From positions 42,501 to 106,500 of the forward strand of contig JAYFRF010000006.1 in assembly GCA_034926225.1 (NCBI GenBank): DNA of 64,000 bases, in the 5' to 3' direction. Both the position numbers and the translations under genes were made by a program. This document shows, in pieces, positions 1 through 64,000 of this stretch. Origin of the DNA: Clostridiaceae bacterium (GTDB lineage: Bacteria; Bacillota; Clostridia; Oscillospirales; QAMX01). Within the stretch, counting starts at the first letter, position 1; each line of letters begins with the position of its first letter. Under the pieces are notes generated by a model. That model saw nothing but the letters and a program-made list of their open reading frames with translations, did not search any database and was not told the origin of the DNA.

Positions 1-2316
1 CATACGGAAAAGTCGCTTGCGACCTGCTTTGCCGAGGTGCAGAAGGGCAATCCGCCGGAGGAGCGTAAAATACAGCGCCTGTTCCGCGACGGGGACGTCA
101 CGCGGATGATCAAGCGCTGCAACGACTTCGGCGCGGGCGGAGTCTCGGTCGCGATCGGAGAGCTCGCGGACGGTCTTCGGATCAACCTCGACCTCGTGCC
201 GAAAAAGTACGAGGGTCTTGACGGCACGGAGCTTGCGATTTCGGAATCCCAGGAGCGTATGGCGGTGGTCGTCGCGCGGGAAAACACCGAAAAGTTTATG
301 GCGGCGGCCGCGCGGGAGAATCTCGAATCCACGGTCGTCGCGGAGGTCACGGCGGAGCCGCGGCTCGTGATGACGTGGCGCGGACGGACGCTCGTAGACA
401 TTTCGCGCGCGTTTTTAGCAACGAACGGCGCGTCACGAGAGGCAAACGCCGCGGTGAAGACGCAGGGAATTCCCGAACGCTTGACAGTTTCCGGCTCGGC
501 GGCAGAAAAGTTCCGTGCGCTGTTGTCGGATTTAAATGTCTGCTCGCAGCGGGGTCTCGGCGAGCGCTTCGACGGCTCGATCGGTGCGTCGTCGGTGCTG
601 GCACCCTACGGCGGCAAGACGGGGCTGTCCCCCGCTCCCCTGATGGTATCGAAGCTGCCGTTTTTAGGCGCGGACTGCACGACATTCTCCGGCATGTCAT
701 ACGGCGGCGATCCGCACGTTCTCGAGCAGAATCCCTATCTCGGCGCGGCCTATGCCGTGGTGACGTCGGTATCGAAGCTGATCGCGGCGGGTTTTGACTA
801 CCGCGACGCCTATCTGACGCTGCAGGAGTACTTCCCGAAGCTCGGCGACGACCCGGAGCGCTGGGGGCTGCCGTTTTCGGCACTCTTAGGGGCGTTCTCG
901 GCGCAAGTAGGGCTCGGCATCGCGGCGATCGGCGGCAAGGACAGCATGTCCGGCTCGTACCGCGACCTCGACGTACCGCCGACGCTCGTTTCGTTCGCAG
1001 TCGCGTCGTCGAATGCGGGTGGCTGCATTCTGCCGGACTTTCAGCGTGCGGGGCACGCGGTTTATCTGATCGCCGCGCCGCAGAACGCGGACGGCACGCC
1101 GGATTACGCGGGAACGCTCGCGGCGTGGGACACGCTGCTTTCTAACCGTGCGCATATCCTATCCGCGCGGGCGACAGAAGCCGGCGGTATCGCAGAAGCG
1201 GTGTTCAAGCTCGCCATCGGCAATAAGGTAGGCTTTGCGGCCGCCTCCGACCTGTTTGCGGCGGTCAGCCCCGGCAGCATCGTCGCGGAAGCCGACGCCG
1301 AAATTCCTGGTGCAGTTCTCCCGTGCGCGGTACTCCTCGGGCATACGACCTCCGAGGAAACGATCGTCGCGGACGGCGAAATGCTCTCGCTCGACGAGCT
1401 GACCGCGGTCTGGGAAGCACCGCTGGAGCGGGTATTCCCGACGCGCACGGCGGATGCGGGAGACGCACCCCTGATCACCTGTACGGCGCGGAATCTTGCA
1501 AAGCCCGCGATCCTAATAAACCGCCCGAAGGCGGTGATCCCGGTCTTCCCCGGCACAAACTGCGAGTACGACACGGCGAAAGCCGTGGAGCGCGCGGGCG
1601 GGGAGGCAAAGATCGTCGTCGTGCGCAATATGACGGCGGACGCCCTCGCGGAGTCGATGGAGGAAATGAAAAAAGCCCTCTCGGGCACCGAGATGCTGAT
1701 CTTCCCGGGTGGCTTTTCGGGCGGCGACGAGCCGGACGGCTCCGGCAAGTTCATCGCGGCGTACTTCCGCAACCCCGTCCTCGAGGACGCGGTGCACGCG
1801 CTCCTAGACCGCGACGGGCTGATCCTCGGCATCTGTAACGGCTTCCAGGCGCTCATCAAGCTTGGGCTTGTCCCGTTTGGCCGGATCCGTCCCATGGACA
1901 GGACCTGCCCGACGCTGACGTACAACAACATCGGGCGGCACGAGGCGCGGTATGTGACAACGCGCGTCGCGTCGGTGAAATCGCCGTGGCTTTCGTTGTG
2001 CGACGCAGGCGAGCTGCACGCGGTGCCGATTTCCCACGGTGAGGGGCGGTTTGTCGCAGATGCGGCGACGCTTCGCGCCCTTCGGGAAAACGGGCAGATC
2101 GCGTTCCAGTACGCGGACGCCGCGGGCGTGCCGACGATGGACATCGCCTGTAACCCCAACGGCTCGGCCTGGGCGATCGAGGGCATCACGAGCCCCGACG
2201 GGCGGATTCTAGGGAAGATGGCGCACACGGAGCGCGCGGGCGCGAATGTCGGCGTAAACATCGCGGGAAAGCGTTACCAGCCGATCTTCGAAGGCGGCGT
2301 GCGATATTTCCGATAG
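1..2316 (+). CDS. purL: Phosphoribosylformylglycinamidine synthase (fused PurL-PurQ), 5'-truncated by window edge
   Basis: Frame open from base 1; motifs DFGAGGVSVA, SESQERM, GGKDSMS, and glutaminase domain FPGTNC, GGFSGGD, GICNGFQ, SHGEG, NPNGS. Confidence 0.96.
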   Translation, partial: HTEKSLATCFAEVQKGNPPEERKIQRLFRDGDVTRMIKRCNDFGAGGVSVAIGELADGLRINLDLVPKKYEGLDGTELAISESQERMAVVVARENTEKFMAAAARENLESTVVAEVTAEPRLVMTWRGRTLVDISRAFLATNGASREANAAVKTQGIPERLTVSGSAAEKFRALLSDLNVCSQRGLGERFDGSIGASSVLAPYGGKTGLSPAPLMVSKLPFLGADCTTFSGMSYGGDPHVLEQNPYLGAAYAVVTSVSKLIAAGFDYRDAYLTLQEYFPKLGDDPERWGLPFSALLGAFSAQVGLGIAAIGGKDSMSGSYRDLDVPPTLVSFAVASSNAGGCILPDFQRAGHAVYLIAAPQNADGTPDYAGTLAAWDTLLSNRAHILSARATEAGGIAEAVFKLAIGNKVGFAAASDLFAAVSPGSIVAEADAEIPGAVLPCAVLLGHTTSEETIVADGEMLSLDELTAVWEAPLERVFPTRTADAGDAPLITCTARNLAKPAILINRPKAVIPVFPGTNCEYDTAKAVERAGGEAKIVVVRNMTADALAESMEEMKKALSGTEMLIFPGGFSGGDEPDGSGKFIAAYFRNPVLEDAVHALLDRDGLILGICNGFQALIKLGLVPFGRIRPMDRTCPTLTYNNIGRHEARYVTTRVASVKSPWLSLCDAGELHAVPISHGEGRFVADAATLRALRENGQIAFQYADAAGVPTMDIACNPNGSAWAIEGITSPDGRILGKMAHTERAGANVGVNIAGKRYQPIFEGGVRYFR

Positions 2317-2358
2317 GCCAAACGGTTTTAACATCACAAAACAGAAGGAGAACCGATT

Positions 2359-3219
2359 ATGAAAACCTGTATCAGCTCTTATTCCTACTCCCCGCTTCTT
2401 CGTTCCGGAAAGATGTCCTACTTCGACGTCATCGAAAAGACGAAGGAGCTGGGCTTTGATGCGATCGAGTTCTCGATCGGCGATGAACTGCCCGGCGGAC
2501 GCGAGACGGTCGCGAAGCTGCGGGACAAGTGTAAGGAAATGGACTTGCCGATCGCGAGCTACACGACGGGCGCAAACTTCTTTGTACCGGATCAGGCCAA
2601 GGAGATCGCGCGGCTCAAAGAGCATGTCGACCGCGCGGAGATCCTCGGCGCGCCGGTGATGCGTCACGATATCTGCGGTACGTTCTACGAGGGCTACACG
2701 GGCGTGCGCACGTTTGACGCGATTGTGCCGATCATCGCCCCGGCGATCCGCGAGGTCACGGAGTATGCCAAAGAAAAAGGCATCCGCACGATGAGCGAGA
2801 ACCACGGCTACGTTGCGCAGGACGCCGAGCGCTTAATCAAGGTCTTCACGGCCGTCGGCAGCACGAACTACGGCTGGCTGTGCGATGTCGGCAACTTCTG
2901 CTGCGCGGATGAGGATCCGGCGATCAGCGTCGGGAAGCTCGCCCCCTTATGCTTCCACGTGCATGTCAAGGACATGTTCCTGCGCTCCGGCATGCTCCCG
3001 AACCCCGGACGCGGCTGGGGCCGTACGCGCGCGGGCAACTATTTCCGCTGCACCATCTTCGGTCACGGCAACATCCCGACGTTCCAGTGCCTGCAAAACC
3101 TTAAGCGCAACGGCTACGACGGTTATGTCTCCCTCGAGTTCGAAGGCATCGAGGACACGCTCATGGCGATTGAGATCGCGCATGAGAACATGAAGAGCTA
3201 CATCGAGATCATCGGCTAA
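2359..3219 (+). CDS. Sugar phosphate isomerase/epimerase (xylose isomerase-like TIM barrel)
   Basis: GFDAIE, ENHG, DVGN, HVHVKD, GYDGYVSLEFE metal-binding motifs; RBS AAGGAG. Confidence 0.88.
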   Translation: MKTCISSYSYSPLLRSGKMSYFDVIEKTKELGFDAIEFSIGDELPGGRETVAKLRDKCKEMDLPIASYTTGANFFVPDQAKEIARLKEHVDRAEILGAPVMRHDICGTFYEGYTGVRTFDAIVPIIAPAIREVTEYAKEKGIRTMSENHGYVAQDAERLIKVFTAVGSTNYGWLCDVGNFCCADEDPAISVGKLAPLCFHVHVKDMFLRSGMLPNPGRGWGRTRAGNYFRCTIFGHGNIPTFQCLQNLKRNGYDGYVSLEFEGIEDTLMAIEIAHENMKSYIEIIG

Positions 3220-3233
3220 AATCGCATACCATT

Positions 3234-3278
3234 AAAATCCCCGCTGCCCACAAGAAAGCTTGGCAGCGGGGATTTTTT
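3234..3278. terminator. Bidirectional rho-independent terminator
   Basis: AAAATCCCCGCTGCC...GGCAGCGGGGATTTTTT between convergent genes. Confidence 0.85.
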
Positions 3279-3282
3279 GATT

Positions 3283-5103
3283 TTATTGAAATAGCGTGAG
3301 GAATCTGTCCAAGAGCGTCATCGGCGCTTCTTCGGCCGCGGGAGCGGCCGCTACCTCCTCCCGGACGATGGGGGCGGTTTTGAAGACGAATTGAACGGCG
3401 GCGGTTTCTGCGTTTTCGTCGGAGGTGAAGGACGGCGGGGCAAAATCGCTGTGGTCGTAGGCAGCGAGCGCGTCGTCTATCTGGGAGTTGATATCGCCGG
3501 ACATGGCGGACACCTCGGTATCGAGGGTCTGCATACCGTCTGACAGCGTTCCTGCGCCGTCGGCGAGTTCGGAAGTCCCGTCTGAAAGCTTCGAAATGCC
3601 GTCGTCGAAGGCGGTATAGTTCTTCTGGAGCGCGGAGACGCCGTCGAGGTAGGTGCCGAGAGCTTTATCGAATGCGGCGTAGTTTTCGTAGAGGGTTTGG
3701 AGCCCCGCGGCGAAGTCCGAAAGCCGGGTGAGCGAATCGAGGTCGCCGAGGGAGTCCTTGAGGGACTGCGAGGTGCCGTAAAGCTGATCCGCGATGGCGG
3801 CGAGGTTCTTCGAAACCGTCGGCAGGGTGGTCTGGACGGCGGCAAAGGCGGGGGACACCTGTGCGTACGTACCCTTGACGGCGGCGATGGCGGCGCTTTG
3901 CGCGGTATAGGCGCGCACGAGCGCCTGCACGTTCTCATCCGCGGAATCCGCGAGGGCGGTCACGTCGACGGTCGCGTCGGGAAGCGCGGCGATGGCCGCG
4001 TCAAGGGCGGTATAGCCTTGCGAGAAGCTGTCGTTTAACGTGGTAAGCCCTGTTTGCAGCTTCACGAGCGAGTCGCCGACTGTCCACAGTCCGGAAGGCA
4101 GCTCATGAAGCGCGGCAAGCCCCGACAGATCGGGTAAGCCCGCGGCGCCGCCGGCAAACTCGGTCAGAGCGGACAGCACCTGCGCGCTCGCGCCGCGAAG
4201 CTGGCCGCCGCCGCCGGCAATCTCGGCAAGCGCCGCTGCGACGGAGAGGGAGCCGGACTCCACCTCGTCCATACTGTCGGCAAGCGCCGCCGCGCCGTCC
4301 GCAACACCCCGCGCGCCGTCGGAGAGATCGGAAATGGCCGTCACGAACGCGCCGAAGTCACCTGTGAGGGCGCTTGTGTCAAGCCCGTCAAACGAAAAGG
4401 ACATCGGCACGGCGGCGAAGGTGATGCCGTCCATGGAAAAATCGTTTGCGTGGAAGGATACGGTATAATCAGCGACGGCATCGGGCAGGACGGTGAATGT
4501 GACGGTCTTATCGCTGCCGGCGTTCGCAAGGGTCGCGCCGTCGGCGGTGATGTCCGTGCAGGCGTCCGCGTCGAGGGTCAGCGAGATCTGCAGCATATAA
4601 TCCGCGCCGAAGCGGGAATCGTCGGTGGATACGGCGGTCTGAATACGGATGGCGATATCGCCGGATGCGCCCGCGAGGGTGTCTCCCGTCACATCCGCAC
4701 CGTCGAGGGTGTAGCCGATACGGATATCCCAGGGAAGGGTCGTACTCTCCATGTAACCCTGATAGTACAGGCGGTTTCCGGCGATGCTGCCGGTCACGAC
4801 GCCGTTTTCGACGGCGAGGGGCGCGGTATCGGTGAGGTTTTTGACAGTGGAGAAGCCGCCGTGATCGGTAAATGTACCGCCGCAGGACGCGGTAAGCGCG
4901 GTGACGGCGTAGACCTTCTCAGGCTTTCCGTCGTACGCGAGGTTTGCGTAGACGGTCTCCTCGCGGGCGGTGATGACGGCGGTACCGACAGACGCGGAAC
5001 CGGAGGCGCCGCTGTCGGCTTTATCGACGCCGAAGGCGGGTACGAGAACCAGAATCGCCGCGAGAAGGACCGGGACAAGGCGGCGGGTGAATTTTTTGAT
5101 CAT
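3283..5103 (-). CDS. Exported YhgE/Pip-like protein with x-x-x-L-x-x-G heptad repeats
   Basis: Signal peptide, EETVYANL and LYYQG motifs, repeated LxDG units; overlaps MMPL stop. Confidence 0.75.
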   Translation of the reverse strand: MIKKFTRRLVPVLLAAILVLVPAFGVDKADSGASGSASVGTAVITAREETVYANLAYDGKPEKVYAVTALTASCGGTFTDHGGFSTVKNLTDTAPLAVENGVVTGSIAGNRLYYQGYMESTTLPWDIRIGYTLDGADVTGDTLAGASGDIAIRIQTAVSTDDSRFGADYMLQISLTLDADACTDITADGATLANAGSDKTVTFTVLPDAVADYTVSFHANDFSMDGITFAAVPMSFSFDGLDTSALTGDFGAFVTAISDLSDGARGVADGAAALADSMDEVESGSLSVAAALAEIAGGGGQLRGASAQVLSALTEFAGGAAGLPDLSGLAALHELPSGLWTVGDSLVKLQTGLTTLNDSFSQGYTALDAAIAALPDATVDVTALADSADENVQALVRAYTAQSAAIAAVKGTYAQVSPAFAAVQTTLPTVSKNLAAIADQLYGTSQSLKDSLGDLDSLTRLSDFAAGLQTLYENYAAFDKALGTYLDGVSALQKNYTAFDDGISKLSDGTSELADGAGTLSDGMQTLDTEVSAMSGDINSQIDDALAAYDHSDFAPPSFTSDENAETAAVQFVFKTAPIVREEVAAAPAAEEAPMTLLDRFLTLFQ

Positions 5104-7151
5104 TTGGAAGCTCCTTTCGCGAACGTAGTATGGCGGATCAGACCGTCGAACAAGGTCAAAAGCCCCGGCAGGACGAGGAACACCATGGCCGCCGATAAGA
5201 CGGTACCGCGTCCGAGAAGCGCGCCGAGCTGGCTGACGACCTCGTTTGAGGAAACAGCGCGGATGATGAAGCCCGCCGACGCGAGGATCGCCGCCGACGT
5301 CAGGATGGACGGCAGCGTCTCCGCAAGCGCCCGGGTCGCAGCTTTTAGCTTTGGAAGCTCGTTCCGCGCCGCGCGGTAGTGATCGGTATAAAGAATTGCG
5401 TAGTCTACGGTCGCGCCGAGCTGGACGGTACTGATGATCAGGTAGCCGATGTAACAGAGGATGCTCCCGGAGAAATAAGTGACGGAGAGGTTCACCCAGA
5501 TCGACGCTTCGATCGTTAAAACGAGCAGCACGGGCAGCGAGACGGAGCGGAAGGTCAAGAGCAGCACGAGGGCGATGGCCGCGATGGCGATCCAGTTGAC
5601 GCGTACGGCGTCGGAGGTGACGACGTCACGCATATCGTATAGGTTCGCGCTTTCGCCAAAGGTATACGCGCCCTCGGGATAGACCTCGCGGACGCTGTCG
5701 CGGACGGCTTCGACGACGGAGAACGCGAGGTCACCATCGGCGGGGGTATCGGCGTAGAGGATGATGCGGGCATAATTGTCCGAGTAAAAATGCGAAAGCG
5801 CGTCGTCACTGACGAAATCGGGCGGAATCGCCGCACCGACGGTATGCGCATAGGACACGACTGAGGTAACGTGATCGATGTCGGCTAGCTTTGCGGAGAG
5901 GATCGCTTCCCGGGCGACGTCGCCGCGCGGCACGAGGACAACGGTCGCGGCGGAGCGTCCGAAAGCCTCGGTCACAGCGGCCTCATCCATACCGGCGACG
6001 GTCGCGGGCTCCAGCTCGCCCATGCCATAGGTGAAGGTATTGTTCATCTGGGCGAGGTACGCGGGGACGATCAGCAGAAGGACAAGCGCGAGCGCCGGAA
6101 TGCGGCATTTCATCAGAACTCGGGAAGCACCGTCAAAGCGCGGCAAAAAGGAGCGATGGCTTGTACGGTCTAAAAGCTTCGCGCAGGCAAGCGTCAGCGC
6201 GGGGAGAAAGACCATGACGGAGACGAGGCTGAATGTCACGCCCTTGGCGAGGTTGATGCCGAGATCCGCACCGATGCCGAAGCGCATGAAGACGAGCGCG
6301 AGAAAGCCGAAGATCGTCGTCAGCGCGCTTGCGGAGACGGCGGGGAAGGCGCGCTTCATGGCAAGCTTCATCGCCCGCTCGAGCGACGGGGTGCGTTCAC
6401 GCTCCTCGCGGAAGGCGGCAAGGAGGAAGATCGCATAATCGAGAGAAACCGCGAGCTGTAAAAGCGGCGCGACGGATGAGGTCATAAAGGAAATCTCGCC
6501 GAAGATGATATTGAGCCCCATGTTAATGACGATGGACACGCCGATGGACACTAAAAACAACAGCGGTTCCAGCCAGGAGCGGGTTGTGAGCGCAAGCAAC
6601 AGCAGGATCAAGGGGACGAGGAACGCGGCGGCCTTGAGCGTTTCGGCGAGGGCCAGCTCCTGCGTGACGGCGGTATGGACGGCGTCTCCTGAGATCGCGC
6701 CGGTGTCCCCGATGAGGTCGCGGATGGCGTCTACAGCGCTGCGTTCATGGCCTGCGGCGATGGCGACGGAGAGGCAGGCGCTGCCATCCTTATAATAGGT
6801 TTCGACGGTCGCGGCATCCGCCGTATCGAGCGGCACGCGCAGGTCGAGCACGTCGTCGAGCCAGAGAACCTCCTCCACGCCGTCGATGGTGGAGAGCCGT
6901 TCCTTGATCTCGAGCGCCTGTGTCACGGAGACGCCGCGCAGCAGTACACGGGCGTTGGGCAGCGCGCCGGGGAACTCCGCCTGCATCCGCTCGAAGCCTA
7001 CAGTGGACTCCACGTCGTCGGGGAGATAATCTGTGAGGGTGTAGTTGACGCGCACGCCCGTCCAGAGGACGCAGGAAAGCACCGTCAGCACGGCGAAGAT
7101 GAGAATCACGGCCTTTTTACGGCGCAGGATCGCGCCGAATAGTCTGTCCAA
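5100..7151 (-). CDS. MMPL/RND family transporter
   Basis: Two repeats of TM bundles with LAVSLDYAIF and LGATVDYAIL motifs; TTG start with GGAGG RBS. Confidence 0.9.
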   Translation of the reverse strand: MDRLFGAILRRKKAVILIFAVLTVLSCVLWTGVRVNYTLTDYLPDDVESTVGFERMQAEFPGALPNARVLLRGVSVTQALEIKERLSTIDGVEEVLWLDDVLDLRVPLDTADAATVETYYKDGSACLSVAIAAGHERSAVDAIRDLIGDTGAISGDAVHTAVTQELALAETLKAAAFLVPLILLLLALTTRSWLEPLLFLVSIGVSIVINMGLNIIFGEISFMTSSVAPLLQLAVSLDYAIFLLAAFREERERTPSLERAMKLAMKRAFPAVSASALTTIFGFLALVFMRFGIGADLGINLAKGVTFSLVSVMVFLPALTLACAKLLDRTSHRSFLPRFDGASRVLMKCRIPALALVLLLIVPAYLAQMNNTFTYGMGELEPATVAGMDEAAVTEAFGRSAATVVLVPRGDVAREAILSAKLADIDHVTSVVSYAHTVGAAIPPDFVSDDALSHFYSDNYARIILYADTPADGDLAFSVVEAVRDSVREVYPEGAYTFGESANLYDMRDVVTSDAVRVNWIAIAAIALVLLLTFRSVSLPVLLVLTIEASIWVNLSVTYFSGSILCYIGYLIISTVQLGATVDYAILYTDHYRAARNELPKLKAATRALAETLPSILTSAAILASAGFIIRAVSSNEVVSQLGALLGRGTVLSAAMVFLVLPGLLTLFDGLIRHTTFAKGASK

Positions 7152-7187
7152 AATCGGGGGAACCTCCTTTTATAAAACAAAGTGCGG

Positions 7188-7272
7188 TTGACAGGAACCT
7201 TACTTCTATAGTATAATGACACCGTGTCCGAAAATCAACACACAGTCTTAAAAAAGGTGTCCGATTCGGAAC
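7188..7272. promoter_or_regulatory. Overlapping divergent promoters with candidate TetR operator
   Basis: TTGACA 7188 and TATAAT 7212; palindrome GACACCGTGTC at 7218-7228 with GTGTC half-sites repeated downstream. Confidence 0.55.
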
Positions 7273-7342
7273 ATAATTTGCAGCAGTGTCTATGAACCGT
7301 CTTTGAGGATTGTAAATCTTTTGCAAACGGGAGGGGAGAACG

Positions 7343-7879
7343 GTGCTGGACGGGGAAAAAACAGATCGCCGCGTCCGCTTTACAAAGCTTTCGCTGCGGA
7401 CGGCGCTTCTTTCGATGCTGCGGGAGCGTCCGATTGAAAAGATCACGGTTTCCGCGCTGTGCGACCGCGCGGACGTGGGGCGCGGTACGTTTTATATGCA
7501 TTACCGCGACTGCTTTGACCTTTTAGAGCAGATCGAGGGGGAGCTTTACGAGCAGATTCGGGTTTTACTGTCCCGGCAACTCGTAACGTCTCCGGCGATG
7601 CGAGACACGCTGGTGCTGATCATTGACTGCATCGCCAAAAATGTGGATTTATGCGCGGTGATCTTCACGGAGCACGGCGATATGCGCTTTTTAAAGCGGG
7701 TGCTCGATCTCGCGTACGGGGAGTTCCCGGCCAAAACGGCGGACGCGCGGTATGAGCTGCTGTTCGCGGTGAACGGCGCGGTAGGGGTCATCCGGGAATG
7801 GGTGGCGGGAGGTCTGCGGGAAACTCCCGCGCGCATAGCCGACCTGATCTGGCGGCTGTCGCGTGGAGACCTGAGATAA
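7343..7879 (+). CDS. TetR/AcrR family transcriptional regulator
   Basis: DRRVRFTK...ITVSALCDRADVGRGTFYMHY HTH; divergent from MMPL operon. Confidence 0.92.
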   Translation: MLDGEKTDRRVRFTKLSLRTALLSMLRERPIEKITVSALCDRADVGRGTFYMHYRDCFDLLEQIEGELYEQIRVLLSRQLVTSPAMRDTLVLIIDCIAKNVDLCAVIFTEHGDMRFLKRVLDLAYGEFPAKTADARYELLFAVNGAVGVIREWVAGGLRETPARIADLIWRLSRGDLR

Positions 7880-7907
7880 TTTTCTAACGATTTACGGAGG
7901 GAAAACT

Positions 7908-8807
7908 ATGCTGCCGATATGGTTTATCGTCGCGGCGCCGATCATGTGGCTGATCGTGCTACCGGTCAATTTCATCATCGATTCCGTCGTACTTTGGCTT
8001 GCCTCAAAGGTTTTTTCTGTCGGTGATTTTAAAAGCTTCTATAAAAAGACCATCCTGAAGGTCTGGCTCGTCGGGTTTGCGGCACAGCTGATAGGCTCGC
8101 TGTTCCTGTTCATGTCGCAGGGGTATTTCGGCGAGTGGTGGTACGAGTACATCACGACACCGGTTGCCCTAAATCCGCTCGATAACCTCTATTCGCTCCT
8201 CTTCACTCTCCTAGGCGTGTGCGTATCGGGGGGCGCGGCATACTTTTTTAACCGGAAGTTCTCGTTTAAGAATCTCCCGCTGACGGATAAGGTGCTGCGC
8301 AGCGTAGGGCTGACGCTTGCCTTGATGACACTGCCGATGATGTACTTTTTGCCGTCGCGCGCGATCTACGACCCGGAAACGCCGGTGGTCAACTTCACGA
8401 ACCACATCGTCTGGAGCGTACAGTCGCTGTGCGAGGTAACACCGGTCGAACCGGTTGCGGCGGACGCGGTGACGCTGCGTACGGAGGACGGGTTTACGTA
8501 CGGCCACCTCTTTTCCGAGGCGTTAAACTTTGCGAAGACCGCGAGCGCAACGATCGAGCGGGCTCCGGAGTTTACGGTATCCTTCCGCAGCCCGGACTAC
8601 GAGATAGCACGCGACGTCACGGCGGAGCTGTGGTTCATGGATACGGGGCTTGCGCTGTTCCGCGTGGACGGGACGTTCTACCTTGCCGACAAGTACCAGT
8701 CCGCGCGGCTGCTGACCGTCCTCGACGGCACCTATGTCCCGCCGGTCTACGACGAGGAAACCGGGCTGCCGGAAGCCGCCCCGGCGCCGCAGACGACGAC
8801 GGCATGA
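7908..8807 (+). CDS. Hypothetical membrane protein (about 4 TM plus C-terminal soluble domain)
   Basis: GGAGG RBS; hydrophobic N-terminal half. Confidence 0.75.
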   Translation: MLPIWFIVAAPIMWLIVLPVNFIIDSVVLWLASKVFSVGDFKSFYKKTILKVWLVGFAAQLIGSLFLFMSQGYFGEWWYEYITTPVALNPLDNLYSLLFTLLGVCVSGGAAYFFNRKFSFKNLPLTDKVLRSVGLTLALMTLPMMYFLPSRAIYDPETPVVNFTNHIVWSVQSLCEVTPVEPVAADAVTLRTEDGFTYGHLFSEALNFAKTASATIERAPEFTVSFRSPDYEIARDVTAELWFMDTGLALFRVDGTFYLADKYQSARLLTVLDGTYVPPVYDEETGLPEAAPAPQTTTA

Positions 8808-9610
8808 CGCCCTACCTTGTCGAAACGCCGCGCATCCGACTGCGGCGGCTGCGGCCGTCGGACGAGGGCGTGTGCGGTACATTGCCGCTGAGCGAGCGTA
8901 TCGCTGCCTATCAAAAGCATCCGGTGCATGATTGGGCGCCATACACGCTCGCGGTCTGCCGAAGCGGGACGGACGACGCCATCGGCTATGTCGGTCTCTG
9001 CCCGTCGCGCACACCGGACGGTTTTTTTGCGGAAGGGACCATCGACCCGCGCCGCGGCACGACGGAGGACAGCGCCCAGGCGGCCGCGGTATTTGCGCGT
9101 TTCATGCCGCACCGATTCGGCATCAACGTTCTGTATGACGGGGAGAGGCTCTGTGACTGCGCCTTCCGTGAGACGCCGGGCGGGGATACGCTGTACGGTG
9201 ACCGGGTGACCCTTGTCTGTATGCGGCGGGACGCGCCGGACGTGGAGCGCGGATGGGTCGCGTCGATGCATTTCGACTTGTATGCGGGGGGCCTGCGCAC
9301 GGGGACGTGTTCGCTGCGCTTAGGGTATAACGAAACTCTTTTTTACGGCGGGCAGATCAGCTACACCGTGTTCCCGGCCTGTCGGGGTCATGGATACGCG
9401 GCGTCGGCGGTGAGGGCGATGTGCGCGTATGGGGCAGCGTGCGGGATGCCGCAGCTCGCGATCACCTGTGTGCCGGAGAACACGGCGTCGCGGAAAACGG
9501 CGGAGCACGCGGGCTTTACCGAGGAAGGCATCTACCCCATCCCACCGACGCTGGGACTGTACGCGGAAAACCGGACGCACGCGTGCCGGTATACGAAGCT
9601 GCTGCAATAA
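8804..9610 (+). CDS. GNAT family N-acetyltransferase (tandem RimJ-like domains, first degenerate)
   Basis: ATGA overlap with upstream stop; CRGHGYA acetyl-CoA motif, ENTASRK...GF. Confidence 0.8.
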   Translation: MTPYLVETPRIRLRRLRPSDEGVCGTLPLSERIAAYQKHPVHDWAPYTLAVCRSGTDDAIGYVGLCPSRTPDGFFAEGTIDPRRGTTEDSAQAAAVFARFMPHRFGINVLYDGERLCDCAFRETPGGDTLYGDRVTLVCMRRDAPDVERGWVASMHFDLYAGGLRTGTCSLRLGYNETLFYGGQISYTVFPACRGHGYAASAVRAMCAYGAACGMPQLAITCVPENTASRKTAEHAGFTEEGIYPIPPTLGLYAENRTHACRYTKLLQ

Positions 9611-9732
9611 AATGGAAGTTTTCACGAAACGGGAGAAATCACGGTAAAAATAAGAAAAAATACCCTTGACAGGGTTCATTATAAGTGTTATTATAATACG
9701 GTGTATGGTTAATACTATCCATATACTATTTA

Positions 9733-9812
9733 TAACCCTTTGCGCAGAGCGGGGGGAAACTCACTCCCGTCCCCGCCCCGGGCTTTGGGCATTTTACAAA
9801 ACGGAGGAACCC
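9733..9812 (+). promoter_or_regulatory. rpsO (S15) autoregulatory leader
   Basis: Structured GC-rich 5' UTR (AACCC...GGGGGAAACTCACTCCC) between promoter TTGACA 9666 and rpsO. Confidence 0.55.
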
Positions 9813-9816
9813 TATC

Positions 9817-10083
9817 ATGCTGTTGAAAGAACAGAAAACCGCGATTATCGAAGCCAATCGCACCCACGAGACCGACACCGGCTCTCCGGAAGTCCAGATC
9901 GCCATCCTGACCGAGCGCATCAATCATCTCAACGAGCATCTCGCCGTTTTCAAGAAGGATAAGCACTCCCGTACGGGCCTTCTGAAGATGGTCGGCCAGC
10001 GCCGTAACCTGTTGAATTACCTCCAGAAAAAGGATATCGAGCGTTACCGCGCCCTGATCGCGAAGCTCGGTCTGCGTAAGTAA
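9817..10083 (+). CDS. rpsO: 30S ribosomal protein S15
   Basis: [16 protein letters not shown]...[23 protein letters not shown]. Confidence 0.99.
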
Positions 10084-10181
10084 GTGGAAACGTGCGAAGG
10101 GCGGGAGCATCGTAAAGAATGCCTCCTTCCCTTCGCTTTTCACGTTGCCAGGGGACACCCCAGGCAACAGCCGCCGCACCG

Positions 10182-10240
10182 GTTTAGTATTTGAAAGAGC
10201 GCTTTTTTCGGCAAAAAGAGTGCCGTTCCAAGTGCTAAAC
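10182..10240 (+). promoter_or_regulatory. Long pnp leader hairpin (probable RNase III processing stem)
   Basis: GTTTAGTATTTG...CAAGTGCTAAAC imperfect stem with G-U pairs just upstream of the pnp RBS. Confidence 0.55.
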
Positions 10241-10271
10241 GTGCGGCGAGTCACAAATAAGGAGCAAAATT

Positions 10272-12392
10272 ATGATCAAGCACATGTCATTCCCCGGCTA
10301 CCATACCTTCTCCATGGAGCTTTGCGGCCGTACCCTCACCGTCGAAACCGGTAAGGTCGCGCAGCTTGCTAACGGCTCCTGCCTCGTCCGCTACGGCGAC
10401 ACCGTCCTGCTCGTGACCGCGACGATGTCCCCCACCCCCCGCGCCGGCATCGACTTTTTCCCGCTCTCCGTCGATTTTGAGGAACGTCTCTACGCCGTAG
10501 GCCGCGTGCCGGGCAGCTGGGGACGCCGCGAGGGCCGTCCGTCCGAAAAAGCCATCCTCGCCTCCCGTTTAATCGACCGTCCGGTGCGTCCTCTCTTTAG
10601 CAAGGATATGCGCAACGACGTCGCCGTCGCCTGCACTGTCATGAGCGTCGACCACGACAACATCCCCGAAATCGTCGCGATGATCGGTACCTCCATTGCG
10701 ATCTCCATCTCCGATATCCCGTGGAACGGCCCGATCTCCGGCTCCGTCGTGGGACTCGTGGACGGCAAGTACGTCCTCAATCCGAACGCCGCCGAGCGCA
10801 AGGAAAGCCGCATGCACGTCACTGTCGCCTCCACGCGCGACAAGGTCGCTATGATCGAAGCCGGCGCCGATCAGGTCGAGGATGAAATCGTTCTCGAAGG
10901 CATCATGAAGGCACACGAGCTGAATCGCACCGTCATCAAGTTCATCGACACCATCGTCGCTGCCGTCGGCAAGAAAAAGATCACCGCATACGCCGCCGCC
11001 CCGCATGACGACGAGCTGTCCGCGAAAGTCCACGACTACGCGCTCGAAAAGATGCGTGTATGCATGGATACCGATGACAAGACCGTGCGCGACGCGCGTC
11101 TTGTCGTGCTGACCGCCGATGTTAAGGAGCATTTCGCTGAAGAATACCCCGACGCGGACGCACTCATCGGCGACGCGATGTATAAGCTCGAGAAATTCGT
11201 CGTACGCGATTGGCTGCTGCAGGGAAAGCGCGTCGACGGGCGTGCGATGGACGCCGTTCGTCCGCTTGCGGCTGAGGTCGGCGTACTGCCGCGCACCCAC
11301 GGCTCCGGACTCTTTACCCGCGGCCAGACGCAGGTGCTGACCGTCGCGACACTCGGCACCATCGGCGATGTCCAGACGCTCGACACGATCTACGAGGAAG
11401 AAACCAAGCGTTATATGCACCACTATAACTTCCCGTCGTACTCCGTCGGCGAAGCCAAGCCCTCGCGCGGCCCCGGCCGCCGCGAAATCGGCCACGGCGC
11501 TCTGGGTGAGCGCGCGCTCGACCCGGTCATCCCGTCCGAATCGGAGTTCCCCTACTGCATCCGCCTTGTATCCGAGGTGCTGTCGTCGAACGGCTCGACT
11601 TCCCAAGGCTCGATCTGCGGCTCGACGCTCGCACTGATGGACGCCGGCGTGCCGATCAAGGCGCCGGTCGCCGGCATCTCCTGCGGCCTCATCACCGAGG
11701 GCGACCGCTGGCAGACATTTACCGATATCCAGGGCGTCGAGGACTTCTTCGGCGACATGGACTTCAAGGTCGCCGGCACCAAGACGGGCATCACCGCGAT
11801 TCAGATGGACCTGAAGATCGACGGTCTGACCCGCGACATCATCGCGTCGGCGTTCGAACGCACGAAGAAGGCGCGCTTTGAGATCCTCGACGAGGTCATG
11901 CTGCCCTGCATCGCAAAGCCCCGCGAGGAGCTTTCGCCGTACGCGCCGAAGATGCTGTCGACGAAGATCGATCCGGAGAAGATCCGCGAGGTCATCGGTA
12001 AAGGCGGCTCCGTGATCCAGAAGATCACCGCCGAAACCGGCACGAAGATCGACATCGAGGATGACGGCTCCGTGTTCATCTCGGCGATCGACATCGACGC
12101 CTGCCGCCGCGCGATGGCGTGGGTGATGGGCATCGCGCATGATCCGACGGCGGGTGACGTCTATTACGGCCGCGTCACGCGCGTGATCCCGATCGGCGCG
12201 TTTGTGGAGCTGGCTCCGGGCAAGGAAGGCCTCGTGCACATCTCGAAGCTTGAAAACCACCGCGTCGCGAAGGTCGAGGACGTGCTCAACGTCGGCGACA
12301 TGACGTGGGTCAAGGTCATGGAGATCGACGAGAAGGGGCGCGTGAACCTGTCCCGCAAGGATGTCAAGGACGAAGAAAAGATTATCAAGTAA
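10272..12392 (+). CDS. pnp: Polyribonucleotide nucleotidyltransferase
   Basis: FFPLSVDFEE, RREIGHG, SNGSTS, GDMDFKVAGT, KH and S1 domains; follows rpsO. Confidence 0.99.
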   Translation: MIKHMSFPGYHTFSMELCGRTLTVETGKVAQLANGSCLVRYGDTVLLVTATMSPTPRAGIDFFPLSVDFEERLYAVGRVPGSWGRREGRPSEKAILASRLIDRPVRPLFSKDMRNDVAVACTVMSVDHDNIPEIVAMIGTSIAISISDIPWNGPISGSVVGLVDGKYVLNPNAAERKESRMHVTVASTRDKVAMIEAGADQVEDEIVLEGIMKAHELNRTVIKFIDTIVAAVGKKKITAYAAAPHDDELSAKVHDYALEKMRVCMDTDDKTVRDARLVVLTADVKEHFAEEYPDADALIGDAMYKLEKFVVRDWLLQGKRVDGRAMDAVRPLAAEVGVLPRTHGSGLFTRGQTQVLTVATLGTIGDVQTLDTIYEEETKRYMHHYNFPSYSVGEAKPSRGPGRREIGHGALGERALDPVIPSESEFPYCIRLVSEVLSSNGSTSQGSICGSTLALMDAGVPIKAPVAGISCGLITEGDRWQTFTDIQGVEDFFGDMDFKVAGTKTGITAIQMDLKIDGLTRDIIASAFERTKKARFEILDEVMLPCIAKPREELSPYAPKMLSTKIDPEKIREVIGKGGSVIQKITAETGTKIDIEDDGSVFISAIDIDACRRAMAWVMGIAHDPTAGDVYYGRVTRVIPIGAFVELAPGKEGLVHISKLENHRVAKVEDVLNVGDMTWVKVMEIDEKGRVNLSRKDVKDEEKIIK

Positions 12393-12402
12393 AACCGTTA
12401 AC

Positions 12403-12440
12403 AAAAAAGGGGCGGGCGCGTTGCCCGTCCCTCGTTTTTT
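12403..12440 (+). terminator. Rho-independent terminator after pnp
   Basis: AGGGGCGGGC-GCGTT-GCCCGTCCCT followed by T-run. Confidence 0.75.
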
Positions 12441-12471
12441 ATAATCCGCAGGAATTGAGGTTTTCACTTTA

Positions 12472-13689
12472 ATGGAACTGATCACATGTACAAACGGCGT
12501 GCGGATCGCATGCGAGCGCGTCCCCGACGTTCGCTCGGCATCCTTGGGCATCTGGGTGGCAAACGGCAGCCGGTATGAAAGCGCCGCCGAGAACGGCATT
12601 TCGCATTTTATCGAGCATATGCTCTTTAAGGGGACGGCGTCGCGCTCGGCGTCGGATATTGCCTCCGAGATGGATCGCCTGGGTGGGCAGTTTAACGCCT
12701 ATACCTCCAAGGAGAACACCACCTTCTACTTCCGCACGCTCGACGAGCAGCTCCTCCCCGCGATCGACGTGCTCGGGGACATGTTTTTTCACTCGCTGTT
12801 CCGGGACCGCGACATGACGCTGGAGCGCACCGTCGTCTACGAGGAAATCGACATGGTGGAGGACACGCCGGACGAGCTGGTGTCGGACAAGCTGGCGTCG
12901 CTCGCGTTTGAAGGCTCTCCTTTAGGCTGTCCGATCATCGGCACGCGGGAGACCCTGGCCCCCATGACGGGGAAAACGCTCCACGACTATATGGACACGC
13001 ATTACGTGCCGGGGAACACGGTGGTATCGCTCGCGGGGAGCTTTGACGACGCGGTCGTGGAGAAGCTGCGGGCGATCTTCGAAGCCTTGCCCGCGCGGGA
13101 AGTGCCCGTTGCCGCGCCCGCGGTGTACCACACGGGAGAAAGCTTTACCGAGAAGAAAATTGAACAGAACCACCTGTGCTTAGGGTTTCCCGGGATCGCG
13201 TACGACGCGCCGGATCGGTTCGAGGGGCAGGTATTTTCAAACATCCTCGGCGGCGGCATGAGCTCGCGGCTTTTTCAGCGGGTACGCGAGGACGCGGGGC
13301 TGTGCTATTCGATCTACACCTTCCAGAGCGCGCATGCGGACGCGGGGCTTTTCGGCGTCTACACGGCGTTGTCGGCGGCGAGCATGGCGCGTGCGGAGGG
13401 CTTAATCCGCGACGTGATCGAGGAATTCGTGCAAAACGGCCCAACCGAGGAGGAGCTTGCGCGCACGAAGGGACAGATCAAGTCGAACCTTTTGATGGGG
13501 CTTGAGTCCACGATGAGCCGGATGAACCGCATGGGGCAGGCGCTGCTGTTTTTAAACCGCGCGCCCTCGCTTGAGGAAACGCTCGCGCGCTACGAAGCTG
13601 TGACGCCGGAGGCCGTAACGGCCTTTGCGCGCAAGGTATGCGACTATTCAAAGCTCTCGCGGGCGGTAGTCGGCAAAGCGAAAGCGTAA
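12472..13689 (+). CDS. M16 (pitrilysin) family zinc peptidase
   Basis: HFIEHMLFKGT (HxxEH), NAYTSKE, GGGMSSRLFQ. Confidence 0.95.
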   Translation: MELITCTNGVRIACERVPDVRSASLGIWVANGSRYESAAENGISHFIEHMLFKGTASRSASDIASEMDRLGGQFNAYTSKENTTFYFRTLDEQLLPAIDVLGDMFFHSLFRDRDMTLERTVVYEEIDMVEDTPDELVSDKLASLAFEGSPLGCPIIGTRETLAPMTGKTLHDYMDTHYVPGNTVVSLAGSFDDAVVEKLRAIFEALPAREVPVAAPAVYHTGESFTEKKIEQNHLCLGFPGIAYDAPDRFEGQVFSNILGGGMSSRLFQRVREDAGLCYSIYTFQSAHADAGLFGVYTALSAASMARAEGLIRDVIEEFVQNGPTEEELARTKGQIKSNLLMGLESTMSRMNRMGQALLFLNRAPSLEETLARYEAVTPEAVTAFARKVCDYSKLSRAVVGKAKA

Positions 13690-13753
13690 CCAAAAAGTTC
13701 TAAATGGGCGTCCTTAGCACATAGACTGTCCTTGAAGTGTTGGGGGAGGGTTT

Positions 13754-14467
13754 ATGATGTTGGGGACGCTGTTTGCCGCGTTTGTCGGCGTTTTCGGCGC
13801 GGTTTTGGGGTTTCTCGTATCGTATCTGCTGCGGCCCCGGGCGCTTCGTTACGCGCTGCGGTTTGCGGCGGGTGTCATGCTGGGGGTCGCGGCGTTCGAA
13901 CTGATGCCGGAGGCGTTTGAGCGCGGGGGGCTTTGGCGCGTGCTGGGCGGGGTGATGCTGGGGCAATGGTTCTGCCTTATCTTACAGCTGGTTTTCGAGC
14001 GGCGTACGGGGCAGCGCGGGTTCTACGCGGCGGCTCTGTGCGCCGCCGCCGGCATTGCTGCGCATAATCTGCCGGAGGGCCTCGCCATCGGCGCGGGGTG
14101 CGCAGCGTCGGTTGTCCTTGGCCAGAGGCTTGCGCTGACGATCCTTTTACACGACATTCCCGAGGGCGCGGGGGTCGCGCTTCCGCTGCGGCTTTCGGGT
14201 AAACGCGCAGGAACGGTCTTTTTATGGACGGTGGCGGCGGGGCTGCCGACGGCACTGGGGGCAATGCTCGCACAGCTGTTTGGGGCGACGCCGGGAGACG
14301 CGACGCTCAGCATCGCGCTTGCCTTTGCGGGCGGCGCGATGCTCTGGGTAACGTTCGGCGCGCTGCTGCCGGCGTCGGAGGGCGAGCCGTACGGCCTTTG
14401 GGACGCTGTTGCGTGTATCGGAGGGCTGCTCGCGGGATTCATCGCATCCGCGCCGACGGGGATTTGA
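13754..14467 (+). CDS. ZIP (ZupT/GufA) family metal transporter
   Basis: FAAGVML, HNLPEGLAIG, LHDIPEG, FAGGAML. Confidence 0.9.
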   Translation: MMLGTLFAAFVGVFGAVLGFLVSYLLRPRALRYALRFAAGVMLGVAAFELMPEAFERGGLWRVLGGVMLGQWFCLILQLVFERRTGQRGFYAAALCAAAGIAAHNLPEGLAIGAGCAASVVLGQRLALTILLHDIPEGAGVALPLRLSGKRAGTVFLWTVAAGLPTALGAMLAQLFGATPGDATLSIALAFAGGAMLWVTFGALLPASEGEPYGLWDAVACIGGLLAGFIASAPTGI

Positions 14468-14471
14468 GCGG

Positions 14472-14514
14472 GTGCCGTCATTATTTTGCTTAAAATGCAA
14501 AATAATGACGGCAC
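14472..14514. terminator. Perfect 18-bp inverted repeat after ZIP gene (terminator-like)
   Basis: GTGCCGTCATTATTTTGC / GCAAAATAATGACGGCAC. Confidence 0.55.
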
Positions 14515-14627
14515 TCCCCTTTACATTTTTAAAAAAATGGTTTATACTAGACTTGGATAGATAGATTCATGAATTTATGAACAACTGCTCTTTTTGCGCA
14601 GTCACGGAAAGCGAGGGAAAATACGCG

Positions 14628-14876
14628 ATGCTTGACAATACCATTAAATTTCGTCTGAATGCCGACCGGGAACAGGAAATGCGCGATATTTTACTGACCG
14701 TGTACCGTGCGCTTGTCGAAAAGGGTTACGATCCCGTCAATCAGATCGTCGGATACCTTTTAAGCGAGGATCCGACGTATATCACCAACCATAAAAACGC
14801 CCGTGCGCTGATCCGCATGATCGACAGGGACGAGCTTTTACAGGAACTGGTCCGCAATTATTTGCAGGAAAAGTAA
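14628..14876 (+). CDS. ireB: IreB/ReoM (DUF965) regulatory phosphoprotein
   Basis: DNTIKF...[29 protein letters not shown]...DRDELLQEL; ATG 14628 with GAGG RBS. Confidence 0.92.
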
Positions 14877-14877
14877 T

Positions 14878-15831
14878 ATGAGCCTCGAAATGCGGCCTCT
14901 CGGGAAGACGGGGCTCTCTGTCTCCCGTATTTGCTTTGGCAGTCTGACCATGGCTCCCTTGCAGGGTAACTATGAGATCGACCGCGCCGCCGAGGTCATG
15001 TCCTATGCCTTCGCGCGCGGGATCAATTTCGTCGACTGCGCGCAGCTTTACCGCGTCTATCCCCAGGTTCGTGAAGCCCTAAAACGCAGCTCGGCAAAGG
15101 AAATCATCGTCGCATCCAAAGCCTACGCCTATACCCGCCGCATGGCGCTGGACGCCGTCGACGAAGCGCGGCACATGCTCGGACGCGACTGTATCGACAT
15201 CTTCATGCTCCACGAACAGGAGAGCATCTTCACCGTCAAGGGCCACCGGGAGGCGCTTGAAGCGCTGTTCGACCTCAAAAGGCAGGGCGTCATCCGTGCC
15301 GTCGGGCTGTCCACCCATCATGTCGCCGCCGTCGACGCAGCAACCGCCTTGGGTTTGGACGTCGTCTTCCCGCTGATCAACGTGGACGGCTGGGGCATCG
15401 TCGACGGTACCCGCGCGCAGATGGAACGCGCGATCGCCCGCGCGGCGGCGTCGGGCATCGGTGTATATGCGATGAAGGTCTTCGGCGGCGGAAATCTGCA
15501 TAATAAGCCGCGTGAGTGTTTGGAGTATATCCTAAACCTCCCGGGGCTTGCTTCCGTCGCCATCGGCATGCAAAGCGAGTCCGAGGTTGACGCGAACATC
15601 CACTTTTTTGAGACCGGCGCCTTCACTCCCGCCCAAGAGGCCGCTCTCCATGCCAAAAAGCGCCGGCTGCACATCGAAGAATGGTGCGTCGGCTGCGGCA
15701 AATGCGTCGAACGCTGTCCGAACGGCGCCGCGCATGTCGTTTGCGGGCATATGGTCCCCGATGACCGCAAATGTGTGCTCTGCGGCTACTGCGGCAGCGT
15801 GTGCGACCAATACGCGATTAAAATCATATAA
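14878..15831 (+). CDS. Aldo/keto reductase with C-terminal 2x[4Fe-4S] domain
   Basis: LGKTGLSVSRICFG; CVGCGKCVERCP and CVLCGYCGSVC. Confidence 0.9.
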   Translation: MSLEMRPLGKTGLSVSRICFGSLTMAPLQGNYEIDRAAEVMSYAFARGINFVDCAQLYRVYPQVREALKRSSAKEIIVASKAYAYTRRMALDAVDEARHMLGRDCIDIFMLHEQESIFTVKGHREALEALFDLKRQGVIRAVGLSTHHVAAVDAATALGLDVVFPLINVDGWGIVDGTRAQMERAIARAAASGIGVYAMKVFGGGNLHNKPRECLEYILNLPGLASVAIGMQSESEVDANIHFFETGAFTPAQEAALHAKKRRLHIEEWCVGCGKCVERCPNGAAHVVCGHMVPDDRKCVLCGYCGSVCDQYAIKII

Positions 15832-15902
15832 AAAGCGCTTATATCCCTTGTTCCCTACTCATTTTTACCAAAAATTGTCGGGAAATTTTAGTTAGTAAGC
15901 TC

Positions 15903-15960
15903 TTTACAAATAAAGAGTCTTATGTTATAATAGTTACGAAGTGGTAACAAGCGGTAACAT
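15903..15960 (+). promoter_or_regulatory. SigA promoter followed by GGTAACA direct repeats
   Basis: TTTACA-17-TATAAT (15903/15926); GTTACG, GGTAACA, GGTAACA repeats at 10-11 bp period. Confidence 0.55.
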
Positions 15961-16032
15961 TTCGGCGGATTTGGTCAAATCCCGAGAGAAACAAGCCTGC
16001 GTGTGACGCTTCAATAAAACGGAGGAAACGAC

Positions 16033-16341
16033 ATGGCACTTACCCCCAAAAAAGCCCCGGAGAATCTCGTATATCTCGACCGTCCGCTGCTGCGGCAGGA
16101 GGACGAACTGTATTACGGCGATATGCGGGATCCGTATATTGTAATGCTGCGGATTCTTGAGACGAAGAAGCAGGGCGACTTCACGGTCGCGTCGCGTGTG
16201 GCGGTATCGCTTCTGAAGACGGCGGCGGATACGGGTCCGCTGGAAAGAATCGTAAAGCACGGCGAGAAGCCCGGTCTGTATGATGCGCTGGACATCGGCG
16301 CGGTATGGCTGGAGCGTGCTTTGGCATCGGAGAAGGGATAA
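16033..16341 (+). CDS. Conserved hypothetical protein
   Basis: GGAGG RBS, host-like codon usage, first gene after the promoter. Confidence 0.75.
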   Translation: MALTPKKAPENLVYLDRPLLRQEDELYYGDMRDPYIVMLRILETKKQGDFTVASRVAVSLLKTAADTGPLERIVKHGEKPGLYDALDIGAVWLERALASEKG

Positions 16342-16380
16342 GTTATGTCGCTCCTTTGTGAGTAAAAGGAGTATGCACCA

Positions 16381-17406
16381 ATGGCAGAACCAAAATCGCA
16401 CTGCATGTGGAAAGCGCTGCGCACCCTTGCGGTAAGCGTGGCTGCGGCGGCGGCGCTGGCCGTTTGTTCCTTTGCGCTCGAGGGTACCGTTGACGCTTCT
16501 GTTCTGAATGTTCGTTCCGGGACTTCCGTAAAGTCCGATATCGTGACAAAGATCGCGCGGGGCGACGCCGTAGAAATCGAAGGGCGTCTCGGAAACTGGT
16601 ACCGGATTCAAGCAAACGGCAAATCGGGCTTCGTTTTTGTCGACTATATCGATTTTAGCGAGGACATCTATGTGGAGATCGGCTTCGGCGTCGTGGACGC
16701 GTCGAGCTCGTCGTCGACAGTGAACATCCGCACAGAGCCTTCCGCTGACAGTGAGCGTGTCACGCGTCTGCTGTCTGGCACGAAGGTACGTCTCCTCGGC
16801 TACACCGACGGCTGGTATTACATCCGCTTTGCGGAGTACGTCGGTTACATATCGGCTGATTACGTGAAGGTCTACGGCGTGGTTTACGGCGCGTCGACGG
16901 AAAACGATCCGAACGCGCTCGACCCGGACATCACGGAGGATCTGCCGAATTCGGCAAACTTCGCGACGATTGAGGAAACGATCAACCCGGTGCTCGTCGT
17001 ACAGGCGCTGGCGGCGTCCGCGACGACGTCGGAACGCACCAAGATCGTGGAGTATGCGATGAGCTTTATCGGCACCCGTTACGTATACGGCGGCGCGTCG
17101 CCGTCAACGGGCTTTGACTGCTCGGGATTTACGCAGTATGTATTCTCGAATTTCGGCTATTCGCTGAACCGTTCGTCCGCGGCGCAGATCAAGAACGGTA
17201 TATCGATCTCGAAGGACGAGCTGCGTCCGGGCGATCTGGTGTTCTTCTCCCGCGCGGGTTATTCGGTGGGGCACGTCGGCATCTACGTCGGTGACGGCAA
17301 CTTCATTCATGCGCCGTCGACGGGCGACTACGTTAAGATCACGAGTCTTGACGAAGGGTATTACACTGCGCGGTATGTCGGCGCGCAGCGTGTCGTAAAC
17401 GATTAA
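16381..17406 (+). CDS. SH3b x2 - NlpC/P60 (C40) peptidoglycan endopeptidase
   Basis: Signal peptide; LNVRSG and VNIRTEP SH3b repeats; YVYGGASPSTGFDCSG, HVGIY, FIHA. Confidence 0.93.
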   Translation: MAEPKSHCMWKALRTLAVSVAAAAALAVCSFALEGTVDASVLNVRSGTSVKSDIVTKIARGDAVEIEGRLGNWYRIQANGKSGFVFVDYIDFSEDIYVEIGFGVVDASSSSSTVNIRTEPSADSERVTRLLSGTKVRLLGYTDGWYYIRFAEYVGYISADYVKVYGVVYGASTENDPNALDPDITEDLPNSANFATIEETINPVLVVQALAASATTSERTKIVEYAMSFIGTRYVYGGASPSTGFDCSGFTQYVFSNFGYSLNRSSAAQIKNGISISKDELRPGDLVFFSRAGYSVGHVGIYVGDGNFIHAPSTGDYVKITSLDEGYYTARYVGAQRVVND

Positions 17407-17416
17407 GAAGCAGCAT

Positions 17417-17457
17417 AAAACCGCTTTCCCTTTGTATCAGGGGGAAGCGGTTTTTTT
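17417..17457 (+). terminator. Rho-independent terminator
   Basis: AAAACCGCTTTCCC...GGGGAAGCGGTTTTTTT. Confidence 0.8.
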
Positions 17458-17575
17458 GTTTTTGCAAATTTTTGATGACTTTTAGCTATCGACAAACAGG
17501 GGGCGGCTGTGGTACAATAGAGAAGGCGTATTCTTTGGCGCCAATCGGATGATAAACGGATGATTTTAAGAATCT

Positions 17576-18511
17576 ATGAAACTGGATTTTATCAACAGAC
17601 CGGAATACGGTGACTGCGAGCCGATTAGGCTCGTTTTAGACGATGTAGAGGGCATCCCGGCGGTGCTGACGCGGTATTCGACGAAAATCTTACCGCTGCG
17701 GCGGCACCGGCATGAGTATGTCCAAATTAACTATGTTCTGCGCGGCGGCGCGAGGCATGTGATCAACGGGCATGAGTTCGAGGTATCGAAGGGGGACATT
17801 TTCATTGTCCCCCCGTACGTGCCGCACAGCATCCTTCCGCTGCCGGACACGGCTGCGGCGGGCGAGGGCATCATCTGCGAATTTGAGTTCATGCCGGAGT
17901 TCATCAATTCGAACTTCACGGACTATGACGAAGCGCGGAGCTTTTTTGATTTTGCGTATATCGAGCCATTTTTAGTGACGGAAGCGCATGTACGGCCGTT
18001 TTTGAACCTGACGGGCACGCTGCAGCTGGAGGTAGAGGGCATTTTGGACGAGGCGTACGCCGAGTATATGGAGAAACGCGACGGGTACGGGCTGATCATC
18101 AAATCCCTCCTTTTAAAGCTGCTGGTTTTAGTCGGGCGGCGGTACACGGAGGCGATCCGCGCGGACGGCAGCATTTATGACCGGCACAGCCGGGCGATCC
18201 ACGACGTAATGCGGTTTGCAGAGGATCACTATGCGGAGGAGATCGCGCTCTCCGACGCAGCGCGCATCGCGATGCTGTCACCGTCCTATTTCCGCAACAT
18301 GTTCAAGGGCGTCACAGGCAAGACGTTTGTGGAGTATCTGATGCAAGTGCGGCTCGCACATGCCTGTGAGATGCTGACGAGAACAAACGTGGCGATAACG
18401 GACATTTGCGGTGAGGTCGGCTTCAACAGCGTGGCGCATTTCAACAAATCATTTAAGCGGACGATCGGCGAGACGCCGAGCGAATACCGCAGGAATCACG
18501 AGAATGCATAG
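17576..18511 (+). CDS. AraC family transcriptional regulator (cupin + HTH)
   Basis: HRHEY, PPYVPH cupin; VGFNSVAHFNKSFKRTIGETPSEYR. Confidence 0.93.
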   Translation: MKLDFINRPEYGDCEPIRLVLDDVEGIPAVLTRYSTKILPLRRHRHEYVQINYVLRGGARHVINGHEFEVSKGDIFIVPPYVPHSILPLPDTAAAGEGIICEFEFMPEFINSNFTDYDEARSFFDFAYIEPFLVTEAHVRPFLNLTGTLQLEVEGILDEAYAEYMEKRDGYGLIIKSLLLKLLVLVGRRYTEAIRADGSIYDRHSRAIHDVMRFAEDHYAEEIALSDAARIAMLSPSYFRNMFKGVTGKTFVEYLMQVRLAHACEMLTRTNVAITDICGEVGFNSVAHFNKSFKRTIGETPSEYRRNHENA

Positions 18512-18525
18512 AAAGGACGAAGCTT

Positions 18526-19140
18526 ATGGAGATGGAGACCTTCCTTGAGACGCTGGCGTCGGGATCGCCGACCCCCGGCGGCGGCGGCGCTGCGGCGCTT
18601 TCTGGCGCGGTATCGGCGGCGCTTTCGTCGATGGTCGCGAATTTAACCTCCGGCAAGAAGAAGTATGCGGAGTTTCAGCCGGAAATCGACCGGATCATAA
18701 CCGATACAGCGACGCTGCGGGCGGCGCTGTACGGCTTTATCGCGCGAGACGCGGCGGCATTCGCACCGCTGGCGCGCGCGTACGGGATCCCGAAGGACGC
18801 GCCGGGACGAGAGGAGATGCTGGAGGCTGCGCTGCACGAAGCGGCGGGGGTGCCTCTTGCACTGCTCGAGACGCTTTGCGAGCTGATACCGATCTGCGAG
18901 CGGCTGCTCGTGATCGGGTCGCGCCTAGCTCTCAGCGACGTAGGCTGCGCGTCAGCGGCGTGCCGGTGCGCGGCGGACAGCGCGGCGTTAAATGTATATA
19001 TCAACACGAAGCTGATGCACGACGCGGCATTTGCGGCGGCGCTGAACGCACGGACGGACGAGCTGACGGAACAAATCGACGCGGCGTGCGACAAGGTTTA
19101 CGGCGCGGTGCGGATGCGGATGCGGGGGGAGAAGGCATGA
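18526..19140 (+). CDS. fchA: Methenyl-THF cyclohydrolase (FTCD_C family)
   Basis: LASGSPTPGGGGAAAL, MVANLT, ALSDVG, ALNVYINT; adjacent to folD. Confidence 0.88.
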   Translation: MEMETFLETLASGSPTPGGGGAAALSGAVSAALSSMVANLTSGKKKYAEFQPEIDRIITDTATLRAALYGFIARDAAAFAPLARAYGIPKDAPGREEMLEAALHEAAGVPLALLETLCELIPICERLLVIGSRLALSDVGCASAACRCAADSAALNVYINTKLMHDAAFAAALNARTDELTEQIDAACDKVYGAVRMRMRGEKA

Positions 19141-19976
19141 CGGAATTACGGGGTATGCCGGTCGTAAAGGCAATGGCAGAGAAGCTGAAGGCGGAGATCG
19201 CGGCGATGGCGTCACGTGGCATTGTGCCGACACTTGCCATTTTACGCGTAGGCGAGCGCGGAGACGATCTGGCGTACGAACGCGGGGCGATCAAGCGGTT
19301 TACAGCGGCGGGAGCCGCTGTAAAGGTCATCGCGCTGCCCGAAACCTGCACGCAGGCGGAGCTGGAGGACGCGGTCAACGGGATCAACTCCGACGACGGC
19401 ATTCATTCCGCGTTGATCTTCCGGCCGTTGCCGAAAACGCTGTCAGAGGACCGCGTCAAAGCGCTGCTCGACCCGCGCAAGGACGCCGACTGCATGACCC
19501 CAAACAGCGCCGCGGCGCTGTTTATGGGGAAATGCGACTTCCCGCCGTGTACGCCGCAGGCTGTGCTGGAGCTTTTGGACTTCTATAAAATCCCGCTTGC
19601 GGGCGCGAAGGTTACGTTAATCGGGCGCAGCCTGGTCGTCGGCAAGCCGCTCGCGCTGCTCTTGATCGGTCGGAGCGCGACGGTCACGGTCTGTCACACG
19701 AAGACGCGCGAGCTTGCCGAGGAGTGCCGCAAGGCGGACATCCTCATCGCCGCGGCGGGTGCGGCGCGCATGGTGACGGCGGACTTTGTGCGCCCCGGGC
19801 AGGTCGTCGTAGACGTCGGGATCAATGTCGCGGGCGATACCCTGTGTGGAGACGTGGATTATGACGCGGTCGCCCCTGTCGTGGACGCGCTCACGCCGGT
19901 GCCCGGCGGTGTCGGGACGATCACGACGTCGGTACTTTTGGCAAACACGGTACGGGCGGCAAAATTGGCATCATAA
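19137..19976 (+). CDS. folD: Methylene-THF dehydrogenase (FolD family, probably monofunctional)
   Basis: PCTP, GRSLVVGKP, ATVTVCH, DVGIN, TPVPGGVG; ATGA overlap with fchA. Confidence 0.93.
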   Translation: MTELRGMPVVKAMAEKLKAEIAAMASRGIVPTLAILRVGERGDDLAYERGAIKRFTAAGAAVKVIALPETCTQAELEDAVNGINSDDGIHSALIFRPLPKTLSEDRVKALLDPRKDADCMTPNSAAALFMGKCDFPPCTPQAVLELLDFYKIPLAGAKVTLIGRSLVVGKPLALLLIGRSATVTVCHTKTRELAEECRKADILIAAAGAARMVTADFVRPGQVVVDVGINVAGDTLCGDVDYDAVAPVVDALTPVPGGVGTITTSVLLANTVRAAKLAS

Positions 19977-20087
19977 GGCTTTGCCGTCAGCCGTCGTAAA
20001 ACCTTCCCGCGCGGCCCATAAAAAAGCGTCCCCCCTATCGCGTCTTGGCATTCATCATGCCATGCGGCGGGGAGGGACACTTTGTTT

Positions 20088-20534
20088 TTATGATTGCTTT
20101 TTCTGTTTTCGGAAGACGACCCACTTCGACAAAACGTAGTTTAAAACGAGAATCAAGACGCTGATGATCCCCTTCGAGATCATATATTGAATCCCGCAGA
20201 TTTCATAAAGCAGGGAGAACCCGCCGGCTTCCACGAGCATCGTAAGGCCGCGGGCGGCGAAGAAGGAAACGGCCTCTCGGAACAGGTCGGCCCGGGTACG
20301 GCAATGGGTGCGGAAGACGACGAGTTTGTTGGCGACGTAGGCGAAAACGACGGCGCAGACGATGCTGAGGATGTTTGCGATATTGGCGTTGATGCCCGTG
20401 ATATTGACGAAGAACCATAGGGAGCCGAAGCTGACGGCGGTGGTGAGGGCGCCGATGACGGCGTAGCGCAAGAGTTCCTGTATCTTGTCGGACAGTAAGA
20501 TTGCCCGTAAACGCTGCCAGAGCTTTTGCATCAT
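20088..20534 (-). CDS. GtrA family flippase
   Basis: RYAVIGALTT, FAYVANKLVVF, NYVLSKWVVF. Confidence 0.9.
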   Translation of the reverse strand: MMQKLWQRLRAILLSDKIQELLRYAVIGALTTAVSFGSLWFFVNITGINANIANILSIVCAVVFAYVANKLVVFRTHCRTRADLFREAVSFFAARGLTMLVEAGGFSLLYEICGIQYMISKGIISVLILVLNYVLSKWVVFRKQKKQS

Positions 20535-20550
20535 CGTTCTCCTTTTTCCC

Positions 20551-21465
20551 TTAGACGCGCTCGGAGACGATATAGCGGGCGCGGCCTTTGACCTCGTCGT
20601 AGACGCGGGAAACGTATGCGCCGAGGATGCCGACGGAGAGAAGGATACAGCCCGCGGCGAGGAGGACGGTTAAAATCACCCACTGGGTACCGGTGACGCC
20701 GGTACGCATACAGGCGCGGACGATCATGACGACGGCGTCGGCAAAGGCGCCGAGGAAGCTTAAAAACGCCGTCAGGAAGGCGATATAGAGGGGGGCTGCG
20801 GTGTTTGACACGATGGCGTTGAAGGCGAGCTTTAAAAGCCGCTTTGTGGAGAAGCGGGAGGTGCCGTCGTCACGGTCATCGACCGAGAAGGGGAAATTGA
20901 CACGCTTAAAGCCGACGTAATCGACGATGGAACGGAAGAAGCGGTTACCTTCGGTCATTTTACGGATTTCGTCGACGACGGGGCGCCGCAGGAGCTTAAA
21001 ATCGGAGGAATTGTCGAGGTCAAGTCCGGTAGCGGCTTTGAGAATGCCATAGAACCCCTTGGCGAGCAGCTTTGATCGCAGGGTTTCGTTACCGCGATAC
21101 TCCTTAACGCCGTCGACGATATCGGCGTCGGAGGCTTCTAGCAGGTCGAGCATTCCGCGCACGCTGCGCGGGGGATGCTGGAGATCGGAGTCCATCACAA
21201 GGTAAATCTCGTCGTCGATCGCGTCAAGACCCGCGGAAATCGCGGTTTCCTTCCCGAAGTTCCGGGAGAAGCGGATACCGCCGACGTTTGGCATCTCGGC
21301 ATGCAGCTTTCGGACAACCGACCATGTGGAATCGCGGGAGCCGTCGTCGACGAGCATAAAGCGCGCCGCGATGCCGTCGGCCTTTAAAATACGATCGATT
21401 TGGGTAATATGTGCGTAAAGCCCTTTTTCCTCATTAAAGACCGGTATCACAACGGCCAGAGCCAT
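20551..21465 (-). CDS. GtrB-like glycosyltransferase family 2
   Basis: VIPVFNEE, VDDGSRD, FSRNFGKE, MDSDLQHP, two C-terminal TM helices. Confidence 0.92.
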   Translation of the reverse strand: MALAVVIPVFNEEKGLYAHITQIDRILKADGIAARFMLVDDGSRDSTWSVVRKLHAEMPNVGGIRFSRNFGKETAISAGLDAIDDEIYLVMDSDLQHPPRSVRGMLDLLEASDADIVDGVKEYRGNETLRSKLLAKGFYGILKAATGLDLDNSSDFKLLRRPVVDEIRKMTEGNRFFRSIVDYVGFKRVNFPFSVDDRDDGTSRFSTKRLLKLAFNAIVSNTAAPLYIAFLTAFLSFLGAFADAVVMIVRACMRTGVTGTQWVILTVLLAAGCILLSVGILGAYVSRVYDEVKGRARYIVSERV

Positions 21466-21719
21466 ATGGCTGCGCCCCTTTCGCCTGCATATACTAACGC
21501 TTTTTATTATACCCTATCGGACGATAAAAAGCAAGAAAAGTTTCCCGAAATTCAAATGTTCGGCCGATGAACCTCCCGTACGCAAGCGTGTCTTTTTTCC
21601 CCCTTTCCTCAAAAACTTTCATTTCCCGAGAAAAAGCTCTTGACAAACACCCCCGCGCCGTGTATAATAGCATTCGTGACCTGTGAGGACAGCCTAAAAA
21701 GCGCTTGCAGAAAGGATAC

Positions 21720-21796
21720 GGCCCGGTAGTTCAGCTGGTTAGAACGCTAGCCTGTCACGCTAGAGGTCATGGGTTCGAGCCCCATTCGGGTCGCCA
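21720..21796 (+). tRNA. tRNA-Asp (GTC)
   Basis: Cloverleaf, anticodon loop CTGTCAC, GGTTCGA, 3' CCA; upstream TTGACA/TATAAT promoter. Confidence 0.97.
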
Positions 21797-21801
21797 TATT
21801 T

Positions 21802-21877
21802 GCTGTTGTAGCTCAGTCGGCAGAGCGCGTCCTTGGTAAGGACGAGGTCGGGAGTTCGAATCTCCCCAACAGCTCCA
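21802..21877 (+). tRNA. tRNA-Thr (GGT)
   Basis: Cloverleaf, anticodon loop TTGGTAA, TTCGAAT, 3' CCA. Confidence 0.97.
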
Positions 21878-21902
21878 CCGCTTTCCCCGTAGGAAAGTAT
21901 TG

Positions 21903-21939
21903 AAAGACCGCGTATACGATGAGTATGCGCGGTCTTTTT
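21903..21939 (+). terminator. Terminator after tRNA-Asp/Thr
   Basis: AAAGACCGCGTATAC...GTATGCGCGGTCTTTTT. Confidence 0.8.
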
Positions 21940-21989
21940 GGTTTATTTTGTTCCATTATTATAAGCCAGTCTTTTGAGAATAACACACT

Positions 21990-22130
21990 TACCCGTTTTT
22001 TTGTTTCCGGCAGTATTATATCGTCGACCCGATCGGCGGTCATTTCCAGGTTACCCTCCATTTCATGGTTGTAAGTACCATAGCTGTCCATATCCACCGT
22101 GTGGCCAATCAATGGCTTCAGGTCGTGTAA
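21990..22130 (-). pseudogene. Tyrosine integrase C-terminal remnant
   Basis: LKPLIGHTVDMDSYGTYNHE resembles the xGH...Y box II; points toward tRNA-Thr 3' end. Confidence 0.6.
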
Positions 22131-22266
22131 TATAGATGCATCAAGACACGGGCGGTGCGTTAAGAAGAAGGACGGGAACATGAGCCGGCGCTGATAAAGA
22201 AGCCTTGATAATTTTACGGAGTATGCTATAATATAAAAATAATTGACAGGTTGAGAGGACTTCTTA

Positions 22267-23748
22267 ATGGATGTTTCGTTAAATGGAGCGGAAGCAATAT
22301 TTCGCACGTCTTTTTCTCAGAACTATGATCTTTTACAGATATTTCACGGCCTAAAAAATGGGTATCTCGGTGCTAATAATCCGGTGGATTTCCGAGCGGC
22401 GGGACTGCAAAAAAAAGGCTGCCGCGATATCTGGCATATGGATGTCGTACTGGCGTTTTCGACAGACGAGGTATCGCCCCAGGTAATAGGCGGCGTTGAT
22501 ATCGGCGGGAATCATTCGCAGGATTGCGCGGTACGGGTATGGGTACCCGGTCATGCTATGGATACGGGGGATATTGGTTCACTTTGGCGGGATGAGAGCG
22601 GTATCTATTGGACATGCCTTCGAATAGAAAACCGGGAAAGTATGCTTTTTGTATCAGAAAACATCGGCGCATCCAAGGAAGACTATGCTTTTGCACAAAA
22701 AATCGAAGGCAGCCTTACTTACATCAGTGATGGAAATCATGTTATGGAGATTATGCCGGTAAAGCAAACGGGTTGCGTGTCAATGCATCGTTCCATCCGG
22801 CATACAAAGCGGGAGCTTTCCTGCTGGAAGGACGGACAGCGTCAGAATATTATCGGTTATCATACCGATGTTTCCTTTGCGAAGATCACGGAGGAATATG
22901 AAATTATCAATCCCGCGACGGTAGGAGAGACGCTGCGAAAAAACCGTCCGTTAGGCGGGTATCGTACGGAGCAGGATTTGGCGATCGGAGAAGCGATGTT
23001 CCACTTTTGCGCGGTTTATAGCATTGCGGACGATGGGACGGTGTTGGTGGATTTTGATCACCAGCGGATGCAGAACGTCCGCTGGGAATCATATTTAGGC
23101 GTGATGTATCAGGAAAAGTGCGATGTGTATGGCGGAGGTATCTGGCGGTATATTCCCAAAACGCGGCCTTTTATCGATCACGGTACGACCTATGACTTTT
23201 CCCATCCGCATAATACGTCAGAGGAACCGTTCCCTAAAAAGTTCCGGATTACACCGGAATATTGGGCGGATCCGGATAATCCGCCCGACCGGCAGATCGA
23301 TTTTATTCGTAAGCCTGAGTCGGAGGAAGCATTCGCGTTTGTCGGGGGGTACCTGCCATTATATGATGGGGCACCTGTACGCCGGAAAGCAAATATAACG
23401 GATGCGGTATGTCTGGTTGACTCGAGGAAAACGTATCCGGCATTTATCGGCGGTTCCGTTATAGATGCGGCAACAAGGAGCGGCCCAACATTTACAAAAG
23501 CGCATGGCGTCGCATATCGGAAATATTATCCTTCGGGCACACGCTTTTCCGCTTATACGGTGGACTACGACGGCATCACCTACCTGTACGTAGATCTGTT
23601 CGAGCAGTGCAGTGCAGAGATCCCGATTTTAAACGGCTGTCGCGCGGAGATACGGGAGATCAGCGCCACGCTCACATGGGAACAGCATGGAGAGACTTTG
23701 ACAATTACCGGACAGAAGGGATATGCGGTTTTTACGATCAAGTCATAA
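22267..23748 (+). CDS. Hypothetical protein (493 aa, beta-rich), island cargo
   Basis: Long ORF with GAGG RBS; AT-richer than core. Confidence 0.8.
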   Translation: MDVSLNGAEAIFRTSFSQNYDLLQIFHGLKNGYLGANNPVDFRAAGLQKKGCRDIWHMDVVLAFSTDEVSPQVIGGVDIGGNHSQDCAVRVWVPGHAMDTGDIGSLWRDESGIYWTCLRIENRESMLFVSENIGASKEDYAFAQKIEGSLTYISDGNHVMEIMPVKQTGCVSMHRSIRHTKRELSCWKDGQRQNIIGYHTDVSFAKITEEYEIINPATVGETLRKNRPLGGYRTEQDLAIGEAMFHFCAVYSIADDGTVLVDFDHQRMQNVRWESYLGVMYQEKCDVYGGGIWRYIPKTRPFIDHGTTYDFSHPHNTSEEPFPKKFRITPEYWADPDNPPDRQIDFIRKPESEEAFAFVGGYLPLYDGAPVRRKANITDAVCLVDSRKTYPAFIGGSVIDAATRSGPTFTKAHGVAYRKYYPSGTRFSAYTVDYDGITYLYVDLFEQCSAEIPILNGCRAEIREISATLTWEQHGETLTITGQKGYAVFTIKS

Positions 23749-23776
23749 AAGGGAACGCAGATCCCGTGGTGTGCAT

Positions 23777-23796
23777 ATTTATCAGAGGTTCCCTAA
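23777..23796. mobile_element. Solo IS5-type terminal inverted repeat
   Basis: ATTTATCAGAGGTTCC + CTAA, matching the ends of the element at 33920-34096. Confidence 0.55.
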
Positions 23797-24264
23797 TCGG
23801 AAAAAGTCCGGAAGACTTTTGCGGTATTCTGTGCTATACTGGTATCGTGAAAAAACTGAAAGCTGGTGAGCGTCGACATCCCATCGGATTTGAAACCAAT
23901 GCGGAATATGCCGACGCAGCCGAAAAACGCATACTGTCAGCTCATGAAAGCCTTGCCGAGTGATCGGCGGGGCTTTTATTATAGGGTAAAGCTCAAAAAA
24001 AAGCAAAGGAGCGAGAAATAATCCCCCGCTCACTTTGCTTGTGCTCAAATAAAGAGCTTATTATACACTACTGCGTATTGTCTTCTCTTCAGAACACATA
24101 TCTATTATGACCGTTGTACCGCTCTTTATGCATCATTGTGTTAATACATTATTTGGCGGGGCTTGATTATACTCGTAGAAAGAAGGTGGCAGCTTGATTA
24201 AACTTAAGGGAAAACAAAAATAGTTTGTCGAAGTATATTTAATTGATTTAAACGCAAAACCACC

Positions 24265-25191
24265 CTATGACAACGCCTTTCTCAACGGTTCACAAAAGCA
24301 GTCAGTGTCTATGTTATATTTGATCAAAAAGCTTCTGCAGACGCATTCCCACAAGCTGTCGGGAATGTCGCCACAATCTATACCATGCTCCCTTTTTACA
24401 TCTTTCGCATGTTTGAAAAGTAAATGGAGGAACTCCGACCCTGCCTTTTGTCCGGGATATGTTTGCATTGTCAACACAAGCGCCATCCAAAAAGCCGTGT
24501 CGAAGCAGTCGCACATACCGCTTTTAGCAAGCGTGTTTAAAAGCAGCTTGCCTTGATAGGGCACGCTTATGTGTCTGACGTCGATACTGCCGTTATCCTC
24601 TGTGAGCAAGGCGTAATCAGCGACGAACGCGCCGGACGCGTTGACGCCAACAGAACCGGGATTGATGAACAGCTTCTGTCCGAAGGACACGCAGCTTGGA
24701 AAATGGACATGTCCGCAGACATAAATATCCTGAGGTATCGCCCTCATAGTCTCCGCTACTGTCTCACGGTTTATATCCGGATGAAAACAGCGATATTGGT
24801 TCGACGGTGAATGGTGACTCGCAAGCAGTGTGAACTGTCCTATTTTTAGTTCGATCTCGCTTGGTAATAATTGCAGATACCCAATTTCAGAAACGGAAAG
24901 GTGTTCATAAACATGTCGGAGCGCCGCAAATTGTCTCAAGTGCAGGCTACCTTTGATCTCTTCATATGTTACCGCCATGTTATCCCGGTTTCCGGCCACA
25001 ACATTGTGCGTAAGCTTTTCGGTACGTTTGATAACTTCCGTGCTTTGCGGCCAATCGGAGATCAAGTCGCCGCAAATCACATAATCACTCGCGCCGCGCG
25101 CAGCGGCATCATCAACCACCGCTTCGAACGCCGTATCATTGCCGTGTATATCGGCAAGCAGCGCGATCCTTCGACAGCTATTATTTATCAT
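24265..25191 (-). CDS. Metallophosphoesterase (YfcE/calcineurin-like)
   Basis: DIHGN, GDL, GNRD, GHVH, INPGSVG. Confidence 0.9.
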   Translation of the reverse strand: MINNSCRRIALLADIHGNDTAFEAVVDDAAARGASDYVICGDLISDWPQSTEVIKRTEKLTHNVVAGNRDNMAVTYEEIKGSLHLRQFAALRHVYEHLSVSEIGYLQLLPSEIELKIGQFTLLASHHSPSNQYRCFHPDINRETVAETMRAIPQDIYVCGHVHFPSCVSFGQKLFINPGSVGVNASGAFVADYALLTEDNGSIDVRHISVPYQGKLLLNTLAKSGMCDCFDTAFWMALVLTMQTYPGQKAGSEFLHLLFKHAKDVKREHGIDCGDIPDSLWECVCRSFLIKYNIDTDCFCEPLRKALS

Positions 25192-25702
25192 GCAACACTC
25201 CCTATAGTGATAAAAATTTAAAATCAGGAGATGGTTCAGTTGAATCGATCTATCTTTGACTCTATTATGATTCGAGCTGTTTAGTAAAATAATTAACGGG
25301 AAAAGGTTAAGCTGATAAACTGCATTTCCCTTTGGACAATTAAATACCAGCTTATAATAGGCAGGGTTCTTCGATTGAGCCCCTGCCTATTAACTTATAT
25401 CACCTATCACAAAGCTCAAAGAACCTTTTACCCTAATATTACCATCGGCTTTAACTAATATCAACAAAAATAAGAACTGAGAGACGACGCCGACGGCTGC
25501 ATAAACATGCCGCATGAGGTGGCAAGAGGGAACGTAGTCAACCGCAGGGTGAGGGCGGTACAAGGGCATTGGGATCCCGCTTTATGCTGCCCTTTGTCCC
25601 ATTGCCTTCACAAAAAAACTGTGTTATAATACATGAGTCTGTTGCAGCGCTTAAAGCTTTGACCCACTCAAAATACAAAATCTAATAAAGGGTGGTTTCA
25701 AT

Positions 25703-26686
25703 ATGTCTATAAAATTGATTTCCCAAATCCCAGTGCGCCAGCTTATCTATAACATGCAGGGACAAAACTACTGGTTTAACGGCTGTATGGAATTTCTAAT
25801 GGAATGCTTGGGAGAAGATAAAGCTTATGACTATTGGTTTTTTTCCGGTGTTACAGGCGATAGTTTTATACAGATGTACAGTAAAAATCCGGAAAATATG
25901 GTTCTATGCTATTCTCACAACATGACCGACCTAGTACTTAAAAAAGCGTTTGACGCATGTGGATATAATTATAATTACTACAAAGACATCAATAACGATA
26001 ATCGAGAAGCCCTTGACCAGCGAATACGCAAATATATCGACCATAACACCCCGGTAATTGCGCGCGTAAATGATGCATTTCATTCTCTTGCTATCATCTG
26101 CGGTTATGATAATAACGATTTTTACTATATTTTGGGCGAGGAAAAAGAACCAAAACCTTATCGCTATGATGAGCTTATTTTTGTCACAGATAAAAAATCA
26201 AAACCATTATTAGCAGATGTGTACAGAAAGGCGGTCATGGATATACCATCGTATATATCGATGATAGAAACAAAGGATTATTCATTTGGGAAAAAAGCGT
26301 TTATGGATTGGGCGGAAAGCTTTCAAAATGGTATGTTCGATGCAATTTCTTCCGATAGTAAGATTTGGTATACGCATGCCAACCTTTATTTTTCTTGCTG
26401 GAATATGCATGGAACCTATCTTTGTATACTTGGTACCAACGGTTGTGCCGAAGGGTTTTTGCATGATGCTTTAGCAAAAAATCCTGACATGACGTTTATC
26501 AATGAATTGATTCCTTTATACATAACACAAAATAGAAACGGTTTTGATATTCTTATCCAGATGGAAAGTGGATTTAATATTAAACCTGAAGTTATTAAAA
26601 ACAAAAATCGAATGAGACCTATAAGCAATAAAATAATGGAGTTATCAAGATATTGCGACGAGATTCTTACTGTTTTTAAAAATTAG
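25703..26686 (+). CDS. Hypothetical protein, possible papain/C39-like (BtrH-N-like) fold
   Basis: AT-rich ORF; NGC near N-terminus and HSLAIICGYD motif. Confidence 0.7.
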   Translation: MSIKLISQIPVRQLIYNMQGQNYWFNGCMEFLMECLGEDKAYDYWFFSGVTGDSFIQMYSKNPENMVLCYSHNMTDLVLKKAFDACGYNYNYYKDINNDNREALDQRIRKYIDHNTPVIARVNDAFHSLAIICGYDNNDFYYILGEEKEPKPYRYDELIFVTDKKSKPLLADVYRKAVMDIPSYISMIETKDYSFGKKAFMDWAESFQNGMFDAISSDSKIWYTHANLYFSCWNMHGTYLCILGTNGCAEGFLHDALAKNPDMTFINELIPLYITQNRNGFDILIQMESGFNIKPEVIKNKNRMRPISNKIMELSRYCDEILTVFKN

Positions 26687-26726
26687 ATACCCACGCAGTA
26701 TAAGCTTAATCTTAGATGCGGCGGAG

Positions 26727-26768
26727 AAAAACAAAGGACGGCCTTGCCAAAGCAAAGCTGTCCTTTGT
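26727..26768 (-). terminator. Terminator (likely bidirectional)
   Basis: ACAAAGGACGGCCTTGC / GCAAAGCTGTCCTTTGT with T-run on minus strand. Confidence 0.75.
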
Positions 26769-26803
26769 CGATCACACGTTTATGTCTGCGTGAGGTCTGT
26801 CTC

Positions 26804-26884
26804 TTAGTAACAGAGACCGAAGTAATTGCACAGAAGCTGCCACATGGAAGAACAATTAAAGTTACTCAGTTTGAAGTTACACAT
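26804..26884 (-). CDS. Small Cys-rich peptide, 26 aa (MCNFKLSNFNCSSMWQLLCNYFGLCY)
   Basis: GGAGG RBS 8 nt before ATG, own SigA-like promoter and terminator. Confidence 0.7.
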   Translation of the reverse strand: MCNFKLSNFNCSSMWQLLCNYFGLCY

Positions 26885-26944
26885 TTCATTAGCCTCCATT
26901 ATAAAGTGTTTAGGATTGTTGTTCCGTCTCTCGAGGACAATTGA

Positions 26945-26984
26945 AGTATAGCACTTTTGTAACCACTTTGCAATGGTAATGTAA
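26945..26984 (-). promoter_or_regulatory. SigA promoter overlapped by three WalR/OmpR-like half sites
   Basis: TTGCAA-17-TATACT on minus strand; TGTAA/TGCAA/TGTAA at 26958, 26969, 26980 on plus (11-bp period). Confidence 0.65.
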
Positions 26985-27240
26985 GGATTACTTGATCTTA
27001 ACATTGAATTGGCCTGTTTTTGAAACTTTTTTACAGGTAATGAATGGATATGCTTATATAAGGTGAATTGCTGCGTATACGGCTAGCGGTATGCATCGGC
27101 GGAGGTCGTTCGTTTTGCCGGGATCCGCGCCGCGCTCGGTGGCGAATCCGGACGCTCGGACGCAGGTAAAAAGCGCCTGCTCATTAACATAGCAGGCGCT
27201 TTTATAGCTTACTTCTCCACTCCAGGGAAGCGGCTCGTAT

Positions 27241-27558
27241 TTATCTTTCGCGGAAGGTACGGCAGCTCGTTTCGCCGCTGGTGCAGGCATCGCTGCCGGT
27301 GATATCGACGGAAGAAGCGCAACAGCAGCCGTTGGAATTGTGGGCGCACTTCCAAGCGTCGCAGAGGACCTCACAGCGAGGATTGGGAGACTGGCTGATG
27401 GCGTTGTTGGTCATGCCGGGGACTTCCTGCTGAAAGGAGGAGCAGCAGGTATCCTTAGGCGCGCGGGCGTAAGAGCCGTCCACGCGGATTTCAGAGCGGC
27501 AACAGAAGCCGTCCCGGTAGGTCGCGCAGGTTTCGACACCGCATCGAAGCTGATTCAT
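27241..27558 (-). CDS. DUF1540 domain protein (two Cys-rich repeats)
   Basis: CGVETC...C...I.V.G...TCCSSF and CDAWKC.HN...C.A..VDITG...TSCRTF. Confidence 0.85.
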   Translation of the reverse strand: MNQLRCGVETCATYRDGFCCRSEIRVDGSYARAPKDTCCSSFQQEVPGMTNNAISQSPNPRCEVLCDAWKCAHNSNGCCCASSVDITGSDACTSGETSCRTFRER

Positions 27559-27612
27559 AAAAATGACCCTCTTTTCAAAGAATGCTGAAAGCGGTTCGTA
27601 TCCGCATACGGG

Positions 27613-27642
27613 CAGTATGCGCAGGCCTGTACCGCTTTATGC
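27613..27642 (-). promoter_or_regulatory. SigG/SigF-like forespore promoter
   Basis: GCATA-N18-CATACTG upstream of DUF1540. Confidence 0.5.
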
Positions 27643-27777
27643 GTTTTTCAGGCGTGAATAACAGCGAAACTATCCAAACGGGCGCGGGTTTTTACGTCAT
27701 TTTTGCGTAAAGATGGCGCTTGACTTTTTGGAGGAATCGGGGTATACTACATATATAATTGAATATCATTTAAAATG

Positions 27778-28075
27778 GCGATGAGAAAGAAGAGTACGCC
27801 CGACAGGGCACCGCATGACAGAGAGCTTCCGGCAGCTGAAAAGGAAGCATGGTGCAGCTGTAGGCGCGGAACATGGTCTTTTGAGCCGCGCACCGACCGC
27901 CGCGAATCCGTCGCGGCACAGGCTGCGACGCACGCGCTCCGTCAAAGGCGCAGGGTATGGATTCGTACCTGATAAGGCTGTTTTCCGCGTGAGCGGACGG
28001 CGAACTGGGGTGGTACCACGGGCTGCGCGCTCGTCCCCGAAATGTAAAGTTTCGGCGGCGAGGGTGTTTTTTTAT
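27778..28075 (+). promoter_or_regulatory. T-box riboswitch, Met specifier (ATG at 27873)
   Basis: GCGATGA, AGTA loop E, AGAGAG and GCTGAAA motifs, GAACATG specifier, AACTGGGGTGGTACCACG T-box, terminator with T-run; promoter TTGACT-17-TATACT at 27720/27743. Confidence 0.93.
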
Positions 28076-28121
28076 TGTCCGAGCACCCGCGACCCCGCCA
28101 GTTTAAAAGAGGGATTTGACC

Positions 28122-28646
28122 ATGACACATATCTTCTATAACGGCACCTACTCCGCCTCCGACGCAAAGCTCCGCTACCGCCGCATGGCAGGTAAGTCCG
28201 CTGCCGACATCCGGACGCCGCCGACGCAGGACGCGCGGTGTATCGGGGATGAATTTTTACGCTTTTACGGCCGGACGATGGATCTGGCGCTTCGCTATAC
28301 GGGCGGACGCGTACCGGCGGGGGTGCTGGATGGCGCGTTTGCGATGAAGATCGCGGGGCTGTTCGCGCCGGTCGGCCGCGCCATAGACGAGAGCCGCATG
28401 AGCGACGCGCTGGACACGCTGGAGGCACATGCGCAGGCGGCGAATCTGTGGCTGGACACCGCGCTGAAGAAGCCGGAGCCGTATGTGCAAACGATTTACA
28501 ACGCCGTGCAGGTAGCCGTGAACCTCGCGCTCCTATACGAGCCGTTTCTGCCGCGAACCGCCGAGCGGCTGCGCGAGCGGCTGGGCTTTTCCACCTCATG
28601 GCAGTTCTCCTCCATCCCTGCCGGAACGATCCTGGTCACAAAATAG
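28122..28646 (+). CDS. Internally deleted MetRS2 derivative: stand-alone anticodon-binding helical domain (no HIGH/KMSKS)
   Basis: RT...YTGGRVPAG..D, TIYNAVQ..NLALLYEPFLP..AERLR..LG match the MetRS C-terminal bundle; DAKLRYRRMAG resembles the N-terminal DxxARY motif; under a Met T-box. Confidence 0.8.
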   Translation: MTHIFYNGTYSASDAKLRYRRMAGKSAADIRTPPTQDARCIGDEFLRFYGRTMDLALRYTGGRVPAGVLDGAFAMKIAGLFAPVGRAIDESRMSDALDTLEAHAQAANLWLDTALKKPEPYVQTIYNAVQVAVNLALLYEPFLPRTAERLRERLGFSTSWQFSSIPAGTILVTK

Positions 28647-28795
28647 GTATTTTTGTCAAACAGCCTCTCTATATGAAGGATTACACAGTCTGTTTAAATA
28701 TAAATTTGACAAAAAGCTGTGTCGGCAAGCACTTGCGTCATGCCATCATTCGTGGTATAATATAACCTATATATAAACACGAAGGACGTGACGAC

Positions 28796-29503
28796 ATGGT
28801 ACTGGATTTTCCGCGGATGCTCTCTCTTTTACGTCAGGAGAAAGGCGTCAGCCAGCGAGAAGCGGCGACCTCTCTGAGCGTATCGCAGGCATTGCTGTCC
28901 CATTACGAAAAGGGTTCGCGGGAGCCGGGCTATGCCTTTCTGATCCGTGCAGCGGGCTACTACGGCGTATCGACGGACTACCTTTTAGGCCGTACGATGC
29001 AACGGGGGTCCTCGCCAAACGATGCCGCCAAGGCCGCGGCAGCCGACGGGGAAGATCGTGATAAGACGGGACAGCAGATGGAGACGCTGCGGGAGACATA
29101 CGCGCTCCTCTGCGCGCTTTTCACCCGGGCTGGCGCATCCCGCTTCACCGACGCCGCCGCGCAGTATATGGCCGTCTCCGCCTACAAGGTCATGCGCTAC
29201 GCCTTCCTCGCCAACGGGAAATCCGCGCAGGAGCTGTTCGCGGCCTCCGGCACGACGTTTTCCGAGCTGTCGGACATGCAGATCAAGCGTGCGGAGGCAA
29301 CCTTGCGTGAGTATGCCGAAGCCGCCGCCCACAGCCGCCACGAGCCCTCCGACGCCCCCGTGCCCGCCATCAGCCGCGATACCCTCTCCCATGAATACGC
29401 CCCCCTTGCCGATTCCGTCTTAACCCTTCTTCACGCCGTCGACGAGCAGCTGCTGGAGGCCGCTCTTGGAAGCACCGCGAAAAAAAGCGAAAAAAGCTCT
29501 TGA
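28796..29503 (+). CDS. XRE-family HTH transcriptional regulator
   Basis: LRQEKGVSQREAA...SQALLSHYEKGSREP...YYGVSTDYLLGR. Confidence 0.92.
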   Translation: MVLDFPRMLSLLRQEKGVSQREAATSLSVSQALLSHYEKGSREPGYAFLIRAAGYYGVSTDYLLGRTMQRGSSPNDAAKAAAADGEDRDKTGQQMETLRETYALLCALFTRAGASRFTDAAAQYMAVSAYKVMRYAFLANGKSAQELFAASGTTFSELSDMQIKRAEATLREYAEAAAHSRHEPSDAPVPAISRDTLSHEYAPLADSVLTLLHAVDEQLLEAALGSTAKKSEKSS

Positions 29504-29555
29504 CAAATGTATGCCGTTCTGTTATAATAGTCAACGTTGACTCCGAAAAATCTGT

Positions 29556-29631
29556 GCTGGTGTAGCTCAATCGGCAGAGCAGCTGATTTGTAATCAGCAG
29601 GTTGCTGGTTCGATTCCGGTCACCAGCTCCA
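29556..29631 (+). tRNA. tRNA-Thr (TGT)
   Basis: Cloverleaf, loop TTTGTAA, GGTTCGATT, 3' CCA; promoter TTGACA/TATAAT upstream. Confidence 0.97.
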
Positions 29632-29681
29632 AATTTCCTTTCCCCGGCGCAGGGTTTCTCGGATGTATGACAACTGAATAT

Positions 29682-29766
29682 GGGAGGATTCCCGAGCGGC
29701 CAAAGGGGGCAGACTGTAAATCTGTTGTCTATGACTACGATGGTTCGAATCCATCTCCTCCCACCA
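29682..29766 (+). tRNA. tRNA-Tyr (GTA)
   Basis: Loop CTGTAAA, long variable arm, GGTTCGAATCC, 3' CCA. Confidence 0.97.
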
Positions 29767-29823
29767 AGGTAAAAAGTCCTGATTTTCGTTCAAAACGAGT
29801 GAAAATCAGGACTTTTTTGTTCC
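29724..29823 (+). repeat. attL: 100-bp direct repeat (tRNA-Tyr 3' half + terminator)
   Basis: 98/100 identical to 35384-35483. Confidence 0.95.
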
Positions 29824-30063
29824 GTGCATTTCTACGGAATCGCGCGCGAGTATCGGATGGTGTCAGATAATCATATCTTTTAGTCGTCAAATTGTCGTCA
29901 GTCGGTAACCGCCCAATAAAACTGCGTCTATAATAAAGTCCGACAGACTGATACAATAAACACGGAAACTTAAGTCACCCAAAATGGAGCAGGTGAGAAC
30001 GCTAAGCCACTCCAAATTGGAGTGTTTGAGTTACCTGAATCAGTCTGATTGGAGTAAATGAGA

Positions 30064-30196
30064 ATGGACAAAGTCACATTGCTCAAGCGGGAAGGTGCAG
30101 GCATCCGTATGGACGGAGCGGATCAGGGCATGCCAAAGCAGCGGAATGTCCGTCGTACGCTGGTGCGAAGAAAGCGGTATCAATCCGAAGACATAT
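30064..30196 (+). pseudogene. IS66 family accessory protein TnpA remnant
   Basis: WTERIRACQSSGMSVVRWCEESGINPKTY; frameshifted from start MDKVTLLK. Confidence 0.75.
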
Positions 30197-30265
30197 GTGT
30201 TCGCAAAGGGCGACCGCGTGGAGGCCGCGAAGGCCGCCGGCGCCGACTATGTCGGCGATATGGAC
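30197..30265 (+). pseudogene. rplA: Ribosomal protein L1 internal fragment
   Basis: VFAKGDRVEAAKAAGADYVG matches the L1 motif VFAKG..A.EA.AAGADYVG. Confidence 0.7.
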
Positions 30266-30335
30266 CAAACCCGCCGCCGAGAAAGGTCAGTATATCCGCT
30301 CCTGCGTCGTCGCGTCGACGATGGACCCCGTTCCC

Positions 30336-31481
30336 CTATTCGCGTCGCTCGCCGTACTTCTTCGCGGAAAGCAGCATCTGCGCGACGTTCTCCGGCGGAA
30401 CGTCCTCCTGGATGTTATGTGCGGCGGCGAAGATATAGCCGCCGTTCACGTTCAGCGCCTCCACCGTCTTTTGCACCTCGCGGTCGACGTCCGCGCTCGT
30501 GCCGTGGGGCAGCACGTCCTGCGTGTCGAGGCCGCCGTGGAACACGACGCGGTCCCCGTACGCGGCTTTCAGGCGCCCGGGGGCCATCCCCTCCGCGCGC
30601 GGCTGGATCGGGTTTAAAATCTCGACGCCGCAGTCGATCAAGTCGGGCACGAGCGGGGACACCGCGCCGCACGAGTGGTGCAGATAGGAAGCCTTCGTGA
30701 ACTTCTTCGTGAACGCGATGCGTTCCTTATAGTACGGCGCGACCATCTCCCGCCACATAGAACGCGAGACGAAAAGGCTCCTCTGCGTCGCGAAGTCGTC
30801 GCCCGAGGACGTGTAGTGGATATACGGCCCGACCGCGCCGTAGTACCGCGAGAGTACGGCCTTTTGATACGCGAGGATCCGGTCGAAGAACGCCGTGATG
30901 AAGTCCGGGTCGAGCGCCATCTTGATCATGAAGTCCTCGAACCCGCACATCCAGCAGCCGAGCTCGAACACGCCGTACACCGGATGCTCGGCGCAGACCA
31001 CGTAGTCGGTCTCCTCAAAGAGATATTTCGCGCGTTCGCGGCAGGCATCGATCTCGGCAGAGTCAATCGACGCGGGGTCCGGCCAGTCGTAGTGGTCGAG
31101 GTCCTCTGCCGCCGCGCCTTTTAAAGGTGTCGTGACGATGTTCCAGTACCGCCCGTCGAACACGCGGCGCATACCCCATTCGTCGATATACTCGGTCGAG
31201 GAAATGCGGCGGTAAGTCGAGCCGCGGGGTTTGAATATCTTGCCGACCGCGCGCGTATCGGTGTCGAACGCGGTCAGGATGCGTTCGTCGATCCGTCCCG
31301 CGACGCCGAAGAGCGCCGGCGCGTCGTCTCGCTTTTCCGGAGTATACCCGAGATAGGAAAGAAGGAACTCCTGGCTGCGGCCCTCCATGCAGGAGAGCGG
31401 ATTTCCGCCGAAATCGACGATCATACGGTCCGGCGTGCGGTGGGCAAGCGTCGCCGCGAAGTTTTCGCGCCGCGTCATCAT
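30336..31481 (-). CDS. Uroporphyrinogen decarboxylase / MtaA-CmuA superfamily protein
   Basis: DEWG, GDDFATQ, HHSCG, NPIQP, FHGGLDTQ, GGYIFAAAHNIQEDVPPEN. Confidence 0.9.
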   Translation of the reverse strand: MMTRRENFAATLAHRTPDRMIVDFGGNPLSCMEGRSQEFLLSYLGYTPEKRDDAPALFGVAGRIDERILTAFDTDTRAVGKIFKPRGSTYRRISSTEYIDEWGMRRVFDGRYWNIVTTPLKGAAAEDLDHYDWPDPASIDSAEIDACRERAKYLFEETDYVVCAEHPVYGVFELGCWMCGFEDFMIKMALDPDFITAFFDRILAYQKAVLSRYYGAVGPYIHYTSSGDDFATQRSLFVSRSMWREMVAPYYKERIAFTKKFTKASYLHHSCGAVSPLVPDLIDCGVEILNPIQPRAEGMAPGRLKAAYGDRVVFHGGLDTQDVLPHGTSADVDREVQKTVEALNVNGGYIFAAAHNIQEDVPPENVAQMLLSAKKYGERRE

Positions 31482-31676
31482 AAAAATCCCTCCGAAAGCG
31501 GTTTTATCGTATTATATCACGGAATTGCGGGGCCGTCTACTGTAGAAAACAATGACTTGACATTCACTCGTTACTAAAAGAGCCGTGCCTACCGAATCCT
31601 TCCGGTAGGCGCGGCGCTTGGTATCCATTCAAATATCCTCCTTGACATATATAAAATTCTGATATATACTGACAGT

Positions 31677-31744
31677 ACCATTAGTTTCTTGTGAGATAGC
31701 CTTCCCCTTCATCCGCCCCGGTTGCCGCCGGAGCGGAATTTTTT
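31677..31744 (+). ncRNA. Candidate ~68-nt small RNA
   Basis: TTGACA-17-TATACT (31642/31665), CU-rich body, terminator TCCGCCCCGG...CCGGAGCGGA + T-run, no ORF. Confidence 0.5.
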
Positions 31745-31878
31745 GCGTCGTGGATGATGCCGATAACCTTCGCGCAGAAATCGGAATATTTGTTTATGAG
31801 CCAGTTGAATCCTCTGCTTGCTTTTCTTTCAGCAACATGATATCATGGAAACAGTAACCGGAAACGGAACAGAGGAGT

Positions 31879-33132
31879 GTGACTGCTATGCGTTGTAATG
31901 CAAAAGATACAGCAATTATCCGTGATTTGGCAAAGCATTACATGGAAATCGCCAATTCTGAAAGACACCGAAAAATGAATCAGCGATTCCGCGACACCAA
32001 CGATCTGAAGATTGTTCGTCCGCCTCTGCTGATCGATGAAATACCGTGGCAGCAGATGAATTTCGACGGCTCACTGACCTGTATCTGTGAAGACGAAAGC
32101 CTTCGCCGGATCGAATACAGTTTCCGTATGAATCTGTTCCGTGATAAATATTTCAAATGCGACAATTTCATTATTCCATTCTGGGGCATCAGAAAATCAT
32201 ACTCTTCAACAGGCAACGGTTTCAACATACGGGAAAACATCATACGTGCCGAAAATACAGATATTCAGTCGCATCATTTCTTTGATATGATTCCGGACGA
32301 AGCGGCTCTGGAGGCATTCCATCTGCCCGTGATTACTCCGCATCCCGAAGAAGACGCCGAGAACATGGCAAAAATGCAGGAATTGTTCGGTGATACGATT
32401 CCGGTGGTATTGGAAGGCGAAAGCATAATATATCATGCGCCGTGGGATGTCATTCCTCGTCTGCACGGCGTGGACAATGTTCTGTATGATATTTATGATC
32501 GTCCTGAATTTCTGCACAAGATAATCGGACTGTTCACAGATGCTGCCCGTGCCGAAATGGATCAGAAAGAAAAGTTCGGTCTATACACTTCCGGCAATGT
32601 GGGACTGCACTGTACCCCCGGTTTTGTCACACTTCCCGAAGGAAAGAGCCCCGAAAACGGCACGTGCTGCACAACATGGTTCCGCACGATGGCGCAGATG
32701 TTCTCATCGATCTCCCCTGCCGCACATGAAGAATTCGATCTGCAGTATTCCCGTCCGCTGGCCGAACGCTGCGCCTATACGTATTACGGCTGCTGTGAAC
32801 CGCTGCATGACAGACTCGACTACATTAAAAAATATAAGAATCTCCGCAAGGTCGGTGCCAGTCCGTGGGCCAATGTAGAAAGCACCGCCGTGCAGCTCGG
32901 TCATGATTATGTGATGTCACGCAAGCCAAATCCCGCTCACGTTGCCATCAAGACCGATCCCGAGGTCATTCGCAAGGAGATCACGGAAACCGTGAAAGCC
33001 GCACAGAAATACGGCTGTCCCTGCGATATCACACTGAAAGATATCTCGACCGTCAGCAACCGTCCCGAGAATCTGATCGTATGGGCTGAAACGGCTTCCG
33101 AGGTTCTGGACGAATATTACGGCGAAGAATAA
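31879..33132 (+). CDS. URO-D superfamily-like hypothetical protein
   Basis: YDIYDRPEFLH, ISPAAHEEF, YYGCCEPLH, SPWAN, SRKPNP. Confidence 0.8.
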   Translation: MTAMRCNAKDTAIIRDLAKHYMEIANSERHRKMNQRFRDTNDLKIVRPPLLIDEIPWQQMNFDGSLTCICEDESLRRIEYSFRMNLFRDKYFKCDNFIIPFWGIRKSYSSTGNGFNIRENIIRAENTDIQSHHFFDMIPDEAALEAFHLPVITPHPEEDAENMAKMQELFGDTIPVVLEGESIIYHAPWDVIPRLHGVDNVLYDIYDRPEFLHKIIGLFTDAARAEMDQKEKFGLYTSGNVGLHCTPGFVTLPEGKSPENGTCCTTWFRTMAQMFSSISPAAHEEFDLQYSRPLAERCAYTYYGCCEPLHDRLDYIKKYKNLRKVGASPWANVESTAVQLGHDYVMSRKPNPAHVAIKTDPEVIRKEITETVKAAQKYGCPCDITLKDISTVSNRPENLIVWAETASEVLDEYYGEE

Positions 33133-33199
33133 TCAATTTAGCATGATGGCCACAAACAACATGATTATAATGATCTGCCCCATTACCCTCTCCCCCTCT

Positions 33200-33778
33200 C
33201 CCTGAGCACCACATCCATCCGCACGACCATCCATACCGCGACGATTAAGACTACCGCGACCGCAAGTAGTGTAGCCACGACAAAGGCGACCACGGCGGCG
33301 ACAACCAGGAACAGCTGTCATCCATGCGGAAGCGGTAGACGGGACGATCAAGAGCAACAGTGTCACGATAACGGTCAAGAGCGATATGATCTCGTCTTCC
33401 GTTTCGTCTTTCGTTTCGTGTTCTGTTTCGTCGGACGATTACAATGCGTCTTGCGCGGATTATACGTACAAGGAGCTTGCCAGAGACCCGTCAAAGTATG
33501 AGGGGCTATTGTGTCATGTCCATGGGGAAGTGATTCAGGTACTGGAAGATGGTTTAGACGTGACGCACCGCATCAACATCACAAAAGATGATTACTATTG
33601 GAAGGATACGATCATAGTCACTTACACACGAAAAAGCTCTACGGAATCACGTATTCTCGAGGATGACATCGTAGACGTTTATGGCACCTTTTCTGTCATG
33701 TATACTTACAAAAGCGTTATAGGGGGAGATGTAACCGTACCGATGATCAGTGCAAAGTATGTTGTATTGTCGGAATAA
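33200..33778 (+). pseudogene. Truncated surface/lipoprotein remnant (Thr-rich linker, partial Ig-like strand, YKELARDP domain)
   Basis: No RBS/start; Thr-rich frame shifts into GTAVIHAEAVDGTIKSNSVTITV, in frame with ORF 33386-33778. Confidence 0.55.
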
Positions 33779-33919
33779 TACGAATACAATGAGTATCCTA
33801 CCGGGAGCGGCATGCTCTGCGGGGTACTATAAATTTTAGGGGCGTGTTTCGGGATACGAGCGGTACAATAAAACGAGGATTCGAGAAATTTTTGCACGGA
33901 TTTTTCTTGATGATTTTAA

Positions 33920-34096
33920 GGAACCTCTGATTAAATCCGCCCTAGCCATAAGGTTTTAAAAGTGGTAAAATAGACGCAGCAAGACAGGGGCGGTGCGGAA
34001 AAATTAAAAAAGCAGCAGACCTTCACTGATTTTGAATATCCTTTTTTCCACGCTATTGCGGGTTCCGCTCATTTAGCGCATTTGTTCAGAGGTTCC
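33920..34096 (+). mobile_element. IS5-family internally deleted element (MITE-like, 177 bp)
   Basis: TIRs GGAACCTCTGATTAAAT / ATTTGTTCAGAGGTTCC, flanks TTAA/TTAG, residual transposase start KQQTFTDFEY. Confidence 0.8.
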
Positions 34097-34132
34097 TTAG
34101 AATAATATCATAAATAATCAAGGAGATAAAAG

Positions 34133-34993
34133 ATGGATACTTTATACGATGTAGCGATAATCGGATGTGGGCCGGCAGGGATTTCGGCAGCTATCAACTG
34201 TAAAGTAAGGAACAAAAATATAATCTTCTTCGGGTCGGAGTTCTGCACGGCAAAAATGTATAAGTCGCCGCAGATATTTAACTACTTGGGTTATCCCAAT
34301 ATCACAGGCGCGGAACTGAGGGAACTGTTTATTAAGCATGCCTTGGAAGCGGGCGCCGAGTTCACAAAAGAAAAAGTCACCATGGTTGTCCCTATGGGCG
34401 ATGAGTTCAGCATTGCAGGAGCTAATGACATCTATAGGGCAAAAGCCGTAATTCTCGCTACCGGAATAACCTTCAAAAAAGCAATAAAAGGCGAATCAGA
34501 GTTTTTGGGCAAGGGTGTCGGCTACTGCGCAACCTGCGACGCACCTTTGTATAGGGGCAAGACTGTTGCGATGCTGGCCTATGATAAAGAAGCCGAAGAG
34601 GAAGCAAACTTCCTTTCCGAAATCTGCAAAAAAGTCTACTTCGTTCCGCTTTATAAGGATATGGGCACACTAAACGAAAAAATAGAAGTCGTAAAAGATA
34701 CCCCAGTTGAGATTATTGGCGAAAACAAAGTCACACACCTTGTTCTTAAAAACTCTAAAATCGAAGTCGACGGAGTATTCGTAATAAAAGAAGTTGCTTC
34801 CCCCGAACAGCTTGTCCCTGGTGTGGAGATGGATGGTCCGCATATAAAGGTTAATCGAAACATGGAAACCAATATCGAAGGCTTATACGCTGCGGGCGAC
34901 TGCGCGGGCAAACCCTATCAACTTTCCAAAGCAGGCGGCGAAGGGCAGCTGGCGGCGCTAAACGCAATAAATTATATAGACAGTAAGAAATGA
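34133..34993 (+). CDS. trxB: Thioredoxin reductase-like FAD/NAD(P) oxidoreductase
   Basis: IIGCGPAG, ILATG, GVGYCATCDA (CxxC), GLYAAGDC; AAGGAG RBS. Confidence 0.85.
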   Translation: MDTLYDVAIIGCGPAGISAAINCKVRNKNIIFFGSEFCTAKMYKSPQIFNYLGYPNITGAELRELFIKHALEAGAEFTKEKVTMVVPMGDEFSIAGANDIYRAKAVILATGITFKKAIKGESEFLGKGVGYCATCDAPLYRGKTVAMLAYDKEAEEEANFLSEICKKVYFVPLYKDMGTLNEKIEVVKDTPVEIIGENKVTHLVLKNSKIEVDGVFVIKEVASPEQLVPGVEMDGPHIKVNRNMETNIEGLYAAGDCAGKPYQLSKAGGEGQLAALNAINYIDSKK

Positions 34994-35069
34994 CAAAGCA
35001 TTGAAACTCCCGGATAATCGTTAGCGGAGGTAAACCATATCACCACTACAAATAACGTTTTGCAAAAAG

Positions 35070-35509
35070 GAGACAACGCTCGGCACTTGGAAGATCGTCA
35101 TCAATGGCGGTAAAGGCAGCCGGCGTACATTGCCGATCGGCACTCAGCTTTCATGTTTGATTCAGAAAGCTGCCGTGGGGCATGATAAGGATGAGTATAT
35201 TACCCACACCCCGGGGAGATTGCCGTACACACCCGCCAATTTCACGCACCACAGGTATAACCCTGTCATGGACGCGTTCACCGCCTCTCATCCGGAGATC
35301 CCGCGACTGTCGCCCCATGAGCTGCCGAGGACATCTATGCGGTGTCAAAGTACCTCGGTCATGCGAATATTTCCATCACGACAGTTGTCTATGACTACGA
35401 TGGTTCGAATCCATCTCCTCCCACCAAGATAAAAAGTCCTGATTTTCATTCAAAACGAGTGAAAATCAGGACTTTTTTGTTCCACATGCTCGTTGGCTTA
35501 AGCGGCTGA
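35070..35509 (+). pseudogene. Tyrosine integrase C-terminal remnant reading into attR
   Basis: KGSRRTLPI...RLSPHEL, frameshift, DIYAVSKYLGHANISITTVVY. Confidence 0.82.
35384..35483 (+). repeat. attR: duplicated tRNA-Tyr 3' half + terminator
   Basis: 98/100 identical to 29724-29823. Confidence 0.95.
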
Positions 35510-35611
35510 CAAGGGGATTGCTTTACATACTCATAGGCAGCATTCACAAAAAGCTACATAAATTAATAGGATATAATGCCGTCATATATTAATTGTATGT
35601 AGGTGAATATC

Positions 35612-36079
35612 ATGAAAAACAATTTCGAGCAAATACGCTTGAATATTAGAAATAGACTCTATAATTTTATTGGTTCAGGTTCCGGAAGATGTGTTTTTGA
35701 TATTGGCAATGGATATGTTGTGAAGGTGGCTAAAAACAGAAAAGGGTTAGCGCAAAACGAGGTTGAAATTGAAATATCATCCGTTGATCGCTCTGGTCTG
35801 TTTGCAAAAATCCTGCAATATTCGGAAGATTCTAATTTTTTGATTATGCAGAAAGCAGAAAAAATAGAAAGCATGTCGGAGGTTTGGGCTTATTTCGGTG
35901 TTAAACGAAGCAGTGAATTTTACCGCCTTGATGTATTGCGAACTATTGCTGATAAGCACAACTTATTGCTAAGGGATTTGGGCAGGCCTGTAAATTGGGG
36001 AAAAATCAATGATAAACCCGTCATTATCGATTATGGCTTTACGCGGAATGTTATGAAAAAATATTATTCTTTTTTCTAA
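35612..36079 (+). CDS. Small protein-kinase-like hypothetical protein
   Basis: IGSGSGR Gly loop, VVKVA, NEVE, RDLGRPVNWG, IIDYG; AT-rich. Confidence 0.7.
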   Translation: MKNNFEQIRLNIRNRLYNFIGSGSGRCVFDIGNGYVVKVAKNRKGLAQNEVEIEISSVDRSGLFAKILQYSEDSNFLIMQKAEKIESMSEVWAYFGVKRSSEFYRLDVLRTIADKHNLLLRDLGRPVNWGKINDKPVIIDYGFTRNVMKKYYSFF

Positions 36080-36331
36080 CCTGGAGTGCCGTGAGATGAC
36101 ACCTTTACTATGAAGTGTTAATCGTTTCAAAGAAAGGATGCTCCGCTAACCACCGGCGGAGCATCCGCTCCCTCAGCCCGCCTGGCAACCGGAGCACCCC
36201 CTCCCCCCCGGCGGAGTCGATATCTCCCCTTTGCCGCGTGATCCTGCGCCGCGCCGCTTGCAATCGCAGCGGAAATTTGGTACAATAGAAGCATACCCTA
36301 CGTGAAAACCTTGGAAAACAGGAGAAACTTC

Positions 36332-38482
36332 ATGGAAACCATCGCACAAATCCTTGCGCGGGAGCTTCAGCAGTCTCTCGCCAATGTGGAAAACGTCATC
36401 CGGCTGCTCGGTGAGGGGAATACCATCCCCTTCATCGCGCGGTACCGCAAGGAACAGCACGGCTCGATGGACGATACCGCGCTGCGCGCCTTAGACGAGC
36501 GGCTCGGATACTTAAAAAACCTCGCCGCGCGGCGCGAGGAGGTCAAGCGTGCCATCGCGGCGCAGGACAAGCTCTCGGACGAGCTTGCCGCTGCGATCGA
36601 CGAGGCCGAAACGCTCGCCGTCGTGGAGGATCTATACCGGCCGTATAAGCAGAAGCGCCGCACCCGCGCCACCGTCGCCCGTGAGCGCGGTCTTGAGCCG
36701 CTTGCCCTGCTTCTTTTTGCGCAGGACGACCGCGTACGCGATATCCGTATCGCGGCTGCGCCGTATATCGACCCCGAACGGGGCGTGAATACCGTCGACG
36801 ACGCGCTCGTGGGAGCCGCCGATATCATCGCGGAGACGCTTTCCGACGATGCGGGGCTGCGCGCGCAGCTGCGCGGCTTCCTTCAGCGGGAAGCCGTGCT
36901 GCGCTCGGTCAAGACGAAGGATGAGGACTCCGTCTACCGGCTGTACTACGACTTTTCGCAGGCGCTGCCGCGCGTGGCGGGGCATCAGACGCTTGCGATC
37001 AATCGCGGAGAGAAGGAGGGATACCTGAAGGTCTCCATCGAATGCGACAAAAAGCGTGCGTTGACGCTCATCCTCCGCGCCGTCGGTGTACCTGGGAGCG
37101 CCGCAATGGACTTTCTGCGCGCAACCGCCGAGGATGCGTGGGACAGACTCCTCGCGCCGTCGATGGAGCGGGAGCTGCGCACGGCGCTGACCGAAGCGGC
37201 AACCGAGGGCGCTATCCATAACTTCGCCTCAAACCTCAAGCCCCTGCTGATGCAGCCGCCGGTCAAGGGCGCGGTCACGATGGGGCTCGACCCCGGCTAC
37301 CGCAACGGCTGTAAGGTCGCCGTCGTCGACGCGACGGGCAAGGTCCTCGACACCGCCGTCGTCTACCCGACGTTCGGCGAGCGGCAGAAGGAGGAGGCCA
37401 TCGCGCATCTCTCCGCGCTGATCCGGCGTCACGGCGTGCGCTGTCTCGCCATCGGCAACGGCACCGCGTCGCGCGAGACAGAGCAGATGGCGGCACAGAT
37501 GCTCCGGCGCATCGGGGGCGATCTGTCCTATATGATCGTGAGCGAATCGGGCGCTTCGGTCTATTCGGCGTCAAAGCTCGCGGCGGAGGAGTTCCCGCAG
37601 TACGACGTGAACCTGCGCAGCGCGGTATCCATCGCCCGCCGCCTGCAGGATCCCCTCGCGGAGCTTGTGAAGATCGACCCCAAGGCCATCGGCGTGGGGC
37701 AGTACCAGCATGACATGCCCGGTGCGGCGCTCGACGACGCGCTCGACGGGGTTGTCGAGGACTGCGTGAACGCGGTGGGCGTGGACGTGAACACGGCGTC
37801 GGCGTCGCTTTTGCGGCGCATCTCGGGCCTGACAGCGGCGACGGCGAAGAACATCGTGGCGTACCGTGAGGAAAACGGCGGATTTACAAGCCGAAAAGAG
37901 CTTTTGAAGGTACAAAAGCTCGGTCCCCGCGCGTATGAGCAGTGCGCGGGCTTCCTGCGCGTCCCGGAGAGCTGGACGCTGCTCGACCGCACCGGGGTGC
38001 ATCCGGAAAGCTATGAAGCGGCGGAAAAGCTGCTCGCGCTGTTCGGCTGCACGGACGCGGACTTCCGCGCGGGAGGCATCCCCGGCATAGAGGCGCGTCT
38101 TGCCGCCTACGGCGCGGAAAACGCCGCCCGCGACTGCGGCGTCGGCGTTCCGACGATCCTCGACATCGCAAGAGAGCTGATAAAGCCCGGCCGCGACCCG
38201 CGCGACGAGCTGCCGGAGCCTATCCTGCGCACCGATGTACTCGAAATGAAGGATCTGCGCCCCGATATGATCCTTTCCGGCACCGTGCGCAACGTCATCG
38301 ACTTCGGCGCGTTTGTGGACATCGGCGTGCATCAGGACGGCCTCGTCCACATCTCGGAAATTGCCGACCGCCGCGTCCGCCACCCTTCGGAAGTGCTTTC
38401 CGTCGGGGATGTCGTGCGCGTGAAGGTGCTCGCAGTAGATGAAAAGCAGAATCGGATATCTTTATCCATCAAACAGGTTTGA
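36332..38482 (+). CDS. tex: Tex family RNA-binding transcription accessory protein
   Basis: GNTIPFIARYRKE, DPGYRNGCK, IGNGTASRE, IGVGQYQHD, C-terminal S1. Confidence 0.96.
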   Translation: METIAQILARELQQSLANVENVIRLLGEGNTIPFIARYRKEQHGSMDDTALRALDERLGYLKNLAARREEVKRAIAAQDKLSDELAAAIDEAETLAVVEDLYRPYKQKRRTRATVARERGLEPLALLLFAQDDRVRDIRIAAAPYIDPERGVNTVDDALVGAADIIAETLSDDAGLRAQLRGFLQREAVLRSVKTKDEDSVYRLYYDFSQALPRVAGHQTLAINRGEKEGYLKVSIECDKKRALTLILRAVGVPGSAAMDFLRATAEDAWDRLLAPSMERELRTALTEAATEGAIHNFASNLKPLLMQPPVKGAVTMGLDPGYRNGCKVAVVDATGKVLDTAVVYPTFGERQKEEAIAHLSALIRRHGVRCLAIGNGTASRETEQMAAQMLRRIGGDLSYMIVSESGASVYSASKLAAEEFPQYDVNLRSAVSIARRLQDPLAELVKIDPKAIGVGQYQHDMPGAALDDALDGVVEDCVNAVGVDVNTASASLLRRISGLTAATAKNIVAYREENGGFTSRKELLKVQKLGPRAYEQCAGFLRVPESWTLLDRTGVHPESYEAAEKLLALFGCTDADFRAGGIPGIEARLAAYGAENAARDCGVGVPTILDIARELIKPGRDPRDELPEPILRTDVLEMKDLRPDMILSGTVRNVIDFGAFVDIGVHQDGLVHISEIADRRVRHPSEVLSVGDVVRVKVLAVDEKQNRISLSIKQV

Positions 38483-38944
38483 TTATCTAGCTCATACCTT
38501 GCAGGGGGCGCTTCGCCCCCCTGCACCTCCCGACCTCTTTCTTTGCGCGAGCAAAGAAAGAGGGAAAGAAAGCTCGCTTAAGGGGACTGAAGTCCCCTTA
38601 AGTATCCCTCCGGTGTTGCGTCGCCTGCGGGCGACGCTTATACGGGGGCTTACCTTTCATAAAAACAGAGATGCCGTCGTTTTCTGATCCTTTCTGAAAA
38701 GCTTACCCATGTTCTAGGGTGGCATTTTCCGTTCGGATAGACAACGACGGCATTCTCAGCCATACACAAGCTAAACTCCCGTATAAGCATCGCGAAGCGA
38801 TGCCGTTCCGGAGAGATTCTTAAGAGGACTTTAGTCCTCTTAAGACGGCTTTCTTTGTTACTTTCTTTGCCGGGGCAAAGAAAGTAGCCCGGAGAGGTCC
38901 GGAGGGGCGGGCAGCGCCCTCCGGGAGTATGAACCAGATAATCA
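38480..38944. repeat. Composite palindromic multi-hairpin element, copy A (core type I)
   Basis: Two inverted arms of 4 hairpins; highly similar to 42893-43335 and 61981-62459. Confidence 0.92.
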
Positions 38945-38970
38945 GCCCTGTTCGACGAATAAAGAATACC

Positions 38971-40698
38971 CTATTTCGCTTTGTAGACGACGAAAGCATT
39001 CGGTATCTGACGCCCATCCGTCTTATTCGATCCGGACGGGTACGTAATCACGCGGCCGTTGTAGTACATAACGGAGGACGACCCGCCGTCGAGGGCGCTT
39101 GCCTGGACCGCGCCGTATTTTGCGAGAATCCTCGCGCCATCGATGGACTGACACCCCAAAGAGCTTGCCGAGCGGCCGTTGATAACGAGCATCAGGACGG
39201 TACCATCGGCGGTCTGTCCGAGCGCCGTGCGGGGGTTGATGCCCCAGCCGTCGTTGACCGTGACGACGATCTCGCCGTTATTGATGAGCAGGGGTTTGAA
39301 TTCCGCCGCGTCGCGCAGCTCGCGATCGAGCGACTTATACGAGCCTGTGAAGAGGACATTGTCATAGTCAAATCCGACGACCTTCCAGCTCTCGGTCTTC
39401 GACAGAACCTCACCGTCCGAAACGACATAGCCGTACGGCGAGCCGCCGTTGCCCGTACCACCGTCGTCGACGAAGCCCGAGGCGTTGATGCCGAGAATCG
39501 CACCGTTGTCCTCGCACAGCGTGGGGATGCGCTGCCCGACGCTCCACAGCTTCTTCGTTACGACTAAGCCCACCTGCGCCGGGTCGCGCACAATCGCAAG
39601 GACGCCGTTGAAGCCGTCGCCGGTGACGCGAACCAGCAAAATCCCGTTGCGCGTATCCAAGGCAAGCACCGTGTCACCGTTCGTCGTCTGGATCGTCGTG
39701 CCTTTACCATCGCGGTCTGCTTCGTCGATCATCAGATAGCCGTCCGCGTCGAACATCGCGTCTCCCTTCGTCAGCGCATAGCGGTTAAACGAGGCGATGT
39801 CCAACTCCGGATACGCAAGATACAGCGGATGATTCGGGTCGAGCCATTCGGATATATCGCGTACCGTCGTCGTCGTAGCAGTCGCCGCCGTCGTCGCCTG
39901 CGAGGACGCGGCTGTCGTTCCGGCCGGCACGGTCGGCTGGGTCGCCGTCGTCGTGCCGCGCAGCGCGCCAAGCGTCGTGTTGTCGGTCGGTTTGACAAGC
40001 TCCTTGTCGGATACCATGTCCGCCTGCTCCTCGTCGAGCTTATACCGCGCCGTGACCGCTTCGTCAATGATCGATTTCGGGATGAACGCCGTCGCCAGCC
40101 ACTGGTGCGACTTTGTGCTCATCGCTGTTTCAATGTAGATCGTGCGCCATTTCGCGATGAACGCGTTGGGCGAAAACACCGCGATCAGATACAGCGCGAT
40201 CAGGAGCACCGCTGCGATGCCGACACGCCACGGCCAGCGCAGACGCCGCTTTTTTACGGGCATCTCCGGCTCCGGAACCCGTTCCGGCAGCCTCACACGA
40301 GGCGCGACCGGGGGTTTTGCACCGCCCGCCCCGCTCGCGCCGTCCGGCTCATGAGACGAGGTAAATACCACATCCTCATCGTCGACCCAGCGATACCCCG
40401 CCTGCCCCGGACGCGGTGCATTCACAGGATTTGTCTGCTGCACCGCCGGACGGACGGGCTGCTTTGACTGCGGCTGTGGTATGCGCGGCTGTGGTGTCGG
40501 ACGTGCCGTAACCTGAGGCTGCAGTGTGCGCGGCGCGGATGCCGACTGTACCGTAGTTTGCTCCGTATCGTCGTCGATCAGATAGTATCCCGCATTATCC
40601 CGAGCGTAAGTATCCTGCTTTGCAGGCTCACCCTCCAGCGCGGAGGAACCGTTCGTTTTCCCGTTCACGCGGCGGCCGCCGCCTCCGTATAACTTCAT
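38971..40698 (-). CDS. Phosphodiester glycosidase (NAGPA/EpsL-like) membrane protein
   Basis: GINASGF, NPRTALGQ, ALDGGSSS; single TM; Pro/Thr-rich linkers. Confidence 0.9.
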   Translation of the reverse strand: MKLYGGGGRRVNGKTNGSSALEGEPAKQDTYARDNAGYYLIDDDTEQTTVQSASAPRTLQPQVTARPTPQPRIPQPQSKQPVRPAVQQTNPVNAPRPGQAGYRWVDDEDVVFTSSHEPDGASGAGGAKPPVAPRVRLPERVPEPEMPVKKRRLRWPWRVGIAAVLLIALYLIAVFSPNAFIAKWRTIYIETAMSTKSHQWLATAFIPKSIIDEAVTARYKLDEEQADMVSDKELVKPTDNTTLGALRGTTTATQPTVPAGTTAASSQATTAATATTTTVRDISEWLDPNHPLYLAYPELDIASFNRYALTKGDAMFDADGYLMIDEADRDGKGTTIQTTNGDTVLALDTRNGILLVRVTGDGFNGVLAIVRDPAQVGLVVTKKLWSVGQRIPTLCEDNGAILGINASGFVDDGGTGNGGSPYGYVVSDGEVLSKTESWKVVGFDYDNVLFTGSYKSLDRELRDAAEFKPLLINNGEIVVTVNDGWGINPRTALGQTADGTVLMLVINGRSASSLGCQSIDGARILAKYGAVQASALDGGSSSVMYYNGRVITYPSGSNKTDGRQIPNAFVVYKAK

Positions 40699-40877
40699 AT
40701 CTTAACTTATCCTTTCGCGTTCCGTTTACATATGTTAGACGAATTCGCTATAAAAATTGTTTCCCCAAAAGAAAACCGTTTTCGTGTTATTCTATCACAA
40801 TCCGCGCTTTTTTACAAGGATATATTGCGTAAGGAATTTCGAATTTTTGGCATAGCTTTATGCCATGCAAAAAATAA

Positions 40878-40930
40878 TATCATAAGACGTATAATACTAC
40901 TTGACAAATGATATTATACATGGTATAGTA
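40878..40930 (+). promoter_or_regulatory. Promoter with two palindromic PadR-type operators
   Basis: TTGACA-17-TATAGT; TATTATAC-ATG-GTATAGTA (40912) and TATCATAA-GAC-GTATAATA (40878). Confidence 0.65.
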
Positions 40931-40952
40931 TCAACCGTAAGGAGGGGAGCGG

Positions 40953-41309
40953 ATGGATCCTCAGTTAAAAAAGGGATTGCTGGACGCGTGCGTGCTCGCG
41001 GTGATCGAGGACCGTGACACGTATGGGTACAGTCTGACGCAAAAGACCGTGGAGCTGCTCGGCGTATCGGAGTCGTCGCTGTACCCGGTGCTTCGGAGAC
41101 TGGAGCAGCAGGGGTGCTTTGAGACGTACAATGCGGAATACGGCGGCCGGCTGCGCAAGTACTACCGGATGACGCCGAAAGGACAGGAGCGGCTCAGCGA
41201 TATGCGGGCGGATATGAATGCTCTGCACCGGATTATTGAATTTATCATGGGAAACGACGCGAAAAAGGATGGAATTACGCGTCTTTCGGACGGAGGGGAA
41301 GCCAAGTGA
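40953..41309 (+). CDS. PadR family transcriptional regulator
   Basis: QLKKGLLD...YGYSL...SLYPVLRRLE...GRLRKYY. Confidence 0.93.
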   Translation: MDPQLKKGLLDACVLAVIEDRDTYGYSLTQKTVELLGVSESSLYPVLRRLEQQGCFETYNAEYGGRLRKYYRMTPKGQERLSDMRADMNALHRIIEFIMGNDAKKDGITRLSDGGEAK

Positions 41310-41932
41310 CAAAGGAAGCGTTTTTAACGGCGCTTGCAAACGGTCTGTCGACGCTGCCGCAGGAGGAGCGCGACGAAGCGCTGCGGTATTACCGCGAATA
41401 CATCGAAGACGGCGTGGAAGCCGGGCGAAGCGAGGCCGATGTCGTCGCCTCCCTAGACCCACCGGGGACGATCGCGCTGCAAATCTGCCGGGAGTCCACC
41501 TTTAAGCGTGCGGCGGCGCGTCCGACGCCGCGCAACACCTCGCGGGCGCTGGCGGCGGTGTTCGGGGTGCTGTCGCTGCCGGTGACACTGCCGATCGCCC
41601 TCTGTCTGATCGCAGCGGCCTTCTGCGTGGTCATCGCGGCGTTCGCGGTGGCGGCATCCGTCGCGGCGGGCATCGTCGCGGTCGTCGCGGCGGCACTCGT
41701 GATGGGGGTGCGGTCGATCTGGTTACTCGCGGCGGGTGTTATGACCGGCAGTGCGGCGGTGTTCACCGTCGGACTCGGGCTTTGCGGTGTCGCGGTCGCA
41801 ATTTTCTCGGTGATCGCACTTTCGTATGTACTCTACGGCGTCGGGAAAGGTGTCGGACGGTTCTTTCGCTGGTTAGGCGGCACGGTACGTAAGCTCGGCA
41901 ACAAAAATCGGAAAGGAGGGGAAGCCGCATGA
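41306..41932 (+). CDS. DUF1700 (HAAS) membrane protein
   Basis: MTKEAFL..L...L..LPQEERDEALRYYREYIED; TM C-terminus. Confidence 0.88.
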   Translation: MTKEAFLTALANGLSTLPQEERDEALRYYREYIEDGVEAGRSEADVVASLDPPGTIALQICRESTFKRAAARPTPRNTSRALAAVFGVLSLPVTLPIALCLIAAAFCVVIAAFAVAASVAAGIVAVVAAALVMGVRSIWLLAAGVMTGSAAVFTVGLGLCGVAVAIFSVIALSYVLYGVGKGVGRFFRWLGGTVRKLGNKNRKGGEAA

Positions 41933-42858
41933 AAAAAACGATGAAAACGCTCGCTGTTATCGCGGCTGTCCTTTTAAGTCTCGGCCTGATCGTCTGCGTA
42001 GGCGCGATGGCAACGACGGAAAATGGCTTCCGGGACGCCGTGTCCTGGTTTACGACCCCACTCTTCGTCAGCTGGGACAACAATACGCACCGTCTGCGCG
42101 TCAGCGTTCCCGAGGAATACGGCGAGCCCGCGTCGTATGACTTCACAGCCGCCGGCGCGATTCGCGAAATTGTCATCGAAACCGTCTCGCCGCGCATCCG
42201 TCTCGTACCTACTGCCGGCATCGACCGCATGCGCGTGCATTATACCGAGCGCTATGACGGCCAGTTCATCGTCGCGGAGGACGGCGGCACGCTGCGTATC
42301 ACACAGGACGCCGTCATCGGTTCTGTCGGCCTCGATTTTCAATCGCTGACGGAGGAAATCATTATCGAATACCCCTCAGGAACCGCGCTGGACGCACTGA
42401 CCATCGAAAGTGTCAACGGGTCCGTTGACATCGGCGCGCTGACCGCGAAAACGGTCAGGCTTGGCGGCACGAACGGCGGCGTCCATCTTTCGGAGCTGAC
42501 CGCGAACACCGTCGTCTACGCAAGCGTCAACGGCAGTCTGACCGGCACGCTCACCTGCGACAGTCTGACGGCGAACACAACCAACGGCGGCTTCACGCTG
42601 GCGCTCGACGCGCGGAGTGCGGAATTCGCCCACGTCAACGCCGACATCAAACTGACGCTTGCGGGTTCCCCGGGCGAATACGCCCTAGACTACAGCGCCG
42701 TGAACACCGATCTTGAATTCAACGGCCGCGACTTAGACGCGGGACAGTATACCTTCACCGCCGACGGCCGCCCCATCGTCGGCGTAGCCAACGCCGCGCG
42801 CGTCCTCCGCATCAGCGGCACCAACGGCGGCGTCTCCCTTGAGACGGTGCGGCCTTAG
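41929..42858 (+). CDS. DUF4097 beta-strand repeat protein
   Basis: Signal anchor; repeated S/T-x-NG-x-V units; PadR-DUF1700-DUF4097 operon. Confidence 0.85.
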   Translation: MKKTMKTLAVIAAVLLSLGLIVCVGAMATTENGFRDAVSWFTTPLFVSWDNNTHRLRVSVPEEYGEPASYDFTAAGAIREIVIETVSPRIRLVPTAGIDRMRVHYTERYDGQFIVAEDGGTLRITQDAVIGSVGLDFQSLTEEIIIEYPSGTALDALTIESVNGSVDIGALTAKTVRLGGTNGGVHLSELTANTVVYASVNGSLTGTLTCDSLTANTTNGGFTLALDARSAEFAHVNADIKLTLAGSPGEYALDYSAVNTDLEFNGRDLDAGQYTFTADGRPIVGVANAARVLRISGTNGGVSLETVRP

Positions 42859-42892
42859 GCAGAAGGCACCTTTCTTAACAAACCTTCCCGTT

Positions 42893-43335
42893 GCTGATAC
42901 CTTGCAGGGGGCGTTTCGCCCCCCTGCACCCTCCGACCTCTTTCTTTGCGCGAGCAAAGAAAGAGGGAAAGAAAGCTCGCTTAGGGGAACGAAGTTCCCC
43001 TAAGTACCCCTCCGGGGTTGCGTCGCCTGCGGGCGACGCTTATACGAAGGTTTCCCTCTCATATAAACAGATATGCCGTCGTTTTCTGATCCTTTCCGAA
43101 AAGCTTACCCTTGTTCTTGGGTGGCATTTTCCGTTCGGATAGACAACGACGGCATTTTCAGCCTTATACAAACTAAACTCCCGTATAAGCATCGCGAAGC
43201 GATGCCGTTTTCGGAGAGCTTCTTAAGAGGACTTTAGTCCTCTTAAGCGAGCTTTCTTTCCCTCTTTCTTTGCTCGCGCAAAGAAAGAGGTCGGGAGGTG
43301 CAGGGGGGCGAAGCGCCCCCTGCAAAGGTATGAGC
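42893..43335. repeat. Composite palindromic multi-hairpin element, copy B (core type I)
   Basis: Same architecture as copy A; between convergent genes. Confidence 0.92.
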
Positions 43336-43366
43336 TTAGAATAAAGTCTGTTGAAAAAAGGAAAGC

Positions 43367-45187
43367 TTACCTGTTTCTGGAAGCCATGCGCATTCTCTCG
43401 GAATGGTCAAGAACCTTTTTGCGTACCCGCAGGCTTTTGGGGGTAACCTCTAATAACTCGTCGCTGGCCAAAAACTCCAGCGCCTCCTCGAGGCTCATGA
43501 TCCGCGGGGACTGCAGGCGCAGCGCTTCATCCGAGCCTGCCGCGCGCATGTTGGTGATGTGCTTCTTTTTGCAGACGTTGACCACAATGTCGTCCCCCTT
43601 CGGAGAGGCGCCGACCACCATGCCCGCATAGACCGGAGTACCCGGCGTGATGAATAGTGTACCGCGATCCTGCGCGTTGAACAGGCCGTAGGTAACCGCC
43701 TCGCCCGTCTCGAACGACACGAGCGACCCGACGCTGCGCCCCGGCAGCTCGCCCTTGTACGGTGCATAGTCGTGGAAGACCGCGCTCATGATGCCTTCGC
43801 CGCGCGTGTCCGTCATGAACTCCGAACGGTAGCCGAACAGCCCGCGTGACGGGATGAGGAACTCTAAGCGCATCCGGCTGCCCATCGGCGTCATCTGTGT
43901 AAGCTCGCCCTTGCGGGAGCCGAGCTTCTCCATGACCGAGCCGACGCATTCCGCGGGAACATCCGCGACGAATTCCTCGAACGGCTCGCATAAGACCCCG
44001 CCAATCTCCTGCATTAAGACGCGCGGCGCGCCGACCTGCAGCTCATACCCCTCGCGGCGGATCGTCTCGATCAGGATGGACAGGTGCATCTCGCCGCGTC
44101 CGAGGACGCGGAAGGCGTCGGTGGAGTCCGTTTCCTCGACATGCAGCGATACGTCGCGCAAAAGCTCGCGGAACAGACGGTCGCGCAGGTTCCTCGACGT
44201 GACGTACTTGCCCTCACGCCCGGCAAAGGGGCTGTCGTTGACCATAAAGGTCATCTCGACCGTCGGCGGGGAAATTTTAACGAAGGCGACCGGCTCGATA
44301 CAGGTCGGGACGCAGACTGTGTTGCCGATGTTGATCGTCTCGACGCCGGACATGCAGACGATGTCTCCGGCCACCGCTCTCTCGACCGGCGTGCGCTTTA
44401 ACCCGTCGAACTGATACAGCGCGGTGATCTTGCCGCGCGTGGACGTCTCCGTACGGTGATAGTCGCAGACCTGGATTTCCTGTCCGACGCGGAACTCGCC
44501 GCGCTCGATTTTGCCGATGGCCATGCGTCCGACATACTCGTTGTAGTCGACGCAGGACACGAGCATCTGCGGCGCGCCTTCGGCATCGACGTCCGGCGCG
44601 GGGATGGTGCGCACGATGGTCTCAAACAGCGCGGTCAGATCCTCGCCCGGCTCGTCCCAGACAAGGGACGCCGTTCCCTCGCGCCCGGAGCAGTAGACGA
44701 TGGGGCTGTCTAGGACGTCGGGGTTGGCATTCAAGTCGAGCATCAGCTCGAGCACCTCGTCGCCGATCTCGGCGGTACGGGCGTCGGGGCGGTCGATCTT
44801 ATTAACGACGATAATCACGCGCAGATTTAAGTCGAGCGCCTTTTGCAGGACGAAGCGCGTCTGCGGCATCGGCCCCTCGAACGCGTCGACGAGCAGCAGT
44901 ACGCCGTCGACCATTTTTAAGACGCGTTCGACCTCGCCGCCGAAGTCGGCGTGTCCGGGCGTATCGACGATATTGATTTTAATGCCATGGTACTCGGCGG
45001 AAGTATTTTTGGCGAGAATAGTAATGCCGCGCTCACGTTCGAGGTCGCCGGAGTCCATCACGCGCTCCTGCACGTTCTGGTTCTCGCGGAAGATCCCACC
45101 CTGACGGAGCATCTGGTCTACGAGTGTGGTCTTCCCGTGGTCGACGTGAGCGATAATTGCGATATTGCGTAAATTGCTGCGAATCAA
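43367..45187 (-). CDS. typA: Translational GTPase TypA/BipA
   Basis: [44 protein letters not shown]; TTG start with GGAGG. Confidence 0.98.
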
Positions 45188-45488
45188 AAAAGATTCCTCC
45201 AAAACATAAATAAGCACCTGTTTTTTCCACTTAACCAATCTATTATACCACATAGTAAAAGCGTTGTAAACGCCGAATATTCACAACCGTTCCCCCCATT
45301 CCCCACCGCTTTTATGTTATTTTCGTTCATTTCCCCTTCTCTCCATCCATTCCCCTGCAAAAAGCACCCGTGCGGCGGCCGACGGAGATGCATCTCCCCC
45401 GCCTTTGTAAAATAGCTTGCATTTTATTCCCCAGTATGGTATAATATACACAGACTGCATAAAACCGTTTTTTAGGAGCCATTCCACG

Positions 45489-47330
45489 ATGATAAACCGC
45501 TACCCCGTCCTGGACGAGGTCACACGCAGCGCCGATGCCCTCGCGCGCCTCGACCGCGCGGAGTTATCCCGGCTTTGCGCCGAAATCCGGGCTTTTTTGA
45601 TTGAGAATATTGCGAAAACCGGCGGACACCTCGCGTCAAACCTCGGTATCGTCGAAATTTCCGTCGCGCTGGCGCTCGAGTTCGACCCTTATCGCGACCG
45701 CATCCTGTACGACGTCGGGCACCAATGCTACGTGCACAAGCTGCTGACAGGCCGCCGCGAGGGGTTTGAAACGCTGCGCACGACAGGCGGTATGTCCGGC
45801 TTCCCGCGCCCCTGGGAAAGCACCGCCGACCCGTTCGTCGCGGGACACGCTTCAAACGCCCTGTCGGCCGCGGCGGGGCTCGCACGCGCACGCACCCTCG
45901 ATCGCGCAGACCATCGCGTCGTCGCGGTCGTCGGCGACGGCGCGCTCACCGGCGGTATGACGATGGAAGCCTTAAACGATATTGGACGGGGCGAGGAGCC
46001 GCTCATCGTGATCCTCAACGATAACGGGATGGCGATCTCCAAAAGCGTCGGCAGTATCGCAAACTACCTGAATCGCATCCGAACGCGCCCGTCGTACTAC
46101 CGCTTCAAAACCTTCGTCGAGCGCAGCGTGAGCAAGCGCTTTGGCGGCTTCCTTAAGCGCTTAAAACGCCATGTCAAGACGCTGCTGCTGCCGGCTTCCA
46201 TCATCGAAAGCCTGGGGTTTTCCTACCTCGGACCCGTCGACGGCCACGATATCGCAAAGCTGCGGGATATGATCTCTTTTGCGAAGCTCCTAAACCGCCC
46301 GGTCGTTATCCACTGCGTCACGGTCAAAGGGCGCGGCGCGGAATACGCCGAGCAGGAGCCCGACCGCTACCACGGCGCGCCGGCGTTCGACGCTTTCTCG
46401 GGAGCCGTGCTGACGCCAAAACGCGTCGGCTTCTCCGACGTGTTCGGCGAGACGATGTGCGCGCTGGCACGCGATAACAGGAAGCTCTGCGCGATCACCG
46501 CCGCGATGCCGACGGGCACGGGGCTTGCCGGATTTGCGCATGACTTCCCGGCGCGCTTCTTTGACGTCGGCATTGCCGAGCAGCATGCCGTCACAATGGC
46601 GGCGGGGCTTGCGAAGGGCGGGTACACACCGGTCTGCGCGATCTACTCGACGTTTTTGCAGCGCGCCTACGATCAGATTCTTCATGATGTATGCATCGAC
46701 CCGGTGCATGTGGTCTTCGCGATCGACCGCGCGGGGTTGGTTCCCGGCGACGGCGAAACGCATCAGGGGCTGTTCGACGTGAGTTACCTCGCCGCTGCGC
46801 CGGGGATGACGGTATACGCGCCGTCAAACCTCGACGAGTTGTCCCTAACCCTGCGCCGCGCCATCCTTGCACACACCGGCCCCATCGCGGTACGCTATCC
46901 GCGCGGGAGCGAGGGTGAATGCCGGTTCTGCGACGGTGCGGACGCCGCCGTGATCGCCGGGGAGGACGGGGGAACGCCGGACGCGACGATCGTGTGCTAC
47001 GGCACACTCGCAAACGAAGCGCTCCTTGCCGCCGCAAGCCTTGCGTGCGAGGGAAAACGCGTGCGGGTGGTGAAGATACTGCGCATCCTCCCCATCCCGC
47101 CGCTCGCGGCCTACGCGGACGCACCGATGGTGTTCGCGGAGGAAGCGGCGCGTACGGGGAGTATAGGCGAGCGAGTGCTGGCGAAGTTTGCGGAGGAAGG
47201 GATTTGCGTCCGCGCAAAACGGCTCGACGCGGGGGAGCGGTTTCTGCCCTGCGGGGACTTAGGCTCTCTGCGGCGGATGTGCGGGTTGGACGCGGAAAGC
47301 ATCGCGGACGCGGTGCGCGGACTGCTATGA
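45489..47330 (+). CDS. dxs: 1-deoxy-D-xylulose-5-phosphate synthase
   Basis: GGHLASNLG, DVGHQCY, GDGALTGG, FDVGIAEQH, YSTFLQRAYDQ. Confidence 0.96.
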   Translation: MINRYPVLDEVTRSADALARLDRAELSRLCAEIRAFLIENIAKTGGHLASNLGIVEISVALALEFDPYRDRILYDVGHQCYVHKLLTGRREGFETLRTTGGMSGFPRPWESTADPFVAGHASNALSAAAGLARARTLDRADHRVVAVVGDGALTGGMTMEALNDIGRGEEPLIVILNDNGMAISKSVGSIANYLNRIRTRPSYYRFKTFVERSVSKRFGGFLKRLKRHVKTLLLPASIIESLGFSYLGPVDGHDIAKLRDMISFAKLLNRPVVIHCVTVKGRGAEYAEQEPDRYHGAPAFDAFSGAVLTPKRVGFSDVFGETMCALARDNRKLCAITAAMPTGTGLAGFAHDFPARFFDVGIAEQHAVTMAAGLAKGGYTPVCAIYSTFLQRAYDQILHDVCIDPVHVVFAIDRAGLVPGDGETHQGLFDVSYLAAAPGMTVYAPSNLDELSLTLRRAILAHTGPIAVRYPRGSEGECRFCDGADAAVIAGEDGGTPDATIVCYGTLANEALLAAASLACEGKRVRVVKILRILPIPPLAAYADAPMVFAEEAARTGSIGERVLAKFAEEGICVRAKRLDAGERFLPCGDLGSLRRMCGLDAESIADAVRGLL

Positions 47331-47346
47331 CGGGGGGATATAGCAC

Positions 47347-48126
47347 ATGGCGCGTTTAGACGCGGAACTGGTCGCACGGGGGCTTGTCTCGGGGCGCGAC
47401 CGGGCGGCGGAGCTGATACGGGACGGTCGGGTCACGGTGAACGGTGTGACAGCGGCGAAGCCCGCGATGCCGGTCGGCGAGAGCGATGTGCTCTATGCGG
47501 CGGACGCGCCGTACGTCGGACGCGGGGGCTTAAAGCTTGCGCATGCGCTGCGGGCGTTTTCGCTGGAGGTACGCGGACTTGTCGCGGTCGATCTGGGCGC
47601 AAGCACCGGGGGCTTTACGGACTGTCTTTTGCAAAACGGCGCCGCACATGTGTATGCGATCGACGTAGGACACGGGCAGCTGGACCAGAAGCTTCTCGCG
47701 GACGCGCGTGTGACGTCCCTCGAGGGTGTGAACGCGCGGACGGTGACGCGGGCGACGATCGGGGGTGTGACGCCCGATCTCGCGGTCGCGGACTTAAGCT
47801 TTATTTCGCTCCGGGTCATTTTTCCGGTAATCGCGGGGCTGCTCGGCGAGCGGGGGTACGCGGTGGCGCTGATCAAACCGCAGTTTGAGGCAGGGCGCGC
47901 CGCAATCGGAAAAAACGGCGTGGTGCGCGACCGTGTGGAGCATGTACGGGTCCTGCGCGAGCTGGAGGAAGCGGCGCAGGCCGCGGGGCTTTGGGTACGC
48001 GGCATCTGCGTATCGCCGATCCGCGGCGGAGAGGGCAATATAGAGTATCTCGCGCTGTATACAAAGGGCAAGAATTCCGGGATCCGGCAGGATTACGCCG
48101 CGGTAACGGGTACAAAACAAGGGTAA
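47347..48126 (+). CDS. tlyA: TlyA family rRNA 2'-O-methyltransferase
   Basis: RLD S4 domain, YVGRGGLKL, DLGASTGGFTD, LIKPQFE, GNIEY. Confidence 0.95.
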   Translation: MARLDAELVARGLVSGRDRAAELIRDGRVTVNGVTAAKPAMPVGESDVLYAADAPYVGRGGLKLAHALRAFSLEVRGLVAVDLGASTGGFTDCLLQNGAAHVYAIDVGHGQLDQKLLADARVTSLEGVNARTVTRATIGGVTPDLAVADLSFISLRVIFPVIAGLLGERGYAVALIKPQFEAGRAAIGKNGVVRDRVEHVRVLRELEEAAQAAGLWVRGICVSPIRGGEGNIEYLALYTKGKNSGIRQDYAAVTGTKQG

Positions 48127-48138
48127 TGGGGGACAACC

Positions 48139-48996
48139 GTGAGGCAGGAAAGACATCCGGCGATCCGCACGGCAGCGTTGTTTTATAACCGCCGCCGTCC
48201 GGAAGCGTTTGCGAAGACGCTGGACGCGGCACAGCTTTTGCATGAAGCGGGCGTATCGGTACGGATATACGCGCCGGATGAGCACGAGCTGCCGGGCTAT
48301 ATTACGCGCATGGGGCCCGCGGAGGCGCTAAACGACGCGCAGCTGGCGGTCGTCGTGGGCGGCGACGGTTCGATTTTGCGGGTAGCCGCGCATGCCGCGC
48401 TGCGATCGATACCGATTATAGGCGTGAATATGGGGCATTTAGGCTTCATGTCGGAGCTTGAGCCGGACGAGCTTGCAATGTTGCGGACCGTGCTTGCCGG
48501 GCGGTACACATTGGAGCGGCGGATGATGCTGCGGGTGCAGACGATCCGCGGCGGGGTGACGTATCCGCGGGGGCATGTATTAAACGACGCGGTGGTTGCG
48601 CGCGGCACGGTGGCGCGGATTCTCGACCTGACGGTTGCGGCAGACGGCGCGGAGGTCGGCGCGTACCGTGCGGACGGGGTCATCGCGGCGACGCCGACGG
48701 GATCGACAGCGTATTCACTCGCGGCGGGCGGGCCGATCATCGAGCCGGCGGCGCGCAACATCATCATCACGCCGGTTTGCGCGCACGCGCTTTACGCACG
48801 TAGCTTTGTTTTGGCGCCGGCGCGTCGGGTATCAATCACGGCGGCGTCGGACGCGGTTCTGACGCTGGACGGGCGGGACGGGGTGATGATCTCGCCGGGG
48901 GAGACGGTAGTGGTCACGCGTTCCCCGTACACGACGGATTTGGTTCGAATAAAAAACCGCAGCGTATTTGACGTTTTACACACGAAGCTTTCATGA
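48139..48996 (+). CDS. nadK: NAD(+) kinase
   Basis: GGDGS, GHLGF, LND, DG...TPTGSTAYSLAAGGP. Confidence 0.95.
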   Translation: MRQERHPAIRTAALFYNRRRPEAFAKTLDAAQLLHEAGVSVRIYAPDEHELPGYITRMGPAEALNDAQLAVVVGGDGSILRVAAHAALRSIPIIGVNMGHLGFMSELEPDELAMLRTVLAGRYTLERRMMLRVQTIRGGVTYPRGHVLNDAVVARGTVARILDLTVAADGAEVGAYRADGVIAATPTGSTAYSLAAGGPIIEPAARNIIITPVCAHALYARSFVLAPARRVSITAASDAVLTLDGRDGVMISPGETVVVTRSPYTTDLVRIKNRSVFDVLHTKLS

Positions 48997-49011
48997 AAGG
49001 TGCGTATTCCG

Positions 49012-49464
49012 ATGAAATTTCAGCGACAGACGAAGATCCTCGAATTAATCGAGAAAGAGCCGCTCGAGACACAGGAGGAGCTTTCCGCGCGGCTTCGCGA
49101 CGCGGGCTTTGACACGACGCAGGCGACGGTATCACGCGATATCAAGGAACTGCGCCTGATCAAGGTCATGACCGCCGACGGCACATACCGCTACGCGACA
49201 GCGGCGTCGGAGCAGGAGGGCGGGATGCAGACGCGCGTCCGGCGCATTTTCCGTGAAAGCGTCACGAGCGTCGCGGTCGCACAGAACATGGTCGTCATCA
49301 AGACGCTGCCGGGGCTCGCGAGCGCGGCGGCCTATGCGATCGACGCGATGCGGGAGCCGACGGTGATCGGAACGCTTGCCGGGGACGACACCGTGTTTTG
49401 CGTGATGCGTGACAACGAAGCCGCCGTCGAGTTCCGGGAGGACGCGCTCAAGCTCCTTGCGTAA
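49012..49464 (+). CDS. argR: Arginine repressor
   Basis: TQEEL, TQATVSRDIKEL, KTLPG, GTLAGDDT. Confidence 0.96.
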   Translation: MKFQRQTKILELIEKEPLETQEELSARLRDAGFDTTQATVSRDIKELRLIKVMTADGTYRYATAASEQEGGMQTRVRRIFRESVTSVAVAQNMVVIKTLPGLASAAAYAIDAMREPTVIGTLAGDDTVFCVMRDNEAAVEFREDALKLLA

Positions 49465-49534
49465 CGCTATTTCCCCCCCCTTTGCCTTCGGATCGCCGCG
49501 CCCAACGCGGGTGCTTCCGCGGCGCTAAAAGACG

Positions 49535-49575
49535 AAAGGAGCCTCCCACAGCTTTGGTGGGAAGCTCCTTTTTTC
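49535..49575. terminator. Bidirectional terminator
   Basis: AAAGGAGCCTCCCAC...GTGGGAAGCTCCTTTTTT. Confidence 0.8.
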
Positions 49576-49591
49576 ATGCCTTATCCGACGG

Positions 49592-50023
49592 TTAGGCTTG
49601 CGGGTTCACTTCATGCATTGTTTGGGGGACGAATTCGGGAGAAGTGCATTCGGCGTCCGGTTCGGTGGAGCCGGGTTCGGCATCCGGTACGGCTTCTTCA
49701 CCGGGTTCTTCCTTGCAGTCGCCTTCTTGGCATGGCGCGTCGGTTTTCGGTTCGTCGGCTTTCGGTTGGTCGTCGTAGTCCTCGCAGACACAGCAGTCTT
49801 CACCATCACCGTCGCGGTCGCTCATGTCACAGCAGAGCTTGATGGTGATGTCCTTCTTCTTTAAGAGAAAGTAGCCGGCAACCGCAACGGCGGCAACGGC
49901 GGCACAGGCCACGCCTACGGCGATGTACTTCTTCTTGTGCGAGGCTGCGGCGGGGACTGCCGCTTTGATGCAGGGGAGCTTGACTTGATTAAGGGCGTCG
50001 GCGAAATTTTTGGGTTTCATCAT
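49592..50023 (-). CDS. Hypothetical single-TM protein with acidic Cys/Pro-rich tail
   Basis: AAGGAG RBS; basic-TM-basic segment then acidic low-complexity region. Confidence 0.65.
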   Translation of the reverse strand: MMKPKNFADALNQVKLPCIKAAVPAAASHKKKYIAVGVACAAVAAVAVAGYFLLKKKDITIKLCCDMSDRDGDGEDCCVCEDYDDQPKADEPKTDAPCQEGDCKEEPGEEAVPDAEPGSTEPDAECTSPEFVPQTMHEVNPQA

Positions 50024-50183
50024 TGGTACTCCTTTCACAAAGGCGTGACTTGTGGTTGTCGTAATTCCAGAATTCTTCATTTATGTTTATTATAGCGTTT
50101 TCGGGTGGTAAAGTCAATACACAAAGTGTTAACAGTGGCCGCGGTATAAGGAGACTGCCGTATGGGGAAAGCGTCCCCTCGGT

Positions 50184-51191
50184 TTACCAAACCCGGGCGG
50201 CGTCCCCCTGCGCGAAGAGGTCGGGGCAGCGCGGCAGCTTTTCCTTGAGCGGATTTGTCAGCCGGTCGAGCGCGGCGACGGCGTCGTCGGGCAGCGCAAA
50301 CGACGCGGCGCGGGCATTGCGTTCCACCTGTAGGGCGTTGCGGCAGCCGACCATCGCGCTCGCGACGCCGTCGCGGGCAAGGGTCCAGGAGAGGGCGACG
50401 GTGGCGGCGTCGGTTCCGAGGGATGCGGCGATGTCGCCGATACCCCGCACGACGGCCATGGTTTCCTCCTCGAAGCCTTGTCCGCCGTGACGCGCCTGCG
50501 GATTTTTGGTCGCGTCGAAGTGGACGCTGCGGCGGCGCGGCTCGGGGATTTCCTCGACAGTCTTATACTTGCCGGTGAGGATACCCTGCATCAGCGGCAT
50601 GTACGCGGTCACGCCGATTTTCTGCTCACGGCATGCGGGCAGGATCTCGTATTCGACGGCGCGGGTGATGAGGTTATAGGCAAGCTCGTCGGCGACGATG
50701 CGGATGCCGAGCGATTTTGCGATGGCAAGGGTCTCCACACCGAAGTTCGAGACGCCGAACGCGCGGAACATGCCCTTTTTGCGCAGTTCCTCCAGCGTCA
50801 GCAAATTATCGATCAGCAGCTCTTTATCCTTCGTTGGCCAATGGATCATTAAAATATCGATATAGTCGGTGCCGAGGCGCTTAAGGCCCGCGCCGATGAA
50901 GTCCTCCGCATGAGGGAGGTCCTCGCGCTTCATGATGGGCGTCTTGTCGCAGATAACGGCACGCCCGCGTTTGCCCCGCAGGGCGTGACCCAGGGCGCGT
51001 TCGCTCTCACCTGCGTTATAACCGAAGGCGGTATCGAAGAAGTTCACGCCCATATCGAGCGCGGCATCCGCCAGACGGTCTACGTCATCCTGCGCTTGAG
51101 CGCCCCAGTAGCTGTCCTCTCCCCCGCCGAAGCTCCAACAGCCGACGCAAATGCGGCTGACCTCAATATCTCCCAAAAATGCGGTTTTCAT
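50184..51191 (-). CDS. Aldo/keto reductase
   Basis: NFFDTAFGY, LGTDYIDILMIHWP, GVSNF, PLMQGILTGKY. Confidence 0.93.
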   Translation of the reverse strand: MKTAFLGDIEVSRICVGCWSFGGGEDSYWGAQAQDDVDRLADAALDMGVNFFDTAFGYNAGESERALGHALRGKRGRAVICDKTPIMKREDLPHAEDFIGAGLKRLGTDYIDILMIHWPTKDKELLIDNLLTLEELRKKGMFRAFGVSNFGVETLAIAKSLGIRIVADELAYNLITRAVEYEILPACREQKIGVTAYMPLMQGILTGKYKTVEEIPEPRRRSVHFDATKNPQARHGGQGFEEETMAVVRGIGDIAASLGTDAATVALSWTLARDGVASAMVGCRNALQVERNARAASFALPDDAVAALDRLTNPLKEKLPRCPDLFAQGDAARVW

Positions 51192-51366
51192 ACGCGGCCT
51201 TTGCCCCTTTCTTCCTTATAGGTTTAGTATACCACCCTCCTATCTGATTGTCAACGCGCCGCGACTCGTTTTTGCACATATTGTACCATTTTAGTGTCCC
51301 CGCTGTCTCTCAGATTCGGTCGAATATGTGTTGACATTCCCCTGTTTTTCGGGTATAATCAATATT

Positions 51367-51510
51367 GCCATAAAGAGTGCGTGAGAGACAAGCTCGTTGA
51401 CCGCACAGCAACCTGGCCGTTTTATAAAAAGCGGAAAAGGTGCTAAAGCTTGACCGATGGGGAAATACCGGAAGTATGGACGCACCCATCACGAATGGGC
51501 GCGTTTTTTA
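51367..51510 (+). promoter_or_regulatory. SAM-I (S-box) riboswitch lacking P4, with terminator
   Basis: CCATAAAGAG...CAGCAACC...AAGGTGCTAAAGCTTG...ATGG; promoter TTGACA-17-TATAAT (51331/51354); terminator ACGCACCCAT...ATGGGCGCGTTTTTT; upstream of metK. Confidence 0.85.
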
Positions 51511-51557
51511 TATGCGGATTGCCCCGAAACGACTATTTATTTGAAAGGACCCTCCCT

Positions 51558-52733
51558 ATGAAACGTCTGTTTACCTCCGAATCCGTGACCGAGGGGCATC
51601 CCGATAAGGTTTGCGACCAGATCGCCGACGGCGTGCTTGACGCGCTGCTTGCGCAGGACCCGCAGTCCCGCGTAGCCTGCGAGGTGGCCGCTGCGACGGG
51701 CATGATCCTCGTCATGGGCGAAATCTCCACGAACGCGTATGTCGATATCCCCGCCATCGTGCGCCGCACCATCCGCGGCATCGGCTACGACAACGCCGAC
51801 TACGGTCTTGACTACCGCACCTGCGCCGTGCTGACGGCGATCGACGAGCAGTCTCCGGATATCGCGCTGGGCGTCGATCAAGCGCTGGAATATAAGACGG
51901 CGGGGCACGACCCGGCCGACCTCCTCGGCGCGGGCGATCAGGGCATGATGTTCGGCTACGCCTGCGACGACACGCCGGAGCTGTTTCCCGCACCCATCGC
52001 GTACGCCCATCGCCTTTCGCGTAAGCTCGCCGAGGTGCGCAAAAGCGGCGCCCTCCCCTACCTGCGTCCCGACGGAAAGACGCAGATCACCTTTGCCTAC
52101 GACGACACGGGGTGTCCCGTGTATATCGATACGGTGGTCCTCTCAACACAGCACGCGCCGGACGTCGCCATGGATAAACTGCGCGCCGAGGTGCTGGAGA
52201 CGGTCATCCACGCAGGCCTTCCGGTAAACCTGCTGCGTCCCGACACGAAATATTATATCAACCCCACCGGACGCTTCGTTCTGGGCGGCCCTGCTGCCGA
52301 TACCGGGCTGACGGGCCGGAAGATCATCTGCGACACGTACGGCGGCATGGCGCGTCACGGTGGCGGCGCGTTTTCAGGGAAGGATCCGACGAAGGTGGAC
52401 CGCTCGGCGGCGTATATGGCACGGTTCACCGCAAAAAACGTCGTCGCGGCGGGACTCGCGCACCGCTGTGAGATCGGTGTGGCCTATGCCATCGGTGTCG
52501 CGAAGCCGGTTTCGATCTACGCGGACACCTTCGGTACGGGCAGGCTTGCGGACACGCGCATCGCGGACATCGTGGCGGAGGCGTTCGATTTCCGGCCGGC
52601 GAAGATCCTCGAGCGCTTCGCCCTACGCCGTCCGCTGTACCAGCAAACCGCCGCCTACGGCCACTTCGGCCGCACGGACATCGACCTGCCCTGGGAACGC
52701 CTCGACGACGCGTTTATAACGCAGAAGTTCTAA
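51558..52733 (+). CDS. metK: S-adenosylmethionine synthetase
   Basis: [35 protein letters not shown]. Confidence 0.98.
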
Positions 52734-53603
52734 ATGGTAACGAAAAAGCAATGGATCGCGAACGGATTGCTGCTGTTAACAGCGGCAATCTGGGGCTTTG
52801 CCTTCGTATCGCAAAAGGTAGGCGCGGAACATGTCGGTGCATTCACCTATAACGGTGTGCGTTTTACGCTGGGCGGCCTTGTGTTATGGCCGGTGATCGT
52901 CGTGCTGGACCGCAAATCGCCCCCGATGGCCGAGGTCCGGCGCCAGACGCTGCGTACCGGGCTTGTCGCCGGTCTGATACTCTGCACGGCGGCATCCCTC
53001 CAGCAGATCGGTGTCGCTTATACAACAGCGGGCAAGGCGGGCTTTTTAACGGGTCTGTACGTGGTTTTAGTGCCGGTTTTCGGCTTTCTGTTCCTACGCC
53101 AGCGCGTGAAGGCCCCCGTCATCGCCGGCATGCTGCTCGCGGCGGGCGGCATCTACCTTTTAAGCGTGACGGAAGCCTTCACCATCGGACGCGGCGACCT
53201 GCTCGTGCTGCTCGCCGCCGTCCTATGGGCGGTACATATCCTCTACATCGATCACTATGCCGACCGCATCCACGCGCTACGGATGTCGTCGATCCAGTTC
53301 CTCGTCACGGGGCTCCTAAGCCTCCTGATCGCCCTGATCACGGAGCCGTTCTCCGCCGCCGCGTTCCTGTCGGCTCTCCCTGCGATCCTCTACGGCGGAC
53401 TTTTCTCCGTGGGCGTCGGCTATACACTGCAGGTGATCGCCCAGAAAAACGCCAAGCCCGCCCACGCTGCGATTCTCCTAAGCATGGAGTCCGTCTTCGG
53501 CGCCTTGGGCGGCGCGCTGCTCCTGCAAGAGCGCATGGGCGTGCGCGGGGCTGTCGGCTGCGCGCTGGTGTTCATAGCGATCCTTCTTTCGCAAAAACAA
53601 TAA
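52734..53603 (+). CDS. DMT/EamA family transporter
   Basis: AAIWGFAFVSQK, GKAGFLTGLY, GDLL, AILLSMESVF; 10 TM. Confidence 0.92.
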   Translation: MVTKKQWIANGLLLLTAAIWGFAFVSQKVGAEHVGAFTYNGVRFTLGGLVLWPVIVVLDRKSPPMAEVRRQTLRTGLVAGLILCTAASLQQIGVAYTTAGKAGFLTGLYVVLVPVFGFLFLRQRVKAPVIAGMLLAAGGIYLLSVTEAFTIGRGDLLVLLAAVLWAVHILYIDHYADRIHALRMSSIQFLVTGLLSLLIALITEPFSAAAFLSALPAILYGGLFSVGVGYTLQVIAQKNAKPAHAAILLSMESVFGALGGALLLQERMGVRGAVGCALVFIAILLSQKQ

Positions 53604-53613
53604 ATTCTGCTAA

Positions 53614-53970
53614 CTCATACCTTGCAGGGGGCGCTTCCCGCCCCCCTGCACCCTCCGGGCTACTTTCTTTGCACCGGCAAAGAAAGTAACAAAGAAAGCC
53701 GTCTTAAGGGGACTAAAGTCCCCTTAAGTATCCCTCCGGGACGAGCGGCGACTTCGCGCCGCTTATACGAAATAGAGCAGCTGATTACCAAAAGCATCTT
53801 TGTGATGCGTAGCAGTAATCAGCTGCTCTTCTTCGTCTAAGAAACGCCCGCAGGCGTTTCTCCCCCGTCCCCAAAAGGTGCTTTCTTGTCCAGTATTCTT
53901 TCTGCCGCAGAAAGAATACTGGCGCGGGGTGGTCCGGAGGGGCCGAGAAGGCCCCTCCGGAAGGTAACAG
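53614..53970. repeat. Composite palindromic multi-hairpin element, copy C (core type II)
   Basis: Left arm as in copy A; core GAGCAGCTGATTAC...GTAATCAGCTGCTC; reverse-complement relative of copy D. Confidence 0.9.
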
Positions 53971-53997
53971 CCAGAAGAAAGTACCAGCCACAAGGGA

Positions 53998-55284
53998 TCA
54001 AACCCTCATGACTCTGCCTTCCTCCATGCTTTGATCGGCGCGAAAAACGCAAAGATGCCCGTTGACGGAGTCGTCGATCGTCGTGCAGGAAATGGACGGC
54101 GTGCCACCGGTGATGAACTCGACAAAATCCGCCACAAGCCGCCCGTCACCGCCCGCGTGCCCGCCGAGCTGACCGGAGGTGTCGCCGTTGACGTTTAAGT
54201 CAACGACCTCTTCGCGGTACTCTGCATTGGAATGCGGGTCGAGCGTGCGGAAGATGAATTTGGAGTCGTCGACACGTCCGACAATCTCGCCTCGGGTGCC
54301 GGAGATATGGATGGTACGCTGCGGCGTCGGGGTGCCGCCAAGCAGGTTGTGCGACGCGATTGCGCCGGAGGCAAATTTGATGATGACCGTCTGGTTGTCC
54401 ACCAGCTCGCAGTCCATCTTGTACGCGCAGCGCCCGAAGTCCGAGTCGCCACGCAGCAGGGCTTCCTTTTGCTCTATTGTCGGGTGCTCGATGCCCTCGA
54501 GATCCTTCCAGACGTAGAACGACCAGCGATCTGGATGGTCTAAATACTGCTTACGCGCGGAGAAGGGGCAATCGTGTTCGATCTCCGGCGGGCAGTCCAC
54601 AAGACACCGCGTGCCGGAGCCCGCAGGCGCGTTCTCCGGACGGAACTGCTGCATCCCGCCGAAGCTTGCGACGCTTTCGGGCTTGTCACCCGACAGCATC
54701 CACATGATCAGGTCGATGTCGTGGCAGCACTTCGCGAGCAGCAGCGAATGATGCCCCGTGAGACGTTCGTTGCGCCATTTGCCGCGCACAAACGCCACCA
54801 GCATATGATGGTGCGAAACGTGCTCCGTCGTCTCGATGGCCATGATCTTCCCGATTTGCGGCAGGCGCTTCTTGATTTCGACATAGAACGGCGCGTACCG
54901 CAGCACATGGCAGATCATCACTTTGCGGTTATACTGCTTCGCCGCGTTAACAAGCTCCCGCATCTCGTCCTCGTGAATCGCAAAAGGCTTCTCGAGAAGC
55001 ATGTCGTATCCCGCTTTCAGCAGCGGGATCGCTGTGGAGACGTGCTGATGGTCCATCGTGCCGTTGATCACGGCGTCCGCAAACTTCGGCGCGGCGGCAA
55101 GCGCGTCTGCGGATTCAAAACATCTGTCTTCCGGCAGGTCGAAAAGCTTCCTGCACATTTCGCGTCGCAGGGGGTCGGGGTCGGCAACTCCGACGATGCG
55201 CAGCTTGTCGGGTGCGGTCTTCGCGTACATTCCGTAGATGATCGCGCGATGCCCCGCGCCGACGATAATCGCTGTAACCGGCAT
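53998..55284 (-). CDS. Gfo/Idh/MocA family oxidoreductase
   Basis: IVGAGHR, LLEKPF, CHVLRY, KCCHDID; AAGGAGG RBS before 55284. Confidence 0.92.
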   Translation of the reverse strand: MPVTAIIVGAGHRAIIYGMYAKTAPDKLRIVGVADPDPLRREMCRKLFDLPEDRCFESADALAAAPKFADAVINGTMDHQHVSTAIPLLKAGYDMLLEKPFAIHEDEMRELVNAAKQYNRKVMICHVLRYAPFYVEIKKRLPQIGKIMAIETTEHVSHHHMLVAFVRGKWRNERLTGHHSLLLAKCCHDIDLIMWMLSGDKPESVASFGGMQQFRPENAPAGSGTRCLVDCPPEIEHDCPFSARKQYLDHPDRWSFYVWKDLEGIEHPTIEQKEALLRGDSDFGRCAYKMDCELVDNQTVIIKFASGAIASHNLLGGTPTPQRTIHISGTRGEIVGRVDDSKFIFRTLDPHSNAEYREEVVDLNVNGDTSGQLGGHAGGDGRLVADFVEFITGGTPSISCTTIDDSVNGHLCVFRADQSMEEGRVMRV

Positions 55285-55330
55285 GGGCTGATCCTCCTTT
55301 GTCATGGGGTTATTCTATAAAATAGTGATA

Positions 55331-56470
55331 TTACTCAAAGAGCTTACCGGCGATATACGTCGCGGAAATCTCCCAGTCAGACGAGAAGACGAGGATGTCC
55401 GCGAACTTGCCGACCTCCAGTGTGCCGACGTCCGCGTCCGCGCGAATCTCTTTGGCGGGGTTGATCGTGCAGGATTTCATGACCTGACGGAGCGGGATGC
55501 CGAACGACAGCAGATTCTTGAATTCGACATAGATGTTCGCGGTGGAGGCCGCAATCGCGCCGTCGGGCATGAACGCCTTGCCGTCGCGGACGTAAACGGG
55601 CTGGCCGCCGAGATCATACGTGCCGTCCGGGCATCCGGCGGCTTTCAGGGAGTCCGAAACGACGACGGAGCGATCCTCACCGAGGACGCGGAACGCGGTA
55701 CGCAGAACGGCGGGATGGATGTGGAAGCCGTCGCAGATCAGCTCGGCGCGCACGGACGGGGTGTCGAAGATCGCACCGACAGCGCCCGGCTTACGGTGCG
55801 CAAGGCCGTTCATCTGGTTAAAGAGGTGCGTGGCGTGGGTGATGCCGACCTCGAAGGCGTGGACGGCCTGCTCATAGGTCGCGTCGGAGTGCGCGAGGGA
55901 TACGGTGCAGTGCGGGGCAACGGCGCGGATGAACTCGTCGGAGCCTTCGACCTCCGGGGCGATGTCGATCTCGCGGATGAGACCGCCCGCGATCTCGTTT
56001 AACGCGAAGAATTCCGCAGCATCCGGGCGGCGGATGTTCGTCGCGGCCTGCGCGCCCTTCTTCGACTCGGCGATGAACGGACCTTCCATGTTGATGCCAC
56101 GGATCACCGCGCCGGACAGTCCTTTTTCGGCGCAGGCGCGGACGTTTTTGAAGATTTTAATCAGTTCCTCATGCGAAACGGTCATTGACGAGGGGCAAAA
56201 CGACGTCACGCCGTGCGCGGCGAGGTAGCGGGACATGGTTTCGAGCGCCTCCGGCGTCGCGTCGCCGGTATCTCCGCCGTTACATCCGTGGATATGGCTG
56301 TCGACAAAGCCCGGATGCAGAATTTTGCCGGTGCAGTCGATCACTTCCTGCCCGTCGCGGCAAATGGTTCCGTACGGGGCAATTTTCGCGATGCGGCCGT
56401 CCGAGACGAGAATTTCCGCGTCGACAATGTCAAAATCGCGGTTGACAATTCTTCCATTGGTGAAAATCAT
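55331..56470 (-). CDS. nagA: N-acetylglucosamine-6-phosphate deacetylase
   Basis: PGFVDSHIHG, EGPF, AHSDA, THLFNQM, ICDGFHIHP. Confidence 0.95.
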   Translation of the reverse strand: MIFTNGRIVNRDFDIVDAEILVSDGRIAKIAPYGTICRDGQEVIDCTGKILHPGFVDSHIHGCNGGDTGDATPEALETMSRYLAAHGVTSFCPSSMTVSHEELIKIFKNVRACAEKGLSGAVIRGINMEGPFIAESKKGAQAATNIRRPDAAEFFALNEIAGGLIREIDIAPEVEGSDEFIRAVAPHCTVSLAHSDATYEQAVHAFEVGITHATHLFNQMNGLAHRKPGAVGAIFDTPSVRAELICDGFHIHPAVLRTAFRVLGEDRSVVVSDSLKAAGCPDGTYDLGGQPVYVRDGKAFMPDGAIAASTANIYVEFKNLLSFGIPLRQVMKSCTINPAKEIRADADVGTLEVGKFADILVFSSDWEISATYIAGKLFE

Positions 56471-56511
56471 GGTGCATTTCTCCTTAGTATATAGCAATCT
56501 TTCGGTTACGC

Positions 56512-58722
56512 TTATGGGTTCTCGTCCATCACGACCTGCCCTGAGTCCTCGGGCTTTGCCGCCATACCGGCGGCGGGCAGGGTCTTCACCCGATATCGCT
56601 TCGGATTTTGAAGGTGCGCGTCGGCAAACGTCAGCGCCCGCTCGAGCCTGTACTTCGCCGCAAACGTCATGACACTGATGCCCTGCGTGTCGCGCGACGC
56701 TTTCGGCGCAAGCATCGCCGTATGCAGCAGTAAAAGCTTCCCGTTTGTCGCGTACAGCGCGAATTCCGTGTCCTCCGTGAACGCAAATGCCGCGATCAGG
56801 GGAGATGCCGTCGAATACGCGCCCGTCAGGCGGCGGCGGTTCGACTTCGTCTCGTACGACTTCATCGGGACTCTCGCCGCCTTGCCGTTTTCGAAAACGA
56901 ACAGCAGCGAGCCTAGGTAATCCCCCGGCAGGAACGCGAGCACCGGGCGCTCACCGTCGTCCATCCCGAGCTTTTGCGGGATAAAATCGCCGAGTACGCT
57001 TGCTTTGCAGTCTTCAAACTCAGCGAGTGTCGCCTTATACGCCTGCGCGCGGTCTGTCAGGAAGATGATCTCCGCTGAGCTGCGCGTCTCGGCGCTCCAG
57101 CGCAGGTTATCGCCTTCCTTAACCTTCTGCTCGCCGGACATGCGCAGAGACTGCGGCGTGATCTTTTTAAAGTATCCCTCCCGCGTCAGGAACACGGTGA
57201 CGGGATAGTCGTTCTCCTCCTCGGGGATTTCCTCGATCTCCGAAGGCTCTAAAAGCATCGTGCGGCGCGGCTGGCCAAACTTTTTCGAGACAGCGGCGAG
57301 CTCCTTTAGGATGATCGCCTGCAGCTTCGTTTTGCTCTTGACCGTGGCTTCCAGCTCGTCAATCTCTTTCATTAACGCTTCGGTCTCCGCGACGCGTCCT
57401 AGGATATACGCGCGGTTGATGTTGCGTAAGCGTATCTCCGCAACATATTCCGCCTGCGCCTCGTCGATGCCGAATCCCACCATCAGGTTCGGGATGACGT
57501 CCTCTTCGCGCTCGGTGCCCCGGATGATCGCGATCGCACGGTCGATATCCAGCAGGATCTTCTCAAGGCCGAGGAGCAGATGCAGCCGCTCCTTCTTTTT
57601 CGTCATATCGTAAAAGACGCGGCGCTTCACACATTCGGTGCGCCAGGCGATCCACTCGGTAAGGATTTCGCCGACGCCGAGCACGCGGGGGTTGCCTGCG
57701 ATGAGGACGTTGAAGTTGCAGCCGAAGGTGTCCTCGAGCGGCGTCGTTTTGAAAAGTTTCTGCATCAGGCGGCCGGGATCCTGCCCGCGCTTCAAGTCGA
57801 TCGCGAGCTTGAGTCCCGAAAGGTCGGTCTCGTCGCGGATATCGGAGACCTCCTTCAATTTACCCGTCTTGATCATCTCCGCGCACTTGTCCATAACGGC
57901 TTCCACCGTCGTCGTATACGGCAGCTCGGTGATTTCGATGATATTGCCGTCGGCGCGCCACTTGGCGCGGACGCGAAAGGTACCTCGGCCCGTTTGGTAG
58001 ATGCGCAAAAGCTCGTCGCGGTCATACAGTAGAAGCCCTCCGGTGGAGAAATCGGGGGCGATAAGGGTCGAGAGCACGTCGTGGGCGGGGTTTTTGATCA
58101 TCGCTGCGGTCGTCGTGCAGACCTCGGCGAGGTTAAACGAGCAGATCATGCTCGCCATGCCGACGGCGATGCCCTGGTTGGGCGTGACGAGGATATGGGG
58201 GAAGGTCGTCGGCATAAGGGTCGGCTCGCGCATCGTATTGTCGTAATTCGGCACAAAATCCACGGCGTCGCAGTCGATATCGCGGAAAAACTCCGCGCAG
58301 ATGCCGTCGAGCCGTGCTTCCGTATAGCGGGCGGCGGCGTAGGCCATATCGCGGGAGTAGACGCGTCCGAAGTTGCCCTTAGACTCGATTAGAGGATGCA
58401 GGAGCGCGCCGTTACCACGCGAAAGGCGTACCATCGTCTCATAGATCGCCGCGTCGCCATGGGGGTTTAAGCGCATGGTCTGGCCGACGATGTTCGCCGA
58501 TTTCGTCAGGCTTCCGCCGAGCAGCCCCATCTTATACATGGTATAAAGGAGCTTCCGGTGGGAGGGTTTAAGCCCGTCGATCTCGGGGATGGCGCGAGAG
58601 AGGATGACGCTCATCGCGTAGGGCATGAAGTTATTGACAATCGTTTCGGTGATGGGTTGTTCGACGATCACCGCGGGCGCGGCAGTGTCGGCGCGATGGG
58701 AAGGGGGTTGCTTCTTGGCCAT
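56512..58722 (-). CDS. parC: Type IIA topoisomerase subunit A (ParC-like; no GyrA box seen)
   Basis: RAIPEIDGLKP, PHGD, AAARYTE catalytic Tyr, GIAVGMA, PDFSTGG. Confidence 0.8.
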   Translation of the reverse strand: MAKKQPPSHRADTAAPAVIVEQPITETIVNNFMPYAMSVILSRAIPEIDGLKPSHRKLLYTMYKMGLLGGSLTKSANIVGQTMRLNPHGDAAIYETMVRLSRGNGALLHPLIESKGNFGRVYSRDMAYAAARYTEARLDGICAEFFRDIDCDAVDFVPNYDNTMREPTLMPTTFPHILVTPNQGIAVGMASMICSFNLAEVCTTTAAMIKNPAHDVLSTLIAPDFSTGGLLLYDRDELLRIYQTGRGTFRVRAKWRADGNIIEITELPYTTTVEAVMDKCAEMIKTGKLKEVSDIRDETDLSGLKLAIDLKRGQDPGRLMQKLFKTTPLEDTFGCNFNVLIAGNPRVLGVGEILTEWIAWRTECVKRRVFYDMTKKKERLHLLLGLEKILLDIDRAIAIIRGTEREEDVIPNLMVGFGIDEAQAEYVAEIRLRNINRAYILGRVAETEALMKEIDELEATVKSKTKLQAIILKELAAVSKKFGQPRRTMLLEPSEIEEIPEEENDYPVTVFLTREGYFKKITPQSLRMSGEQKVKEGDNLRWSAETRSSAEIIFLTDRAQAYKATLAEFEDCKASVLGDFIPQKLGMDDGERPVLAFLPGDYLGSLLFVFENGKAARVPMKSYETKSNRRRLTGAYSTASPLIAAFAFTEDTEFALYATNGKLLLLHTAMLAPKASRDTQGISVMTFAAKYRLERALTFADAHLQNPKRYRVKTLPAAGMAAKPEDSGQVVMDENP

Positions 58723-58744
58723 AGTTTTTCCTTTATATAATATC

Positions 58745-59118
58745 TGATTATTTAGATCATACTTCCGGGGGACTTCTCGTCCCCCGGACCCCCGCGCCAG
58801 TATTCTTTCTGCGGGACGTGTCACTTCGTGACACTAAAGAATACTGGACAAGAAAGCACCTTTTTGGGGACGGGAGGAAAACGCCTGCGGGCGTTTTTTA
58901 TACGAAGGAGAGCAGATGATTACTAAACGTACCGATAAAGATGCATAACAGTAATCAGATGCTCTCCTTCGTCTAAGCGGCGCGAAGTCGCCGCTCGTCC
59001 CGGAGGGATACTTAAGGGGACTTCAGTCCCCTTAAGCGCGATTTCTTTGTTACTTTCTTTGCGCGTGCAAAGAAAGTAACCCGGAGGGTGCAGGGGGGCG
59101 GGAAGCGCCCCCTGCAAG
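58745..59118. repeat. Composite palindromic multi-hairpin element, copy D (core type II, inverted vs C)
   Basis: Arms and core match the reverse complement of copy C. Confidence 0.9.
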
Positions 59119-59156
59119 CTTCCCATTGCTTCCTGCCGGAAGCAATGGGAGGAGGC

Positions 59157-59921
59157 CTAACCGATGGCGTAAAACCGGGAAGCGTTACGGAAAGTCAGCT
59201 CCGCAGCCTCTTCATCGGGGATGCCGCGCAGTGCAGCGACGGTCTCGCAGGCGCGGTAGAGATACCGGGAGTCATTGCGGCGGCCGCGATAGGGCTCCGG
59301 CGCAAGGTAGGGGCAGTCCGTCTCGATGAGAATGGTTTCAGGCGGCAGGCTTTTGATAATCGGTTCGAACTTTTTGGCGTTTTTAAACGTGATAATACCG
59401 TTAAAGCCAAAGACAAACCCGAGTTTTAAGACGTCACGGGTCATTTCGAGGGAACCCGAATAGCTGTGGAACACGCCGCGCACGCCGGGGTGGGCGCGGA
59501 GGATGTCGAGAGTATCGGCGTGTGCCTCGCGGTCGTGGACGCAGACGGGAAGGTCAAGGTGCCGCGCCAGCTCGAGCTGACGGGCAAAGACCTCCTTCTG
59601 GACGGCGCGGGGGGCATACTCATAGTGGTAGTCAAGACCGATCTCGCCGACGGCGACGACCTTTTCATGGCGATAAAGGGCTTCGAGCGCGATAAAATCG
59701 TCCTCCGACGCCTCGTGTGCCTGCTGCGGATGCACGCCGACCGCGGCGTAGACAAAGGGATACTTTTCCGCAATGGTAATGGCGGTCTTTGCGCCGGAAA
59801 GGTCGCAGCCGATCTCGACGATGCGCTCGACACCAGACGCGTGCATCGAGGAAAGCACCTCGTCGCGGTCCTCGTCAAAGCGCTCGTCCTCGTAATGGGC
59901 GTGGGAATCGAACAGTCTCAT
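59157..59921 (-). CDS. tatD: TatD family hydrolase
   Basis: FDSHAH, GVHP, GEIGLDY, HDREA, ETDCPYL; follows metG. Confidence 0.95.
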   Translation of the reverse strand: MRLFDSHAHYEDERFDEDRDEVLSSMHASGVERIVEIGCDLSGAKTAITIAEKYPFVYAAVGVHPQQAHEASEDDFIALEALYRHEKVVAVGEIGLDYHYEYAPRAVQKEVFARQLELARHLDLPVCVHDREAHADTLDILRAHPGVRGVFHSYSGSLEMTRDVLKLGFVFGFNGIITFKNAKKFEPIIKSLPPETILIETDCPYLAPEPYRGRRNDSRYLYRACETVAALRGIPDEEAAELTFRNASRFYAIG

Positions 59922-59926
59922 CTTCC

Positions 59927-61879
59927 TTAGTGAATGGAGGAGCCTGCCGGGATGCCGTCGGCGAAGATTACACGCACATCGTTATCGCCGGCGTCGGCCG
60001 CGAGGAGCATCCCCTGACTCTCGACACCGCGCAGCACGGCGGGCTTGAGGTTTGCGACGATGATAACCGAGTGTCCGATGAGGTCTTCGGGCTTGTACCA
60101 CGGCGCGATGCCGGAGACGATCGTGCGGCCGACCTCTCCGTCGTCGAGCGTCAGCTTTAAGAGCTTTTTCGCTTTCGGCACCGGTTCGCAGGCGAGAATC
60201 TTCGCAACGCGCAGGGAGACCTTGGCAAAGTCCGCGATATCGATCATCGCGACGCCTTCGGGCTTTTCCGTTTCCGGCGCTTTCTTTTCCGGTTCCTTCT
60301 TTTCATTCTCGGCGGCATGGACCGCTGCGACTTGCTCGGCGAGCGCCTTCTCATCAATGCGGGCGAAGAGCGTTTCGGCGGTGCCGAGCGTCGTGCCGGC
60401 TTCCAGCGCGCCCCATGCGAGGGTTTCGATGCCCGCTTCGGGGAGGTTATACTGCGCGCGGATGCGCGCCGCGGTATCCGGCAGGAAGGGCGCGAGCAGC
60501 GCCGCGGCAAAACGGATGGACTCGATTAGGTTATAAATCACTGTCGCGAGCCTCGGACGGCTGTCCTCGGACTTCGCGAGCGTCCAGGGCGTCGTCTCGT
60601 CGATATATTTGTTCGTGCGGCGCAGGAGCGTCCAGATATCGTCGATGGCATCCGCGACATGGAGGGTTTTCATATCCTCGACGGCGTCGGCAAGGGCTTT
60701 TTCTGCGACAGCGCGCAGCTCGTCGTCGAGCGGGGCGCCTTCACCCGGCGCGGGGACGATGCTGTCGAAGTATTTAAGTGTCATGGCGTGAGTGCGGGAG
60801 ACGAGGTTGCCTAAAATATTCGCGAGGTCGCCGTTGTACCGGGTCATAATCTGCTCGTAGGTGAAGCTGCCGTCGGAGGCAAATGGCATCTCGCGCAGCA
60901 TGTAGTAGCGCGTTGCGTCGACGCCGAAAAGCTTCACAACCTGCTCGGCGTAAACGACGTTGCCCTTCGACTTTGACATTTTATCCTCGCCGAAAAGCAT
61001 CCACGGATGACCGAAAACCTGTTTCGGCAGCTCAACGCCGAGAGCCATCAGCATGATCGGCCAGTAGATCGTGTGGAAGCGGAGGATATCCTTGCCGATG
61101 AGATGGACGTTCGCGGGCCAGTACTTATTAAACAGCTCGCCCGAGTTGCCGTCGGGGTCATAGCCGAGGGCGGTGATATAGTTCGACAGCGCGTCGATCC
61201 AGACATAGATGACGTGTTTAGAGTCAAAGCTGACGGGGATACCCCAGTCAAAGGAGGTGCGGGAAACGCATAAATCCTGAAGCCCCGGGCGGATGAAGTT
61301 ATTGAGCATCTCGTTTTTGCGGCTTTCGGGTTGGATGAAGTCGGGATTGTCGAGGATATACTGTTCAAGGGCGGGGGCATATTTAGACATCTTAAAGAAG
61401 TAAGCCTCCTCCGACGCGCGTTCGACCTTCGCGCCGCAGTCGGGGCAGCAACCGTCCTTAAGCTGTGTTTCGGTGAAGAAGCTTTCGCAGGGCTTGCAGT
61501 AGTAGCCCTCGTAGGAGCCTTGATAGATATCGCCCTGATCGTAGAGCTTTTTAAAGATTTTCTGCACGATTTCCATATGGGAAGAGTTAGTCGTGCGGAT
61601 GAACTGGTCATACGAGACGTTCATAAAGTCCCAGATGCGGCGGATCTCTCCCGCGACGGCGTCGACATGCGCTTGAGGGGTCTGGCCTTCCGCTTTCGCC
61701 TGATCCTGAATCTTCTGGCCGTGCTCGTCGGTGCCGGTCAGGAAGTAGACGTCGAACCCTTGAGCGCGGCGGAAGCGGGCGATGGCGTCGGCAAGGACGG
61801 CTTCGTAGGTATTCCCGATATGAGGCACCTTCGACGTATACACGATAGCGGTGGTTATATAGAACTTTTTGCCGTTCAT
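59927..61879 (-). CDS. metG: Methionine--tRNA ligase (MetRS1 type with C-terminal tRNA-binding OB domain)
   Basis: PHIGN, GTDEHG, CKPC/CPDC knuckle, KMSKS, TPW, ESQGM; promoter TTGCAT-17-TATAAT at 61926-61954. Confidence 0.97.
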   Translation of the reverse strand: MNGKKFYITTAIVYTSKVPHIGNTYEAVLADAIARFRRAQGFDVYFLTGTDEHGQKIQDQAKAEGQTPQAHVDAVAGEIRRIWDFMNVSYDQFIRTTNSSHMEIVQKIFKKLYDQGDIYQGSYEGYYCKPCESFFTETQLKDGCCPDCGAKVERASEEAYFFKMSKYAPALEQYILDNPDFIQPESRKNEMLNNFIRPGLQDLCVSRTSFDWGIPVSFDSKHVIYVWIDALSNYITALGYDPDGNSGELFNKYWPANVHLIGKDILRFHTIYWPIMLMALGVELPKQVFGHPWMLFGEDKMSKSKGNVVYAEQVVKLFGVDATRYYMLREMPFASDGSFTYEQIMTRYNGDLANILGNLVSRTHAMTLKYFDSIVPAPGEGAPLDDELRAVAEKALADAVEDMKTLHVADAIDDIWTLLRRTNKYIDETTPWTLAKSEDSRPRLATVIYNLIESIRFAAALLAPFLPDTAARIRAQYNLPEAGIETLAWGALEAGTTLGTAETLFARIDEKALAEQVAAVHAAENEKKEPEKKAPETEKPEGVAMIDIADFAKVSLRVAKILACEPVPKAKKLLKLTLDDGEVGRTIVSGIAPWYKPEDLIGHSVIIVANLKPAVLRGVESQGMLLAADAGDNDVRVIFADGIPAGSSIH

Positions 61880-61980
61880 AACAAGCGTTTTCCTCAGCTT
61901 TCCTGAAAGATAGTATTCACTATGTATTATATCCCAAACACGGGAGGAATGCAAGGTCTTTATTGAAAAAGCGCGTTCTT

Positions 61981-62459
61981 TTCTGATACCTTGTCCTAAC
62001 TCAGACTTTGCAGGGGGCGTTTCGCCCCCCTGCACCTCCCGACCTCTTTCTTTGCGCGAGCAAAGAAAGAGGGAAAGAAAGCTCACTTAGGGGAACGAAG
62101 TTCCCCTAAGTACCCTTCCGGCGTTGCGCCGCCTGCGGTCGGCGCTTATACGAAGGTTTACCTTTCATCATATAAAAGTGCCGTCGTCTTCTGATCCTTG
62201 CCGAAAACTCACCCTTGTTCTCGGGTGGCATTTTCAGTTAGGACAGAAAACGACGGCGCTTTCTGTTTCATACAAGCTAAACTCCCGTATAAGCATCGCG
62301 AAGCGATGCCGTCTTCGGAAGGGTGCATAGGGGAACTTTAGTTCCCCTATGTGTGTTTCTTTTCCACTTTCTTTGCACAAGCAAAGAAAGTGGCTCGGAG
62401 GGTGCAGGGGGGCGAGAAGCGCCCCCTGCAAAGGTATGAGTTAGTATAAGGTATCAGAA
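61981..62459. repeat. Composite palindromic multi-hairpin element, copy E (core type I)
   Basis: Same architecture as A and B; outer IR reaches the stop codon at 62454. Confidence 0.92.
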
Positions 62460-63476
62460 ATCGAGCCGGCTCCCCTTCTGAGAACTTTCATAGACCGCGC
62501 GGATAAGCTCTATCGCCTTGCGCCCCTCGCGGGCGGTGACCATCGGGTCGTGATCATTTACGATGGCGTCGACCATGTCTTCGATCTGATCCTGATGACC
62601 CTTGGTGCTGAAGTTCATCGGGTCGGACGCGCCGCTGTCCGTAGGAACGCCGAGAGTGATCTCGTCGGGCTTCGGATAGTCCTTGATATCCCATTCGACG
62701 AAGTAGTCGTCGGAGATGGTGACGGTACCGGTGGTGCCGGAGATCGAGAGACGGCGGGAGTAGCCGGGGTAGATGGCGGTGGTCGCCTGGATAAGCCCGA
62801 GCGCGCCGGATTGAAACTCGACGGCGGAGACGACGGTATCCTCGACCTCGATTTTACGGTCAAGGGTACGGGCAATCCCGTAAACGGACTTGACAGGCCC
62901 GGCGAGGTAGCGCAAAAGGTCGACGGAATGGATGCCCTGATTCATCAGCGCGCCGCCGCCGTCCATTTTCCAGGTGCCTCTCCAGCCACCCTGGAGATAA
63001 TACTCCGGGGAGCGGTAGTATTTCATAAAGACATCAGCGGTGATGATTTTACCGAGCTTGCCGGAGTCGACCAGCCCCTTTAAAATCTTCGTCGAGTCCT
63101 TCATACGCGCCTGGAAGACGACGCCGACCTTGACATGGTTCTTGTCGGCCGCTTCGATGATGCGGTCTGCGTCCTCGCAGGTCAAGGCCATGGGCTTTTC
63201 AACGAGGACGTGCTTGCCCGCTTCGGCCGCGCGGACGGTGAGATCCGCGTGCAGGCCGCTAGGGGTGCAGATCGTCACGCAGTCGATTTTGGGATCTGCG
63301 AGCATCGCGTCGACGGAATCGTAAGCCGGTACGCCGAAGCGTTCGGAGAACTTCAGCGCGGAAGCGTGGAAAGCGTCCGCGACGCCGACGAGGTGCGCGC
63401 CGGACGCGTCATTTATCGCAATGCAGTGCCACGCGCCGATCGCGCCGCAGCCGATTACGCCAAATCCGATAGACAT
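62454..63476 (-). CDS. Gfo/Idh/MocA family oxidoreductase
   Basis: GVIGCGAIG, TPSGLH, VEKPM, GGGALMNQGIH, EVED. Confidence 0.93.
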   Translation of the reverse strand: MSIGFGVIGCGAIGAWHCIAINDASGAHLVGVADAFHASALKFSERFGVPAYDSVDAMLADPKIDCVTICTPSGLHADLTVRAAEAGKHVLVEKPMALTCEDADRIIEAADKNHVKVGVVFQARMKDSTKILKGLVDSGKLGKIITADVFMKYYRSPEYYLQGGWRGTWKMDGGGALMNQGIHSVDLLRYLAGPVKSVYGIARTLDRKIEVEDTVVSAVEFQSGALGLIQATTAIYPGYSRRLSISGTTGTVTISDDYFVEWDIKDYPKPDEITLGVPTDSGASDPMNFSTKGHQDQIEDMVDAIVNDHDPMVTAREGRKAIELIRAVYESSQKGSRLDF

Positions 63477-63802
63477 AAGTATAAAATCCTCCTAATAAAG
63501 GTGTATTACGCGATATCCTTTGTCGTATCTATTATAAGCGAATTCGCACAGCGATTTCAAACGCTTTTTGCGCGAAATCTGATACTATCGGACAATTTTG
63601 CGTTTCGGTGTGTTATACCCTCTTTATTATTCCGCTTGTTTACCGTATCAGCCATACCTGCGTGTCAAAATTATTTATATAATCGTAAATATTTTACTTT
63701 CTTACCTATCGGCGTTTTGGCAAATTGTCGCTTTACATTGCGTGCAGGACAGGGTATAATGGAAATTGGTATCGTATCATTACTGGAAAGGAGGAATCCC
63801 TT

Positions 63803-64000
63803 ATGTCGCTGCTGCGCGCGCTGTATATCTCCCGCTACTACCGGCAATCGGGCCAGAACGCCGATATTGAGCATCGCCATGACTTCTATCAGACCTTCCT
63901 CATCGCGCGTCCGACGGTGAAGCTACTCTCCGGCGGGAAACTGTATTCGATCGACCCTGAGCGCGAGCTGGTATTCGTGCGTCCGGGTGTGCCCCACGCG
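63803..64000 (+). CDS. Cupin/AraC-type regulator N-terminus (truncated by window edge)
   Basis: AGGAGG RBS; HRHDFYQ...FVRPGVPH. Confidence 0.75.
   Translation, partial: MSLLRALYISRYYRQSGQNADIEHRHDFYQTFLIARPTVKLLSGGKLYSIDPERELVFVRPGVPHA

Follow-up and report, generated by a model that had tools for sequence, protein, structure and literature searches.

A Met T-box leader and the catalytically dead MetRS remnant behind it are both under purifying selection in an uncultured Clostridia genus

The genes that T-boxes control are generally understood to increase the supply of charged tRNA and comprise synthetases, biosynthesis genes and transporters. Second-copy synthetases regulated in this way include thrZ and tyrZ of B. 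subtilis. Bacteria also possess free-standing synthetase-derived proteins, among them HisZ, YadB/GluQRS, EpmA/PoxA, AlaX, YbaK and Trbp111/CsaA. To our knowledge no free-standing protein of this kind consists of a class Ia helical anticodon bundle and a stub of the HIGH helix, and none is under T-box control. In the literature we found neither a T-box-driven truncated synthetase nor a stand-alone MetRS anticodon domain. In human cells, according to the part of PMC4756856 considered here, "catalytic nulls" of TyrRS arise by exon skipping and are internally deleted.

Here we analysed a 64,000-nucleotide stretch of DNA, termed the window, in which a Met T-box precedes an open reading frame (ORF P0001) of 174 aa at 28122–28646 with the stop codon TAG at 28644–28646 (plus strand, as for all features below unless stated otherwise). 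Like HisZ, YadB/GluQRS and the other bacterial proteins named above, which are synthetase pieces or paralogues kept for other jobs, the 174-aa protein is proposed to have left tRNA charging. Unlike these proteins it retains neither a catalytic-like core nor an editing domain nor an OB fold. T-box-regulated second-copy MetRS paralogues (527–545 aa) share with it the Met T-box and the anticodon-binding domain, but they keep the catalytic motifs and pass the TIGR00398 cut-off (473 versus 336 bits), whereas the 174-aa protein reaches 15 bits and has none of these motifs. With the human TyrRS nulls it has in common that the core is ablated and an N-terminal piece is joined to the remainder; the nulls fold and are thought to have a non-translational role (PMC4756856, same part). 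The human nulls are, however, splice isoforms of a working animal gene, while the 174-aa protein is encoded by a separate bacterial gene fixed by genomic deletion. In contrast to the nulls as described in that part of PMC4756856, the gene has its own tRNA-sensing riboswitch and is under measurable purifying selection.

The T-box leader spans 27772–28041 and comprises Stem I, a Stem II region, Stem III and the antiterminator with the T-box sequence. In a local Rfam scan it matched the entire RF00230 model (positions 1–219 of 219) with 67.4 bits and an E-value of 1.6e-14. Since this score is below the RF00230 gathering score of 93, the leader is not listed in a default Rfam scan; three of the nine T-box matches in this genome exceed the gathering score. 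The Stem I marks AGUA, GAAC-AUG-G and CAGAGAG are all present and place the leader among the T-boxes. The specifier codon is AUG (Met, 27873–27875), followed by the purine G27876 and the stem strand UCUUU. The specifier context GAA(C/U)-AUG-G-UC is common to all 13 related leaders, with GAAC-AUG-G in the window, and the stem that closes the specifier covaries (AAAGA/UCUUU in the window, GGGA/UCCC in L047 and L043). Within this genome an AUG specifier was seen in a single T-box, that of the 174-aa ORF, with specifiers called by a crude pattern that returned no call for three of the nine.

In the RF00230 alignment the T-box sequence reads GGGUGGUACCACG and contains the UGGU bulge (28011–28014), which is invariant in A2. 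Such a bulge pairs with the NCCA 3' end of the tRNA, where its U would fit a discriminator A73. An intrinsic terminator at 28025–28073 consists of a hairpin (28025–28066) and a run of seven U (28067–28073). The hairpin has a folding energy of -25.5 kcal/mol (z -2.96), which only 1 of 200 shuffled sequences equalled, and its stem carries compensatory changes. It overlaps the 3' strand of the antiterminator. The leader holds a T-box sequence with a UGGN bulge within an antiterminator, which is in competition with a terminator and its U-run. The isolated antiterminator segment is not favoured as minimum-energy fold (z +1.37), as expected for a structure that needs the tRNA. An initial annotation of this DNA had proposed a Met T-box with AUG specifier, antiterminator and terminator, and these data bear it out.

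The same annotation had also named a consensus promoter. A sigma-70-like site, TTGACT-17-TATACT (27720–27748; 10 of 12 consensus matches), is placed just upstream of the T-box, as would fit; the region contains two such sites against 1.0 expected from shuffles, which is weak taken alone. Over the 13 leaders compensatory changes occur in 25 of the 53 RNAalifold pairs. With an identity of 0.77–0.84, compared to 0.51–0.62 at four-fold degenerate sites, the leader is the more conserved. Contigs from RNA libraries of three studies cover the leader, which hints at transcripts of it, and contigs from one study cover the 3' part of the ORF. This is weak evidence: the contigs may reflect DNA carry-over and cannot show induction, and the gap in the cover (28022–28476) is uninformative as these are contigs rather than reads.

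A ribosome-binding site read from the sequence, AAGAGGGA (28107–28114), lies 7 nt before the ATG of the ORF, which has a GC content of 0.62, 0.49 and 0.79 at the three codon positions. The encoded protein begins with a stub (residues 2–24; 28125–28193) that derives from the HIGH motif with its helix and now reads H-I-F-Y in place of HIGH. The best ungapped match of the stub was the HIGH helix (residues 17–39) in all four paralogues compared (z 5.4–6.2); for the two paralogues that were shuffled (L036 and L041) none of 300 column shuffles each reached the observed score. The stub is followed by a variable linker (residues 25–36; 28194–28229) with in-frame indels, low conservation and a pLDDT below 50. 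It replaces about 320 residues of the paralogues, namely the rest of the Rossmann fold, the CP domain with the Zn knuckles, and KMSKS. Profile, structure and conservation evidence define the subsequent helical bundle of the anticodon-binding type (residues 37–158; 28230–28595), which carries an invariant DAR..G.EFLRFYGR helix, an N-W-L-D motif and the motif YNA.Q...N.A..YEPFLP. In the family alignment the C-terminal tail (28596–28643) contains an invariant W-Q-F-S-S-I-P-x-G, which aligns to W-E-F-R-E-L-P-A-G of P. abyssi MetRS. In E. coli MetRS the segments that correspond to stub and tail are reported to pack against each other. The protein has no KMSKS and no Cys knuckles, with one Cys in all, confirming the earlier statement that HIGH, the Zn knuckle and KMSKS are gone. 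It is thus without every catalytic element and, judged by its sequence, cannot aminoacylate.

That the uninterrupted frame joins a short N-terminal piece to the MetRS anticodon domain, as originally suggested, follows from the stub scan and from hhalign against a full-length paralogue (98.1% probability, E 1e-13). Residues 44–162 match NCBIfam PRK00133 (E 2e-8), and phmmer matched PDB entry 1rqg (E 7.6e-5). An AlphaFold2 model of the protein (pLDDT 76.9, pTM 0.74) gave 11 Foldseek matches in the PDB at E ≤ 0.001, all of them MetRS with a probability of 1.00 and a TMq of about 0.6. The bundle is homologous to the C-terminal domain of MetRS. The curated MetRS cut-offs of TIGR00398, PRK00133 and PRK12267 are missed by a wide range (15.1 versus 336 bits for TIGR00398, and 33.2 versus 587 and 12.8 versus 598 bits for the others). 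Pfam returned no family at E ≤ 1 for the ORF, including PF19303 (Anticodon_3) and PF08264 (Anticodon_1). Models of the Trbp111/CsaA-type OB fold did not match the 174-aa protein; they match the housekeeping metG at residues 518–649.

E. coli MetRS reads the CAU anticodon with N391, R395 and W461, as given in the part of PMC10535265 used here. The equivalent of R395 (R51) is kept in the 174-aa protein, N391 is replaced by an invariant Arg (R47), and W461 falls into a gap, such that one of three residues survives. In agreement with the initial reading, the alignments show LRFYGR in place of GNFVNR and the absence of P-W, which is located within a deletion. As two of the three anticodon-reading residues are lost, canonical reading of the tRNA-Met anticodon appears unlikely. 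The invariant residues of the family cluster on the helix with the N391/R395 equivalents and on the equivalents of N452/D456. A conserved net charge, which would have suggested RNA binding, was not found across the family (pI 4.8–9.4).

Full-length paralogues in sister genera (L035, L036, L039, L040 and L041) are MetRS of the PRK00133 type with 527–545 aa. Their Met T-box is homologous to that in the window, down to the GAA(C/U)-AUG-G specifier context, and the proteins retain HIGH, KMSKS and the Zn knuckles as well as GNFVNR and PW. A FastTree analysis of motif-anchored domain cuts groups the short clade with the clade of these T-box paralogues (support 0.999) on a stem of 1.25. The parent of the 174-aa gene is this lineage of T-box(Met)-regulated paralogues. 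An intact 530-aa paralogue was not found in this genome, and in G328 the same paralogue is frameshifted. Independent in-frame collapses to a stub plus anticodon domain are seen in P0126 (identical to L038; 186 aa, G292), P0229 (214 aa, Paenibacillus sp.) and P0094 (169 aa). Since the parent paralogue decays repeatedly elsewhere, the starting event in the 174-aa lineage was probably an ordinary loss. At E ≤ 1e-8 the window has no flanking gene in common with the loci of the paralogues, and therefore a collapse in situ could not be shown. The other collapsed proteins have the overall architecture of the 174-aa protein with different junctions, and L038 likewise stands behind a Met T-box. P0126 and P0229 keep both GNFVNR and PW, while P0094 has lost the GNFVNR helix to a deletion and keeps PW. 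Unlike the 174-aa protein, all three are recognised by Pfam, and no family of diverged relatives with the same architecture was seen for them. The omega of L038 is 0.13–0.15, i.e. there is no relaxation yet.

The initial annotation had proposed a search for same-length homologues with upstream T-boxes and a determination of dN/dS. We obtained 15 clusters of homologues with 164–212 aa and 60–92% identity, as well as a further subclade at 47% identity. A Met T-box is located upstream in all six family loci for which DNA is available. The family is very narrow, with one representative above 1e-30 among 1.84 billion. It occurs in 3 of 401 genomes of the order, all of one genus, corresponding to three of the four sampled genomes of an uncultured Clostridia genus, and in metagenome relatives. 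Longer forms of the protein were not found at E ≤ 0.001 among 2396 candidates, which is weak evidence. Approximate NG86 estimates, given the GC-rich genome, yielded a dN/dS of 0.15–0.25 at a dS of 0.59–0.88 (six pairs among the four closer lineages) and 0.30–0.48 in comparisons with the 47% subclade, in which dS approaches saturation. Omega amounts to 0.20 for the stub, 0.505 for the linker, which is relaxed, and 0.185 for residues 37–174. As had been noted before, the genome has a full metG without a T-box: the 650-aa housekeeping enzyme of the PRK12267 type (59927–61879, minus strand; 895.8 bits) includes a C-terminal tRNA-binding domain, and a genome scan at E ≤ 0.001 found no T-box near it. 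Its anticodon domain gave a dN/dS of 0.147 compared to 0.152 for the short ORF, a comparison from the window–L034 pair alone with L030 and L033 left out. Protein and riboswitch are both under purifying selection in a clade whose synonymous sites are near saturation.

These values bear directly on whether the ORF is an ordinary decaying pseudogene, i.e. what an in-frame deletion left of the T-box MetRS paralogue, in which a stop codon has yet to arise. About one third of large deletions are in frame by chance, the paralogue is frameshifted or collapsed in G328, G292, Paenibacillus and P0094, and Pfam no longer recognises the domain, all of which would suit such a relic. A relic would, however, hardly show selection equal to that on the housekeeping anticodon domain, with Fisher p values from 1.8e-19 to 3.8e-11. 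The six DNA-level members, which represent five distinct lineages, are all intact although dS between them reaches values above 1, every indel in the family is in frame, 63 columns are invariant in the alignment of the 15 same-length homologues, and the stub is constrained separately. Neither a disrupted frame nor neutral evolution was observed, and pseudogene status was rejected. A full MetRS2 or frameshifted debris with dN/dS near 1 in close relatives, which the initial annotation had regarded as the mark of a pseudogene, is likewise absent within the family; the full-length T-box paralogue occurs in more distant genera, as do one frameshifted copy and the other in-frame collapses. The pseudogene reading is largely refuted already and extremely unlikely. 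Selection could alternatively keep the T-box RNA or transcription reading through it, with a role as tRNA sponge or in sensing tRNA-Met on behalf of tRNA genes or of an HTH regulator downstream, and with the ORF as translated spacer. The leader is under constraint, the RNA-library contigs mostly lie over it, and downstream of the ORF there is an HTH_3 gene, a feature that the window shares with L044 and the distant L043/L047; our scan found no terminator between ORF and HTH gene. L046, on the other hand, keeps T-box and ORF without the HTH gene, and the HTH gene has an extended -10-like site of its own, TGGTATAAT (read from the sequence). A spacer would not show constraint at the amino-acid level with invariant motifs. 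The earlier alternative, retention of the T-box RNA alone, is insufficient because the amino-acid sequence is constrained in addition to the leader, and we consider it very unlikely.

More weight has to be given to a regulator that binds protein rather than RNA, in which former interdomain surfaces (stub, tail and a face of the bundle) would bind a partner and thereby relay a Met-starvation signal; possible partners are a translation factor, the housekeeping MetRS and the HTH protein encoded nearby. The strong conservation of stub and tail without a remaining catalytic role would be explained in this way, and the variable charge and the loss of two of the three anticodon-reading residues also point away from RNA. 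In human TyrRS, internal deletion gives rise to variants with new protein interfaces, according to the part of PMC4756856 considered here. Yet no partner is indicated, and the gene neighbours of the ORF are not conserved outside the genus. A 638-aa third MetRS-like paralogue was rejected as a co-occurring partner, as it turned up in 2 of 35 genomes of the taxonomic family and in none of the three other genus genomes. Furthermore, conservation is highest in the helix that in MetRS is turned towards the anticodon. Overall, a protein-binding role appears unlikely.

The best explanation as a whole, with a probability of roughly 0.5, is a functional, selected gene that descends from a second T-box-regulated MetRS, is catalytically dead and was exapted as a binder. 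The 174-aa protein is probably repurposed and not the product of a dead gene, as the initial annotation had suggested and as the homologues, their T-boxes and the dN/dS support. That the ORF encodes a functional protein is very likely. Its induction by uncharged tRNA-Met is likely from the leader sequence: with the parts of a transcription-attenuating Met T-box in place, uncharged tRNA-Met would stabilise the antiterminator by the established T-box mechanism and the ORF would be made. The gene may have undergone an internal collapse in frame and a phase of rapid change, seen in the long stem branch, before what remained was exapted as a binding protein. This protein would probably act through what was once the anticodon-binding face, now remodelled, on which the invariant residues cluster. 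We favour a binding protein without catalytic function that would be produced in response to uncharged tRNA-Met and whose most likely ligand is tRNA, although tRNA as the ligand is a tentative assignment. The most plausible ligand would be a tRNA anticodon arm, from tRNA-Met or from a CAU-type relative bound with altered specificity, and this tRNA would be held rather than charged during Met limitation. Candidates for the remodelled site are tRNA-Met, initiator tRNA and a CAU-derived tRNA such as tRNA-Ile2. The bound remnant could adjust the pool of uncharged tRNA, translation initiation or starvation signalling. In its furthest-reaching form the proposal is a bacterial class of "catalytic nulls", where a tRNA-Met riboswitch is dedicated to a non-catalytic MetRS remnant that binds tRNA during methionine limitation via a remodelled anticodon site; this version is rather doubtful.

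At this locus, the only AUG-specifier T-box identified in the genome drives a protein that is predicted to be unable to charge tRNA, and selection retains switch and protein with the same strength as it does the corresponding domain of an essential synthetase. The locus offers a clean and testable case of a redundant synthetase copy converted to something else, in which the regulatory logic, i.e. production when tRNA-Met is uncharged, shows where the function should be sought. It would extend the "catalytic nulls", so far from animal splice variants, to bacteria. If true, the recurrent in-frame collapses of the paralogue in other lineages, together with clusters containing only the anticodon domain that are hinted at by the ESM Atlas, would represent a general route from a spare synthetase to a tRNA-binding regulator. 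For annotators, a short fragment called "class I tRNA ligase family protein" is not necessarily junk when it stands behind an intact riboswitch.

Behind a T-box leader lies an uninterrupted reading frame of 174 residues (28122-28646, +), as the initial annotation had it, with the ribosome-binding site AAGAGGGA at its start and a GC content by codon position (0.62/0.49/0.79) as expected of a coding frame. Pfam recognised no family in its product. Residues 44-162 resemble the anticodon-binding region of MetRS (NCBIfam PRK00133, E 2e-8) and match the P. abyssi enzyme (1rqg, E 7.6e-5) as well as the housekeeping metG of the window (E 4e-6, 24% identity). An AlphaFold2 model obtained from a 15-sequence alignment is a helical bundle (pLDDT 76.9, pTM 0.74), and all 11 Foldseek matches to it in the PDB at E <= 0.001 are MetRS. 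A profile of the short family, i.e. this ORF and its homologues of the same architecture, matched a full-length T-box-controlled MetRS paralogue of sister genera with 98.1% probability (E 1e-13). The N-terminal 23 residues (the stub) are a remnant of the HIGH helix together with its motif. When their profile was scanned without gaps along whole proteins, the best window was residues 17-39 (LHIGH...RY.R.KG) in four of four paralogues (z 5.4-6.2), and for L036 and L041, the only paralogues shuffled, its score was reached by none of 300 column shuffles each. The reported loss of HIGH, the Zn knuckle and KMSKS is real: HIGH has become H-I-F-Y, and a variable linker of 12 residues stands in place of ~320, among them KMSKS, the CP domain with its two Cys knuckles and what else belongs to the Rossmann fold. 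This protein cannot function as a synthetase.

The leader (27772-28041, +) matched the T-box model RF00230 over positions 1-219 of 219 with 67.4 bits (E 1.6e-14) in a local Rfam scan. As this is below the curated gathering score of 93 bits, a default Rfam scan leaves it unreported; T-box matches commonly fall short of that score in this GC-rich genome, only three of nine passing. The leader's diagnostic elements comprise an AGUA/GAA specifier loop, a CAGAGAG bulge and the T-box sequence GGGUGGUACCACG. Next to the specifier AUG (27873-27875, +) come a purine and then UCUUU, one strand of the closing stem, whose 5' partner is AAAGA. A terminator hairpin at 28025-28066 (+; -25.5 kcal/mol, z -2.96) is followed by U7. 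The switch has the components of a terminator-type T-box specific for Met, complete as first described. The promoter suspected ahead of it is found as the candidate TTGACT-17-TATACT (27720-27748, +), weak evidence on its own. RNA-library contigs from three studies cover the leader only (27688-28021, 27786-27978 and 27843-28009) and none extends into the U-run, which would fit terminated leaders. Within the ORF a single contig, from the study that also produced the source, spans 28477-28635. Such contigs hint weakly at expression but do not show induction, and they may stem from carried-over DNA.

The short ORF belongs to a conserved family and is not a lone relic. In a large protein collection we found 15 clusters without any Pfam domain (164-212 residues, 60-92% identity), whose alignment has 63 invariant columns and indels that are in-frame only and mostly in the linker. 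DNA was at hand for six members: the window, L044 (same genus, 82%), L045 and L046 (74%), and L043 and L047 (47-48%). They represent five distinct lineages, since dS between L043 and L047 is 0.03. All six loci carry a T-box directly upstream, such that the same-length homologues with T-boxes asked for initially do exist. The dN/dS check likewise pointed to constraint: Nei-Gojobori ratios were 0.15-0.25 (dS 0.59-0.88) in all six pairwise comparisons of the four closer lineages and 0.30-0.48 against the distant subclade (L043/L047), where dS of 0.93-1.47 is saturating. Fisher tests on three pairs gave p from 1.8e-19 to 3.8e-11. For the pair G000-G240 (the window genome and a congener) the ratio was 0.152 for the short ORF, compared to 0.147 for the anticodon domain of housekeeping metG and 0.114 for metG overall. 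By segment, omega was 0.20 for the stub, 0.185 for bundle plus tail and 0.505 for the linker; stub and bundle plus tail are constrained and the linker is not. Between family members the leader is 77-84% identical, compared to 51-62% at fourfold degenerate sites of the adjacent ORF. Compensatory double changes occurred in 25 of 53 predicted pairs among 13 aligned leaders (six short-family, seven paralogue), all of which have in common the specifier context GAA(C/U)-AUG-G-UC and the following GAGCYGCGYACCGA segment. Both the T-box switch and the product of the short ORF are selected. When 401 genomes of the order were searched with the short-family profile, family-level matches (E 2.6e-53 or better) were obtained only in G000, G240 and G318, all of the window's genus; G342, the remaining genome sampled from that genus (82% complete), matched with its housekeeping MetRS only. 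Apart from metagenome relatives, the family is confined to these three genomes, of four sampled, from a single genus of uncultured Clostridia. Samples resembling the source are environmental.

The same search gave intermediate matches in eight genomes of other genera (E 2.4e-10 to 2.5e-19), with housekeeping MetRS at ~1e-6 at best. Five of the eight loci have ORFs of ~527-545 residues, true PRK00133-type MetRS without the C-terminal domain; one representative (L036, 529 aa) scored 473 bits with TIGR00398 (cut-off 336). The other three are a contig-truncated locus (L042), a 186-aa collapse (G292) and a frameshifted copy (G328). A T-box lies upstream of seven, the eighth (L042) being cut by the contig end. 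In a FastTree phylogeny of motif-anchored domain segments the short family was represented by L043 and eight of the 15 family proteins, the segments of P0004 and P0005 being slightly overlong. The short clade joined the paralogue clade with support 0.999, apart from eight housekeeping enzymes, and its stem measured 1.25 substitutions per site. G000 has no intact copy of the paralogue. Since no flanking genes common to the window and the paralogue loci were found, common descent rests on protein and riboswitch, not on synteny. At one full-length paralogue (L040, G017) a THF riboswitch (6112-6205, 74.4 bits) lies ~2 kb downstream.

The starting event was probably the ordinary loss of a spare synthetase, because this paralogue has also collapsed in other genomes. 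A Met T-box in G292 precedes a 186-residue in-frame fusion (P0126, ...GGAWPYANG|PEKRD..., L038 3921-4481), whose junction lies between two GCMAAYGG microhomologies; it is no assembly slip, since a 99% identical copy stands on a 318-kb contig of another record, and its domain evolves without relaxation (omega 0.13-0.15). The design of stub plus anticodon domain recurs in P0094 (169 aa) and, in a Paenibacillus genome, P0229 (214 aa). These two and P0126 each have a different junction and are further independent in-frame collapses of the T-box MetRS paralogue. In G328 the paralogue (L037 3912-5640, behind an 87-bit T-box) carries a single frameshift in the Zn-knuckle region, either a real one (pseudogene) or an assembly error. 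The remaining short matches are mostly simple C-terminal fragments that begin at an internal Met. The window lineage is unusual in that it then kept the collapsed product. In other phyla, mostly Actinomycetota, the ESM Atlas has clusters of 50-534 members whose small proteins (~160-240 aa) are annotated with the MetRS anticodon-binding domain only; such stand-alone forms may be widespread and unstudied, and are leads only.

According to PMC10535265, N391, R395 and W461 of E. coli MetRS read the CAU anticodon and are strictly conserved. Mapped via E. coli MetRS (chain 6spp, offset 21), N391 corresponds to R47, invariant across the family, W461 falls in a deletion, and of the triad R395 alone is kept (R51), in line with the altered anticodon-reading motifs seen initially. 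The equivalents of N452 and D456 are kept and invariant (N108 and D112). Both residues are presumably important for MetRS, as older mutational work would have it. The invariant DAR..G.EFLRFYGR helix and the N-W-L-D motif lie on the former anticodon-reading face.

From established T-box knowledge, the short ORF would be transcribed when uncharged tRNA-Met accumulates, and the conservation pattern suggests that its protein acts by binding through what was the anticodon-reading face of the parent, now remodelled. That the ligand is a tRNA we put at roughly one in three. A simple binder of the tRNA-Met anticodon seems disfavoured, as two of the three reading residues are lost and there is no conserved basic charge (pI 4.8-9.4). 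Binding of a protein partner instead of tRNA we consider unlikely.

Three kinds of known proteins come nearest to the product of the short ORF. Free-standing synthetase-derived proteins of bacteria keep domains other than those of the short ORF. T-box-controlled second synthetase copies share its lineage and switch but remain enzymes, and the human catalytic nulls produced by exon skipping (PMC4756856) are alike in architectural idea but are splice isoforms. Searches of full-text articles yielded neither an account of a truncated synthetase paralogue under riboswitch control nor one of a stand-alone MetRS anticodon domain whose role is known. TBDB and similar T-box catalogues may list such downstream genes without comment.

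The full metG described without a T-box is confirmed at 59927-61879 (-): it is a complete PRK12267-type gene with a C-terminal tRNA-binding domain (895.8 bits), and the genome scan gave no T-box there at E <= 0.001. A SAM riboswitch (RF00162, 54.2 bits) occurs at 51365-51482 (+); methionine-related genes of this genome are therefore also under S-box control. Directly downstream of the short ORF lies a gene for an XRE-type HTH_3 protein of 235 aa (28796-29503), which is kept in L044 (68%) and the distant L043/L047 (44%) and absent in L046. It has its own TGGTATAAT -10-like site, and the terminator scan found no terminator between the two genes. Contig C5 of G000 (76417-78330; L053 1459-3375) carries a divergent MetRS-like gene, the third of its kind there, coding for 638 aa, with HHVG replacing HIGH and 238 bits for PRK00133 (cut-off 587). 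It occurs in two of 35 genomes of the taxonomic family (G000 and G115, 66% identity) and was not found in other genomes of the window's genus. Three T-box loci of G000 precede non-synthetase genes: L003 an ORF starting MKIAFSTLGCPDFDW, L009 one of at least 474 aa, and L005 one of 468 aa with the context GAA-UGG-A, specifier calls at these three loci being a crude pattern that is not reliable there. Within 21880-27200 of the window, ~4.3 kb between tRNA-Thr and a DUF1540 gene, with two ORFs without Pfam match (22267-23748, 25703-26686) and a metallophosphoesterase (24265-25191), have no counterpart in the sister genome at L044, which looks like an insertion or deletion difference.

Follow-up and report, generated by a model that had tools for sequence, protein, structure and literature searches.

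The window, that is, the whole stretch of 64,000 nucleotides that was analysed, contains five large palindromic elements, A to E (Table 1), and the outer edge of A coincides with the TGA stop codon of a 726-aa ORF (36302..38482). The element is a quasi-palindrome of 350-490 bp (about 400 bp; individual elements, 340-486 bp) formed by two inverted arms and a central core hairpin. The arm comprises about 165 nt, in which four different hairpins of 17-34 nt, sharing no common head, follow in the constant order H1, H2, H3 and H4 and flank the variable core. H1 reads TGCAGGGGG.. or, as a variant, CCGGAGGG / TCCGGGGGAC; H2 is CTTTCTTTGC-N4-GCAAAGAAAG or the variant CCAGTATTCTTTCTG; H3 is CTTAAGGGGAC, CTTAGGGGAAC, CTTAAGAGGAC or CATAGGGGAAC; and H4 is GCGTCGCC, GCATCGC, AGCGGCG or AAACGCC. 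An earlier note on this DNA had placed elements at 38480, 42893, 53614, 58745 and 61981. All five are real, the hairpins listed there are present with perfect or near-perfect stems, and the arm of C and of D in which H3 was called degenerate constitutes a second arm type, arm-b, found once in each. The two core types distinguished in the note are each tied to an element type of their own, arm-a/core 1/arm-a (type 1) and arm-a/core 2/arm-b (type 2). The elements are non-coding, as had been stated; only frames of 82-83 aa reach into them, which we take to be chance.

Table 1. Positions of the palindromic elements and their parts in the window.
Feature	Positions	Strand	Remarks
Element A	38472..38951		type 1; between convergent genes
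A, left arm-a	38472-38648		followed by core 1
A, left arm, H1	38500-38525		
A, left arm, H2	38534-38563		
A, left arm, H3	38577-38602		
A, left arm, H4	38618-38637		
A, right arm	38775-38951		H1 of the CCGGAGGG type
Element B	42875..43352		type 1; most symmetric copy
B, left arm-a	42875-43051		
B, left arm, H2-L2-y module	42937..42986	+	cross-phylum conserved part; pyrimidine strand CCTCTTTCTTTGC, loop GCGA, purine strand GCAAAGAAAGAGG, third-strand-like GAAAGAAAG, then CTCGC complementary to loop GCGA
B, core 1, long hairpin	43074-43154		
B, right arm-a	43177-43352		
Element C	53599..53984		type 2
C, left arm-a	53599-53772		
C, core 2	53775-53828		hairpin
C, right arm-b	53831-53984		H4' AGAAACGCC, degenerate H3, H2b CCAGTATTCTTTCTG, H1b TCCGGAGGGGCC
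Element D	58740..59152		type 2; inverted relative to C
D, left arm-b	58740-58908		followed by core 2
D, right arm-a	58966-59125		
D, H0	59119-59152		additional outer hairpin (CTTCCCATTGCTTCC..)
Element E	61981..62458		type 1
E, left arm-a	61981-62157		followed by core 1
E, right arm-a	62281-62458		

What had been described as a family of five is instead spread over the whole 2.83 Mb genome (G000), where about 45 arms at 33 merged loci belong to one family (65 nhmmer matches at E <= 1e-3, with 32 arms reaching >= 70 bits). The copies diverge by 10-25%, the closest pairs being just 83-89% alike, and copies at unrelated loci have whole arms and cores in common. Two H3 types and two H4 types occur in all four combinations, as expected from the shuffling of arm variants proposed in the note; modules have recombined between copies. 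The cores vary, solo arms abut unrelated hairpins, and the outer consensus AGGTATGAGCTAGATAATCAG is cut short to varying extents, which leaves the elements with fuzzy ends; at times the inverted repeat runs a few bases into the flanks.

The predicted fold of B has an energy of -300.7 kcal/mol, compared with -146.7 +/- 7.1 in shuffles (z -21.7), and that of C -204.5 kcal/mol (z -17.0). In C the fold is the proposed ladder, in which cross-arm linker stems connect the local hairpins, but in B, a near-perfect palindrome, a single long hairpin has the minimum energy. Across 30 arms 89.1% of the cells pair, against 48-59% when the partners are slid by 1-3 columns. The compensatory changes reported earlier are confirmed by 23 of the 44 stem pairs, which have changed on both sides (shuffle mean 13.2; 0/500 shuffles reach 23), and H3 is 99.7% paired with 7/11 pairs doubly changed. 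The hairpins have been preserved, by selection or conversion, despite the divergence between copies. The 47 internal mismatches of the stems comprise 6 G.T or T.G, 15 A.C or C.A and 26 others, with no excess of G-U, and forward and reverse strands fold equally well; these results suggest that the constraint is exerted at the level of DNA, or equally on the two strands.

All 23 classifiable loci of G000 touch a gene 3' end and none lies between divergent genes. An orientation heuristic classed 15 loci as convergent, 8 as tandem and 0 as divergent and left 4 unknown; with D and E re-read as tandem, the counts become 13 convergent, 10 tandem and 0 divergent. The statement that each copy comes after the 3' end of a gene holds, D and E lying in addition upstream of the next gene. 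The distance to the adjacent stop codon is mostly -8 to +58 bp. One related element in Pseudoxanthomonas sits between divergent genes, so that the 3'-end rule has exceptions.

Arms were found in 3/41 genomes, namely G000 and two of its three congeners, and in 0/37 outside the genus; the family has spread within one genus. The sister species G001 has no element at the sites orthologous to B, D and E, and the site of D is likewise empty in G002 and G003. At the site of B, G001 has an intergenic region of about 106 bp with an ordinary hairpin-plus-T-run terminator instead, and a terminator hairpin likewise occupies the site of E. At the site of C an element is present in G001 too, with a right arm of H1a type and with host terminator hairpins retained on both sides. 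The elements occupy the space directly past stop codons in which sister species have plain intrinsic terminators. Presence and absence thus differ between species. At strain level, where the note had proposed to look for empty sites, no polymorphism appears, since the strain of X3, an independent run whose DNA contigs bridge both flanks of E into the element, has D and E at identical sites. No pair of copies is near-identical, which indicates that nothing has moved recently.

In these positions the elements resemble bidirectional intrinsic terminators, which lie between convergent genes directly past stop codons; sister species hold plain terminators at these places, and on either strand the core hairpins of the family end in short tails that contain T. 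However, the elements lack a clear U-tract, and their size and complexity go far beyond what termination requires. A terminator consensus scan gave no enrichment (25 sites in total, compared with 21.1 +/- 4.9 in shuffles) and flagged two H3 hairpins, both in E, together with weak core sites; in arms other than those of the flagged H3, a T-rich tract begins 5 nt past H3.

Two observations lie outside the earlier note, namely a module common to several phyla and a third-strand-like copy 3' of the hairpins. The H2-plus-linker pattern was found in at least 106 stretches from at least 46 assemblies, which represent at least five phyla. It is multi-copy there and mostly arranged in inverted pairs with a spacing of about 400 nt: among the matches listed, 91 strong modules could be tested, and for 50 of them an inverted partner lies 279-588 nt inward (median 397 nt). 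In three whole genomes the H2 hairpins number 10, 9 and 19, and a reversed-pattern control gave 0. The shared span is 34 nt, almost letter for letter in unrelated phyla, and outside it the arm is lineage-specific. Cultivable isolates with the module include Pseudoxanthomonas, Lonepinella, Haemophilus paracuniculus, Porcipelethomonas and Aquabacterium; in Pasteurellaceae the central hairpin between the arms is a host-type terminator. In the class of G000 the module occurs in 1/401 sampled genomes, which is G000 itself. The module is common to similar palindromic repeats in distant phyla, and its patchy multi-copy distribution fits the horizontal spread of a selfish element. We found no printed description of a near-identical hairpin module in repeats of unrelated phyla, and this sharing appears to be new here.

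Covariation links the hairpin loop to the tail bases past the linker, with about 10 distinct covarying pairs; the complementary run has a mean of 4.43 nt, compared with 3.37 nt in shuffled tails (0/1000 shuffles reach this value). In the elements, 24/55 hairpins whose 3' strand is purine-rich have a copy of >= 6 nt of that strand directly past it, against 1/42 in background contigs. In asymmetric variants this copy is a mirror image and not direct (AAAGAAAA then AAAAGAAA, AAAAGAAAAA then AAAAAGAAAA, GAAAGAATA then ATAAGAAAG). Among the 21 distinct 3' strands with such a copy, 9 favour the mirror, 6 tie and 6 favour the direct form, and in the commonest H2 variant the two are indistinguishable. 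The layout of pyrimidine, purine and mirror purine corresponds to an intrastrand triplex motif. In Holder 2015 (PMC4666352), class II is a pyrimidine, a purine and then a mirroring purine block, and the ITxF definition calls for three blocks, each 6-15 nt long, with loops of 1-6 nt, and tolerates one mismatch above 7 nt. By reading, CTTTCTTTG / loop 6 / CAAAGAAAG / loop 3-4 / GAAAGAAAG or CAAAGAAAC matches class II with one mismatch, at pattern level only. A third strand would require the three pairs at the base of the H2 stem to open, and these pairs covary.

The closest known relatives in layout are BoxC/PIT/TMECO of Enterobacteria, which, according to Holder 2015 (PMC4666352; it cites Hoyne/Maher 2000), likewise have three consecutive blocks on one strand, with the second purine block after a 3-nt loop, and a complementary strand of the pyrimidine-motif class. 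The same text has them always intergenic, multi-copy, highly conserved across many genomes, sometimes as two inverted copies, not tied to transposons, phages or plasmids, and of unknown function. In sequence the module is unrelated to the BoxC/TMECO consensus given there (CCCTCNCCC-N3-6-GGGNGAGGG-N3-GGGNGAGGG), being A/G-rich (CTTTCTTTGC..GCAAAGAAAG..AAAGAAA) whereas BoxC is G/C-rich (CCCTCNCCC..GGGNGAGGG). Moreover, the motif is here one of three or four modules per 165-nt arm, the arms pair around a core into a palindrome of 350-490 bp, and the loop covaries with the tail past the third strand. The module crosses phyla and the elements have a strong gene-3'-end bias, whereas in that source BoxC/TMECO is confined to Proteobacteria and TMECO lies more often upstream of ORFs. 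It also reports that purine-motif triplexes do not form in RNA, and that the related E. coli motif was not seen to form a triplex, whether in double-stranded DNA or in vivo, nor to act as a terminator. We tentatively consider it possible that the H2-L2-tail module, of 40-50 nt, is an unnamed triple-helix pseudoknot unit that spreads horizontally and homes to terminator hairpins. The downstream strand would lie along the stem and then clamp the loop, and the hairpin ladders of the window would consist of three triplex units per arm. Homing in at least five phyla would proceed with no transposase encoded by the element, for example through structure-guided copying by a host enzyme.

A rather unlikely reading, in line with the note's alternative of a large structured RNA, is that the elements are stand-alone or 3'-UTR structured RNAs whose transcript fold is functional, for example as a triple-helix pseudoknot blocking 3' exonucleases, and which have spread by host benefit, not by selfish copying. 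The strong covariation of the stems and of the loop-tail helix speaks for this, as does the position directly past stop codons. The complementary strand, or far arm, has the order U-rich, pyrimidine and purine strand, that of the RNA-compatible U.A-U triplexes placed in class IV in Holder 2015 (PMC4666352). RNA-library contigs identical to the window join the right arm of D to the 3' end of the neighbouring gene, although this library may contain DNA as well and contigs do not reveal where transcripts end. The reading is further weakened by the low share of G-U among the mismatches, by the equal folding of both strands and by the element between divergent genes; no promoter of the element's own was found. 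In agreement with the earlier note, which recognised no named family, Rfam 15 gave five matches in the window, all tRNA or SAM riboswitch and none inside elements. In E-value mode the sole match to element B was sroE, whose 16.3 bits fall short of the gathering score of 51, and ten foreign loci yielded one tRNA and nothing else.

Correia, ERIC, pneumococcal BOX, Neisseria NIME and MITEs are small, non-coding, multi-copy, intergenic repeats with inverted ends and stable folds, BOX and NIME being modular. An ordinary MITE, that is, a deletion derivative of a DDE-transposase IS whose long terminal inverted repeats are the arms, and whose autonomous parent is lost, unassembled or in another genome, is unlikely here. 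The elements do have long inverted arms, a small size and no ORF, and they are multi-copy, patchy across phyla and present or absent between species. Several arms lie at contig ends, and repeats often break MAG assemblies. Yet the ends are fuzzy and, as the note had said, no clear target-site duplication is present: direct repeats are absent at the five window copies and at the other copies listed, and in the empty-site comparison the species are too diverged for base-level ends. No transposase lies nearby, again as stated, and the neighbouring genes have no protein family in common. G000 (completeness 96.7%) gave one sub-threshold broken match to PF00665, fragments only of PF01609 and 0 matches to PF01548 (IS110) and PF07282 (TnpB). 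It holds no multi-copy IS, no IS-like dispersed repeat >= 700 bp, no element-sized repeat with these ends in its 2.83 Mb and no autonomous IS among the 33 loci. Among the 106 foreign loci listed, no inverted module pair encloses a gene at 1-8 kb. No target-site duplication, sharp ends or autonomous parent was found, so that transposition stays putative. In addition, the cores differ among copies, solo arms adjoin unrelated hairpins, and a plain transposase-binding end would not need a conserved internal hairpin structure. Compared with the families above, the arms consist of 165 nt of nested hairpins around a variable core, with one module conserved across phyla and the remaining arm lineage-specific.

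It is very unlikely that the elements are non-mobile sites at the DNA level, i.e. cruciform- or H-DNA-prone palindromes that grow at terminator hairpins by template switching and persist as recombination or replication-pause sites. The strictly Watson-Crick stems on both strands, the polypurine mirror repeats, the extension of the inverted repeat into flanks and the fact that arms always face a locus-variable central hairpin, a host-type terminator in Pasteurellaceae, would suit such sites. So would the comparison with TMECO, which in Holder 2015 (PMC4666352) also forms inverted pairs, is tied to local instability and has been given a proposed role in genomic instability. Local growth, however, cannot explain the same 34-nt module in at least 46 assemblies of several phyla, its absence from 400/400 other sampled genomes of the class, or the whole arms and cores that unrelated loci have in common.

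REP sequences are imperfect palindromes of 20-40 nt with a conserved head such as GTAG, often set as inverted doublets, and RAYT is a Y1 HUH transposase (PF01797) usually flanked by its own REP/REPIN repeats. The elements resemble REP/BIME and REPIN-RAYT systems in their extragenic palindromic units, arranged in a mosaic with set linkers and in inverted doublets, often at gene 3' ends and with paired changes that keep the structure, and of the character proposed earlier the BIME-like part stands, for a modular mosaic repeat with covarying stems. The REPIN/RAYT reading fails in that the genus has no RAYT and the hairpins no GTAG-type head; the units are four different hairpins in fixed order plus a core, and the element is ten times longer than REP. 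Movement by a RAYT transposase, as the note had proposed, is scarcely credible: module-bearing G041 and G042 have one Y1 gene each, but that of G042 is flanked by its own GTAG-headed REP array, which looks quite unlike these elements, that of G041 lies 200 kb from the closest module, and the co-occurrence check suggested in the note gave 0 matches to PF01797 in G000, G001, G003 and G043 (control search positive in 6/14 reference genomes), so that RAYT is rejected as copying enzyme, three element-bearing genomes of the genus being without PF01797.

Our preferred reading, which we hold to be probable, is an orphan, non-autonomous, non-coding mosaic repeat, whose mover and function we infer as follows. 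The single strand of each module, as DNA during replication or repair or as 3' UTR RNA, would fold as a hairpin, with the purine or pyrimidine linker that follows placed against the stem as a third strand. The linker tail would then pair with the hairpin loop, leading to a triplex or pseudoknot. The whole element may serve as a bidirectional transcript-end structure, in termination or 3'-end protection, and the copying machinery would recognise the fold of the module.

In bacteria, small intergenic repeats such as REP, BIME, BoxC and MITEs influence where transcripts end, how stable mRNAs are and how plastic the genome is, and to our knowledge the function and the mover of BoxC-type triplex motifs have been open questions since the 1990s. 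The present family is a richer natural data set, with several modules per arm and dozens of diverged copies carrying paired, possibly three-way, changes, and it makes the biological use of single-strand triplex or pseudoknot folds directly testable. The presence of the module in at least 46 assemblies and its absence from the other sampled genomes of the class provide a phylogenetic contrast for the hunt for the enzyme. If the elements replace terminators, they would be relevant to the annotation of operon ends in these genomes.

The five hairpin-ladder elements were found where the earlier note had placed them, and a hairpin scan returned stems that are perfect or carry one mismatch and follow the same order, H1 to H4, in every arm. 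H1 is TGCAGGGGG..CCCCCTGCA, with the variants CCGGAGGG, CCCGAGGGG and TCCGGGGGAC; H2 is (CCT)CTTTCTTTGC-N4-GCAAAGAAAG(AGG) or CCAGTATTCTTTCTG-N3-CAGAAAGAATACTGG; H3 is formed by CTTAAGGGGAC, CTTAGGGGAAC, CTTAAGAGGAC, CTTAGGAGGAC or CATAGGGGAAC, each with its exact complement; and H4 by GCGTCGCC, GCATCGC, AGCGGCG or AAACGCC. A central core hairpin is flanked by two inverted arms, and the two core types already recognised define two types of element (see table), arm-b being the arm in which H1 and H2 are variant, H3 is degenerate and H4 is of the AAACGCC type. All folds tested lie far below those of shuffled sequence: B folds at -300.7 kcal/mol compared with -146.7 +/- 7.1 for shuffles (z -21.7), its minus strand at -306.5 (z -28.1) and C at -204.5 (z -17.0). 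The ladder that had been read from the sequence appears in C as local hairpins with cross-arm linker stems, and not in B, a near-perfect palindrome that folds into a single long hairpin.

Coordinates of the elements and of other features named in the text (window coordinates unless a contig or locus is given)
Feature	Position	Description
Element A	38472-38951	type 1 (~460-480 bp): arm-a / core 1 / arm-a
Element B	42875-43352	type 1
Element C	53599-53984	type 2 (~385-415 bp): arm-a / core 2 / arm-b
Element D	58740-59152	type 2
Element E	61981-62458	type 1
Core 1, in B	43074-43154	long imperfect hairpin
Core 2, in C	53775-53828	hairpin
SAM (S-box) riboswitch	51365-51482	54.2 bits; upstream of ORF 51450..52733
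Direct repeat, two copies	29724-29823; 35384-35483	100 nt, 98% alike
tRNA-Tyr	29682-29766	
Promoter block, three copies	15897-15934; 21634-21671; 29494-29531	TTGACA-17-TATAAT
Contig ends inside arms	C11:1-147; C14:106906-107052	mutual reverse complements
Y1 transposase ORF and REP array	L191 1740-2720	Pasteurellaceae genome G042; ORF of 176 aa
Terminator-hairpin cores	L191 ~3180-3415; L073 4120-4640	Pasteurellaceae

The compensatory changes described in the stems are borne out by 30 aligned arms, analysed with a structure that we supplied (H1-H4 and a three-pair loop-tail helix). Standard pairs occupy 89.1% of 1,295 cells compared with 48-59% when partners are slid by 1-3 columns, changes on both sides occur in 23 of 44 pairs, a number reached by none of 500 shuffles (mean 13.2, sd 1.6), and 118 cells are changed on both sides compared with 39.6 in shuffles; the copies being related, these figures are not probabilities, and the slid controls keep that relatedness. 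In H3, 99.7% of cells are paired and 7 of 11 pairs are doubly changed, with no one-sided change. The shuffling of arm variants between copies was likewise confirmed, H3 (AAGGGGA or AAGAGGA) and H4 (GCGTCGCC or GCATCGC) occurring in all four combinations and every H2 loop type with three or four H3 types. The hairpins have been kept by selection or conversion.

A blastn search of the genome assembly (2.83 Mb, 18 contigs, 96.7% complete; the window is C8:42501-106500) with the five elements gave 33 merged loci, 9,291 nt in total, located on contigs C5, C7, C8 and C10-C16, with none on the largest contig, C2. A profile HMM of the arm gave 65 matches at E <= 1e-3, among them 32 arm-a copies of at least 70 bits and about a dozen weak arm-b copies. 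At some loci the arm is solo, and a strong, unrelated hairpin lies immediately inward of it. Among the dispersed repeats of the genome this family is the main one, and since its best copy pairs are only 83-89% alike there has been no recent copying. Contigs C11 and C14 each end inside an arm, probably marking an assembly break inside one element that joins C14 to C11.

Within a set of 41 genomes (this one and 40 relatives) the family was matched in three, the others being the congeners G001 (16 matches) and G003 (6); a third congener, G002, and all 37 genomes outside the genus gave no match. The repeat has spread within one genus. The check for empty sites suggested in the earlier note, made by comparing 9 kb and 12 kb of the window with the three congeners, was positive: in G001 the sites of B, D and E are short intergenic regions of ~106, 86 and 92 bp compared with 440-540 bp in the window, site D is short in G002 and G003 too, and alignments confirm that the element is lacking at each. 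An ordinary terminator, a hairpin with a T-run, stands at sites B and E in G001, while site C of that genome is occupied by a copy whose right arm differs and that has host terminator hairpins retained on both sides, the result of turnover or of an independent insertion. Between the congeners, intergenic DNA is too diverged to define the element ends at base level, and a metagenome scan with a neighbouring 254-aa protein found no closer strain with an empty site among 45 loci (best identity 67%). Contigs of an independent DNA run bridge the flanks into D and E, which are therefore occupied there, and none of the contigs compared with the window joins flanks across an element. In agreement with the first reading, no target-site duplication was seen; the inverted flank matches TTTCTGA/TCAGAAA (7 nt) at E and AACAGG/CCTGTT at A may be due to chance.

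The position of the copies relative to genes was assigned at 27 loci by a GC3-guided ORF heuristic, giving 15 convergent, 8 tandem, 0 divergent and 4 unknown. At D and E the heuristic chose weak ORFs (GC3 0.53-0.54) and both loci were re-read as tandem, leaving 13 convergent, 10 tandem and 0 divergent of 23, for which the chance is ~0.001 assuming that one quarter of intergenic regions are divergent. Most gaps to the neighbouring stop codon fall between -8 and +58 bp, and the stop abuts the element in A and E. From this closeness and the lack of divergent loci we conclude that the elements occupy terminator positions, at gene ends where plain terminators would stand. The proposal that every copy follows a gene 3' end holds at the 23 loci classified in the genome; it is not universal, because one Pseudoxanthomonas element lies between divergent cheV-like and flgA-like genes.

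A consensus terminator scan showed no enrichment (25 sites compared with 21.1 +/- 4.9 in shuffles), flagging just two H3 hairpins of E and weak core sites. Contigs from an RNA library, matching the window exactly, run from the 3' end of the gene at 59157-59921 into the right arm of D; the library may contain DNA, and its contigs cannot show transcript ends. No such contigs cover 57900-58754, downstream of D, or most of E, an absence that is no evidence of termination; two contig joints, one at 58867/58967 and one running backwards at 62309/58996, resemble products of other copies.

A structured RNA serving the host, a form of the large structured RNA that the earlier note had offered beside a mobile element, is an unlikely explanation. 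One-strand RNA constraint is expected to favour G-U pairs, and among the 47 mismatches inside stems of 32 arms 6 are G.T/T.G, 15 A.C/C.A and 26 other, so that the test of G-U asymmetry was negative; stem pairing that is almost strictly Watson-Crick is in keeping with a constraint on DNA or on the two strands alike. Nor was any named RNA family recognised, in line with the first reading. Rfam 15 at gathering score gave five matches in the window (4 tRNA, 1 SAM riboswitch), none inside the elements, the E-value mode gave sroE alone for B (16.3 bits against a gathering score of 51), and ten foreign loci carrying the module described below gave one tRNA and no other family.

Elsewhere in the window the SAM riboswitch precedes an ORF, and a promoter block is repeated upstream of tRNA genes. 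A direct repeat, holding the 3' part of tRNA-Tyr and a terminator hairpin, looks like attL/attR of a ~5.7 kb island integrated at tRNA-Tyr.

One part of the arm, a module comprising H2, its linker and a tail, extends far beyond the genus. The pattern TTTCTTTGC-N4-GCAAAGAAAG-N4-AAAGAAA (26 specified bases), searched in one genome per species, was found in at least 106 stretches from at least 46 assemblies. The carriers among the matches listed are 16 Pseudoxanthomonas with Chiayiivirga, Luteimonas and Thermomonas; the Pasteurellaceae Lonepinella, Haemophilus paracuniculus and 'Pebbles2'; Aquabacterium, Sulfuriferula and Caballeronia; Ruminococcus, Oscillospiraceae, Porcipelethomonas and other Clostridia; one Selenomonadaceae MAG; several Bacteroidota; and one MAG each of Latescibacterota and Elusimicrobia. 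The module is multi-copy, with 10, 9 and 19 H2 hairpins in three whole genomes and none for a reversed-pattern control, and rare, the window's genome being the sole carrier in an even sample of 401 genomes of its class. An inverted partner stands 279-588 nt inward (median 397) in 50 of the 91 testable strong modules among the matches listed. The surroundings are lineage-specific in sequence and recurrent in architecture, and one element each of Pseudoxanthomonas and Pasteurellaceae fold into the same picture of outer stem, hairpins and cross-arm pairing (z -21.0 and -15.3). The arms of Pasteurellaceae elements enclose, as the core, a host-type terminator hairpin, which we take to be the uptake-signal core of Haemophilus in an inverted pair; solo arms adjoin such hairpins. 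The flank similarity among Pseudoxanthomonas loci was considered as a gene start and rejected, the region being an outer module of the element beside the cheV-like and flgA-like genes.

A contig assigned to a Kiritimatiellae MAG (L168) bears an arm that is nearly the same as the arms of the window's genus and of 'Clostridiaceae bacterium MAG107' (L100, L140, L170), through either mis-binning or recent transfer. Two Pseudoxanthomonas loci (L096, L163) have G/C-rich BoxC/TMECO-like motifs (CCCCTCTCCC .. GGGAGAGGGG TT GGGGTGAGGGG) near elements. Six module strings of 21-24 nt were absent from the literature text searched; supplementary tables, such as the ITxF lists of Holder 2015, may list the motif unnamed. 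The papers listed as containing both short halves of the module included none on bacterial repeats, judged by title; none of those listed on palindromic repeats in Pseudoxanthomonas was relevant, judged by title or abstract start; and none was found on miniature inverted-repeats in Oscillospiraceae.

The anatomy of the module is constrained at several points. The foot of the H2 stem covaries (AA/TT, TT/AA, TA/TA, TC/GA, CA/TG; table read by hand), and the 4-nt loop with its closing G-C is complementary to the bases after the second purine tract, the pairs including TTGT/CACA, TCGT/CACG, TGCT/GCAGC, TGGT/GCACC, TCCT/CAGG, GCGA/GCTCGC, GCCA/GCTGGC, GGGT/CACC and ACGC/GCGC. The complementary run averages 4.43 nt compared with 3.37 for shuffled tails (equalled by 0 of 1000 shuffles), and within the genome all three loop-tail pairs covary. 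The purine tract 3' of the hairpin is a copy of the hairpin's 3' strand, of at least 6 nt in 24 of 55 element hairpins with a purine-rich 3' strand compared with 1 of 42 in background contigs. Direct and mirror copies are indistinguishable in the commonest, periodic variant, and asymmetric variants carry a mirror-image copy: AAAGAAAA then AAAAGAAA in Pseudoxanthomonas right arms (7 loci) and a Clostridium MAG, AAAAGAAAAA then AAAAAGAAAA in Selenomonadaceae, AAGAAAAG then AAAAGAA in Ruminococcus, and GAAAGAATA then ATAAGAAAG in arm-b of the window's genome. The bulk comparison is not decisive, because the 21 distinct 3' strands with a copy divide into 9 mirror, 6 tie and 6 direct.

A mirror copy is unable to form Watson-Crick pairs with the stem, and fits a third strand. 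H3 and the pyrimidine linker that follows it also co-vary by reading (GGGG with CCCC or CCC, GAGG with CTCC, GGAGG with CCTCC), as might be expected of a pyrimidine third strand. The loop-pairing tail is located where a third strand would arrive, the predicted topology being that of an H-type pseudoknot; three covarying H2 foot pairs would need to open for the turn. In Holder 2015 (PMC4666352), class II intrastrand triplex motifs are laid out as pyrimidine, purine and mirror purine strands, the complementary strand having the pyrimidine-motif layout; the module matches the pattern definition of class II and misses the TMECO consensus. The same paper reports that purine-motif triplexes do not form in RNA, and that the E. 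coli relative, whose triplex is confined to the isolated single strand and absent in duplex DNA and in vivo, has no promoter or terminator activity.

A search for an enzyme that might move the elements found no match in the window's genome to PF01797 (Y1/RAYT), PF01548 (IS110) or PF07282 (TnpB), one sub-threshold match with an internal stop to PF00665 (rve), and only fragments, in frames of 116-123 aa, of PF01609 (DDE_Tnp_1). A parent insertion sequence was rejected, self-megablast of the genome giving no further dispersed repeat that resembles one; longer repeats (C1/C3 and some contig ends) hold, by eye, ABC-ATPase-like, lipoprotein-like and methyltransferase-like frames. PLSDB gave no match to B or the Pseudoxanthomonas element (blastn 'distant', with a low-complexity filter that may hide the module), 2.9 million IMG/VR viral contigs gave no match to the module pattern, and the 1,690 ORFs clustered from the 106 foreign loci listed contained no family common to more than a few taxa, generic ones excepted. 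An ordinary MITE with an unseen parent is, on the self-megablast result and the lack of a visible target-site duplication, rather improbable, and a purely local product of DNA structure very doubtful. A REPIN/RAYT system, as the earlier note had inferred, is scarcely credible, its defining enzyme PF01797 being absent from G000 (the window's genome), G001, G003 and a further genome, G043. Among the other genomes compared, G041 has one PF01797 gene, 200 kb from any module, and G042 has one, RAYT-like, followed by three or four ~118-nt tandem units with a GTAG-headed REP palindrome in each, a classical REP/RAYT pair whose sequence is unrelated to that of the hairpin-ladder elements.

The family is real and well supported, akin to intergenic mosaic palindromes and triplex-motif repeats, and we somewhat favour its reading as a non-autonomous, now orphan, mosaic palindromic repeat. 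The mosaic palindromic part of the REPIN/BIME-like description stands, and the family does not qualify as a REPIN. Our hypotheses on mobility, triplex or pseudoknot fold and function are that single strands of the modules would fold as a hairpin with a third strand and a loop clamp, that this fold may be the feature recognised during copying of the element, and that the transcribed element as a whole may act as a bidirectional transcript-end structure. BIME/REP, NIME, BOX and Correia elements are analogues as mosaic or foldback repeats. Among described repeats the closest is the BoxC/PIT/TMECO intrastrand triplex repeat, which shares the three-block layout and is likewise intergenic, multi-copy and conserved across many genomes, at times in inverted pairs and with no link to mobile elements. 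Unlike TMECO, the module is one of several in a long arm, and shows loop-tail covariation, cross-phylum spread and a bias to gene 3' ends. The occurrence of the module across phyla raises the interest of the family beyond its first account.
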